The notes beneath the pieces were generated by a model. The model saw only the letters and a program-made list of their open reading frames with translations. It was not told the origin of the DNA and ran no database searches. From contig JBDRQF010000004.1 in NCBI GenBank assembly GCA_043826435.1, forward strand, positions 1 to 39,793: a stretch of 39,793 bases of DNA, written 5' to 3'. This stretch comes from Elusimicrobiota bacterium. GTDB taxonomy: Bacteria; Elusimicrobiota; Endomicrobiia; CG1-02-37-114; JAHJSO01. Below are positions 1 to 39,793 of this stretch, one piece after another. The translations under genes and the position numbers were made by a program. Each line of letters starts with the position of its first letter. The stretch's first letter is position 1.

Positions 1-315
1 GACGCATTTGAAAAACCCGTAAAACCAGAATCTCAAATAACCAATATGATATGGGAAATACTTTTAAAATCCGGATACGATCTGAACACCAAAGTAGAAG
101 AAAAGAAAGTAACCGGATGCGATGTGTTTTCCGTCGCTGACAGTAAAATGATTTTGGCACTTTCAAAGATAAGCGAAAAGGCGATAAAGGAAATAACGAA
201 ACTGAAACCGAAAAAGTTTATCTGCCTTGATTCGCTATTTTCCGGCAACGACCAGTTAAAAACCAACACCGTCCTTCAACTAAAAGACGCTGGAATAGAA
301 TTTAAGACAATATAG
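1..315 (+). CDS. mod: Type III R-M methyltransferase (Mod), C-terminal part, truncated by the window edge
   Basis: Frame is open from base 1 (DAFEKPVKPESQITNMIWEILLKSG...). The C-terminus LDSLFSGNDQLKTNTVLQLKDAGIEFKTI is typical of type III Mod, and res lies downstream. Confidence 0.85.
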   Translation, partial: DAFEKPVKPESQITNMIWEILLKSGYDLNTKVEEKKVTGCDVFSVADSKMILALSKISEKAIKEITKLKPKKFICLDSLFSGNDQLKTNTVLQLKDAGIEFKTI

Positions 316-324
316 GAGAAAAAT

Positions 325-849
325 ATGACACTTGAAAAAATTATTAGTCCAGAAGATGCAAAAAATATTTACAAGAAATTAGAAAGCGAATCACTTGATA
401 TAATGAAAGACCATGCAAATCAACAGGGAAAATTATCCAAGGAATTAAGGGATTGGCTTACAAATTTGGCAACTATAAGTGCTACAATTATCAGTATAAT
501 AATCGCATTTAGGGGAAAAGAGATTATTCAAAGTAAATTCTTAATTATTGCGATTTCTGTTCTTTTAATCATTATAATAATATGTTTATTTCGTAGAATG
601 TACGTCATAAATAAAATGAGTATTAATTTATTCAACAGCCATTCCAAAATACAAAAATGGATTGAAGGTGCAGAGGGCAATTATAGGGAATATGCCATGA
701 ATCCAAGTCAAGATAATTTTAATAAAATAATACAGCAACCTCCAATTCAGGAAGAAAAAATAGAGGAACTGAAGAGTGATATATACCTATTTATATCAAT
801 GTATTTATTCGTCGGGGCTTTAATTTTACTGTTTCTGTCTATTTTCTGA
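325..849 (+). CDS. Hypothetical membrane protein with about 3 TM helices
   Basis: 174 aa with an AGGAG RBS. Hydrophobic stretches LATISATIISIIIAF, FLIIAISVLLIIIIICLF and IYLFISMYLFVGALILLFLSIF; very AT-rich. Confidence 0.8.
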   Translation: MTLEKIISPEDAKNIYKKLESESLDIMKDHANQQGKLSKELRDWLTNLATISATIISIIIAFRGKEIIQSKFLIIAISVLLIIIIICLFRRMYVINKMSINLFNSHSKIQKWIEGAEGNYREYAMNPSQDNFNKIIQQPPIQEEKIEELKSDIYLFISMYLFVGALILLFLSIF

Positions 850-860
850 TTATTGGGGTG

Positions 861-992
861 TTGAACTTTAGGGGCAAAAAAGACCTTGCAGAAATGAAAG
901 CATTAAAGCAAAAAGGTTTAGCAAAAGTAAAGATAGACCAGTTTGTAAATGCAATGATTGACCAAACAATAAACAGGATTTTGAAAAGATGA
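861..992 (+). CDS. Possible 43-aa small basic protein or gene remnant
   Basis: Hand translation from TTG gives MNFRGKKDLAEMKALKQKGLAKVKIDQFVNAMIDQTINRILKR*. It fills the gap and stops 6 nt before the next ORF. Confidence 0.35.
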   Translation: MNFRGKKDLAEMKALKQKGLAKVKIDQFVNAMIDQTINRILKR

Positions 993-998
993 CGAGAT

Positions 999-2180
999 GT
1001 GGCTGATATGTACCAAAAGGAAATAAAACAATTATATTACATAACAAATGTAAAGAATATTCCTTCAATTTTGGAGAAAGGAATTCTTTCACATAGAAAT
1101 GTTTTAAATGAAAAAATAGAGTACCATGCGATATACGATGAAAATATTATTAGTAATCGTGAAAAATGTATTGTTGAAAATCAGAAAACTTTATGGGATT
1201 ATGCTAATTTATATTTTCAACCAAGAAACCCGATGCTTTATAGGGTAATATGCAATGTAAGTAAAGTAGAAGATATAGTAGTGTTAGCAATAGACCATTC
1301 AATAATGAGCGAATTCGGAGTGATGATAAGCGATGGAAATGCTGCAAGTTATCAATCAAATATAACTGAGGTTGCTGTAGGACTAAAAGATATTAACAGC
1401 AAAACAATACGAACAGAATGGTGGAATGATGCGGACGGTTCAAAGCGTAGAATTATGGCTGAATGTCTTGTGCCCGAAAAGATACCACCACAATACATCA
1501 TTAGTATTTATTGTGCCAGTTATTCAATTAAGGAAAATTTGCAAAATATTGTTAAACAGTATAATGAAAGAATAAACGTTATTCCTGAACTTAATATGTT
1601 TTTTCAATCAACAAGAACTTCGGTTATTACCGACAAATTATTTGTTGTTGAGGGCGATATGTTTTTTTCAAGGATGCAAACATTAACGGTTAGTGTGAAC
1701 TGTAAAGGAATAATGGGCAAAGGACTCGCATCAAGAGCAAAGTATCAATTCCCCGACATATATGTTTTTTATCAAGATGCTTGCAGAAGAGGACAAATTA
1801 AACTGGGTAAACCTTATCTGTATAAAAGAGAATCTTCTTTTGATGTTGAACTTGCTGATGAACCTATGTCATTGGTTAACGGAAATGCTGAAACATGGTT
1901 TTTGTTATTTGCAACAAAGGACGACTGGAAAAACAATGCAGACAGAAATGGCATTGAAGAAGGACTGAAATGGATAGTAAATAATTATAAGAAAGAGGGT
2001 ATAAAAACACTTGCTCTTCCTGCACTTGGTTGTGGGTTGGGGAATTTAAAATGGGAAGATATTGGGCCTTTAATGTGTAAATATCTATCCACAATAGATA
2101 TACAGGTAAAAATATATTTACCGACTGAGAAGAAAATGCCCGATGAACAGATAAGCAAACAGTTTTTATTAAGTAAATAA
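999..2180 (+). CDS. darTG: DarT (DUF4433) ssDNA ADP-ribosyltransferase fused to a DarG-type macrodomain
   Basis: N-half has LYYITNVKNIPSILEKGILS, DYANLYFQPRNPMLY, SDGNAAS and KRRIMAECLVP (catalytic Glu). C-half has GDMF, SVNCKGIMGKGLA, FATKDDWK and ALPALGCGLGNLKW. Start is GTG 999 or ATG 1008. Confidence 0.9.
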   Translation: MADMYQKEIKQLYYITNVKNIPSILEKGILSHRNVLNEKIEYHAIYDENIISNREKCIVENQKTLWDYANLYFQPRNPMLYRVICNVSKVEDIVVLAIDHSIMSEFGVMISDGNAASYQSNITEVAVGLKDINSKTIRTEWWNDADGSKRRIMAECLVPEKIPPQYIISIYCASYSIKENLQNIVKQYNERINVIPELNMFFQSTRTSVITDKLFVVEGDMFFSRMQTLTVSVNCKGIMGKGLASRAKYQFPDIYVFYQDACRRGQIKLGKPYLYKRESSFDVELADEPMSLVNGNAETWFLLFATKDDWKNNADRNGIEEGLKWIVNNYKKEGIKTLALPALGCGLGNLKWEDIGPLMCKYLSTIDIQVKIYLPTEKKMPDEQISKQFLLSK

Positions 2181-2190
2181 TTTAAATTTT

Positions 2191-4845
2191 ATGAAATTAC
2201 ATTTTGACCCGAACCAGCAGTTCCAGATTGACGCGATAAAATCTATAGTTGATATGTTTGAAGGACAACCGTTGAGCAAGGGTGACTATGAGTTCTCTAT
2301 TTCACAGGACTCCGGCAGTTTACAATTCAACGAGAATGGCGTCGGCAATAATCTTATACTTTCCGAGAAACAGATATTGGAAAATCTAAATAGCATTCAA
2401 AAGAAAAACGAAATACCAGTTTCTGCGCCGCTGGCGGGGCTGAATTTTTCAGTAGAAATGGAAACGGGCACGGGCAAGACGTATGTTTATCTGCGGACTA
2501 TTTACGAATTGAATAAAAAATACGGCTTCAAAAAATTTATTATAGTCGTTCCCAGTGTTGCAATACGCGAAGGCGTGTTAAAAAACCTTGAAATTACTTT
2601 TGAGCATTTCCAAAACCTTTATGACAAAACACCGGCAACATATCAGGTTTATGATTCTTCTAATGTGTCCAATCTGAGAGGATTTGCCTTAAGCAATGCA
2701 ATCCAGATACTGGTGATAAACATTGATTCGTTTGCCAAGGATGTAAATATCATCAACAAGGAAAACGATAAATTAACCGGAAAGAAACCGATTGAATTTA
2801 TTCAATCCACAAAACCAATTGTAATAGTTGACGAGCCGCAGAATATGGAGACGGAAATAAGAAAAACTGCTATTGCAAATCTTAATCCGCTTTGCACTTT
2901 GCGGTATTCCGCTACACACACGAACCTGTATAATCTTGTTTACCAGTTGAACCCTGTAAAAGCATATGACATGGGACTTGTCAAACAAATTGAGGTTGAT
3001 TCCATATATGCGGAAAATGATTTTAACCGGGCGTTTATTCAACTTGAAAACCTAAAGTCAACAAAAACAAAAACCAGTGTCCAATTGAAGATTGATGTAA
3101 ATACCGAAAAAGGTGTTGTAAGAAAATCCGTTTCCGCGAAAATAGGCGATGACCTTTTTGAACTGTCAAATAAATCGGATAGGTATAAAGATGGGTTTAT
3201 TATAAACAACATTGATGTCGGCGAGGGATATATTGAACTTTCAAACGGCGACATGATAAACAAAGGTGAAACGAGAGGCGGATTGCGGGATGAAGTAATG
3301 AAGGTGCAGATACATAAAGTCGTTGAAGAGCATTTTAACAAGGAAAAACATCTGAAAGAAAAAGGGATAAAAGTTTTAACGCTATTTTTCATAGACAGGG
3401 TTGCAAATTACAGGCATTATGACGAATCCGGAAATGCAGCGAAAGGTAAATTCGCCGAGTGGTTTGAACAGATATATGCCGAACTTTCTTCAAAGCCCGC
3501 GTATAAAGGGGTTATACCTTTCAAAACCGAACAGGTTCATAACGGTTATTTTGCACAGGACAAAAAAGGTATTTTGAAAGATTCATCAGAAAGACGCGAA
3601 ACGCAGGCGGACGACGATACTTATCAGTTGATAATGAAGGACAAGGAAAAACTTTTAGATATAAATAATCCGCTGAGATTTATTTTCAGCCATTCGGCGT
3701 TAAGAGAGGGCTGGGATAACCCGAATGTTTTTCAAATATGTACTTTGAATGAGACAAAATCGGAATTGAAAAAACGGCAGGAAATCGGCAGGGGTTTACG
3801 GCTTTCGGTGAATCAAACAGGTGACAGGGTATTTGATAAAAACATAAACAAATTAACGGTTGTAGCAAACGAGAGTTACGAAGAATTTGCCGGTAAGTTG
3901 CAGAAAGAAATTGAGGACGACTGTGGTGTTGAGTTCACCGGCAGAATAAAAGACAAAAACAAACGCGTAAAAGTTGAACTGAAAAAGAACTATTCGTTGG
4001 ATCCTAATTTCATAGAGTTGTGGAATAAAATAAAATTCAGGACGACTTACAGGGTAAATTATGATACGGAAGAATTGATAAAAACCGCATCAATATCCAT
4101 AAAGAATATGACTGAAGTAAAAAAGCCGGTTATTAAATCGGTAAAGACGGGTGTAGATATGGTTAGGGAAGGAATTGTCGGACATCAACTCGGTGTCAGG
4201 ATCTTCGACAAAACGGATAGTGTGATAAGCGGAATACCCGATATACTTGGCTACATCCAGGGCAAGACAGAACTTACGCGGTCAACAATTTTAAGAATAC
4301 TGAAAGAATCCGAGCGGTTGGAAGATGTATTCAAAAATCCACAGTTATTTTTAGATATGGTTGTTGTTGAGATAAAAAATGTTCTGAACGATTTTATGGT
4401 TAACGGTATAAAATATGAAAAAATCGGCGGTCAGGAATATGCGATGATGCTTTTTGAGGAGAGTGAAATTGAAACATATATTGAAAATCTTTATAAGGTA
4501 ACGAAACAAGAAAAAACATTGGCGAATTATATAGAAATAAGTTCAATGTCTGAAAGAGAGCTGCAGTTTGCTAAGGACTGCGAGTCGAACGAAAACGTGG
4601 GATTTTATTTTAAACTGCCACATTGGTTCACGATAAAAACACCTATCGGGGATTATAATCCGGACTGGGCGCTGATATTCAAAAATGAGAAAAAACTATA
4701 TTTTATTGCGGAGACAAAAGCGACACAGGATGTTACGCAACTGAGGGGAAGTGAAAGGTTGAAAATACAGTGCGGAAAATCACACTTTAAAGAATTTGAG
4801 GACGTAGAATACAAGGTAGTTACAAAATTGGAAGAATTGTTGTAG
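2191..4845 (+). CDS. res: Type III restriction endonuclease subunit Res (SF2 helicase + PD-(D/E)xK nuclease)
   Basis: Motifs METGTGKT, IVDEPQ, SHSALREGWDNPNVFQIC, QEIGRGLRL and YNPDWA...IAETK. Confidence 0.95.
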   Translation: MKLHFDPNQQFQIDAIKSIVDMFEGQPLSKGDYEFSISQDSGSLQFNENGVGNNLILSEKQILENLNSIQKKNEIPVSAPLAGLNFSVEMETGTGKTYVYLRTIYELNKKYGFKKFIIVVPSVAIREGVLKNLEITFEHFQNLYDKTPATYQVYDSSNVSNLRGFALSNAIQILVINIDSFAKDVNIINKENDKLTGKKPIEFIQSTKPIVIVDEPQNMETEIRKTAIANLNPLCTLRYSATHTNLYNLVYQLNPVKAYDMGLVKQIEVDSIYAENDFNRAFIQLENLKSTKTKTSVQLKIDVNTEKGVVRKSVSAKIGDDLFELSNKSDRYKDGFIINNIDVGEGYIELSNGDMINKGETRGGLRDEVMKVQIHKVVEEHFNKEKHLKEKGIKVLTLFFIDRVANYRHYDESGNAAKGKFAEWFEQIYAELSSKPAYKGVIPFKTEQVHNGYFAQDKKGILKDSSERRETQADDDTYQLIMKDKEKLLDINNPLRFIFSHSALREGWDNPNVFQICTLNETKSELKKRQEIGRGLRLSVNQTGDRVFDKNINKLTVVANESYEEFAGKLQKEIEDDCGVEFTGRIKDKNKRVKVELKKNYSLDPNFIELWNKIKFRTTYRVNYDTEELIKTASISIKNMTEVKKPVIKSVKTGVDMVREGIVGHQLGVRIFDKTDSVISGIPDILGYIQGKTELTRSTILRILKESERLEDVFKNPQLFLDMVVVEIKNVLNDFMVNGIKYEKIGGQEYAMMLFEESEIETYIENLYKVTKQEKTLANYIEISSMSERELQFAKDCESNENVGFYFKLPHWFTIKTPIGDYNPDWALIFKNEKKLYFIAETKATQDVTQLRGSERLKIQCGKSHFKEFEDVEYKVVTKLEELL

Positions 4846-4894
4846 CAGGATTGCAAGGCAAACATCAATAATTGTCCAAATGGGAGGATTCAAC

Positions 4895-5221
4895 ATGAAC
4901 CAGCAACCACAACAGCCGCAGCCACAAACGCCTGGGGAAATCCAGATTGAGATTGACGACCAGACGGCGCAGGGGGTTTATTGCAACCTTGCGATGATAG
5001 GGCATTCGGAAACAGAGTTCGTACTGGATTTTATCTTCGTCCAGCCGCAACCGCAGGCACCCGCGAAAGCGCGCGTCCGCAGCAGGATAATTACGTCACC
5101 CCAGCACATCAAGAGGTTGCTCCATGCATTGCAGGACAACCTAAAAAAATACGAAGAAAAATTCGGTGAAATCAAGCCCCCTTCCGCCTCAACGGGAAAA
5201 CAGATGGGTTTCTATCACTGA
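4895..5221 (+). CDS. DUF3467 family protein
   Basis: GVYCNLAMIGHSETEFVLDF...RVRSRIITSPQHIKRLLHALQDNLKKYEEKFGEI. GGAGG RBS favours ATG 4895. Confidence 0.85.
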   Translation: MNQQPQQPQPQTPGEIQIEIDDQTAQGVYCNLAMIGHSETEFVLDFIFVQPQPQAPAKARVRSRIITSPQHIKRLLHALQDNLKKYEEKFGEIKPPSASTGKQMGFYH

Positions 5222-5265
5222 TACGACTGTCCTCTCCCTGTCCCCGCCGGGGATGGACGTAAAAT

Positions 5266-6525
5266 ATGAAAACAGAACTTATCTGCACGGGCAGCGAACT
5301 CCTTACGGGAGAAAAAATAAACACAAACGTCGCTTACATAGGCGAACGACTCCGTTCAATAGGCATTGAACTTGCAAGGGCGACTACCGCGGGGGACAAC
5401 CTGAAAGAGATTACCGAAATATTTTCCGTGGCGATAGCCGGGTCGGACATCGTCATTGTAACCGGCGGGCTTGGCCCGACATTTGACGATCTCACAAGGA
5501 AGGCAGCGTCAAAAGCCCTCAGGAAAAAACTTGTATTCTCCCGTGAGATAATGCAGGAAATCGCCAGGCACTTCGCTGACCGCGGGATGGAAATGCCGAA
5601 AGGGAACGAGTCGCAGGCATACATAATTGACGGTGCAACGCCCATACCGAACCGTATAGGGACGGCCCCGGGACAGATAATTGATTACCGGAAACAGGAC
5701 AGGGAAACACTGATATTTCTCCTGCCCGGGCCGCCGAAAGAACTCTATCCTATGGTTGAATATACGCTCCTGCCCTGCATTAAAAAGAAATATCCTCACG
5801 TCATAATTAAATCAAAGGCACTGCACGTATATGGTCTGACCGAATCAAAGGTCAACGAAATCATAACGCCCCTGATAGAGGCGAAACGCTCCGCTGACGC
5901 CGGACAGGTAACCTTCTCAATACTGTCGCACTTTTCAATCATTGACGTCCAATTCAGCATGCGCGGCACGGATGAACTCCTGATAGATGAGACACTCCGT
6001 AAAATAAAAACATCCTTTTATGCACTCTTGAAGGAAAACATATACGGGGAAGACCACCAGTCCCTTGAAAGCGTCGTCGGGGAGTCGCTGCTGAGGAACA
6101 AGAAAACTCTCTCGGTAGCCGAATCCTGCACAGGCGGGCACCTCTCAAACCGGATTACAAACGTCCCCGGAAGTTCGGCGTATTTCAGGGGAGGCATGGT
6201 GTCGTATTCAAACACATCAAAGATAGACGTCCTTGGCGTTGCCCCGGCTACCATTGACACATACGGCGCTGTGTCGGAAGAGACAGCCATTGAGATGGCC
6301 CGCGGGGTGAAGAAAATAATTACGAGCGATTACGCGGTCGCTATAAGCGGCGTCGCAGGGCCGTCCGGCGGGACATCCCTAAAACCCGTCGGGCTGGTAT
6401 GCTTCGCACTCGTAACCCCCGGCGCAGAATATACCGAGAAGAAGAAATTTACCGGTTCACGGCATGAGATAAAAGAAAACTCGGTAAACTTCGCTCTTGA
6501 TGTTTTAAGGAGAAGAATGGTTTGA
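5266..6525 (+). CDS. cinA: CinA (MocF-like N-terminal domain + PncC NMN deamidase)
   Basis: GSELLTG..NTN, TGGLGPTFDDLT, LPGPPKE, AESCTGG, GSSAYF and GAVSEETA. Confidence 0.95.
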   Translation: MKTELICTGSELLTGEKINTNVAYIGERLRSIGIELARATTAGDNLKEITEIFSVAIAGSDIVIVTGGLGPTFDDLTRKAASKALRKKLVFSREIMQEIARHFADRGMEMPKGNESQAYIIDGATPIPNRIGTAPGQIIDYRKQDRETLIFLLPGPPKELYPMVEYTLLPCIKKKYPHVIIKSKALHVYGLTESKVNEIITPLIEAKRSADAGQVTFSILSHFSIIDVQFSMRGTDELLIDETLRKIKTSFYALLKENIYGEDHQSLESVVGESLLRNKKTLSVAESCTGGHLSNRITNVPGSSAYFRGGMVSYSNTSKIDVLGVAPATIDTYGAVSEETAIEMARGVKKIITSDYAVAISGVAGPSGGTSLKPVGLVCFALVTPGAEYTEKKKFTGSRHEIKENSVNFALDVLRRRMV

Positions 6526-7127
6526 GGATTTTCATCGCCGTTGAGGTCCAGTCCGCCGTCGTCCGGGATGCAATCTACGGGATACTGCTTGCTCTAAAGG
6601 AAACGCGGGCTGACGTTAAATGGGTTGGAAAGGAAAACCTGCACGTAACCCTGAAGTTCCTCGGCCAGACGCCTAAAGAAAATGTCCCTGAAATAAAAAA
6701 AATGCTTGAAAACCTGCTTGCAGACAAAAAGAGATTTAATGTGTCGTTGGGCCGGATAGGCGCCTTTCCCGGCATAACGCACCCAAGGGTAATATGGCTG
6801 GGCGTTTCAGAGGGCGGTAAAAATATGGAAGAAATTGCAGAAGGGATTGACGCACAACTCCTCGGGCTGGGTTTCGCCGGAGAGAAGAGGGCTTTTTCGT
6901 CCCATATTACGCTCGGCAGGGTCAAAAGCAGCAAAAATCTGAAAAACCTTACAGATAAAATTGAAGCAATTAACCGTTCAACCGGCGGGCCGGCAGGGAC
7001 GTTCGTCGCCGGCTATATATCCGTTATGGAGAGCAACCTCTCGCCGAAGGGGCCCAAATACACCGCCCTTGAGAGGATACCGCTCTTGGGAGTCCTGAAT
7101 GAACGCGGCAATCCCCTTGTTTTATGA
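6522..7127 (+). CDS. thpR: RNA 2',3'-cyclic phosphodiesterase (2H family, LigT/ThpR)
   Basis: MRIFIAV start, two HxT motifs (HVTLKFLG, HITLGR), and the usual position after cinA. Confidence 0.92.
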   Translation: MRIFIAVEVQSAVVRDAIYGILLALKETRADVKWVGKENLHVTLKFLGQTPKENVPEIKKMLENLLADKKRFNVSLGRIGAFPGITHPRVIWLGVSEGGKNMEEIAEGIDAQLLGLGFAGEKRAFSSHITLGRVKSSKNLKNLTDKIEAINRSTGGPAGTFVAGYISVMESNLSPKGPKYTALERIPLLGVLNERGNPLVL

Positions 7128-7161
7128 GATTGCTTCAGTCGTTTCGCTCCTTCGCAATGAC
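7083..7161. repeat. REP/RPE-like palindromic element, copy 1 (degenerate left arm)
   Basis: Right arm GAGATTGCTTCAGTCGTTTCGCTCCTTCGCAATGAC at 7126-7161; left-arm remnant ...GGGAGTCCTGAATGAACGCGGCAATC. Matches the copies at 13684 and 27992. Confidence 0.8.
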
Positions 7162-7179
7162 CTAGACGGGTCACATATC

Positions 7180-7902
7180 ATGTCCATACCACTGAAAACT
7201 TCATTTGTCGTCACCAGGTACGAAGCGATAATATGCATCCTGTTAATGATACTCACAGGAAGCATAAATTCTCTCCCCAGAGATACAGGGAGGGCTTTCC
7301 CGCCGCAGGACAGGTACCCCTATTGCATCGCTCTGACCTTTGACGACGGGCCTTACCCTGAATATACGCAGAAACTGCTCTCAATACTTGAAAACGAAAA
7401 TGCCAAAGCGACTTTCTTCGTAATAGGCAGGCATGTCAACCGGCACCCGGAACTCATTAAACAGATTCATGCGGCGGGCCACGAGATAGGCGGGCACACC
7501 TACAACCATCTAAACATAACCCGGCTCACTCCTGATGCCCTGCAAAACGAACTTGAAATGACCAGGAAAGCCATCGCTTCCGCCACAGGCGCCCGCACGT
7601 ATCTGTTCAGGCCGCCCGGCGGGCAAAAAAATGACAGGACATTAAGGTTCGTCCATTCACTCGGATACACGAGCGTCCTCTGGACCGTCCTGCCGAGGGA
7701 CCACGAGGCGAGCGTTACAAGCGAGCACATAGTGAAATACGTATATGAAAGGGCTCACGACATGGGCATTGTCCTGTTGCACGCAGGCAGGCAAAGGACC
7801 CTCGCGGGCCTGCCGGAAATCATTGCGCGCCTGAGGATGAAGGGATACAGGTTTGTAACCATATCCGAACTCCTGGAAGAACAGGAAAAAAGGAAAGGGT
7901 AG
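7180..7902 (+). CDS. Polysaccharide deacetylase (NodB/CE4), N-terminally anchored
   Basis: TFDDGP, HTYNH, FRPPGG and VLLH motifs. The ORF-track start 7099 lies inside the repeat, so the true start is probably 7180 or later. Confidence 0.88.
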   Translation: MSIPLKTSFVVTRYEAIICILLMILTGSINSLPRDTGRAFPPQDRYPYCIALTFDDGPYPEYTQKLLSILENENAKATFFVIGRHVNRHPELIKQIHAAGHEIGGHTYNHLNITRLTPDALQNELEMTRKAIASATGARTYLFRPPGGQKNDRTLRFVHSLGYTSVLWTVLPRDHEASVTSEHIVKYVYERAHDMGIVLLHAGRQRTLAGLPEIIARLRMKGYRFVTISELLEEQEKRKG

Positions 7903-7905
7903 CCC

Positions 7906-8325
7906 ATGCGCATATTATCCGTTGATTACGGCAGGAAACGTATAGGGCTGGCAATCACTGACCCGGGGCATATCATTGCGCAGCCGCTGGAGGTTGTCAG
8001 TCAACCCGGCGTCAACCGGATAAAAGACATTGTGAAAGAATTCAATGTCGGCAAAATCGTAGTGGGACTGCCTCTTAACATGGACGGCACACCGGGCAAA
8101 GATACGCCTGATGTCAGGAATTTTGTTTTAAAACTTACTGAAAACCTTAAAGACGCTCACTGTGAAATAGAACTCTTTGACGAACGGCTCACGACCAGGC
8201 AGGCGGAAAGGGCTCTCATTGAAGCTAATGTCTCCCGTAAAAAGCGGAAAGAAAAAATTGACCGGATAAGCGCCTGTGTCCTTCTTGAATCATATCTGGA
8301 TTACATAAAAACAAAAGCGAAATGA
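7906..8325 (+). CDS. ruvX: YqgF/RuvX family nuclease
   Basis: ILSVDYGRKRIGLA, VVGLPLNMDG, DERLTT and IDRISACVLLESYL. Confidence 0.95.
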   Translation: MRILSVDYGRKRIGLAITDPGHIIAQPLEVVSQPGVNRIKDIVKEFNVGKIVVGLPLNMDGTPGKDTPDVRNFVLKLTENLKDAHCEIELFDERLTTRQAERALIEANVSRKKRKEKIDRISACVLLESYLDYIKTKAK

Positions 8326-9290
8326 AAAAAGGCATACTGATTGTAAACCTGATTCTTTTTGTCGTTGTGGCGGCAATATACGTCCATTTTTCTTCCTCAA
8401 ATGAAGAGATGCTTATAAAAATACCGTTAGGGAACACTGCAGGTGAAATCGCCACGCTCCTGAAATCATCCGGACTGATAACAAGCAGGCATCTTTTCCT
8501 CCTTGCCGTCAGCATAACCGGCTCAACAAAAAAACTGCAAAGCGGGACCTACAGGTTCAGGAAAAACTACAATACGTTAAAAATCCTGGAGATGCTCGTC
8601 CGGGGCAGGACTTACTCCGTGCGGGTAACGATTCCCGAGGGACTTACAGTGCGCCGGACCGCGGACATCATTGAAAAGGCGGCCGCACTTACGCAAAAAC
8701 AAAAAGAGGATTTTATTGAGAATGCAACAAGGGATAAATTGGAGGGGTACCTTTTCCCCGAAACATACTTTTTCCCGGAGGGCGTCACGCCCGGAAAAAT
8801 CATTGAAATGATGACAGGCCAGTTCAACAGGATATTCACACAGGCACTGCAGGAAAGAGCGGATGAATTGCGGATGAGCAAACACCAGGTTATAACACTG
8901 GCGTCAATAATTGAAAAGGAAGCAAGGGTGGAGGAAGAGAGAAAAATCGTTTCCGCAGTTTTCCATAACCGTCTCAAAAAACGCTGGATGCTTGAGTCCT
9001 GCGCCACTGTCCGGTACGTACTGCAAAAATACGAGGGACCCCTTACATACGGGGACCTGGACGCACTTTCCCCGTATAACACGTACATAAATTACGGTCT
9101 CCCACCGGGGCCAATCTGCAGCCCGGGGCTATCCTCAATAATCTCGGCGCTCTACCCTGCGAACACAGACCTGATGTTCTTCTTCGCTACGGGGGAAGGG
9201 ACTCACCAGTTCTCAAAATACTATGATGAACACCTGAAAGGCCAGAAAACCCGCGGGGCCGGCAAGAAGCGAAACGCCGCTGTAAAATAA
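8322..9290 (+). CDS. mltG: Endolytic transglycosylase MltG
   Basis: TIPEG, LEGYLFPETY, LASIIEKE, VFHNRL and SPYNTY..GLPPGPICSPG. Confidence 0.95.
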   Translation: MKKGILIVNLILFVVVAAIYVHFSSSNEEMLIKIPLGNTAGEIATLLKSSGLITSRHLFLLAVSITGSTKKLQSGTYRFRKNYNTLKILEMLVRGRTYSVRVTIPEGLTVRRTADIIEKAAALTQKQKEDFIENATRDKLEGYLFPETYFFPEGVTPGKIIEMMTGQFNRIFTQALQERADELRMSKHQVITLASIIEKEARVEEERKIVSAVFHNRLKKRWMLESCATVRYVLQKYEGPLTYGDLDALSPYNTYINYGLPPGPICSPGLSSIISALYPANTDLMFFFATGEGTHQFSKYYDEHLKGQKTRGAGKKRNAAVK

Positions 9291-9312
9291 GCGTCCAATT
9301 TGGAAACGGCTC

Positions 9313-9342
9313 TTGCCAACCGGGTAAAAAATATGCTAAAAT
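9313..9342 (+). promoter_or_regulatory. Putative sigma70 promoter for DUF502-kinase
   Basis: TTGCCA-18nt-TAAAAT with a TGn extension, 11 nt before ATG 9354. Confidence 0.45.
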
Positions 9343-9353
9343 GAAACGGTAAA

Positions 9354-10019
9354 ATGGATAAGAACAAATATGCCTCTTTCCGTAAGTACATTATTGCAGG
9401 GCTTATTGCAATCCTGCCTCTATGGATTACGCTGCAGGTAATATGGATAATCTTTAAATGGATCGGCGGCCTAACCCGGCCCTTTCTGGAACCCCTGTTT
9501 GAATTATTTTTCGGTAAAGAACCCGCCTCGCTGCTCCTCACGGTCACGAGTTTTATTTTTACCATCTTCCTTATATATGTTACGGGTTATATGGTGACCA
9601 ACATTGCAATCAGAAAAATCCTTTCAAAAATGGAAGACCTGTTCTTCCGGATGCCGTTCCTCAAGGGCATATATACGACCACCAAAGAATTTGTGAAGTT
9701 TATCTTTACAACTGAAAGGGGGAAAAAATACATAAGGGTTGTATTGGTGAAGTGGTTTAATTCAAGTTTCGTGAAGGTGATGGGCTTCGTTACCATGGAA
9801 ATAAAAGACCCTGTGACGGACAGGAAAATTCTCGGCGTGTTCGTCCCGACGACGCCCAACCCGACGACCGGTTTTTTCCTGTTACTTCCCGAGGAAGAGA
9901 TTATCCCCGTAAACATCCCGATAGACGACGCGCTCAAACTGATAATCTCCGGCGGGGTCGTGTCTTCCGAAACGGCACGGAACGCTCTAACGGATAAAAT
10001 ATATGGCAGAACTGGGTGA
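9354..10019 (+). CDS. DUF502 family membrane protein
   Basis: AGLIAILPLWIT N-terminus, VFVPTTPNPTTGF and DDALKLIISGG. Confidence 0.9.
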   Translation: MDKNKYASFRKYIIAGLIAILPLWITLQVIWIIFKWIGGLTRPFLEPLFELFFGKEPASLLLTVTSFIFTIFLIYVTGYMVTNIAIRKILSKMEDLFFRMPFLKGIYTTTKEFVKFIFTTERGKKYIRVVLVKWFNSSFVKVMGFVTMEIKDPVTDRKILGVFVPTTPNPTTGFFLLLPEEEIIPVNIPIDDALKLIISGGVVSSETARNALTDKIYGRTG

Positions 10020-11571
10020 AGGACATTTGCGGTTATTGCTCCAGGCGAACAGGATATTGTCATCCACACTGGACCTGAGGGATGTCCTGGCGAAGATTAT
10101 GGAACTGGCGATGGAGATTGTTACGACAGAGGGGTCGTCCGTTTTGCTGTTAGACGAACAAACGAACGAACTTGTATTTGACGTAACCCTCGGGGAGAAG
10201 AGCGAAAAGGTAAACCAGGTCCGCCTGAAGGTCGGGGAAGGCATCGCCGGCTGGGTCGCCGGACAAAAAAAATCCATTATAGTGAACGATGTGGAAAATG
10301 ACCCGCGGTGGTCAAAAAGAATTGATACCGCAGCCGGCTTCACGACCCGCAGCGTAATGTGCTGCCCTCTCGTATTCAAGGGGAAACTGTTAGGGGTGCT
10401 TGAAGTCGTAAATAAACAAAACGGCGCCGGGTTCACCGGTTCCGACATGCAGATAATTGAAGCATTCAGCGCCCAGGCAGCCATTTCCATAGCAACATCC
10501 CGCCTGTTCTCCGACATAACCGCAGAAAAGGATAAGATGCAACTTGTATTTTCGGAGATGGTCGAGGCGGCGATATTCTTTGACACTGCGGGAAAAATCC
10601 TGTTCGCAAACCATTACTTCAGTGTCCTCACGGGCGGGTACAAAAACGACATATATTCCACATTTGAAAACTTTTCGGTTACACCGCCTCTAAAGGCGGC
10701 GCTTTCATCCCCTGACAAGATAACAAACCTTGAATTCGCACACAGGGAAAGAAAATTTTTCCTCTCGGGCAAATTAGGGCGGGTAACAAACCCCACGGAC
10801 ACGGTCGGTTACATACTCCTGTTACGGGACGTGACGGATGAGAAAAAAACGCAGCACTTAAAAAAGGATTTCCTTTCACTAATTTCACATAAACTCAAAA
10901 CGCCTCTGGTTTCCATAATCGGTTATTCGGACCTCCTCCTGCAAAAATTATCCGCAGGCGCCGGGGATGCGCCCATGCGTCCGGCGATGCAACCCGCAGA
11001 CCTGCATTCCATTGAAACAATAAACAAACAGGGGCAATACCTGGATTCTCTGGTCACAAAACTGCTGAATTTTGCAATGGTTGAAACGGGCAAGGTTCCC
11101 ATTGAAAAAAAACCTACGGAAATGGCCGAACTGACGGACAAGGTTATAAATGAGCTACAGGCATGGCTTCAGCAGAACGGCGTTATTCTTTCCGTTGACC
11201 CGACTATCAGGACGCTGCCGGTTGTCAACCTTGATGAAATAAAAATATATTCGGTACTTAAAAATCTTATTGACAACGCCGTAAAATTCAACGACAAACC
11301 GCAAAAAATTGTACGGATTGTCCGGCATGATTTTGCAAACATGGTAGGGATTGCAGTGGAAGACAACGGCGAAGGCATCCCTCCTGAATACGTACCGAAA
11401 GTTTTCCAGGAGTTTTTTCAGATAGAGGAGTCGTTCACGGGCCAGGTCAAGGGCATGGGGCTGGGGCTTGCGATTTCCAAACTAATAGTGGAGTCGCATG
11501 ACGGCAGAATCGGTTTTGATACTGTTCCGGGAAAGGGCAGCAGGTTTTATTTTGTGCTCCCCGTCCACTAA
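10003..11571 (+). CDS. Cytoplasmic GAF-PAS sensor histidine kinase
   Basis: GAF (GEGIAGWVA, VNK...FT..D), H-box ISHKLKTPL, NLIDNAVKF, DNGEGI and GMGLGL. Confidence 0.92.
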   Translation: MAELGEGHLRLLLQANRILSSTLDLRDVLAKIMELAMEIVTTEGSSVLLLDEQTNELVFDVTLGEKSEKVNQVRLKVGEGIAGWVAGQKKSIIVNDVENDPRWSKRIDTAAGFTTRSVMCCPLVFKGKLLGVLEVVNKQNGAGFTGSDMQIIEAFSAQAAISIATSRLFSDITAEKDKMQLVFSEMVEAAIFFDTAGKILFANHYFSVLTGGYKNDIYSTFENFSVTPPLKAALSSPDKITNLEFAHRERKFFLSGKLGRVTNPTDTVGYILLLRDVTDEKKTQHLKKDFLSLISHKLKTPLVSIIGYSDLLLQKLSAGAGDAPMRPAMQPADLHSIETINKQGQYLDSLVTKLLNFAMVETGKVPIEKKPTEMAELTDKVINELQAWLQQNGVILSVDPTIRTLPVVNLDEIKIYSVLKNLIDNAVKFNDKPQKIVRIVRHDFANMVGIAVEDNGEGIPPEYVPKVFQEFFQIEESFTGQVKGMGLGLAISKLIVESHDGRIGFDTVPGKGSRFYFVLPVH

Positions 11572-11628
11572 AAAACCAACGATGCCCAGGCACACGGGCT
11601 ATCCTGCTGATTAAGGAGGAATAAAATT

Positions 11629-12315
11629 ATGGAACAGGACTCCATTCTTTCATTGTTAAAAAAGGTCCATCTTTTTTCCGGCCTTACGCACGCAAACCTG
11701 ATTAGAATCGCAAAAATCACCCGGAGAAAGGCGTATCCCAAAAACAAAAAGATATTTACTGAAAACACTGTCGGCAACACGCTCTACATCGTCGTATCGG
11801 GAATAGTAAAGATTTTCGGCCAGACAAAAACCAGGAAAAAGACCTTCGCATTCCTTGAGTCGAATGAGTTCTTCGGTGAACTTGCGCTCGTCGGTGAAAA
11901 AAGCCGGTCCGCCTCAGCCGAAACGGTATCCGACTCGGAATTACTTGCCATCCACCGGAAGGATTTTGCCGGACTACTGAAGAAATACCCCGAAATATCA
12001 ATGAACCTCCTGAAAGTCCTGTGCAGGCGCCTCTATTACGCGGACAAGGAAATAGAGATGGTCGTTTTCCACGACGTATTCGGCCGGGTCATACAGGTGC
12101 TTATGAACCTTTTAAAGAAATACGGAAAGAATACGCCTTACGGCAAGAGCATTGATTTTCCTGTAAACCATACCGAAATCGCCGAACTTGCGGGGACGGT
12201 CAGGGAGATGGTGACAAAAACAATCTCAAAGTTAAAGGCGTTGAAGTGTATTGATTTCATCGACAACAAAATCATTGTCACCGACGAGAAAAAACTTAAG
12301 TCGCTTATGAGGTAA
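11629..12315 (+). CDS. CRP/FNR family regulator with a cNMP-binding domain
   Basis: Phosphate-binding cassette FFGELAL....RSASA and HTH HTEIAELAGTVREMVTK. No FNR cysteine cluster. AAGGAGG RBS. Confidence 0.92.
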   Translation: MEQDSILSLLKKVHLFSGLTHANLIRIAKITRRKAYPKNKKIFTENTVGNTLYIVVSGIVKIFGQTKTRKKTFAFLESNEFFGELALVGEKSRSASAETVSDSELLAIHRKDFAGLLKKYPEISMNLLKVLCRRLYYADKEIEMVVFHDVFGRVIQVLMNLLKKYGKNTPYGKSIDFPVNHTEIAELAGTVREMVTKTISKLKALKCIDFIDNKIIVTDEKKLKSLMR

Positions 12316-12379
12316 CGTCGCATGGCGCAATTTGTCCCTGATATAGGAGATTCGCCGAATTACCGGAAAGAAACTTAAA

Positions 12380-13702
12380 ATGAATGTACAGGTACCGAAG
12401 GTCAGAGGAACACACGACATACTCCCGGACGATGCGGCCATATATCGTTTCATAGACAGGACCGCTCGGGGAATTTTTGAATTGAGGGATTTTTCGGAAA
12501 TAATCATACCGACCTTTGAGAGGGCGGAACTGTTCGTCCGTTCAACCGGGGAAACTACGGACATTGTTGAAAAGGAGATGTACACATTCCAGGATAAAAA
12601 AGGCAGGATGCTCGCTCTTCGTCCCGAAGGCACACCGGGCATCGTCAGGGCATATCTTGAAAACAACCTTGACAAAAAATCCCCGCTTACAAAATTTTAC
12701 TACTCCGGACAGATGTTCAGGTACGACAAACCGCAGGAGGGCAGGTACAGGGAGTTTTTCCAGGCCGGGTGCGAGTACTTCGGCGAACCGCGTCCCGTGG
12801 CGGATGCGGAGGTTATATTCCTGATGAAAGAAATTTTCAGCAGGCTGGGTATAACGGGACTGCATATCAGTATAAATTCCCTCGGCTGCCCTGAATGCAG
12901 AAAGGCATACAGGGATAAACTGGCTGCCTTTCTGGAAAGTATTGCGAGCGACCTATGCGACGACTGCGGTGTCCGTATCAGAAAAAACCCGATGAGAGCC
13001 CTTGATTGTAAGATTGATGCAAAAAAAATAAAGGGGACCAATACCCCGAAGATACTTGACTTCCTCTGCCGACAATGTTCGGACCATTTCTCCGAAACGG
13101 TGCAACTGCTGAAGGGGATAAACGTTGACTTTGAAATAGACCCGTACATAGTCAGGGGTCTGGATTACTATACGAGGACGGTGTTTGAACTCACCGCCGG
13201 GGACTCGGACGCCCTTGCAGCCGGCGGGAGGTACGACAACCTCATAGAACAAATGGGCGGAGCCCCGACGCCTGCAGCCGGGTTCGCCCTCGGAATTGAC
13301 CGCACCGTAAACCTTTTAAAAAAATCAGCCGCCGCAAATAAAACCGCCGGCCTCTCCGGAACCATCGGCCCGGCTACGCAAAACGCGTTAGCAACACAAA
13401 ACGCACCGGCTGACCGAAACGCACCGGTCGCCATAATCTCACGTCCGGACGTTGCGTCCGTCCGTGAATCTCTTAAATTGTCAAAACTCCTCATTGCAGA
13501 AAATATCATAACCGCCGGTCCCTGGCCTGAAAGAAGCATTAAATCGCAGATGCGACTGGCTGAGACCCTCGGTTCAGGTTACGCCATAATAACGGGAGAA
13601 GAGGAAGTCGCAGCAGGAAATTATACCTTACGGGATATGGCCGGCAGGTCCCAGGAAAAACTGACTGCGGGAGAGATAAAAACGAGATTGCTTCGTCGCT
13701 AA
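12380..13702 (+). CDS. hisS: Histidine--tRNA ligase
   Basis: VRGTHD, TDIVEKEMYTF, LRPEGT, GRYREFFQ, VRGLDYY and GGRYD. Confidence 0.97.
   Translation: MNVQVPKVRGTHDILPDDAAIYRFIDRTARGIFELRDFSEIIIPTFERAELFVRSTGETTDIVEKEMYTFQDKKGRMLALRPEGTPGIVRAYLENNLDKKSPLTKFYYSGQMFRYDKPQEGRYREFFQAGCEYFGEPRPVADAEVIFLMKEIFSRLGITGLHISINSLGCPECRKAYRDKLAAFLESIASDLCDDCGVRIRKNPMRALDCKIDAKKIKGTNTPKILDFLCRQCSDHFSETVQLLKGINVDFEIDPYIVRGLDYYTRTVFELTAGDSDALAAGGRYDNLIEQMGGAPTPAAGFALGIDRTVNLLKKSAAANKTAGLSGTIGPATQNALATQNAPADRNAPVAIISRPDVASVRESLKLSKLLIAENIITAGPWPERSIKSQMRLAETLGSGYAIITGEEEVAAGNYTLRDMAGRSQEKLTAGEIKTRLLRR
13370..13429 (+). repeat. 18-bp in-frame tandem repeat in the HisS linker
   Basis: CCGGCTACGCAAAACGCG / TTAGCAACACAAAACGCA / CCGGCTGACCGAAACGCA / CCGGTC, encoding PATQNA LATQNA PADRNA PV. 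Confidence 0.75.
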
Positions 13703-13718
13703 TGCTCCTCGCAATGAC
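13684..13718. repeat. REP/RPE-like element, copy 2 (right arm only), containing the hisS stop codon
   Basis: GAGATTGCTTCGTCGCTAATGCTCCTCGCAATGAC, differing from 28028-28062 at 2 positions. Confidence 0.9.
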
Positions 13719-13727
13719 ACGGGAAGA

Positions 13728-13743
13728 TGTGAGTAAAATCACA
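13728..13743. promoter_or_regulatory. CRP-type binding site
   Basis: Perfect TGTGA-GTAAAA-TCACA, intergenic, directly abutting TTGAAA-17nt-TAAAAT (13744-13772). Confidence 0.75.
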
Positions 13744-13762
13744 TTGAAATAAATCTGAAAAA

Positions 13763-14848
13763 ATGCTAAAATACTTTTCATTAACCATAGTTGCGCTGGT
13801 GGTTGCGGCCGGGGCATATTTTTACGTTACGGGGACGACTAAAATAGAAATTGGCATTAACGTGGACTCAACCGAATACATGGCGAAAGACGAACTCCGT
13901 TTTGAAGCCACAATAAAGAATATCGGGAAACAGCCGGGCTATTTTTTTATTGACGTAAAATCGGACATGGGGAAATTCACACCGCACCTTTTATACCTTG
14001 CCGGAAACACGGAACAGCCTGTGAGTTATACGCATGCAATACCTCCGCAGATTACACCCGGGAAGTATGCCGTTGACATAACGGTAAAAACCAGGGCAGC
14101 CATACCGTTCATGAAAACACAAAAGGTTAAGACCTCAGCCGCTAAAACTTTCTTTGTTGAAATAAAACAACCGCCGCCACCCGTTGTCCGGATACCTAAA
14201 CCCAAACCCCCGGAACCACTGATGATGGGTAATATTAAATTCGTGTCCCTGCCTCAACAAATGATATACCACTCGCTGTACAATGTCCGATTATTAACGG
14301 AAAACATTTCCTCAAGGCGTGGGGATTTCCTCGTCTGGCTCATTATTACCGGCCCCGAGAACACCTTAAAGGTATATTCGCAGACGGTCACAATGGCTGC
14401 GCTGGAATCCCGGGAGATTGAATTTGTTACGGGCGCGAAGCCATCAGACCCGCCGGGTGAATATTTCGCAAGCGCGGAAATGAGGGAACTCCCTGCCGAC
14501 CGTCTCCTATCGTCCGATGCAGCCGTAACGACACTGACAGACATGCCTCCGAATATTGAGTTTAAGAAGATGGACGTCTCCAAGACCCGCGACATAACGA
14601 TACTGTGTGACATAACGGACGACGTCAGGGTTGAAACGGCGAAACTCTTTTATGAAGACCCCCTGAGGAATTGGACGACAACATACAACATGGACATCGT
14701 CTCCGGCACAAGGACCTCAGGGGCATGGTCGTGTTCGTTCAGGCCTTACAAAAAGGCAAAAAATTTTAGTTTCTACTTAAAGGCAACGGATTCAAAAAAT
14801 AATACCTATCAAACAAACAAAAATTCCGTCTCGGTGGTGAAAAAATGA
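13763..14848 (+). CDS. Hypothetical membrane-anchored exported protein with probable Ig-like domains and a Pro-rich linker
   Basis: N-terminal hydrophobic helix, beta-rich segments and PPPPVVRIPKPKPPEP. ATGA overlap with the cyclase gene. Confidence 0.7.
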   Translation: MLKYFSLTIVALVVAAGAYFYVTGTTKIEIGINVDSTEYMAKDELRFEATIKNIGKQPGYFFIDVKSDMGKFTPHLLYLAGNTEQPVSYTHAIPPQITPGKYAVDITVKTRAAIPFMKTQKVKTSAAKTFFVEIKQPPPPVVRIPKPKPPEPLMMGNIKFVSLPQQMIYHSLYNVRLLTENISSRRGDFLVWLIITGPENTLKVYSQTVTMAALESREIEFVTGAKPSDPPGEYFASAEMRELPADRLLSSDAAVTTLTDMPPNIEFKKMDVSKTRDITILCDITDDVRVETAKLFYEDPLRNWTTTYNMDIVSGTRTSGAWSCSFRPYKKAKNFSFYLKATDSKNNTYQTNKNSVSVVKK

Positions 14849-16626
14849 AAAGGCGTCAACTAATCGGTATCCTGATTTCAGTCATTGCAACACTGCTGGT
14901 TTTAATCCTCACAGTTTTCGGCGTTTTCAGGACGTGGGAACACAAGTTCTACGATTACAAGTTTATTCTGAGGGGCAAGATTGAACCCTCACGGAATATT
15001 GTGATTGTTGGGATTGATGAGGACTCCCTTTCAAGGTTCGGGAGATGGCCCTGGCCCAGGAGCATACTCGCGGTGGCTATAAGGAACCTGAAAAAGGCAG
15101 GGGCGACGGTTGTCGGTACCGATATAATCTTCCCTGAACACAGTCAGGACCGCAACCATGACGTTGCATTCGCCAGCGCCCTCCGGTTTTCAAAATCTGT
15201 GGTCGGGGCGACCTTCTTTGAGATGGCTCCCGAAAAGGTGATTGACGTTGTTGACGGCCAGATACAGATACATGAGGTCTATGAAAGGAAACTCGTCCTG
15301 CCGGTTAAACTATTCCAGAATACGTACGCCCGGTTGGGCTTCACGAACGCCTATCCCGACGACGACGGTGTTCTCAGGGGGGCGCAGATGATTGACGAAT
15401 ACCATGACGAAAGGTATTATTCTTTCAATGCGGAGATATCGGCACTTTTTACCAGGAAGAATCCTGAAGAACTCGGCATCCCGGCGTACATACTTGCAAA
15501 CTTCCGCGGAGGGGGAAAGTCATACACCAGGTATTCATTCTCTCTGATATACGACGCCGCTTTCCCGAAAACATGGGTAAAAGACAAAATCGTCCTGCTG
15601 GGCTCCGTTGCAACAGGCGCTTTTGACCATTACCCGACACCTTTTGACAAGATGTACCCCGGGGTTGAGTTCCATGCCACGCTCATAGACAACATCCTCG
15701 TTAAGGACTACATCAGACCGCTCCCAGACACAGTAACCCTCCTGCTGGTTCTACTCTTCGGCGTCGGCATCGGGTACATCGGCATAAAAACGAAAACACA
15801 GCATGGGATTCTTTCGTTTTCAGCAGTCCTTATTGTATATTTCATAATAACCATGTTCCTGTTTTCAAAGTATAACGTCCACATGGACTTCTTCTCACCG
15901 ACGCTGTCCCTCGTTATTTCATACATCTCCCTTATGGGTTACAGATTCAGAGGCGAGGAGAAAGAAAAAAGGTGGATAAAGAAAACCTTTTCCTACTACC
16001 TGAGCCCTTCGGTAATCAATGAACTTACCGAAAGCCCCGAAAAACTCAAACTCGGCGGTGAAAGGAAAAACCTTACCGTTTTGTTCTCGGACATCCGGGG
16101 GTTCACCACCATGTCCGAAAAACTCAAACCTGAGGAAATCGTCGGTTTACTGAACGAATATCTCAGTTCCATGACGGAGGTTGTCTTTAACTATTACGGC
16201 ACACTTGACAAGTTTATCGGCGACGCGATAATGGCTTTCTGGGGAGCGCCCGTGCCGCAGGAAAATCATGCGCAACTCGCCGTTGAGTGCGCCCTTGAAA
16301 TGACTCTAAAACTGAAAGCGCTCCAGGAAAAATGGGCAAGCCAAGGCAAGTCAATAATAAACATCGGCATAGGGATAAACACGGGCGATATGATTGTAGG
16401 GAACATGGGCTCCAACCAGCGGATGGACTATACTGTAATAGGTGATAACGTAAACCTTGCATCCCGGCTTGAGACCCTCACCAGGCAGTACAATACCAAT
16501 ATAATAATATCCGAATCAACCCGGCAGTCGGTAAAGGATAAAATTGAAACGAAACTTCTCGGCGACGTCAAGGTAAAAGGGAAGGAAAAACCTGTAACCA
16601 TTTACGAGGCGGTATCCAAAAAATGA
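14845..16626 (+). CDS. CHASE2-domain class III adenylate cyclase
   Basis: CHASE2 (IVIVGIDEDSL..FGRWPWPR, D.DGVLR, PGVEFHA), 3 TMs, and cyclase motifs FSDIRGFT, DKFIGDAIMAFWG and YTVIGDNVNLASRLE. The Lys/Thr pair indicates ATP specificity. Confidence 0.95.
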   Translation: MKRRQLIGILISVIATLLVLILTVFGVFRTWEHKFYDYKFILRGKIEPSRNIVIVGIDEDSLSRFGRWPWPRSILAVAIRNLKKAGATVVGTDIIFPEHSQDRNHDVAFASALRFSKSVVGATFFEMAPEKVIDVVDGQIQIHEVYERKLVLPVKLFQNTYARLGFTNAYPDDDGVLRGAQMIDEYHDERYYSFNAEISALFTRKNPEELGIPAYILANFRGGGKSYTRYSFSLIYDAAFPKTWVKDKIVLLGSVATGAFDHYPTPFDKMYPGVEFHATLIDNILVKDYIRPLPDTVTLLLVLLFGVGIGYIGIKTKTQHGILSFSAVLIVYFIITMFLFSKYNVHMDFFSPTLSLVISYISLMGYRFRGEEKEKRWIKKTFSYYLSPSVINELTESPEKLKLGGERKNLTVLFSDIRGFTTMSEKLKPEEIVGLLNEYLSSMTEVVFNYYGTLDKFIGDAIMAFWGAPVPQENHAQLAVECALEMTLKLKALQEKWASQGKSIINIGIGINTGDMIVGNMGSNQRMDYTVIGDNVNLASRLETLTRQYNTNIIISESTRQSVKDKIETKLLGDVKVKGKEKPVTIYEAVSKK

Positions 16627-17309
16627 TTGTATTCTGGCGCCTGCTGCTTGCACACCTCCTGACTGATTTTACTTTCCAGACAAACGGCATTGCCCGCTGG
16701 AAAAGGGAATCCCCCGTGGGTGTTATCGTTCATTCCGGCATTTTTCTGATCCTTTCGTTCGTACTCTGCCGGCAATGGCTGGGACAGACATGGTGGAAGG
16801 TCCCCGGATGGGCTGCAATCGTTATACTGTTTATAATACACTCTATGGAAGACCACTACCGCATCTGGAGCATCGGCAAGGGCGGCTCCAACGACAACAT
16901 CCTTTTCTTTTTGTGGGACCAGTCCATACACGTTATACTCCTCTTCCTGTTTTCACAGGTAAACAACGGGAATATTATTGAAGAAAAGGTTATCGTAGCG
17001 ATATGCCTGCTCATCGGCGTGACGCATTTTACATCCATACTGATATATTACCTTGAAGAAGCGATATACGGGCACGAACACGTCCTTTTGCGCCTCAAGG
17101 GAAAATATTATTTAATAGTTGAAAGGGCTGCGATCTTCGGATGTTTCCTGCTGCCCGGTCGGTGGTGGCTGGTTTTTGCGGCCGTATTGATACTGAAACC
17201 GCTTATTTCCAGAGTATTCACCCTTAATGATTTTACCCGCACAAACCTGATTATCAGCCCTGTATCCGCCGTCGCTTTCGGACTACTCGCACGATTTATA
17301 CTCCATTGA
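16623..17309 (+). CDS. DUF3307 family membrane protein
   Basis: LLAHLLTDFTFQ, VHSG, IHSMEDH and WDQSIH; multi-TM. ATGA overlap with the cyclase gene. Confidence 0.8.
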   Translation: MIVFWRLLLAHLLTDFTFQTNGIARWKRESPVGVIVHSGIFLILSFVLCRQWLGQTWWKVPGWAAIVILFIIHSMEDHYRIWSIGKGGSNDNILFFLWDQSIHVILLFLFSQVNNGNIIEEKVIVAICLLIGVTHFTSILIYYLEEAIYGHEHVLLRLKGKYYLIVERAAIFGCFLLPGRWWLVFAAVLILKPLISRVFTLNDFTRTNLIISPVSAVAFGLLARFILH

Positions 17310-18451
17310 AAAAAACATTTCTGAAGTCCTGGCCATTTTTTTTATTCGTCGCATTCCTTTTCGCCGGTTTAATAATACCGGGAAAAGACGCAACGGTCGT
17401 ATCACTTAACGACCCCGGCATTGCCGGCTATTTTAAACTCACGGTCCCGGCAGAGTTCTATGCCGTTGAACCATTCGTCGGCCTGCCTGATTATCTTTTG
17501 TCATTCCAGCACATTAAATCTGTGGCGGCCTCTATCCTGCTGTTATTCTTAATATTCTTTATGTTTTTCATACGGTCCAAAAAACTTCATACACGGATAA
17601 TAGCAGTCGCCTTTTATTCCCTGCTGTCGTTTGTAATCGTAGTCGCCTACACGGTATTATTCCCTGTCCCCAAACATAAACTCATCAAAAATAACAACGA
17701 CTACCTTCTCGTTGATTTCCATTCGCATTCAACATATTCGCACGATGGCATCGCAACGGTCAGGCAGGGCGTGAAGTGGCACACCCGTCATAACTTTGAT
17801 GCATTCTATCTCACCGACCACAGCGTTAACCGCTATGCCGAAATACCGCGGGACATGAAACGGTTGAAGTCAAAGATACTCCCCGGCGAAGAGGTGCAGG
17901 ACAGGGAAGGCAACCACCTGTTAATCATCGGGCTGGACAGGTCAATATCGGATTTCCTGACTGAAGACCCGGCCTCACTTGAAACAAAAAGGTTAACGGA
18001 AACAGCCCACAAGAACGGCGGCGCGGTTATAGTAGCCCACTGGTGGCATGAAAAGGGCAGCGGGTTAAACGACCTTTACGCCGCGGGGGTTGACGGCTTT
18101 GAGATTTACGGCCGTGAAAAAACGCCGCTGACAGCCAAAACGCAAAAGGCCCTGCTGGATTTCTGCAGAGAAAAAAATATCATCGCCACAGGCGGGAGCA
18201 ACTGGCACGGGTGGGGTGCGAGGAATGACGTCTGGACTGCAATAAAACTGCCCGGCTGGCAGGAACTGGACACACCTCAACTCAATAAAAAAATCGTGGA
18301 CGCCATAAGGAACAAGCGGGCAGGCCTGTTTGACGTGCTGGTAATATCAAGGCATCCGGTTTATCCGTTAGGGTTGAATTTTTATCAGGTTGCTTCCTGG
18401 ATAGTTTTACTTTTTATTGCCAGGGGAATCTTATCCTGGAGGGGGGTTTGA
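17306..18451 (+). CDS. Membrane-anchored PHP-domain phosphoesterase
   Basis: DFHSHSTYSHDG, LTDH, PGEE, VAH, DGFE and GGSNWHG, preceded by N-terminal TMs. TTGA overlap. Confidence 0.85.
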   Translation: MKKTFLKSWPFFLFVAFLFAGLIIPGKDATVVSLNDPGIAGYFKLTVPAEFYAVEPFVGLPDYLLSFQHIKSVAASILLLFLIFFMFFIRSKKLHTRIIAVAFYSLLSFVIVVAYTVLFPVPKHKLIKNNNDYLLVDFHSHSTYSHDGIATVRQGVKWHTRHNFDAFYLTDHSVNRYAEIPRDMKRLKSKILPGEEVQDREGNHLLIIGLDRSISDFLTEDPASLETKRLTETAHKNGGAVIVAHWWHEKGSGLNDLYAAGVDGFEIYGREKTPLTAKTQKALLDFCREKNIIATGGSNWHGWGARNDVWTAIKLPGWQELDTPQLNKKIVDAIRNKRAGLFDVLVISRHPVYPLGLNFYQVASWIVLLFIARGILSWRGV

Positions 18452-19007
18452 ATTTGTGGTTCTGCTTAACGGTGGCGTCGCACTCCAATATGTACGGATG
18501 TAATTCCATCGCTTTATCCAGAGTTTCCGGATTGAACAAATTAATGTTATACTGACACAAAGCAGTAACGGAGTTCTTTGGAGAATAAACGTTTATTTTC
18601 TTCTCATATGCAAGAAGTTTGGACAACAATTCCTTTCTCTTTGATGCCCAGCTCAACTCGCCCGTCACCCTAATACCGTTGTACCCTTCTTTCAACGCCC
18701 GTTTTGCGGTCATTAACAATAATTTGATTGTATGGTCGGGATCAAAATAGCCCCTTGAAAAATAAAAATCATTGGCGGTCATTATATCAAAACATCCTCT
18801 TGCACTGTGTCTCACAACGTCAATCCCGTGCGAGTGCAACAACCTGCGCATGTGGTAAGGGGTGGTCTCATCAACCACATAAATACATTTCTCGTTCTTA
18901 TCAAGCCCGTCCTGAAAGAATTTTGAAACACACATCAACTGCTGGTCTCTGTTCTGGTACTCAAAGAATATGTGACCGCCCTCCGGAAATTTATTTGGGT
19001 TCTGCAT
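18414..19007 (-). CDS. Stand-alone MEDS (DcmR-like sensory) domain protein
   Basis: FFQDGLDKNEKCIYV, GYFDPD, GYNGIRVTGELSWA, LLAYE..IN, ALCQY and HPYIL. Confidence 0.85.
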   Translation of the reverse strand: MQNPNKFPEGGHIFFEYQNRDQQLMCVSKFFQDGLDKNEKCIYVVDETTPYHMRRLLHSHGIDVVRHSARGCFDIMTANDFYFSRGYFDPDHTIKLLLMTAKRALKEGYNGIRVTGELSWASKRKELLSKLLAYEKKINVYSPKNSVTALCQYNINLFNPETLDKAMELHPYILECDATVKQNHKFKPPSRIRFPWQ

Positions 19008-19043
19008 TGCGCCTCACACCCTCTGCAACCTTCTACGCTATGT

Positions 19044-19071
19044 AATATAACCCGAAAACTATAATTGTCAA
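19044..19071 (-). promoter_or_regulatory. Putative sigma70 promoter for the MEDS gene
   Basis: Minus-strand TTGACA-16nt-TATATT. Confidence 0.45.
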
Positions 19072-19154
19072 GGGAATTTTGGGAAATTATTCCGCCCGGC
19101 CATGGCCGCCCGTGATTTTCCGTCAATACCCCGAGTTTTCACAGGGGGTGTGAC

Positions 19155-19243
19155 TTTTGGCACACAGTTTCTATTATCTGATTTCCCGCTTGTCAACGGT
19201 GTTTTTGGCACACAGTTTCTATTATCTGATTTCCCGCTTGTCA
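19155..19243. repeat. Tandem duplication with a 48-bp period (41 bp identical)
   Basis: TTTTGGCACACAGTTTCTATTATCTGATTTCCCGCTTGTCA at 19155-19195 and 19203-19243. Confidence 0.95.
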
Positions 19244-19319
19244 CCGGCTTTTTTTGCCTTAGTGTCCTCAAGTTAAGGTGTTAATTCACTATTAATAATT
19301 TTTTGATTTTGGGGTATGC

Positions 19320-19348
19320 TTGAAAACAAGGAAAAAATTTTGTATAAT
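19320..19348 (+). promoter_or_regulatory. Putative sigma70 promoter for otsAB
   Basis: TTGAAA-17nt-TATAAT. Confidence 0.65.
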
Positions 19349-19401
19349 TCATAACAGCCGAGTGTATTCACCCGAAAATATCAATAATTAGGAGGATCAC
19401 A

Positions 19402-21609
19402 TTGTCTACGAGATTGCTGATTATTTCTAACAGGTTGCCGTTCTCTTTAAAAATCAAGGATAAAAAAATTGAGTTCAAGGAAAGCGCCGGAGGACTGGTT
19501 ACGGGCATCAGTTCATATCTTGAATCAATGAAAAGTTCTTCTTTTACCACAATGGAACATATCTGGATAGGGTGGCCGGGCGTCGCTGTTGACCAGAAAC
19601 TTGAAGATAAAATAGAGAAAAAACTATCTTCAGACCTGAATGCATACCCCGTCTTTCTGGCGGAAGAGTGTATGGAAAATTTCTATCATGGATTTTGCAA
19701 TGACACTATCTGGCCTCTTTTTCATTGTTTCCCGACATATGTTTCTTATAATGAGGAATACTGGGCTAGCTATAAACAGGTGAACAATAGTTTTTTTGAG
19801 ACCGTCAAAAAACTGCTGAAACCAGGTGATATCGTATGGATTCACGATTACCACCTTATGCTGTTGCCTAAACTTATTCGGGAATACATGCCCGATGTCC
19901 TTATAGGATTTTTTCTTCATATACCTTTCCCGCCATATGAAATATACCGTCTTTTACCCAAGGAATGGGGGGCGCAAATCCTTGAGGGGCTTTTAGGGTG
20001 CGACCTGATTGGCTTCCATACTAATGATTATACACAGGACTACCTGCGGTGTGTATTGAGAATTCTCGGATATGAACATGACATCGGTAATATCATGGTA
20101 AACGACAGGGTTGTGCGGGTTGATACATTTCCGATGGGAATACATTTTGACAAATATCTTAAAACAGCGGAGAGCGTTGAAGTCCATGACATCAGCCGGG
20201 AACTTAAAGGGTCGCTTGGTGAGACAAAGGTTATTGTCTCTGTTGACCGCCTTGACTATACAAAAGGCATAAAAAATCGGCTTGAAGGATACGAATTATT
20301 TCTTGAAAAAAACACAGAGTGGCATAAAAAGGTAATACTTCTTTTGGTTGTGGTCCCGTCGAGAATCGGGGTAAAAAGTTATCAGCGTATGAAGCACACG
20401 ATTGATGAACTTGTAGGCAGAATTAATGGTAAATTCGGGGATGTTGCCTGGACGCCTATCCGTTATCAGTACAAATACCTGCCGATTGATCAACTGACTG
20501 CAATATATACGACGGGGGATATAGCCCTGGTTACGCCCCTGCGAGACGGGATGAATCTCGTTGCGAAAGAATATCTGGCATCCCGGTGGGATAAAACGGG
20601 GGTGTTGATATTGAGCGAGATGGCGGGGGCGGCAAAGGAATTAGGCGAGGCGATTATTATAAACCCCAATCACAAAAAAGAGATAGCGGATGCACTCTGC
20701 ACTGCACTGGAGATGCCTCCTGAGGAACAGATAGCGAGAAACACGATAATGCAGGAGCGATTGAAGAATTATAATGTAATCAGGTGGGCGGACGATTTTA
20801 TCCAGACGCTGCAGACAATGAGCAAGCACAGGAGAGAACGGGAGGCAAAATTATTGACGGTTGATGCAAGGGTGCAACTTATAAATAAATTCAGAGAAGC
20901 GACATCAAAACTTATTTTTCTTGATTATGACGGCACACTGGTGCCGTTTTATAAATCCCCGGAGGAGGCGAAACCGGACAGTGAACTCATTAATCTGCTG
21001 GGTTCTTTTTCGGAAAGCCCTAACACAAAGATTGTCCTTATATCGGGGAGGAGGCGAGATTTTCTTCAAAAGTGGTTTGGCATTCTCAACATTGAAATGG
21101 TTGCAGAACATGGTATATGGATTAAGGAACACGACGGGGACTGGAAGTTATTAAAGCAACTTAATGTTGAATGGAAAGACAAACTCCTGCCGTATTTCAA
21201 GCGGTATGTTGACAGAGTGCCGGGTTCATTTATTGAAGAGAAGGAATATTCAATAGCATGGCATTACAGGAAAGCAGACACTGAATTATCTTCTATCAGG
21301 ACAAAAGAATTTGTTGATGAATTAATTACTATTACATCAAACACAGACCTGAAAATAGTTCAGGGGAATAAAGTGGTTGAGGTCAGAAATTACGGGGTTG
21401 ATAAGGGGTCGGCGGCATCTTATTTTATCTCAAACAACAAATATGATTTTATCCTTGCAATAGGAGATGACGAAACGGACGAAGACCTGTTTAAGGCGCT
21501 CCCGCAGGACGCTGTTTCAATAAAAGTGGGCATCTCCGCTTCGTATGCAAAGTTTAATCTTAAAAATCACCTGGATGTCCGCGGGCTTATAAAAGAGATG
21601 ATAAAATAG
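19402..21609 (+). CDS. otsAB: Bifunctional trehalose-6-phosphate synthase/phosphatase
   Basis: SNRLP, SAGGLVT, WIHDYHL, FFLHIPFP, VDRLDYTKG, RDGMNLVAKEY and HAD motifs DYDGT and GDDETDED. TTG start with AGGAGG RBS. Confidence 0.96.
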   Translation: MSTRLLIISNRLPFSLKIKDKKIEFKESAGGLVTGISSYLESMKSSSFTTMEHIWIGWPGVAVDQKLEDKIEKKLSSDLNAYPVFLAEECMENFYHGFCNDTIWPLFHCFPTYVSYNEEYWASYKQVNNSFFETVKKLLKPGDIVWIHDYHLMLLPKLIREYMPDVLIGFFLHIPFPPYEIYRLLPKEWGAQILEGLLGCDLIGFHTNDYTQDYLRCVLRILGYEHDIGNIMVNDRVVRVDTFPMGIHFDKYLKTAESVEVHDISRELKGSLGETKVIVSVDRLDYTKGIKNRLEGYELFLEKNTEWHKKVILLLVVVPSRIGVKSYQRMKHTIDELVGRINGKFGDVAWTPIRYQYKYLPIDQLTAIYTTGDIALVTPLRDGMNLVAKEYLASRWDKTGVLILSEMAGAAKELGEAIIINPNHKKEIADALCTALEMPPEEQIARNTIMQERLKNYNVIRWADDFIQTLQTMSKHRREREAKLLTVDARVQLINKFREATSKLIFLDYDGTLVPFYKSPEEAKPDSELINLLGSFSESPNTKIVLISGRRRDFLQKWFGILNIEMVAEHGIWIKEHDGDWKLLKQLNVEWKDKLLPYFKRYVDRVPGSFIEEKEYSIAWHYRKADTELSSIRTKEFVDELITITSNTDLKIVQGNKVVEVRNYGVDKGSAASYFISNNKYDFILAIGDDETDEDLFKALPQDAVSIKVGISASYAKFNLKNHLDVRGLIKEMIK

Positions 21610-21649
21610 CCACGGATATAATCGGGATGTCGTATCGGGGACAATTCTT

Positions 21650-21766
21650 ATGAAAACCATCGGTTGGATTCTTATGGCGGTTGCCTGGGGGACTATCCTT
21701 TTTTTATTCGTATTTTGTTACGGCAAAATTTTCAGATGTAAATCCACAGAGGACAAAAAACCCTGA
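21650..21766 (+). CDS. 38-aa single-TM small protein
   Basis: Hand translation MKTIGWILMAVAWGTILFLFVFCYGKIFRCKSTEDKKP*, with a GGGGA RBS. Too short to appear in the ORF track. Confidence 0.6.
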   Translation: MKTIGWILMAVAWGTILFLFVFCYGKIFRCKSTEDKKP

Positions 21767-21799
21767 GCGAGGGCAAAGGCGAGGGGGCATAAAGATACC

Positions 21800-22453
21800 A
21801 TGCAGTCCTTTCAATTTTACACACGACTTTATCTGACAGAATTGTTGGGCCTAAAAACCCGAAACCTCAAAGAACTGCTGGAAGGCATAAAAACCGTTCC
21901 CGGCTCGTCCATATATCATCACACCCATAGGTTCCTTCAACAGCATCATTTTCTCTCACCTGAACCTCCCAATGATTTCGCATACTGGATAACAAACATA
22001 CTGCAGGAAAGTTACATGGGTGAGAAATTCGCATCAGTGAATATAATCCAGTTTGAATCCATCCGGCAATTAAGGGAAAAATTTATTTCCCTACTTGAAG
22101 AATATATTCTAACAATCAGGGAAACCAGAAACGCGCCAGAAGGACAGGAATTTTACTTTATGAAATCAAAAAGTTTTGTTGTCCCGACAGTGTATACGGC
22201 GCACACCCTGAAGGAATTTCATGGTATCCTTGAAAAAATAAGTATAAATTCATTGTATTTTCATATTTTTGAATCAAGACTCCGTCTGGAAAAAGGCACC
22301 AACGATTTTTCAATGTGGTTCACTTCCTCACTGAACGAAAAGGAACTTGCTGACAGGATAGCAAAACTTGACCCGTATACCCAGACACTTGACAGTTTAC
22401 GAAAAAAAATATGTAAATTGATTGAGCATAGATTAAATGACAAAAATAATTGA
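21800..22453 (+). CDS. DUF5752 family protein (two internal repeats)
   Basis: Duplicated motif SIYHH...NDFAYW / SLYFH...NDFSMW; overlaps treT. Confidence 0.8.
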   Translation: MQSFQFYTRLYLTELLGLKTRNLKELLEGIKTVPGSSIYHHTHRFLQQHHFLSPEPPNDFAYWITNILQESYMGEKFASVNIIQFESIRQLREKFISLLEEYILTIRETRNAPEGQEFYFMKSKSFVVPTVYTAHTLKEFHGILEKISINSLYFHIFESRLRLEKGTNDFSMWFTSSLNEKELADRIAKLDPYTQTLDSLRKKICKLIEHRLNDKNN

Positions 22454-23657
22454 TTACACGCCGATTGTAGGGGAATCCGTTATTGAAGAATTATTCCTGA
22501 TATCAGAGAAATTCAGGGGTAAAACAATACAGAACATCAATTCTACCTCCGTCGGAGGCGGTGTTGCGGAAATACTGAACAGGATGATTCCGCTTCTGAA
22601 TGAACTCGGGGTTGATACCCGCTGGGACCTGATAAAAGGCGGGGAAAAGTTTTTTAATATAACAAAAAAGATGCATAATGCCCTGCACGGTGTGGATGTC
22701 CATATTACCGATGAGGAGTTTGAAATTTTTCTTCAGGTTAATAGAGAAAACGCCAGTATGATAAATTTCTACGGGGATGTGATATTCATACACGACCCCC
22801 AGCCCATAGCCCTGATAGAGAAAAAGGTAGAGACAGGAAAAAAATGGTTATGGAGGTGTCATATTGATTTCTCGGAACCGACGGAACGGGTCTGGTTGTT
22901 TTTAAGGAGTTTTATAGAAAAATACGACGCATCCATTTTTTCTGCACCCGCCTTCGGCAGACAACTGTCAACACGGCAGATTCTGATTTCTCCCTCCATA
23001 GACCCTCTCAGCGACAAGAACAGGGAACTTACTGATGATGAAATCACACAGGTATTCAACAGTTTTAATATAGATATTTCAAGACCTGTGATAACGCAGA
23101 TTTCCCGCTTTGATTATCTCAAAGACCCCATAGGAGTCATAGATGCCTACAAAATTGTGAAAAAGCACATTGACTGCCAACTTGTACTTGCAGGTGGCGG
23201 CGCCACCGACGACCCTGAGGGGGAAAAGGTATTGAACGAGGTCAGAGAAAAAGCCGCGGGTGACCCGGATATATTTATTTTACTTCTGCCGCCGAACAGT
23301 GATATTGAGATAAACGCTTTGCAGCGCGGCTCAAGTTTGATATTGCAGAAGTCACTGCGTGAAGGTTTTGGCCTGACTGTCGCAGAGGCGCTCTGGAAGG
23401 GGAAACCGGTTATAGCAGGGGCTGTGGGCGGAATTCCATTGCAGATAACACATAAATACTCAGGTATCCTGACACGGACGGTTGACGGCACAGCATACTG
23501 GATAAAACAACTGTTGCAGTCGCCTGAATACGCAAAAAAACTTGGCGATACTGGCAGGGAACATATCAGAAACAATTTCCTTATAACGCGCCACATTCGT
23601 GACTACATATTGACATTCCTGTCTCTTTACCACGAAGAGGACATCGTTCGTCTTTAA
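22437..23657 (+). CDS. treT: Trehalose synthase TreT-like GT4 glycosyltransferase
   Basis: NSTSVGGGVAEIL, TKKMHNALHG, IHDPQP, WRCHID, PSIDPLSDKN, SRFD..KDP, DDPEG and REGFGLTVAEALWKG. Confidence 0.9.
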   Translation: MTKIIDYTPIVGESVIEELFLISEKFRGKTIQNINSTSVGGGVAEILNRMIPLLNELGVDTRWDLIKGGEKFFNITKKMHNALHGVDVHITDEEFEIFLQVNRENASMINFYGDVIFIHDPQPIALIEKKVETGKKWLWRCHIDFSEPTERVWLFLRSFIEKYDASIFSAPAFGRQLSTRQILISPSIDPLSDKNRELTDDEITQVFNSFNIDISRPVITQISRFDYLKDPIGVIDAYKIVKKHIDCQLVLAGGGATDDPEGEKVLNEVREKAAGDPDIFILLLPPNSDIEINALQRGSSLILQKSLREGFGLTVAEALWKGKPVIAGAVGGIPLQITHKYSGILTRTVDGTAYWIKQLLQSPEYAKKLGDTGREHIRNNFLITRHIRDYILTFLSLYHEEDIVRL

Positions 23658-23706
23658 CAACTCCACCCCTTCGCGGTTAATTGAACTGTAGATTTGATAT
23701 GACGCC

Positions 23707-23735
23707 TTGACTTTTAAAAAAATATTTTATAAAAT
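23707..23735 (+). promoter_or_regulatory. Putative sigma70 promoter giving a near-leaderless transcript
   Basis: TTGACT-17nt-TAAAAT ending 9 nt before ATG 23745; no SD sequence. Confidence 0.55.
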
Positions 23736-23744
23736 AGTCCTGCA

Positions 23745-24962
23745 ATGAACGTATACTTGTTCGTGCTTTCAACCCTCCTCGTAGCAGCCGTCCCCTGCGT
23801 TTTGCTTTACGTCAAACTCGCACAAAAAGACAAACAGCGCCTGCGTCAGATTGACCAGCTACAGAACCAACTCCAGTCATACTTTGCCAAGGTTGACAAC
23901 CTCATGATTACTCTTTCAAACATACATGAATTCAGTTTAAAAGCCACCGGGCTGACAAGCAGGGAGGAACTCGCCCAGTTCATAGTTGAATCCGCATGCA
24001 AACTGTTCAACGCAGGGAATGGTTCCGTTATGTTAATCAATCCCATACCGAATGAACTTGAAATAGTCGCAAGTAAAAACCTTTCGGCTGAGGTCGTATC
24101 GACTACCCGGCTTAAGATAGGCGAGGGGATTGCGGGCAAGGTGGCGGAAACGGGCAAACCGATTTTTGTTGAAGACATTACCGCTGACCCCAGGTTCTTC
24201 AGGGCGCCCAACGTGCAGTATGTATCCAAGTCATTCGTTTCCGTGCCGATGGAGTCGAAGGGGAAAATACTGGGCGTACTGAATATAAGCCCGTTAAAGC
24301 CGAAAGAGACGTTTGACGAAAAAAGTTTGCACCTCCTGTCCATACTTGCAGACCAGTCGGCAGTGGCATTTGACAACATCGCAATGTACAATAATCTGCA
24401 GGGTTTTTACATGGAGATGGTTGAGGCGCTGGCCAAAACGATTGACACAAAAGACTCCTACACTTACGACCATGCAGACAGGGCGAGGAAATTTGCAAGG
24501 TCAATCTGCAAGGAATTACACCTGCCCGACGGCATCATAAAACACATTGAATATGCCGCCCTCGTGCACGACATCGGAAAAATCGGCATAGACAACGGCA
24601 TACTCGGCAAGCCGGGGAAACTTACCCCTGAAGAAAGAAAATTCATTGAACAGCACCCCGTTATCGGCTCGCATATTATTGAACCGATCGCATTCCTGTC
24701 TCCCATTGCACCGATGGTCCTATACCACCAGGAGTGGTACAACGGGGGCGGTTATCCTGAAGGGCTCGTCGGAGAAGAAATACCACTGGGGGCGCGGGTT
24801 GTCTCCGTTATAGATTCCTATGACGCAATGACTTCCGACAGACCTTACAGGAAAGCGATGGTGAGGGAACAGGCGGTGGCGGAACTGCGAAGGGCAAGCG
24901 GCACGCAATTTGACCCTGCCATAGTTGAAGCGTTTATCAAGACGCTGGAAAAGGAAAAGTGA
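23745..24962 (+). CDS. Membrane-anchored GAF + HD-GYP phosphodiesterase
   Basis: N-terminal TM, GAF (GEGIAGKVA), HDIGK, QHP, YHQE..GYP and DSYDAMTSDRPYR. Confidence 0.92.
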   Translation: MNVYLFVLSTLLVAAVPCVLLYVKLAQKDKQRLRQIDQLQNQLQSYFAKVDNLMITLSNIHEFSLKATGLTSREELAQFIVESACKLFNAGNGSVMLINPIPNELEIVASKNLSAEVVSTTRLKIGEGIAGKVAETGKPIFVEDITADPRFFRAPNVQYVSKSFVSVPMESKGKILGVLNISPLKPKETFDEKSLHLLSILADQSAVAFDNIAMYNNLQGFYMEMVEALAKTIDTKDSYTYDHADRARKFARSICKELHLPDGIIKHIEYAALVHDIGKIGIDNGILGKPGKLTPEERKFIEQHPVIGSHIIEPIAFLSPIAPMVLYHQEWYNGGGYPEGLVGEEIPLGARVVSVIDSYDAMTSDRPYRKAMVREQAVAELRRASGTQFDPAIVEAFIKTLEKEK

Positions 24963-25633
24963 GCGGAAAACTCTCCCTGGTAGCAACCCCCATAGGAAAC
25001 CTCAAGGATATAACGCTTCGCGCAATTGACAAACTCAAAGAGGTTGACATAATTGCATGCGAGGATACCCGCCGGACAAAAATCCTTACGGGGACTTACG
25101 GGATTAAGAAGACGCTGGTCCCTTACCACTCATACAACTATAAGAGACAGTCCCCGTGGATAATTTCTCAGGCGCTGTCGGGCAAGAATGTGGCGGTCGT
25201 ATCGGACAGCGGGACGCCGGGTATTTCCGACCCGGGTGAACAACTGGTTCGGTCTGCGATTGAAAACAACATACAGGTGGAGTCCATACCAGGGCCGACT
25301 GCATTCGTCTCCGGGCTTGTCTGCTCCGGGTTACCCACCAACGGGTTTGTTTTTCTGGGTTTCCTGCAGAGGAAAAAAGGCAAAATTAAAAAAATGTTGA
25401 CAAACTGTATACCCCTTAAAAAGACGGTAATATTTTACGAATCCGTCCACCGGCTCACGCGGACGCTTTCGGTCTGCGGGGAGGTATTCGGTGAAACGTC
25501 TGCGTGCGTCATAGCGCGGGAAATAACAAAAAAATTTGAAGAATACATAAGGGGCACAATTCCGGAAGTGATGAAAGAACTAAACAGGAAAGAAAAACTG
25601 AAAGGGGAATTTGTCGTCCTGTTACACCAATGA
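24959..25633 (+). CDS. rsmI: 16S rRNA C1402 2'-O-methyltransferase
   Basis: VATPIGNLKDITLRA, ACEDTR, VSDSGTPGISDPG and REITKKFEE. Confidence 0.96.
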   Translation: MSGKLSLVATPIGNLKDITLRAIDKLKEVDIIACEDTRRTKILTGTYGIKKTLVPYHSYNYKRQSPWIISQALSGKNVAVVSDSGTPGISDPGEQLVRSAIENNIQVESIPGPTAFVSGLVCSGLPTNGFVFLGFLQRKKGKIKKMLTNCIPLKKTVIFYESVHRLTRTLSVCGEVFGETSACVIAREITKKFEEYIRGTIPEVMKELNRKEKLKGEFVVLLHQ

Positions 25634-26730
25634 TAAAAACAGCGATTATAGGCGTGTCCGGGTATGCGGGCGAAGAACTCCTGAAGATTCTGTCGTCTCA
25701 CAGGGGTACGGAAATCGTTTACCTTGGCGATAAACAGGAATGCGACGAGACAAGAATAACCTGTAACGGCAGGGAACACCCCTGCTATAAATATAACCCC
25801 GATACGGATATCCTGTCAACTGGTTTAAAATCAGCGGAGGTGGTATTCCTGGCGCTGCCCCATGGCGTTTCAATGGACATCGTCCCGCAATTAGCGTCTG
25901 CAAAAAAAAGGGTAATTGATTTGTCGGCTGACTACCGTATAAAGGACGCCGGGTTGTATGAAAAATGGTATAAACAGAAACATAAATACCCCTCACTGTT
26001 AAAAGAGGCGGTTTACGGCCTCCCTGAATTATACAGGGAAAAAATCCGCAAGGCATCTTTGGTCGCCAACCCGGGATGCTATCCCACAAGCATAATCCTT
26101 GCAATCGCCCCTCTCCTGAAGAATGGTCTTATAAAGATCTTCCCGGAAGTTTCACCGGTAATAGTTGACTCAAAAAGCGGGATATCCGGAGGGGGAAGAA
26201 ATTTTGTCCGGGAGTACCTTTCAAAAAAAACCGACGACACGTACGCATACCAGTCGGGCGGGAAACACAGGCACATCCCCGAGGTGGAACAGGAACTTTC
26301 TTTAATCGCCGGGGAACAAATTCACATCCAATTTACCCCGCACATAGTCCCGCAGGAAAGGGGTATGTTTTCAACGGTCTATGTTCATCTGAAAAAAAAT
26401 ACCAGCACGGTTGAAATTATACGGGACTATTCTACATTTTACAGGAACGAACCGTTCGTCCGGGTCCTGCCGGAAAATGAACTCCCGAAGACCTCTCGCG
26501 TGGTCAACACAAACCTGTGTGAAATCGGTTTTGCAGTTGACTCGCATTATGATACGCACGGACGTTTAACGCCTCTTACGGTAATGTCCGCCATTGACAA
26601 TCTTGTTAAGGGGGCAAGCGGGCAGGCAGTTCAAAACATGAACATAATGTACGGATTGGACGAGCGTGACGGCCTCGGGGACGTATGCCCCGGGGGCGCG
26701 GCACCCGGGGTCGCGTCTATTGACAATTAG
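25630..26730 (+). CDS. argC: N-acetyl-gamma-glutamyl-phosphate reductase
   Basis: GVSGYAG, FLALPHG, IDLSADYR, ANPGCYPT, HRHIPE and IDNLVKGASGQA. Confidence 0.97.
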   Translation: MIKTAIIGVSGYAGEELLKILSSHRGTEIVYLGDKQECDETRITCNGREHPCYKYNPDTDILSTGLKSAEVVFLALPHGVSMDIVPQLASAKKRVIDLSADYRIKDAGLYEKWYKQKHKYPSLLKEAVYGLPELYREKIRKASLVANPGCYPTSIILAIAPLLKNGLIKIFPEVSPVIVDSKSGISGGGRNFVREYLSKKTDDTYAYQSGGKHRHIPEVEQELSLIAGEQIHIQFTPHIVPQERGMFSTVYVHLKKNTSTVEIIRDYSTFYRNEPFVRVLPENELPKTSRVVNTNLCEIGFAVDSHYDTHGRLTPLTVMSAIDNLVKGASGQAVQNMNIMYGLDERDGLGDVCPGGAAPGVASIDN

Positions 26731-26748
26731 CAAATAAATTTCTATAAT
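26720..26748 (+). promoter_or_regulatory. Consensus sigma70 promoter
   Basis: TTGACA-17nt-TATAAT, a perfect match overlapping the argC stop. Confidence 0.8.
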
Positions 26749-26767
26749 GTCAGATAAGGAAACGGAC

Positions 26768-26839
26768 ATGATCGTGTATTTGCATGTCCACATCCGTGCG
26801 TTGAATATTGTGCCGGCGTTTAGGTTAGTCCGTTTATGA
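26768..26839 (+). CDS. Putative 23-aa leader ORF coupled to the downstream gene
   Basis: TAAGGA SD 7 nt upstream; MIVYLHVHIRALNIVPAFRLVRL*; its stop overlaps ATG 26836 (ATGA). Confidence 0.4.
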   Translation: MIVYLHVHIRALNIVPAFRLVRL

Positions 26840-27897
26840 AAAGATCAGAGAAGGAAATAATACAGCACTTTTTTAGCATCGCCAAAACAATTTCGTCAAT
26901 ACTTGACGTGGACACGCTGTTGCGTCATATCGGCGAAGTGGCCGAACAACTCACCGATTCAGAAGCGAGTTCCATAATGCTCCTTGACGACGACAAGATG
27001 AATCTGTATTTCAAGGTGGCGACCGGTGAAAAAGGGAACGTGATCAAGAAATTAAAAATCCGGGTAGGGCAGGGGATCGCCGGCAGCGTGGCACAGACAA
27101 AACAATCTCTCACCATTAACGACGTATCAAAGGACTCCAGGTTTAACGTTTCTTTTGACGAATCGTCCGGATTCATTACAAAATCCATACTCGCTGTCCC
27201 TATAACGCTTGGCGATGAACTCATCGGCGTCGCCGAAGTGCTTAACAAGAAGGGCGGAGAAGATTTCACGGAAGAAGACAGGACAATACTTGAAGGGCTC
27301 GCAAGTTTGGCGAGTGTAAGCATCGGTAATGCAAAATTAGCCGAAGACCAGAAAAACTTTTTCGTATATATAATAGAGATAATCGTCCAGGCGATTGAAG
27401 GCCGCGACCCAAAACGCACCGGTCACACATGGAGGGTGGCTCAGATCTCAACTGCGATCGGCAAGTCCCTCGGTCTGGAAGGACAGGACTACAAGGACTT
27501 ATACTACGGCGCCCTCCTGCACGACATCGGGTATCTTACTGCTACCGGCCCGGGCTCATCCGAGGACATTTTTTCATTCATACAGAAAAGCGACGAAAAG
27601 ATGAATCCTACCAGGGGATGGGAAATGGTCCGGAAGATAAACATACTGAGGGGGGCGGCGCCCCTCGTTTTGTATCACCAGGAACACTACGACGGGAGCG
27701 GGTATCCCGAGGGTTTAAAGGGTGACGGTATCCCGCTTGGCGCCCAGATAATCGCCTTTGCGGAATTCCTGGACGAGTTAAAGATGCAGGGTTACACCCC
27801 GGACAAGATAACGGAAATGGCGCGGGAAGAATCCGGAAAAAAACTGAACCCCAAAATCGTTGATACCTATTTACAGGAAATGGCAGCAACTTCTTGA
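26836..27897 (+). CDS. GAF + degenerate HD-GYP domain protein
   Basis: GAF with LNK...FTEED; HDIG and GYP are kept; HP is NP, the terminal Asp motif reads AEFLD, and RPY is missing. Confidence 0.88.
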   Translation: MKRSEKEIIQHFFSIAKTISSILDVDTLLRHIGEVAEQLTDSEASSIMLLDDDKMNLYFKVATGEKGNVIKKLKIRVGQGIAGSVAQTKQSLTINDVSKDSRFNVSFDESSGFITKSILAVPITLGDELIGVAEVLNKKGGEDFTEEDRTILEGLASLASVSIGNAKLAEDQKNFFVYIIEIIVQAIEGRDPKRTGHTWRVAQISTAIGKSLGLEGQDYKDLYYGALLHDIGYLTATGPGSSEDIFSFIQKSDEKMNPTRGWEMVRKINILRGAAPLVLYHQEHYDGSGYPEGLKGDGIPLGAQIIAFAEFLDELKMQGYTPDKITEMAREESGKKLNPKIVDTYLQEMAATS

Positions 27898-27948
27898 ACG
27901 AACACCTTGTGCAATATCTAAACATGGGCAGTGCGAATATACCTGTTG

Positions 27949-28093
27949 TAGTGTCCCATAAATCTCTTGGCATTTTAATATTCATTGAATCGTCATTGCG
28001 AGTGACCGAAAGGAGCGTGGCAATCCCGAGATTGCTTCGTCGCTAACGCTTCTCGCAATGACAACCAAATGTAAAGAACTGTTAGGGACAGCA
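27949..28093. mobile_element. MITE-like element with degenerate TIRs, carrying a full REP/RPE palindrome
   Basis: TAGTGTCCCATAAATCTCTTGGCATTT versus AAATGTAAAGAACTGTTAGGGACAGCA, about 18/27 complementary. Confidence 0.5.
27991..28062. repeat. REP/RPE-like (CGTC-tagged) palindrome, copy 3, complete
   Basis: C-GTCATTGCGAG...GCAATC-CC-GAGATTGC...CTCGCAATGAC, with a perfect 11-bp outer stem. Confidence 0.9.
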
Positions 28094-28097
28094 CACT

Positions 28098-28934
28098 ATG
28101 AGGTTGCACCCACACCTTTTAATAGCGATTGACATAGGGAACACATCCATAACGGCAGGCCTTTTCAAAGGTAGCAAGCTCGTAAGTAAGCGCAATATCC
28201 CGACTCAGCCGCACGGAAGTGAAAAAAAATATTACGCGCAACTGCGGCGACTTTTGTCTGCCGGGTCATACGGTTCCGGAAAAAAACCGGAGATTTCGGA
28301 CGTTGTGATTTCAAGCGTCGTACCCTCACTCAACAAAAAATTCATCTCAATCAGTAAAAGATATTTCAAAAAAGCGCCACTCTTCATTGATAATAAGAAC
28401 TGCGGCATCAGGATCCGTTATAAGAGGCCGTCAGAGGTCGGCGCGGACCGGCTCGTAAATGCAGTTGCCGGCTGGGAACTTTTCGGAAGGGGGGATAAAG
28501 CCCGGGCGCTCCCGATGATAATAATTGACTCCGGGACAGCAGTAACGTTTGACTGCCTGAATTCAAAGGGTGAATATTTAGGCGGCGTTATTTTCCCCGG
28601 GAAGAGAATTGCCTCTCTCTCCCTGAACAAATACACGGCGAAACTCCCGCTCGTCCGGATAACCGAAAGCAAAAAATCATATCCCCCTGTAATCGGCAGG
28701 ACAACCGCAGGGAGTATAGCCGCGGGTCTCCACTTCGGTTATACCGGTATGATAAAAGAAATCCTTGGGGCCTTGAAAAAAAAATTAAAAAATGCTATTG
28801 TAGTAGTAACCGGCGGCTATGCTAAATCCGTAATCTCCGGTATCCCGGATGTAAAAAATGTGGCCCCTGACTTGACGCTCCGGGGGTTGTGGATTATCCG
28901 GGAAAGAAATAAAAAGGGAGGTAAACACAAATGA
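28098..28934 (+). CDS. coaX: Type III pantothenate kinase
   Basis: IDIGNT, ISSVVP, VGADR, IDSGTA.TFD, GGVIFPG and TGG. Confidence 0.95.
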   Translation: MRLHPHLLIAIDIGNTSITAGLFKGSKLVSKRNIPTQPHGSEKKYYAQLRRLLSAGSYGSGKKPEISDVVISSVVPSLNKKFISISKRYFKKAPLFIDNKNCGIRIRYKRPSEVGADRLVNAVAGWELFGRGDKARALPMIIIDSGTAVTFDCLNSKGEYLGGVIFPGKRIASLSLNKYTAKLPLVRITESKKSYPPVIGRTTAGSIAAGLHFGYTGMIKEILGALKKKLKNAIVVVTGGYAKSVISGIPDVKNVAPDLTLRGLWIIRERNKKGGKHK

Positions 28935-29680
28935 AGTTGAGAAAATGTCTGGTTTTATGTCTTGCGTTTGCATTGCAGGTGGGGGTCACGGCGACGTCTT
29001 CCGCTCTCACCGTGGAAGAACTCCTCAAAGAGATGAAGAACTATGCGGAGAATAAATACTTGAACCCGCTTGCAAAGGACTTGGGCGGTGCGCTTGGCAG
29101 CGGCGTTTATCACTCAGGGAAAAACCTCGGTTTTCCCGGGTTTGACGTCGGCGTCCGCATGTCTTTAAAAAATACAAGCAAGGATAATATCGTAATACAA
29201 TCCACTGCAATCCCGGTAATACCCCTTGCTTTGATTCAGGCGGAAATAGGCCTCCCGAAAAAGATTGATTTATTTGTCAGGGCTCTCCCTACAAGCGACA
29301 TTTCCGTCCTGGGCGGCGGCATAAGATACACCATCTTTTCAATCGGGCCTGCGGGCATTTCGGGCATGGTAAGTTACAACACGGCAAACTTCTACCAGTA
29401 TATAGAGGCGACAAATTACGGCGTAAACATTTCCGCCTCCGTTGAGATACCTTTTATAAAACCGTACATAGGTATCGGTTACGACATCAATGAGGTCAAA
29501 CCTGGCAGCAAAGCCCTGCAGGAAGAACCGCTTCTTGCGGGACTGAAGGGTACCCACTCCGGCACCCGTATGGAGGCGGGGATAAACATCACGCCTTTCC
29601 CGTTCGTATATCTCTATGGAAGTTATTCAATCGTGTATGAGGATACGGGATATACCCTTGGACTCGGGATAAAGTTCTAA
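28931..29680 (+). CDS. Exported, probably outer-membrane beta-barrel protein (DUF6588-like)
   Basis: Signal peptide, amphipathic strands and C-terminal beta-signal YTLGLGIKF. Confidence 0.65.
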   Translation: MKLRKCLVLCLAFALQVGVTATSSALTVEELLKEMKNYAENKYLNPLAKDLGGALGSGVYHSGKNLGFPGFDVGVRMSLKNTSKDNIVIQSTAIPVIPLALIQAEIGLPKKIDLFVRALPTSDISVLGGGIRYTIFSIGPAGISGMVSYNTANFYQYIEATNYGVNISASVEIPFIKPYIGIGYDINEVKPGSKALQEEPLLAGLKGTHSGTRMEAGINITPFPFVYLYGSYSIVYEDTGYTLGLGIKF

Positions 29681-29734
29681 CACCATGTGCAATATTTAAC
29701 ATAGGTCTGTTCCAATATACCTACGATGTTGCAC
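29679..29734. repeat. Intact copy of the second palindromic repeat
   Basis: Stem-loop GTGCAATAT..TAGGT....ACCTA..ATGTTGCAC, similar to 27901-27944. Confidence 0.7.
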
Positions 29735-29749
29735 TAAAACCCACTCACA

Positions 29750-30973
29750 ATGTCTTTTGAACTCTTCGTTGCCTACCGGTATTTAACCGGAAGACGGAAA
29801 GGCCTCTTTTATTTAATCACCACGGGAATAGGTATAGCCGGCATCTCCCTGGGCGTCGCTGCCCTCATAATTACGCTTGCCGTAATGAATGGCTTCCACA
29901 CCGAAATACAGAAAAGAATCCTCGGGTTGCAGAGCCATGTAGTCCTGACACACCGCTCATCCCCCCTGTTCGACGGTCATGAAAAACTCTCTGCCAGGAT
30001 TGAAAAGATGCAGGGCGTGTCCGCTGCATCACCCTTTGTTTACGGCCAGGTAATTTTAAGAAAAGAGGGTGCAAGCACAGGGGCGGTCGTAAAGGGAATT
30101 GACTACCTTAAAGAAAGGAAGGTATCAAGCATAGACGAATACCTCGCGACCGGCAACTGGCTGGATATCAACGACAACGGAATTCTGTTAGGCAAGATAC
30201 TGGCAAAAACCCTCGGCGCCCGCACGGGGGATAAAGTCATGCTTGTTTCAATCAATGAAAATGCTTCTCCTTTCGCTGCGATGACTGCCATACCGAAAGT
30301 CGTCATGCTGCCGGTGGCAGGCACGTTTGATTCCGGCATGTATGAATACGACGCAAACATGGGTTTTATATCACTGAAAAAGGCGCAGGAAATATTCGGG
30401 TCCGGCGACAAGGTTTCAGGCATAGGCATACGGGTGGCGAAACCCGGACTTGCAGGAGATATTTCCGGAAACATATCAAAACAATTAGACGGGAACTACG
30501 TCGCCAGTTCATGGCAGGTAATGAACAGGGCTCTTTTTTCCGCCCTCAAACTTGAAAAACTGATGATGTTCATAGTTGTAACCCTGATAGTTCTTGTTGC
30601 GTCATTCAACATTGTCTCAAACCTCCTCCTGTTCTGTATTGAAAAAATAAAGGACATAGGGATACTTACCGCTCTCGGCGCCACAAGAAAAAACATCCGG
30701 AAAATATTTCTTTTTGAAGGCATTATGATGGGGCTTGTCGGGATTCTGCTCGGCAGCGGCCTGGGCGTATTGATATCCGTCCTGCTGGACAAATACCGGG
30801 TTATCCGGCTGCCGGCTGACGTTTATTATCTGGACCGTCTCCCGGTCAGGGTCGCAATCGCCGATGTAACCGTTGTGGTTTTGTCTGCCTTTATAATAGT
30901 GCTGGTTTCAACGTTTTATCCCGCAAAAAAGGCAGCGGAGACCGACCCCCTGGAAGCCATAAGGTACGGATAA
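29750..30973 (+). CDS. lolE: Lipoprotein-releasing ABC permease (LolC/E family)
   Basis: FVAYRYL, LGVAALIITLAVMNGF, SGMYEYD, VASFNI, EKIKDIGIL and YPAKKAA. Confidence 0.92.
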   Translation: MSFELFVAYRYLTGRRKGLFYLITTGIGIAGISLGVAALIITLAVMNGFHTEIQKRILGLQSHVVLTHRSSPLFDGHEKLSARIEKMQGVSAASPFVYGQVILRKEGASTGAVVKGIDYLKERKVSSIDEYLATGNWLDINDNGILLGKILAKTLGARTGDKVMLVSINENASPFAAMTAIPKVVMLPVAGTFDSGMYEYDANMGFISLKKAQEIFGSGDKVSGIGIRVAKPGLAGDISGNISKQLDGNYVASSWQVMNRALFSALKLEKLMMFIVVTLIVLVASFNIVSNLLLFCIEKIKDIGILTALGATRKNIRKIFLFEGIMMGLVGILLGSGLGVLISVLLDKYRVIRLPADVYYLDRLPVRVAIADVTVVVLSAFIIVLVSTFYPAKKAAETDPLEAIRYG

Positions 30974-31034
30974 GTAGGACTGAACGCTCGGTGCGAAAAA
31001 CAAGTGTCCGCGAAAAACATAGACGCACTAAAAC

Positions 31035-31709
31035 ATGAACGAGTTGATTAAATTACACGACCTGCATAAATCATTTTTTGTCAGAGATGTGGCGATTAAG
31101 GCAGTTGACAGTATAACCCTGACGATAAAAAAGGGGGAAATCCTCGCTCTAACGGGGCCGTCAGGCGCGGGCAAGTCCACGCTCCTGCACCTAATCGGCC
31201 TTATGGACAGGCCCACCTCCGGGGAAATTTTCTTCAACGGGGAGAACACAGCCGGCATGCCTGAAAACAAAAGATGTTCCCTGCGTAACCAGCACATAGG
31301 TTTTATATTTCAATTTCACCACCTTTTGCCTGAATTCACGGCGCTTGAAAATGTCATTCTGCCCGGGATAATCGGCGGGGGTAAAATGGAACGGCTCCTG
31401 CCCGTTGCAAACAAAATTTTAAGAGAGGTCGGGATGTCGCAAAGGACAGACCACCTGCCGTCACAGTTATCCGGCGGGGAGCAGCAGCGGGTCGCCGTTG
31501 CAAGGGCGCTGATGAATGAACCCGAAATCCTTCTGGCCGACGAACCCACGGGCAACCTTGACCATGAAACAGGCGAGACCATAACGGGAATGTTAACCGA
31601 GATAGTCAGGACCAGGAAAATGACGCTTGTCCTGGTTACCCACAACAAGGAACTTGAAAGGTTTTCCGACAGGACGGCCCGCCTGCTGGACGGCAAAATC
31701 GTAGAATAA
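31035..31709 (+). CDS. lolD: Lipoprotein-releasing ABC ATPase
   Basis: [34 protein letters not shown] and ADEPTGNLD. Confidence 0.95.
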
Positions 31710-31718
31710 TTCAAGCGG

Positions 31719-31734
31719 TGTGATTTTAATCACA
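31719..31734. promoter_or_regulatory. CRP-type binding site
   Basis: G-TGTGA-TTTTAA-TCACA-C, a perfect intergenic match 5 bp upstream of a -35 hexamer. Confidence 0.75.
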
Positions 31735-31739
31735 CTCTA

Positions 31740-31769
31740 TTGACAAACGTAATAACATTTATGTATAAT
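31740..31769 (+). promoter_or_regulatory. Consensus sigma70 promoter of the envelope operon
   Basis: TTGACA-18nt-TATAAT. Confidence 0.75.
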
Positions 31770-31828
31770 GATCGAAGGTTGGGTAAAACCCTGAATAAAA
31801 GAACTGTACCAAAGAGGAGGGTAAAAAT

Positions 31829-32281
31829 ATGGGAAGGAATTTATGGTTGGCTGTTTTTGTTGGTTTTGTTTTTCTTGTTTCAGCATGCGGCGGAAGATCA
31901 GGCAAGGTCATTCAAAAGGGTGAGATTTCCAGAGAGATTGACCAGAAAATGGTTGAAGGGGATTACGTCCAGTCCATGGGGATCGGGGCTGCCGACCAAT
32001 CAATTGACAACAAGACGCAGCGGATGGCGACTTCCAGGAATGCAGCTATCGTGATGGCGCAGTACGAAATGCTTTCCTTCATCAAGGGATTGAAACTTGA
32101 AGGCGGAATCACCGTGGAAAAGGCAATAGAGACCGACTCTGTCATAGCCACAAAGATTGACGCTGAAATCAAGGGCTCCGAGATTACAAAGACAAGTTGG
32201 ACCAATGACGACGGCTGTATCGTGAACATGCGTCTCCCCAAAAAGCGCCTTAAAGCAATGGGACTGAAACTCGTTGAGTAA
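31829..32281 (+). CDS. LPP20/FlgP-like lipoprotein
   Basis: Lipobox LVSAC; GIGA...RMATSRNAAIVMAQYEMLSFIKGLKLEGGITV...IDAEIKG pattern; GAGGAGG RBS. Confidence 0.75.
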   Translation: MGRNLWLAVFVGFVFLVSACGGRSGKVIQKGEISREIDQKMVEGDYVQSMGIGAADQSIDNKTQRMATSRNAAIVMAQYEMLSFIKGLKLEGGITVEKAIETDSVIATKIDAEIKGSEITKTSWTNDDGCIVNMRLPKKRLKAMGLKLVE

Positions 32282-32458
32282 TTTTGGATATTCGCGGCAT
32301 CCTGCATAGCCGGTGGACTGCATAAGCAAAAAACCTGCATATCACGTGCAATGATTGTACCGCTCGTAGCACTTGTACCACCCCGGTGTGTATGTCTGTA
32401 TAAGATAGGTTTTTCAGCGTGAACCGGTAGTGAACCGGTATAAAAGAGGACATTTGAG

Positions 32459-33772
32459 ATGAAGATAAAAGTAACTTTGCCCCTTCTGGTTGTATCAGTT
32501 TTAACCGTGGCCGCATTGTGCCCGGCCGGCATTTTAGCCAGGCAGGACCCTTATGACGTCCTGGTAAAAGAACTCGCCGATACTACGGTATTTACCAAAC
32601 AACCCAAGGTCGCCATAATGCCGTTTAACTACCTGGACAAAAGGAAGTCCGACGGCGGGATTATCATATCAGAACGGCTTACGACCAGGGTGGTCAAACT
32701 CAAAAAATTCCAGGTTATTGAAAGGCAACTCCTTGAAAAGGTTATACAGGAACTGCACCTTGAATCCACGGGGGTAATTGACGTTGAAACCACAAAACAA
32801 CTGGGGAAAGTGCTCGGCGTTGAGGCAATTATTACAGGCACGCTTATGGACATCCAGGACAACAAGGTTGAAATAAACGCCCGCCTGATAAAAACCGACA
32901 CAGCCGAGGTTTTGACAACTTCCGCCGTAGAAGTTGAAAAGGTCTGGCGGGATGCTTTCGTGCCTGTACAGGGACAGCCGCAGGCGCCTTACCAGCCGTC
33001 GCGCGAACAGGAACAGTACAGGCAACAGTATAGGCCGGTGACAGCCCCTCCGCCTTCCCGTGCTTATACACCCGCCTTTGACGGTTTCTTTGACATATTC
33101 TTCGGTCAAAGCAGCGGCAGGATGTCTCTTGTATTCAAAAACAACACATATCAAATAGATGAAGTTGATCTGTCGCTTGACTTCAACGGCTCAGGAACAT
33201 TACAAAGCGATGTTTACTACAAAAAAATAGCCTTCCCGGAAATGGAGACAGAAAGCAGTATGCCTTTCGGAATCCGTTTTGGCATGTTTGGAAAAAACCT
33301 TGGTTTTGACTTTGAAATGTCCTATGTCTCATGGTACCTGAAGAAACAGAAAACCACTGTTACATATAACGATTTGTATAAATACAATTTCAGCTTTTTT
33401 AATGATAACTACATAAAAGCGAGTATGTTTAACATGTCATTGGATCTGCTGTTAAGGTTCAGCGACAAAACAATACAACCGTATGTAGGACTCGGGGTCG
33501 GAATCGCCTTCAATAATGTGCGGTCAGATTATATATACTACTATTATAACAAGGTGTACAAGAAAGGGCTGAACGAGACAGCCCTTGGGTTTGTATTCAA
33601 AATGCCTGTGGGCATACGGCTCCAGATTGACAAAACATCGTCAATCTTTTTTGAATACCGTTCATGCTCCAATACTTTCACCTTTGACAGAGGCATTAAA
33701 TACGAGGTAGATACCATAAACATGAATATGTCGCAGTACCTGATGGGCCTCGGAGTACATTTTGGGGCATAA
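32459..33772 (+). CDS. FlgO/CsgG-like alpha-beta domain fused to a C-terminal outer-membrane beta-barrel
   Basis: Signal peptide; KVAIMPF, FQVIERQLLEKVIQE, LGKVLGVEAIITGT and INARLIKTDTAEV; Q/P linker; barrel-like PYVGLGVG and YLMGLGVHF. Confidence 0.75.
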   Translation: MKIKVTLPLLVVSVLTVAALCPAGILARQDPYDVLVKELADTTVFTKQPKVAIMPFNYLDKRKSDGGIIISERLTTRVVKLKKFQVIERQLLEKVIQELHLESTGVIDVETTKQLGKVLGVEAIITGTLMDIQDNKVEINARLIKTDTAEVLTTSAVEVEKVWRDAFVPVQGQPQAPYQPSREQEQYRQQYRPVTAPPPSRAYTPAFDGFFDIFFGQSSGRMSLVFKNNTYQIDEVDLSLDFNGSGTLQSDVYYKKIAFPEMETESSMPFGIRFGMFGKNLGFDFEMSYVSWYLKKQKTTVTYNDLYKYNFSFFNDNYIKASMFNMSLDLLLRFSDKTIQPYVGLGVGIAFNNVRSDYIYYYYNKVYKKGLNETALGFVFKMPVGIRLQIDKTSSIFFEYRSCSNTFTFDRGIKYEVDTINMNMSQYLMGLGVHFGA

Positions 33773-33802
33773 TGCCGTGGGGTCATCCGGTTATAGAACA
33801 AA

Positions 33803-34927
33803 ATGAAAAAGTTCGTCGCATTGTGTTTGCTTTCCGCATCACTTATCGGATGCTCCTCAACGGGCAGCGTCAAAAAATCCACCATAAGCCCGGAGTATGT
33901 AGTTGAGATTGTGGAAGCGGAAGGGCTCGCACCTCTTTCCTCCGATCTTGTCCAGTGCAGGAACATAGCGATTGCCGATGCCCAGAAAAGGGCGCTTGAA
34001 CTTGTCGTCGGAGTTTATGTTTCAGCGGAGAATTTCGTATCTAAGGCGCAGCTCATAGAAGACAACATAACCGGGGAAACAGAGGGCTACATTGAAAGAT
34101 ACGACATCCTCAAGGAGTGGAAGGACGAACCGAACTTCTACAGGGTAAAAATAAAAGCAGCGGTAAGGAAGGAAGACCTTGTGAAAAAACTTGAATCCCT
34201 TATACCGCAGGAACAAAAGACGCCGAGGGTAGCGTTCTGGGTAAGGGAAAAGGTTGACGGCCAGCCGTCAACCGCACAGATAGCGGAAAAGGAACTTTCA
34301 GCGATATTCCTTGCCGCAAAATTTACAATCTCCGACAAAAAGCCCGCGGAGTATTTCAGTTCAACCGAAGGGTTGCTTGAAACGAACCAGGAAGAACTGG
34401 AAAACAAACTCCAGAGCGACCTTGTCGTAATGGGGGAAGCATCCAGTAGTTTTAACACTGACCAGGGGCTTGGCGGGTTCGTATCTTACCGTTCGTTTGT
34501 GTCACTCAAGGTGTTCAAAACATCAACGAAGGACATAATCGCCACAATCCAGGACGCAGCCGCGGGGCTTGACTTAAACAGGGAAAATGCAGGGAAAGTC
34601 GCCATATCAAACGTTATAAAAAAGGCGGGGAAGGGCCTGCCTGACAATATCCTCCAGTACATAAAAGACCACCCATACTCCGTAATACAGGTAAAAGGTG
34701 CGGAAAACCTGAACGAGGTCAACTCCCTGACAAGGAGAATCAGGGCGCTCCCATCCGTGAGGGACTGCTGGGTAAAGTCATTTTCGGGCAACCTTGCAAT
34801 GATTGAATTCACCATGAAAAGGGGTAGCGTAAACGAGGTGGCGAGGCAGATAGAACTCGTGAAAATGCCCTACAAGGTGGTAAACGTTGACGCATACAGC
34901 ATATCGCTGGAAAAGGCAAAAGAATGA
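33803..34927 (+). CDS. Lipoprotein with an FlgT N-terminal-like domain
   Basis: Lipobox LIGC; VEAEG.A...RNIAIADAQKRALELVVGVYV...EGYIERYDILKE...YRVKIKA.V. Confidence 0.72.
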   Translation: MKKFVALCLLSASLIGCSSTGSVKKSTISPEYVVEIVEAEGLAPLSSDLVQCRNIAIADAQKRALELVVGVYVSAENFVSKAQLIEDNITGETEGYIERYDILKEWKDEPNFYRVKIKAAVRKEDLVKKLESLIPQEQKTPRVAFWVREKVDGQPSTAQIAEKELSAIFLAAKFTISDKKPAEYFSSTEGLLETNQEELENKLQSDLVVMGEASSSFNTDQGLGGFVSYRSFVSLKVFKTSTKDIIATIQDAAAGLDLNRENAGKVAISNVIKKAGKGLPDNILQYIKDHPYSVIQVKGAENLNEVNSLTRRIRALPSVRDCWVKSFSGNLAMIEFTMKRGSVNEVARQIELVKMPYKVVNVDAYSISLEKAKE

Positions 34928-35841
34928 ATCCAAACAAGGCAATGAAATTTTCCGGGCTGCTCAAATTATTTTGTATCGTTCTTTCAATAGTATCCGGGAC
35001 GATTTTCATTAAACCCGTTTCGGGTGAAAAAGCATCGCCGTACCCGTCGGCCAAGAAATATTATACCGCCTGTATATATAAATCCTCGGGCAGGGTTGAA
35101 GTGTATGATACAACCTCAAAAACGTGGATGGCTGCCACCAAATACATGCCTATTGAGCAGGGTAACAGGGTAAAGACGTTCAAGGGCGCCTCCTGCGACG
35201 TGGTAATGAACGACGGCTCAACGCTCCGCATCAGCGAAAATACGGATGTTGACTTCTCCGTCCTGTCTTATAAAAACAAAAAACAAAAATATAAAATCAA
35301 CATCACAGCAGGCAAAATACTCGGCCTCCTTGGGAAAATCCAGACAAGCGGCTCATACATAAAACTTAAAACGCCCACCGCCGTGATGGCTGTCCGGGGA
35401 ACTGATTTTTCAATCGTGGTATCTTCAGAAAAAACGAACGTCGGACTTTTTGAAGGCGCACTGGCCGTGAAACCCGCAGACGAAGACGAAACAGAAAGCG
35501 AAACCGGGGAAGACGCGCAGGAACCGGTACCACAAATGGATGTATCAACGCAGCCGGCCCCGGTAAAACAGGAAGAAATACCCGGTAACGAGGTACTGCT
35601 TGAACCCGGTAAGGAAGTGGTGGTAGAACGCGGCCATCCTCCCCTAGTTGAGGAACGGCTTTCAAGGTTTATGGAAAAAGAAAAGGAAAGATGGCTGGCT
35701 GTCCGGGAATACGTTGAAGGAATCCGCAAGCGGCTCCAGGAAAGGGAGTCATACCTGCAGGAACGCATCCAGAGTCAGAAATCCTCCCTTGAAAAGTGGG
35801 AACAACGGAGACAGGAAAAACTCAGGAAAGAAAAACCCTGA
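34924..35841 (+). CDS. FecR-domain exported protein with an acidic linker and C-terminal coiled coil
   Basis: DGSTLRISENT, TPTAVMAVRGTDF and GLFEG.L; ATGA overlap with the upstream gene. Confidence 0.85.
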   Translation: MNPNKAMKFSGLLKLFCIVLSIVSGTIFIKPVSGEKASPYPSAKKYYTACIYKSSGRVEVYDTTSKTWMAATKYMPIEQGNRVKTFKGASCDVVMNDGSTLRISENTDVDFSVLSYKNKKQKYKINITAGKILGLLGKIQTSGSYIKLKTPTAVMAVRGTDFSIVVSSEKTNVGLFEGALAVKPADEDETESETGEDAQEPVPQMDVSTQPAPVKQEEIPGNEVLLEPGKEVVVERGHPPLVEERLSRFMEKEKERWLAVREYVEGIRKRLQERESYLQERIQSQKSSLEKWEQRRQEKLRKEKP

Positions 35842-35864
35842 TAACAAATTTTTAACCTCGCCTC

Positions 35865-35893
35865 TTGACAAATTTTAATAGTTATGCTATAAT
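35865..35893 (+). promoter_or_regulatory. groESL sigma70 promoter
   Basis: TTGACA-17nt-TATAAT with a TGn extension. Confidence 0.9.
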
Positions 35894-35919
35894 TAGCAGT
35901 CAGATGGTTTAACTGCTAA
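35893..35919. promoter_or_regulatory. CIRCE-like HrcA operator (variant)
   Basis: TTAGCAGTC-N9-AACTGCTAA versus the consensus TTAGCACTC-N9-GAGTGCTAA, located over the expected start site. Confidence 0.85.
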
Positions 35920-35954
35920 AAATAAATTCCACAAAAACAAAGGAGGTGTTTTCT

Positions 35955-36251
35955 ATGAAGTTCAAACCACTCGGAGACAGGGCGCTTGTAAAGCCCGATG
36001 AGCAAAAAGAGGTGAAAAAGGGAGGTATTATCATTCCCGAAACGGTAAAGGAAAAACCGCAGGAAGGAGAAGTAATCGCGGTAGGACCGGGCAAGCTTGA
36101 CGAAAACGGCAAGAAGATTCCCATGGACGTAAAGGCCGGCGATAAGATACTTTACGGAAAGTATTCCGGCACGGAAATGAAGATAGACGACGTAGAGTAT
36201 CTCATAATGCACCAGGACGACATACTGGGCATAATTGAAGAAAAAAAATAA
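35955..36251 (+). CDS. groES: Co-chaperonin GroES
   Basis: KPLGDR, GGIIIP, KEKPQEG and GKYSGTE. AGGAGG RBS favours ATG 35955. Confidence 0.98.
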
Positions 36252-36271
36252 ATTTCAGGAGGAGAATAAAA

Positions 36272-37891
36272 ATGGCAAAACAACTTGTGTATGCTGACGA
36301 CGCCGTCAGGGCAATAAGGGCGGGGGTTGACAAACTCGCAAATGCAGTGAAGGTTACACTCGGACCCCGCGGCAGATACGTGGTACTTGAGAAAAAATTC
36401 GGTTCGCCGACAATCACGAACGACGGCGTAACCATAGCAAAAGACATTGAACTGGAAGACCCGAATGAAAACATCGGGGCGCAGTTGGTTCGTGAAGTCG
36501 CATCAAAAACAAATGACGTGGCAGGTGACGGCACAACGACTGCCTGCGTTCTCGCCCAGGGGTTCATAACCGAGGGGTTCCGCAATATCGCAGCAGGGGC
36601 AAACCCCATTCACATAAAAAACGGGATAGACAAGGCGGTAAAAGCGGTAGTTGATGAACTCAAAAAAACTGCAAAACAGGTAAAGACAAAAGACGAGACA
36701 GCCCAGATTGCAACGATTGCCGCAAACGACAAGGAGATCGGCAATTTAATCGCATCCGCGATGGAAAAGGTCGGCAAAGACGGCGTGATTACCGTTGAAG
36801 AGGGGAAATCCGCTGAAACGACCCTGGACGTCGTTGAAGGTATGCAGTTTGACCGCGGGCATAGCTCTCCTTATTTTATAACCGATGCGGAAAGAATGGA
36901 AACCGTCCTTGATGACCCTCTGATTATCATCACGGATAAGAAGGTCTCTGCAATGAACGAGCTCCTGCCTCTTCTTGAACAGATTGCACAGGGAGGGAAA
37001 TCCTTCCTGCTGATTTCCGAAGAAGTGGAAGGGGAAGCACTTGCAACCCTTGTCGTCAACAAACTCAGGGGAACGCTCAAATGCTGCGCAGTTAAGGCGC
37101 CCGGTTTCGGAGACAGGCGCAAGGAAATGCTCCAGGACATAGCCGTTTTAACGGGCGGACAGGTTATATCAGAGGAAGCGGGCATGAAACTTGACAAAGC
37201 GACAATTGATATGTGCGGCAAGGCAAAGAGGGTAGTCATTGACAAAGAAAACACAACAATTGTAGGCGGTCAGGGAAATAAAAAGGACATTGAAAAAAGA
37301 ATCGGACAAATTCGTAAACAGAAAGAGGAAACAAAATCCGATTACGACAAGGAAAAATTGGAGGAACGGCTCGCCAAACTCGTCGGCGGAGTCGCCGTAA
37401 TAAACGTGGGCGGCGCAACGGAAACCGCAATGAAAGCAAAAAAATTCAAGGTTGAAGATGCAAGGCACGCAACACGCGCCGGCGTTGAAGAGGGAATCGT
37501 CCCCGGCGGCGGAGTTGCACTGCTGCGGGCAATCAGCGTACTTGCAAAAATAAAAGGAGAAGACAGCGACGAGCAAACGGGCATAAACATTGTAAAAAAG
37601 GCACTTGAACAACCCATCAGGCAGATATCGGAAAATGCCGGTTTTGAGGGTTCAATCGTTATTGAAAAGATACTGGCGTCCAGTGATCCGAATTTCGGGT
37701 TGAATGCCGAAACGGGCGAATACACCGACCTTATTAAGGCGGGTGTAGTTGACCCTGTGAAGGTCACCCGTACCGCCCTTGAAAATGCTGCCTCAATATC
37801 GGGTTATCTTCTGACTACCGAAGTGCTAATATCCGAAATACCCGAGAAGAAAGGTCAACCCGGTATGCCTCAGATGCCTCCTGAATATTAA
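36272..37891 (+). CDS. groEL: Chaperonin GroEL
   Basis: [32 protein letters not shown] and GIVPGGG. Confidence 0.99.
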
Positions 37892-37927
37892 AAATAATAC
37901 CGGCGGAATATCAACGAGAAAAACATT

Positions 37928-37955
37928 AAAGCCCCTGCAATAACGGGGGCTTTTT
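37928..37955 (+). terminator. Intrinsic terminator after groEL
   Basis: AAAGCCCCTG-CAATAA-CGGGGGC-TTTTT. Confidence 0.85.
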
Positions 37956-38016
37956 GTTTACCAGGCAGCCACATCCGGCTCTACCGTGTATTCACCCCCG
38001 CCCGAGCGCTCCCGCC

Positions 38017-38045
38017 TTGAAAACCGTCTAAAAATTTGCTACACT
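38017..38045 (+). promoter_or_regulatory. Putative htpX promoter
   Basis: TTGAAA-17nt-TACACT with a TGn extension. Confidence 0.55.
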
Positions 38046-38069
38046 CATACGACGGAAGGAGGCATTGAC

Positions 38070-39038
38070 ATGTTTTACCTTAAAATGAGAATGTACCTGC
38101 TGCTGGCGGCCATGTTTGCAGTCGTTTACGCCGCAGTATCAATGATTTCCTACAACATGGGGGTTCAGAATTTTTATTTTTACGCCGCCATCGCCGGCTT
38201 CTTTATGCTGTTGCAATACCTCATCGGGCCGAAAATCGTTGAATGGTCAATGAGGGTAAAATATGTGGATGCGACGGAACAACCAAAACTCCACCGGATA
38301 ATAGAGGAACTCTCGCAGAAAGCGGGCATACCGAAACCGAAAATCGGCATTGCACAGATACAGATACCGAACGCATTCGCCTTCGGCAGGGGAATATCAG
38401 ACGGCAGGATTTGTGTAACGCAGGGCATAATGCAACTACTTGACGAGAACGAACTCAGGGCTGTGCTCGGACATGAAATCTCCCACCTGAAAAACCGCGA
38501 CGTCCTCACGATTACGCTCCTGTCCGTCATCCCGATGATTATGTACAGGATTGCATGGCATTTTTTGTTCTTCGGGAGGTACGGCAGAAGAAAGGACAGC
38601 AGGGGGCAAAACACCGTCTTAATCGGGCTTGCCGCATTTGTGTTTTACTTTATTACGAACCTGCTGGTACTTTATGCTTCCCGGATAAGGGAGTATTTTG
38701 CAGACAGGGGCTCCGTCTCGCTTGGCAACAGACCCGAATGGCTTGCATCGGCCCTGTATAAACTTGTATATGGCTCTGCCAGGATTGATAAGGAAGCGCT
38801 TAAAGAAGCCGAGGGTCTCAAAGCATTTTTTGTAAACGACCCGTCAAGGGCGCTAAATGAAATCAAGGAACTCTCCCATCTGGATTTAGACAGGAGCGGC
38901 ACGATTGACGCCGCCGAACTCTCAACACTACAAAACAAAAAATTAAGTTTAGGATTCACCGACCATTTAATGGAAATCCTCAGCACCCACCCGAATATGC
39001 TCAAAAGAATAAAACAACTCTCAAGTTTCAAAGAATAA
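38070..39038 (+). CDS. htpX: Zinc metalloprotease HtpX (M48)
   Basis: PNAFA, HEISH, SRIREYFADR and STHP. AAGGAGG RBS favours ATG 38070 over the track start 37986. Confidence 0.93.
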   Translation: MFYLKMRMYLLLAAMFAVVYAAVSMISYNMGVQNFYFYAAIAGFFMLLQYLIGPKIVEWSMRVKYVDATEQPKLHRIIEELSQKAGIPKPKIGIAQIQIPNAFAFGRGISDGRICVTQGIMQLLDENELRAVLGHEISHLKNRDVLTITLLSVIPMIMYRIAWHFLFFGRYGRRKDSRGQNTVLIGLAAFVFYFITNLLVLYASRIREYFADRGSVSLGNRPEWLASALYKLVYGSARIDKEALKEAEGLKAFFVNDPSRALNEIKELSHLDLDRSGTIDAAELSTLQNKKLSLGFTDHLMEILSTHPNMLKRIKQLSSFKE

Positions 39039-39066
39039 ATCTGAAGTGTTTCAAAAAGGAGTGTTT

Positions 39067-39123
39067 ATGACAAATACATTTATTGTTTTGATTGAAAAAG
39101 ATGCATATGGTTTATTAGTATAA
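39067..39123 (+). pseudogene. HicB-like antitoxin N-terminal remnant
   Basis: AAGGAG RBS; MTNTFIVLIEKDAYGLLV* resembles the HicB start pattern (F.V.IEKDEDG.YV). Confidence 0.5.
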
Positions 39124-39132
39124 TCTTTTTAT

Positions 39133-39450
39133 ATGCTCTCTAATACAAAATCTTTTCTTCGTAATCCAATTAAAAGAAAAAGTAAGTTTTATGTCTATAT
39201 CCTTGAATGCAAAGATGGGACATATTACGCAGGATATACAAACAATTTAGAAAAGAGAATTGAATTGCACAATAAGGGATATGGGGCAAAATATCTTCGG
39301 GGGAAATTGCCTGTAGAATTGGTTTATTATAAAGAGTACAAAACGAGAAAATCTGCGATGCATGAAGAAATAAAAATAAAGAATAAGAAACGAGAAGAAA
39401 AGGGAGAGTTAATTAAAGAATATGAAACAAAAACAAAATGGCGAACATAA
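39133..39450 (+). CDS. Stand-alone GIY-YIG nuclease (UPF0213/YazA-like)
   Basis: YVYILECKDGTYYAGYT.NLEKR...HN.G.GAKY...P..LVY and A..EE..IK. Confidence 0.9.
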   Translation: MLSNTKSFLRNPIKRKSKFYVYILECKDGTYYAGYTNNLEKRIELHNKGYGAKYLRGKLPVELVYYKEYKTRKSAMHEEIKIKNKKREEKGELIKEYETKTKWRT

Positions 39451-39451
39451 A

Positions 39452-39571
39452 CAATTAAACGATGAGGAATATAAAATCTTGAAATCACAAATTGTGATTT
39501 CAATTTGGGGTGGTATTAGACGTGCTAATCCATATGCATTTACAGAACAGGGATTGGTAATTGGAATATAA
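39452..39571 (+). pseudogene. ORF6N DNA-binding domain remnant
   Basis: QLNDEEYKILKSQIVISIWGGIRRANPYAFTEQG matches the second half of ORF6N; the N-half and the AMLSSVL continuation are missing. Confidence 0.8.
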
Positions 39572-39654
39572 ACTTTCAAAATCCTTACTTATTTACTAAT
39601 GCGATAGAGATGTTATCCATTGGACAAAATAAATTACATAACCGAATTAAAGAA

Positions 39655-39793
39655 GCTGAATTCAACGTGCAAGTGCAACACAAGAGTTAAAGACCTCTAA
39701 AGGTGTTTTGAAACCAAGGCACTTTTTTGGTCTTCTGTTTAACATATTTTCGACCTTTTTAACTTGCTCTTTGTTAATTATAGCAAAATCTGT
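39655..39793 (-). mobile_element. IS30-family element right end (transposase C-terminus 39793-39662 and terminal IR)
   Basis: Minus strand reads TDFAIINKEQVKKVENMLNRRPKKCLGFKTPLEVFNSCVALAR*. IR-like GCTGAATTCAACGTGCAAGTGCAAC overlaps the stop codon. Confidence 0.85.

What the first reader, a model, noticed from the sequence alone, without database searches (positions are those of the whole stretch)
13728..35841. Candidate cAMP-CRP envelope-sensing circuit linking two operons 18 kb apart
Seen: the only two perfect TGTGA-N6-TCACA sites I found by eye (13728 and 31719) are both intergenic and next to -35 elements. About 0.04 would be expected per window at uniform base composition (39793/4^10). 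One precedes the cyclase operon and the other the lipoprotein-barrel-FecR operon, and crp is in the same window. Known: Sinorhizobium meliloti uses CHASE2 cyclases (CyaD1/D2/K), the CRP-like Clr and the outer-membrane receptor NsrA. Inference: an analogous trans-envelope relay built from different parts, running from an outer-membrane complex through FecR and the CHASE2 cyclase to CRP.
Basis: partly seen in the sequence, partly recalled or inferred. Interest (0 to 1): 0.85.

Follow-up and report, generated by a model that had tools for sequence, protein, structure and literature searches.

The report
cAMP-CRP regulon of envelope genes
The two perfect CRP boxes are most likely real operators of this groundwater bacterium's single cAMP receptor protein, part of a small regulon covering its own cyclase operon and several cell-envelope operons, but they do not form a private two-operon relay.

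Summary
Observation confirmed. TGTGA-N6-TCACA occurs exactly twice in the window (13728, 31719; about 0.01 expected) and 10 times in the 1.83 Mb genome (about 2 expected). Eight of the 10 lie between genes, and seven sit 0-5 nt upstream of a near-consensus -35/-10 promoter. The genome has one Crp-type HTH protein (window 11629-12315), with a cAMP-pocket motif and an R-E-x-x-x-K recognition helix. The cyclase is an intact ATP-type class III enzyme.

Box-driven genes are the CHASE2 cyclase operon, 3 of 5 FecR-domain genes, two CsgG/LpoB-like outer-membrane proteins, a pilin operon and an Fe-S oxidoreductase. Several of these targets keep boxes in related genomes.

The site-2 operon is a conserved four-gene lipoprotein/FecR module (LPP20/FlgP-like, FlgT-like lead, CsgG/FlgO-like, FecR). 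It is distributed largely independently of CHASE2: 3 of 10 module genomes lack CHASE2, and 15 of 22 CHASE2 genomes lack the module. Its box is seen only in this genome.

FecR next to CHASE2 cyclases is general (36 of 80 loci across phyla) and already published. Here that slot is held by a class-restricted membrane protein with three Ig-like domains. Binding, cAMP dependence and transcription starts are untested. This is a new member of a known kind.

The parts
11629..12315 (+). crp: the only Crp/Fnr-type regulator of the genome (cNMP-binding domain + HTH_Crp_2), cAMP-type
   Evidence: Pfam cNMP_binding 1.2e-20 and HTH_Crp_2 1e-13. Only 1 HTH_Crp_2 match and 0 PF00325 matches in G000. Best solved relatives are T. 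thermophilus CRP 4ev0 (2.8e-31), M. tuberculosis CRP (3e-24) and E. coli CAP (1e-16). FGE..RSAS and R-E-M-V-T-K align to RETVSR/RETVNK.
13728..13743 (.). Crp box 1, TGTGAGTAAAATCACA
   Evidence: The same box-plus-promoter layout stands upstream of the orthologous cyclase operon in G003 and G004.
13744..13772 (+). Promoter-like element TTGAAA-N17-TAAAAT directly abutting box 1 (0-nt gap), with TG one base before the -10. The predicted start near 13779 lies downstream of ATG 13763 (unresolved).
13763..14848 (+). unk361: membrane-anchored protein with three Ig/FnIII/MG-like beta-sandwich domains and no Pfam or NCBIfam family. Its stop overlaps the cyclase start (ATGA).
   Evidence: No family hit. 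Model pLDDT 85.5, TM helix 2-24 plus 3 all-beta domains. Generic Ig-like fold matches. Lies next to the CHASE2 cyclase in f1-f4 and next to FecR in f5 and f9. 0 of 80 loci in other phyla.
14845..16626 (+). CHASE2-sensor class III adenylate cyclase
   Evidence: CHASE2 6.4e-57 and Guanylate_cyc 1.1e-30. Cyclase domain matches P. aeruginosa CyaB 3r5g at 4e-46. Motifs FSDIRGFT, KFIGDA, DYTVIG and NVNLASR are present.
16623..17309 (+). DUF3307 membrane protein, overlapping the cyclase stop
   Evidence: Follows the cyclase in G003 (54% id) and in L127 (7e-51); DUF3307 ORFs also lie near the cyclase, on the other strand, in L147 and L169.
17306..18451 (+). PHP-domain metallohydrolase with hydrophobic N- and C-termini; last gene of the cyclase operon
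   Evidence: PHP 2.5e-6. CehA/McbA-type domain 4.9e-11, below cutoff. Termini.
31719..31734 (.). Crp box 2, TGTGATTTTAATCACA
31740..31769 (+). Consensus promoter TTGACA-N18-TATAAT, 5 nt downstream of box 2
   Evidence: (12 of 12 matches).
31829..32281 (+). lipo150: LPP20/FlgP-family-like lipoprotein (lipobox VSAC)
   Evidence: Lipobox. Weak LPP20 hit, 0.045. Profile matches solved chain 9hmf_C at 3.8e-6 and FlgP chains at 0.03-0.5. Orthologs are 53-64% identical over the aligned parts in 9 other genomes.
32459..33772 (+). barrel437: signal peptide, LpoB/CsgG/FlgO-like N-domain, linker, C-terminal small outer-membrane beta-barrel
   Evidence: CsgG 1.2e-9 and FlgO 6.8e-7, both above cutoff. Model pLDDT 73.6. 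Foldseek matches OprG/OmpW/OmpT-type barrels and the LpoB C-domain at TM 0.75.
33803..34927 (+). unk374: lipoprotein (lipobox LIGC), LipL46-like with a FlgT_N-like lead
   Evidence: Lipobox. NCBIfam LipL46 1.1e-10, far below cutoff. Atlas score 0.95-0.96 to clusters with FlgT_N on 13-29% of members. 39-40% id orthologs in the module of G039, G052, G063 and G070.
34924..35841 (+). FecR305: secreted or anchored FecR-domain protein (LipL45/Lsa33-like) without an anti-sigma domain. Its start overlaps the unk374 stop (ATGA).
   Evidence: FecR 4.6e-15. LipL45/Lsa33 1e-16, below cutoffs. N-terminus.
19149..19164 (.). One-mismatch box TGTGACTTTTGGCACA between the MEDS gene (-) and the trehalose-P synthase/phosphatase gene (+). 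It is not in the box-plus-(-35) layout, so membership in the regulon is uncertain.

Best explanation
Both palindromes are operator sites of the genome's single cAMP receptor protein (Crp, 11629-12315). They belong to a small regulon of about eight promoters that carry perfect TGTGA-N6-TCACA boxes. In seven of them the box sits 0-5 bp upstream of a strong -35/-10 promoter, which is an activator-type layout with predicted box centres near -43.5 to -49.5.

Proposed working (inferred): an unknown envelope signal acts on the periplasmic CHASE2 domain of the adenylate cyclase, probably together with unk361, the membrane-anchored three-Ig-domain protein whose gene overlaps the cyclase start. The cyclase makes cAMP. 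cAMP-Crp then switches on the cyclase operon itself (positive feedback) and a set of surface and envelope operons: three FecR-domain operons including the site-2 lipoprotein/barrel/FecR module, a second CsgG/LpoB-like barrel protein, and a type IV pilin with its prepilin peptidase. At one Fe-S oxidoreductase operon the box lies downstream of the promoter, a repressor-like position.

The two window operons are therefore co-regulated members of one envelope regulon, not a dedicated sensor-to-cyclase pair.

Shown: the motif enrichment, the promoter layout, the single Crp with cAMP-type residues, the intact ATP-type cyclase, and conservation of several targets in relatives. Inferred: binding, the sign of regulation, cAMP dependence, and any protein contacts.
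For: Motif enrichment:
- 2 sites in the window against 0.01 expected.
- 10 in the genome against 0 for the reversed control, 1.99 expected from base composition, and 0-3 in 5 Markov simulations.
- 8 of 10 lie between genes; 7 have TTGAC-like -35 and -10 hexamers 0-5 nt downstream.
- Under strict criteria there are 6 perfect-box promoters, against 0 perfect-box hits in 3 simulated genomes.

The regulator and the cyclase:
- One HTH_Crp_2 protein and no PF00325 protein in G000.
- Its closest solved relatives are true cAMP-CRPs, and it keeps FGE..RSAS and R-E-x-x-x-K.
- The cyclase has the Lys/Thr ATP-type centre and both metal Asp motifs.

Targets: FecR 520 aa, FecR 561 aa, the FecR305 operon, a CsgG/LpoB-like barrel, a pilin plus A24 peptidase, and the cyclase operon.

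Conservation in relatives:
- Cyclase operon box with an identical 0-nt-gap layout in G003 and G004.
- Long-FecR boxes in G006, G012, G009 and G018.
- Pilin boxes in G011 and G012.
- Oxidoreductase boxes in G011 and G018.

Other:
- Box counts exceed the reversed control in families that have a full-length Crp ortholog and are 0-1 in the nine f6 genomes, where only cNMP-domain matches were found.
- Natural variants about 0-1% diverged show no listed change in 13641-13776 (weak evidence).
- Precedent: S. meliloti Clr-cAMP activates a FecR-domain gene and the cyclase gene cyaF2 (PMC5498481, passages).
Against: - There are no binding, expression or 5'-end data, and no RNA run holds the locus.
- The predicted start of the site-1 promoter (about 13779) lies downstream of ATG 13763. 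That ATG opens the TM helix conserved in all 11 family members, so either the promoter call or the transcript model is incomplete.
- Box centres differ by 5 bp (half a helical turn) between promoters and match neither canonical E. coli position (-41.5 and -61.5, recalled).
- One-mismatch boxes are not enriched (28 against 36-53 in simulations), which is unusual for a transcription-factor regulon.
- The site-1 box is missing in G001 and G002, where hisS abuts unk361.
- The site-2 box is missing at the module in all 4 other genomes examined.
- G003 keeps the box, but no full-length Crp was found there (98% complete).
- 0 perfect boxes in 850 kb around 80 CHASE2 cyclases of other phyla, so control of the cyclase operon is a lineage-specific feature.
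Confidence: 0.75

Rival explanations
1. One reading: the site-2 products (lipoproteins, barrel, FecR305) form an outer-membrane sensor that passes its signal through FecR to the CHASE2 cyclase, which feeds Crp. The two operons would then be one dedicated trans-envelope relay.
For: - Both operons share the box.
- FecR genes neighbour CHASE2 cyclases in 36 of 80 loci across phyla and CHASE2 kinases in Burkholderiales (PMC5192318, passages).
- A CHASE2 cyclase / FecR / PDE / TPR cluster is described in Campylobacterota (PMC9239204, passages).
- G000's second CHASE2 protein (C31) has a FecR gene two genes upstream.
- FecR and CHASE2 are both missing from 53 of 53 f6 genomes and mostly co-present elsewhere.
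- crp, a FecR gene and the cyclase, or two of the three, lie within about 3-35 kb on one contig in G039, G056, G063, G062, G078, G057 and G006.
Against: - The site-2 module is found without CHASE2 in G031, G052 and G068 (two of these also lack any FecR hit). It was not found in 15 of 22 CHASE2 genomes, including G001-G004.
- The FecR genes that sit near cyclases in relatives are the long (about 500-aa) paralogs, not FecR305 orthologs.
- The gene overlapping the cyclase start is unk361, not a FecR gene.
- Box 2 is seen only in G000.
- Two other FecR operons carry boxes as well.
- No contact was tested.
Confidence: 0.15
2. The boxes are Crp sites, but the logic differs. Crp might repress rather than activate at some or all of them, or its ligand might not be cAMP from this cyclase. 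The genome has several other cNMP-domain and GAF-domain proteins.
For: - At C34:13227 the box lies just downstream of a promoter.
- At site 1 the box-promoter unit overlaps the unk361 start codon.
- Box positions are non-canonical.
- Five further places in G000 (four loci) match only the cNMP-binding part of Crp, and three GAF proteins lie in the window.
Against: - Seven boxes sit just upstream of, and do not overlap, the -35 hexamer, which is the usual place for an activator.
- The Crp pocket motif matches cAMP-binding CRPs.
- The cyclase specificity residues are ATP-type.
Confidence: 0.08
3. The palindromes are not regulatory. They would be chance matches or part of dispersed repeats such as the REP-like element that ends 8 nt before box 1.
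For: A 34-nt repeat with 45 genomic copies abuts site 1. About 2 of the 10 genomic boxes are expected by chance, and 2 are indeed intragenic.
Against: - Fivefold enrichment with 0 in the reversed control.
- Fixed placement next to promoters, against 0 perfect-box hits in simulations.
- Conservation upstream of orthologous genes in several families.
- The box is outside the repeat unit, and the second repeat copy in the window (28030-28063) has no box beside it.
Confidence: 0.02

Closest known systems
Sinorhizobium meliloti CyaD1/CyaD2/CyaK - Clr - NsrA pathway (PMC5498481 and PMC13001267, passages read)
   Same: CHASE2-sensor class III cyclases feed a CRP-family regulator. The regulator's targets include a FecR-domain periplasmic protein (smc02177) and a cyclase gene (cyaF2). 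An outer-membrane beta-barrel takes part in signal perception.
   Different: - The box is TGTGA-N6-TCACA here, against TGTT-N8-AACA for Clr.
- There is one cyclase of this type and one Crp here, against many cyclases in S. meliloti.
- The cyclase has its own partner gene (unk361) with no counterpart named in the passages I read.
- No NsrA comparison was made because no NsrA sequence was available to the tools.
- The organism is an uncultivated groundwater bacterium with a 1.8 Mb genome.
Campylobacterota gene cluster of CHASE2 adenylate cyclase + cAMP phosphodiesterase + FecR-domain outer-membrane protein + TPR protein (PMC9239204, passages read)
   Same: A CHASE2 cyclase is genomically tied to a FecR-domain envelope protein. 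A hydrolase gene lies in the cyclase operon (here a PHP-domain protein, function untested).
   Different: Here no FecR gene lies at the cyclase locus (the nearest is 18 kb away), no TPR gene was seen, and unk361 holds the adjacent slot. The link is made through shared Crp boxes, not adjacency.
LysM-FecR + CHASE2 histidine kinase operon of Burkholderiales and P. aeruginosa (PMC5192318, passages read)
   Same: A FecR-domain secreted protein is encoded next to a CHASE2 sensor. G000's second CHASE2 locus (C31: FecR280 ... cNMP-binding protein, CHASE2 Ser/Thr kinase, PP2C) is of this general kind.
   Different: The output domain is a cyclase (window) or a Ser/Thr kinase (C31), not a histidine kinase. 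No LysM domain was detected.
Classical cAMP-CRP regulons (E. coli CAP, M. tuberculosis Rv3676, T. thermophilus CRP; solved structures matched)
   Same: Same protein family, same palindrome, pocket motif and recognition-helix pattern.
   Different: - The regulon is tiny and consists almost entirely of perfect boxes.
- The box abuts the -35 and does not overlap it.
- The cyclase operon looks activated, whereas E. coli cyaA is repressed by cAMP-CRP (recalled).
- The targets are envelope proteins, not catabolic genes.
FlgO / FlgP / FlgT outer-membrane lipoprotein set of Vibrio and Campylobacter flagellar motors (roles recalled; family hits)
   Same: lipo150 resembles LPP20/FlgP-family lipoproteins. 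barrel437 passes the Pfam FlgO and CsgG cutoffs. unk374's nearest Atlas clusters carry FlgT_N on a minority of members.
   Different: No flagellin or rod-protein family match in G000 (96.7% complete). The set is joined to a FecR-domain gene. The FlgP and FlgT resemblances are weak leads, not family membership.

Membership tests
cAMP receptor protein (CRP) branch of the Crp/Fnr family | N-terminal cyclic-nucleotide-binding domain plus C-terminal Crp-type helix-turn-helix | tested here: met
   cNMP_binding 1.2e-20 and HTH_Crp_2 1e-13, both above cutoffs. The NCBIfam CRP equivalog scored 96.5 bits against a cutoff of 266, so it is not an E. coli-type equivalog.
cAMP receptor protein (CRP) branch of the Crp/Fnr family | cAMP-pocket residues (Gly-Glu ... 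Arg-Ser/Thr-Ala; E. coli numbering recalled) | tested here: met
   FGELAL...RSASA aligns with FGEMSL...RSASA of T. thermophilus CRP and FGELSI...RTSSA of M. tuberculosis CRP.
cAMP receptor protein (CRP) branch of the Crp/Fnr family | Recognition helix Arg-Glu-x-x-x-Arg/Lys that reads TGTGA | tested here: met
   R-E-M-V-T-K aligns to RETVSR (4ev0) and RETVNK (3d0s). The roles of these residues are recalled.
cAMP receptor protein (CRP) branch of the Crp/Fnr family | cAMP-dependent binding to TGTGA-N6-TCACA | not testable with these tools
   Only indirect support: fivefold enrichment of the box, its promoter-linked placement, and a single candidate regulator.
Class II CRP-dependent promoter (E. 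coli definition, recalled) | Box centred at -41.5 and overlapping the -35 region | tested here: inconclusive
   Boxes abut the predicted -35 or lie 3-5 nt upstream of it. Centres computed from the hexamers are about -43.5 (0-nt gap), -45.5 (3-nt gap) and -48.5 to -49.5 (5-nt gap). No transcription start is known.
Class III adenylate cyclase | Two metal-binding Asp, substrate-specifying Lys plus Asp/Thr, transition-state Asn and Arg (roles recalled) | tested here: met
   FSDIRGFT, KFIGDA, DYTVIG and NVNLASR are present. Lys stands where the Cya2 chain 2w01 has Glu, and Thr as in CyaB 3r5g.
FecR anti-sigma factor of FecI/FecR/FecA systems | Cytoplasmic N-terminal anti-sigma domain before the membrane segment | tested here: not met
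   Only about 10 residues precede the hydrophobic segment of FecR305. The NCBIfam FecR equivalog scored 17 bits against a cutoff of 385.
FecR anti-sigma factor of FecI/FecR/FecA systems | Adjacent ECF sigma factor and TonB-dependent receptor genes | tested here: not met
   Neither family appears among the 38 window ORFs scanned. The neighbours are lipoproteins and groES.
FecR domain (PF04773) proteins, LipL45-like | Pfam FecR domain above the gathering score in a secreted protein | tested here: met
   56.3 bits against a cutoff of 24. Signal or anchor segment present.
S. meliloti-type CHASE2 cyclase / Clr / FecR pathway | CHASE2 cyclase + CRP-family regulator + regulator-controlled FecR-domain gene | tested here: met
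   All three parts are present, with boxes before 3 of the 5 FecR-domain genes. Regulation itself is inferred.
S. meliloti-type CHASE2 cyclase / Clr / FecR pathway | NsrA-type outer-membrane beta-barrel needed for signal perception | not tested
   No NsrA sequence was available. barrel437 has an OmpW/OprG/OmpT-like barrel, but homology to NsrA was not examined.
Campylobacterota CHASE2 cyclase cluster | FecR-domain gene, cAMP phosphodiesterase and TPR gene adjacent to the cyclase | tested here: not met
   The cyclase operon holds unk361, DUF3307 and a PHP hydrolase. There is no FecR or TPR gene at the locus.
LPP20/FlgP lipoprotein family | Pfam LPP20 above the gathering score | tested here: not met
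   lipo150 scored 14.6 bits against a cutoff of 25.9. A nine-sequence profile reaches a solved lipoprotein chain at 3.8e-6 and FlgP chains only at 0.03-0.5. This is a resemblance, not membership.

The most novel reading that the evidence does not exclude
unk361, a family without annotation and restricted to this bacterial class, is the missing adaptor of a self-amplifying envelope sensor. It would bridge FecR-domain outer-envelope proteins and the CHASE2 domain; it neighbours the cyclase in four families and a FecR gene in two others. cAMP-Crp would raise expression of the cyclase operon and of the FecR/lipoprotein modules, giving a switch-like commitment to a surface-remodelling state (pili plus FlgO/P/T-like lipoprotein complexes in a non-flagellate cell). 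If so, this small regulon would give a tractable handle on what CHASE2 domains sense, which the 2016 paper I read (PMC5192318, passages) calls unknown.
Probability: 0.2. Interest if true: 0.6.

Novelty: new member of a known kind. Interest (0 to 1): 0.35.

Why it matters
CHASE2 is a widespread sensor domain. A 2016 paper I read (PMC5192318, passages) says the environmental factors it recognises are not known, and the best-studied case (S. meliloti) needs an outer-membrane partner.

This genome offers a compact version: one Crp, one CHASE2 cyclase of this type, and about eight perfect operators. The whole circuit could be rebuilt with a handful of synthetic fragments.

It also shows that the gene slot next to CHASE2 cyclases, held by FecR in many phyla, can be taken by an unrelated Ig-like membrane protein. 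That narrows what kind of partner the sensor needs.

For annotation, it gives a regulon-based functional context to several families that now carry no name: unk361, the roughly 400-aa partners of the long FecR proteins, and the FecR / LPP20-like / FlgT-like / CsgG-like module.

Tried and rejected
No binding test of any pair was made.
- RNA evidence: no RNA holder was listed for the locus, so transcription starts and expression are unknown. The read-laying run used DNA contigs only, and its list of differences was cut, so site 2 could not be judged.
- The search for related loci with the unk361 alignment failed because no stretch was conserved enough. The cyclase protein was used instead.
- unk361 and unk374 are not paralogs (BLASTP E 0.32).
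- One- and two-mismatch boxes with promoter layout (C45, C51, C53, C61) lead to unrelated genes or lie inside an antisense ORF, and occur at the rate seen in simulations. I dropped them from the regulon.
- The REP-like repeat beside box 1 does not fold better than shuffles (z = +0.52), so I rejected the idea that it insulates the operon from hisS read-through.
- Rfam: no family in the window at gathering score, including the 177-nt gap inside the site-2 operon.
- Earlier scan notes: none fitted.
- Taxonomy was not established. The closest named cyclase + DUF3307 locus is in an Elusimicrobia MAG, which is only a lead.
- Three full-text searches keyed to CHASE2, FecR, LipL45, adenylate cyclase, cAMP and 'outer membrane' turned up no paper on this lineage or on the unk361 family. 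Searches this narrow do not show that none exists. Supplements of the cited papers were not opened.

Full report
**1. The observation**

The pattern TGTGA-N6-TCACA occurs exactly twice in the window, at 13728-13743 and 31719-31734. The mean in 100 dinucleotide-preserving shuffles was 0.01, and none of the 100 reached two.

Site 1 lies in the 60-nt gap between hisS (12380-13702) and an unannotated ORF (13763-14848). That ORF's stop overlaps the start of a CHASE2 + class III cyclase gene (14845-16626), which is followed by a DUF3307 gene and a PHP-hydrolase gene.

Site 2 lies after a LolD-like ABC ATPase gene (stop 31709) and before four genes:
- a 150-aa lipoprotein (31829-32281);
- a 437-aa CsgG/FlgO-like protein (32459-33772);
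- a 374-aa lipoprotein (33803-34927);
- a 305-aa FecR-domain protein (34924-35841).

A Crp-family gene lies at 11629-12315. Both boxes adjoin promoter-like hexamers. Site 1 has TTGAAA-N17-TAAAAT starting at the base after the box. Site 2 has TTGACA-N18-TATAAT (12 of 12 consensus positions) 5 nt after the box.

**2. A regulon, not a pair**

The window is contig C4 of a 1.83 Mb, 61-contig assembly that is 96.7% complete. It holds 10 perfect boxes, against 0 for the reversed control pattern, 1.99 expected from base composition, and 0-3 in five first-order Markov simulations. One-mismatch boxes are not enriched (28 against 36-53).

Two of the 10 lie deep inside ORFs (C3:27358 and C43:3306), about the number expected by chance. 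The other eight lie between genes; one of them, C60:10759, overlaps the last eight codons of the upstream gene.

Seven of the eight have the same build, with the box followed after a short gap by a TTGAC-type -35, a 16-18 nt spacer and a -10:

| Gap after box | Sites |
|---|---|
| 0 nt | C4:13728, C10:62714 |
| 3 nt | C9:13631 |
| 5 nt | C4:31719, C10:21073, C36:46496, C60:10759 |

At the eighth site (C34:13227) the box lies 7 nt downstream of a promoter. With strict hexamer criteria, six perfect-box promoters are found and none in three simulated genomes. C10:21073 fails only on the last base of its -10.

Given eight sites in 1.83 Mb, a pair within 18 kb is not surprising in itself: about 0.55 such pairs are expected (my arithmetic).

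**3. The regulator and the signal**

A search of the whole genome with Pfam HTH_Crp_2 finds one match, the window's gene. Pfam Crp (PF00325) finds none. The other places that resemble this protein (five, in four loci) match only its cyclic-nucleotide-binding part.

Its closest solved relatives are T. thermophilus CRP (2.8e-31), M. tuberculosis CRP (3e-24), C. glutamicum GlxR-type proteins and E. coli CAP (1e-16). In the printed alignments it keeps the pocket motif FGE...RSAS. Its recognition helix R-E-M-V-T-K aligns to RETVSR and RETVNK. The roles of these residues are recalled from work on E. coli CAP.

The cyclase domain is closest to P. aeruginosa CyaB (4e-46). It carries FSDIRGFT, KFIGDA, DYTVIG and NVNLASR, that is, both metal aspartates, Lys plus Thr at the base-specifying positions, and the Asn/Arg pair. 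The Lys stands where the Cya2 chain 2w01 shows Glu (residue roles recalled).

The window therefore encodes a cAMP producer with an extracytoplasmic CHASE2 sensor, together with the only plausible reader of the palindrome.

**4. What the boxes control**

- Site 1: unk361, the CHASE2 cyclase, DUF3307 and the PHP hydrolase.
- Site 2: the lipoprotein/barrel/FecR operon.
- C10:62714: a 520-aa FecR-domain protein followed by a 414-aa unknown.
- C36:46496: a 561-aa FecR-domain protein followed by 274-aa and 401-aa unknowns.
- C60:10759: a 489-aa protein with a weak PorV/UPF0164-like N-terminal part and a CsgG/LpoB-like C-terminal domain.
- C10:21073: a prepilin followed by an A24 prepilin peptidase gene.
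- C9:13631: a 206-aa unknown.
- C34:13227 (repressor-like position): an Fe-S protein and an FAD/NAD oxidoreductase.

Three of the genome's five FecR-domain genes are thus behind boxes. The regulon is dominated by secreted and envelope proteins.

**5. Conservation in relatives**

Among 25 related genomes, box counts exceed the reversed control in several members of families f3, f4 and f5, for example G011 (9 against 1), G012 (6 against 0) and G006 (4 against 0). In the nine f6 genomes scanned there, counts are 0-1. I fetched 40 box regions from 13 relatives and compared downstream ORFs with G000.

- The cyclase operon keeps a box fused without gap to TTGACG-N17-TAGAAT in G004 and to TTGACC-N17-TATAAT in G003.
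- Long-FecR orthologs keep boxes in G006, G012, G009 (two boxes) and G018.
- Genes that follow the 561-aa FecR keep a box in G011.
- Pilin genes keep boxes in G011 (with the peptidase gene) and G012.
- The oxidoreductase pair keeps boxes in G011 and G018.

No relative's perfect box mapped to the site-2 genes. In G001 and G002, hisS abuts the unk361 ortholog with 10-15 nt between them and no box at two mismatches or fewer. In 850 kb around 80 CHASE2 cyclases of other phyla there is no perfect box.

So the regulon is conserved at class level. The two window promoters, however, are younger additions: site 1 is shared with one neighbouring genus, and site 2 is seen only here.

**6. Test of the two-operon link by distribution**

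In an even sample of 81 genomes of the class (53 from family f6):

| Feature | Genomes with it | In f6 |
|---|---|---|
| CHASE2 | 22 of 81 | 0 of 53 |
| FecR | 26 of 81 | 0 of 53 |
| lipo150 (best-conserved site-2 gene) | 10 of 81 | 1 of 53 (G068) |

Four genomes have FecR without CHASE2 (G011, G022, G026, G052); none has the reverse.

The site-2 genes form a conserved module. In G039, G052, G063 and G070 the order is FecR (about 270 aa, 27-31% id), lipo150 (56-62% id), unk374 (39-40% id), then a 213-aa CsgG-like lipoprotein that matches the N-domain of barrel437. There is no box at one mismatch or fewer. In G000 the order is rearranged, and the CsgG-like domain is fused to a barrel. The full-length orthologs of that barrel protein elsewhere stand among unrelated genes.

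The 10 genomes with lipo150 are G000, G031, G039, G052, G056, G062, G063, G068, G070 and G078. Three of them (G031, G052, G068) have no CHASE2 match, and two of those have no FecR match either. Conversely, 15 of the 22 CHASE2 genomes lack lipo150, among them all four same-order relatives.

Two caveats apply: the genomes are related, so these are not independent events, and some are incomplete.

**7. What does travel with the cyclase**

unk361 homologs were found in 12 of 81 genomes, all with a CHASE2 match (11 above Pfam's cutoff; G024 just below).

- They lie directly upstream of the roughly 600-aa cyclase in G001, G002, G004, G008, G014, G018 and G020.
- In G006 and G012 they lie directly after a 340-aa FecR gene.
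- In G039 the order is crp, hisS, unk361, FecR-509, a 413-aa unknown, a 1639-aa surface protein preceded by a one-mismatch box, a PorV-like barrel, and the cyclase, all within 15 kb.
- In G003 only a 33-codon remnant is left.

The family has no Pfam or NCBIfam match. The model (11-sequence alignment, mean pLDDT 85.5) shows an N-terminal membrane helix and three beta-sandwich domains. Fold matches are generic tandem Ig/FnIII/MG domains.

Among 80 CHASE2-cyclase loci from many phyla, 38 have a FecR-like ORF within 5 kb by phmmer, and 36 of these pass Pfam's cutoff. About 21 lie directly upstream on the same strand (coordinates). None of the 80 has an unk361, lipo150 or unk374 relative.

In this class, then, unk361 holds the slot that FecR holds elsewhere, and it also neighbours FecR. 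That is the basis for my adaptor idea (inference).

G000's second CHASE2 protein (C31) is a Ser/Thr kinase. It is preceded by a stand-alone cNMP-binding protein, has FecR280 two genes further upstream, and is followed by a PP2C phosphatase.

**8. Nature of the site-2 module**

- lipo150 and unk374 have lipoboxes. FecR305 has a signal or anchor segment after about 10 residues and a charged C-terminal tail, so it is not a FecR-type anti-sigma factor.
- barrel437 folds (pLDDT 73.6) into an LpoB/TolB-N-like domain, a disordered linker and a small outer-membrane barrel of the OprG/OmpW/OmpT kind.
- A lipo150 profile reaches a solved 'putative lipoprotein' chain (9hmf_C, 3.8e-6) and FlgP chains weakly.
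- unk374's nearest Atlas clusters (0.95-0.96) carry FlgT_N on 13-29% of their members (a lead only).
- The protein next to three cyclases of other phyla carries an LPP20 domain. In L147 it is fused to a FecR domain above cutoff; in L108 FecR is below cutoff; in L111 there is none.
- G000 has no match to the flagellin or rod-protein families.

The module thus resembles a non-flagellar relative of the FlgO/FlgP/FlgT lipoprotein set (roles recalled), joined to a FecR-domain protein.

**9. Open problem at site 1**

The promoter fused to box 1 predicts a start near 13779. ATG 13763 lies upstream of that, and its TG stands one base before the -10, where an extended -10 TG would lie. Yet that ATG opens a membrane helix present at the same alignment column in all 11 family members. 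In G004 the ATG directly follows the -10. In G003 the promoter is kept although unk361 is lost.

One reading (inference) is that read-through from hisS serves unk361, while the Crp-dependent promoter mainly serves the cyclase. No RNA data exist to decide this.

Natural variants about 0-1% diverged bridge site 1. 18 of the 19 differences in one such contig are listed, and none of the listed ones falls in 13641-13776. At that divergence this is weak evidence.

**10. Comparison with what is known, and verdict**

From passages I read:
- S. meliloti uses the CHASE2 cyclases CyaD1/D2/K, the CRP-like regulator Clr and the outer-membrane barrel NsrA (PMC13001267).
- Clr activates a FecR-domain gene, a TPR gene and the cyclase gene cyaF2, and its box is TGTT-N8-AACA (PMC5498481).
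- Burkholderiales and P. aeruginosa pair a LysM-FecR protein with a CHASE2 histidine kinase (PMC5192318).

The window's system is therefore made of the same kinds of parts as known ones.

What is new here:
- the wiring: perfect CRP boxes in front of the cyclase operon and of FecR and lipoprotein operons;
- the class-specific unk361 partner;
- the FecR / LPP20-like / FlgT-like / CsgG-like module.

I rate it a new member of a known kind, of moderate interest.

Noticed in passing
window 13686-13719 and 28030-28063 (larger palindromic element 27983-28071): A 34-nt dispersed repeat with 45 copies in G000 at 3 mismatches or fewer, against 0 for the reversed control. It overlaps the hisS stop codon and ends 8 nt before Crp box 1. 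Metagenome contigs show it with many different flanks. It has no Rfam match, and a single copy has no significant fold. Copies also lie next to other regulon genes (for example C60:9210-9243 and C31:10983-11061).
   Followed up: partly
window 999-4845 (GC 32-37%, against 46% for the genome): A low-GC stretch encodes a DarT-Macro fusion protein (ssDNA ADP-ribosyltransferase plus macro domain in one ORF) followed by a ResIII helicase with a C-terminal restriction-endonuclease domain. It looks like a defence island.
   Followed up: no
window 19149-19164: A one-mismatch Crp box (TGTGACTTTTGGCACA) lies in the divergent gap between a MEDS-domain gene (18414-19007, minus strand) and a trehalose-6-P synthase/phosphatase fusion gene (19402-21609). 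It is more than 70 nt from either predicted -35.
   Followed up: partly
window 10003-11571, 23745-24962, 26836-27897: Three GAF-domain signalling proteins lie in the window: a GAF histidine kinase ending 58 nt before crp, and two GAF + HD_5 (HD-GYP-like) proteins. They could be further cyclic-nucleotide-linked components. No box stands in front of them.
   Followed up: no
G000 contig C31, locus L077:67-9000: The second CHASE2 system of the genome: CarboxypepD_reg protein, FecR280, a 664-aa unknown, a stand-alone cNMP-binding protein, a CHASE2 Ser/Thr kinase (1017 aa) and a PP2C phosphatase. The cNMP protein directly before a CHASE2 protein recurs in G002, G003 and G009 (about 850-aa proteins in G002 and G003, a 593-aa one in G009).
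   Followed up: partly
L026 (G003), minus strand, downstream of its box: In G003 the unk361 gene is reduced to a 33-codon ORF that still starts with a hydrophobic segment, while the Crp box, the promoter and the cyclase are kept. No full-length Crp was found in that genome (98% complete).
   Followed up: partly
L147:1493-2809 (-), L108:3165-5162 (-), L111:3165-5714 (-): Next to CHASE2 cyclases of an Auribacterota MAG and two Verrucomicrobia MAGs, the neighbouring protein carries an LPP20 lipoprotein domain. In L147 it is fused to a FecR domain above cutoff, a fusion that links FecR to LPP20-type lipoproteins.
   Followed up: partly
L028:161-3091 (G004): An RtcB RNA ligase gene interrupted by an intein (Intein_splicing 4.4e-21) lies 68 nt downstream of a perfect box that has no promoter-like hexamers.
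   Followed up: no
window 19402-23657: A cluster of trehalose genes: a synthase/phosphatase fusion, DUF5752 and a TreT-type trehalose synthase.
   Followed up: no
window 35865-35893: groES-groEL has its own perfect TTGACA-N17-TATAAT promoter with TG before the -10, directly after the FecR305 stop. This marks the end of the site-2 operon.
   Followed up: partly
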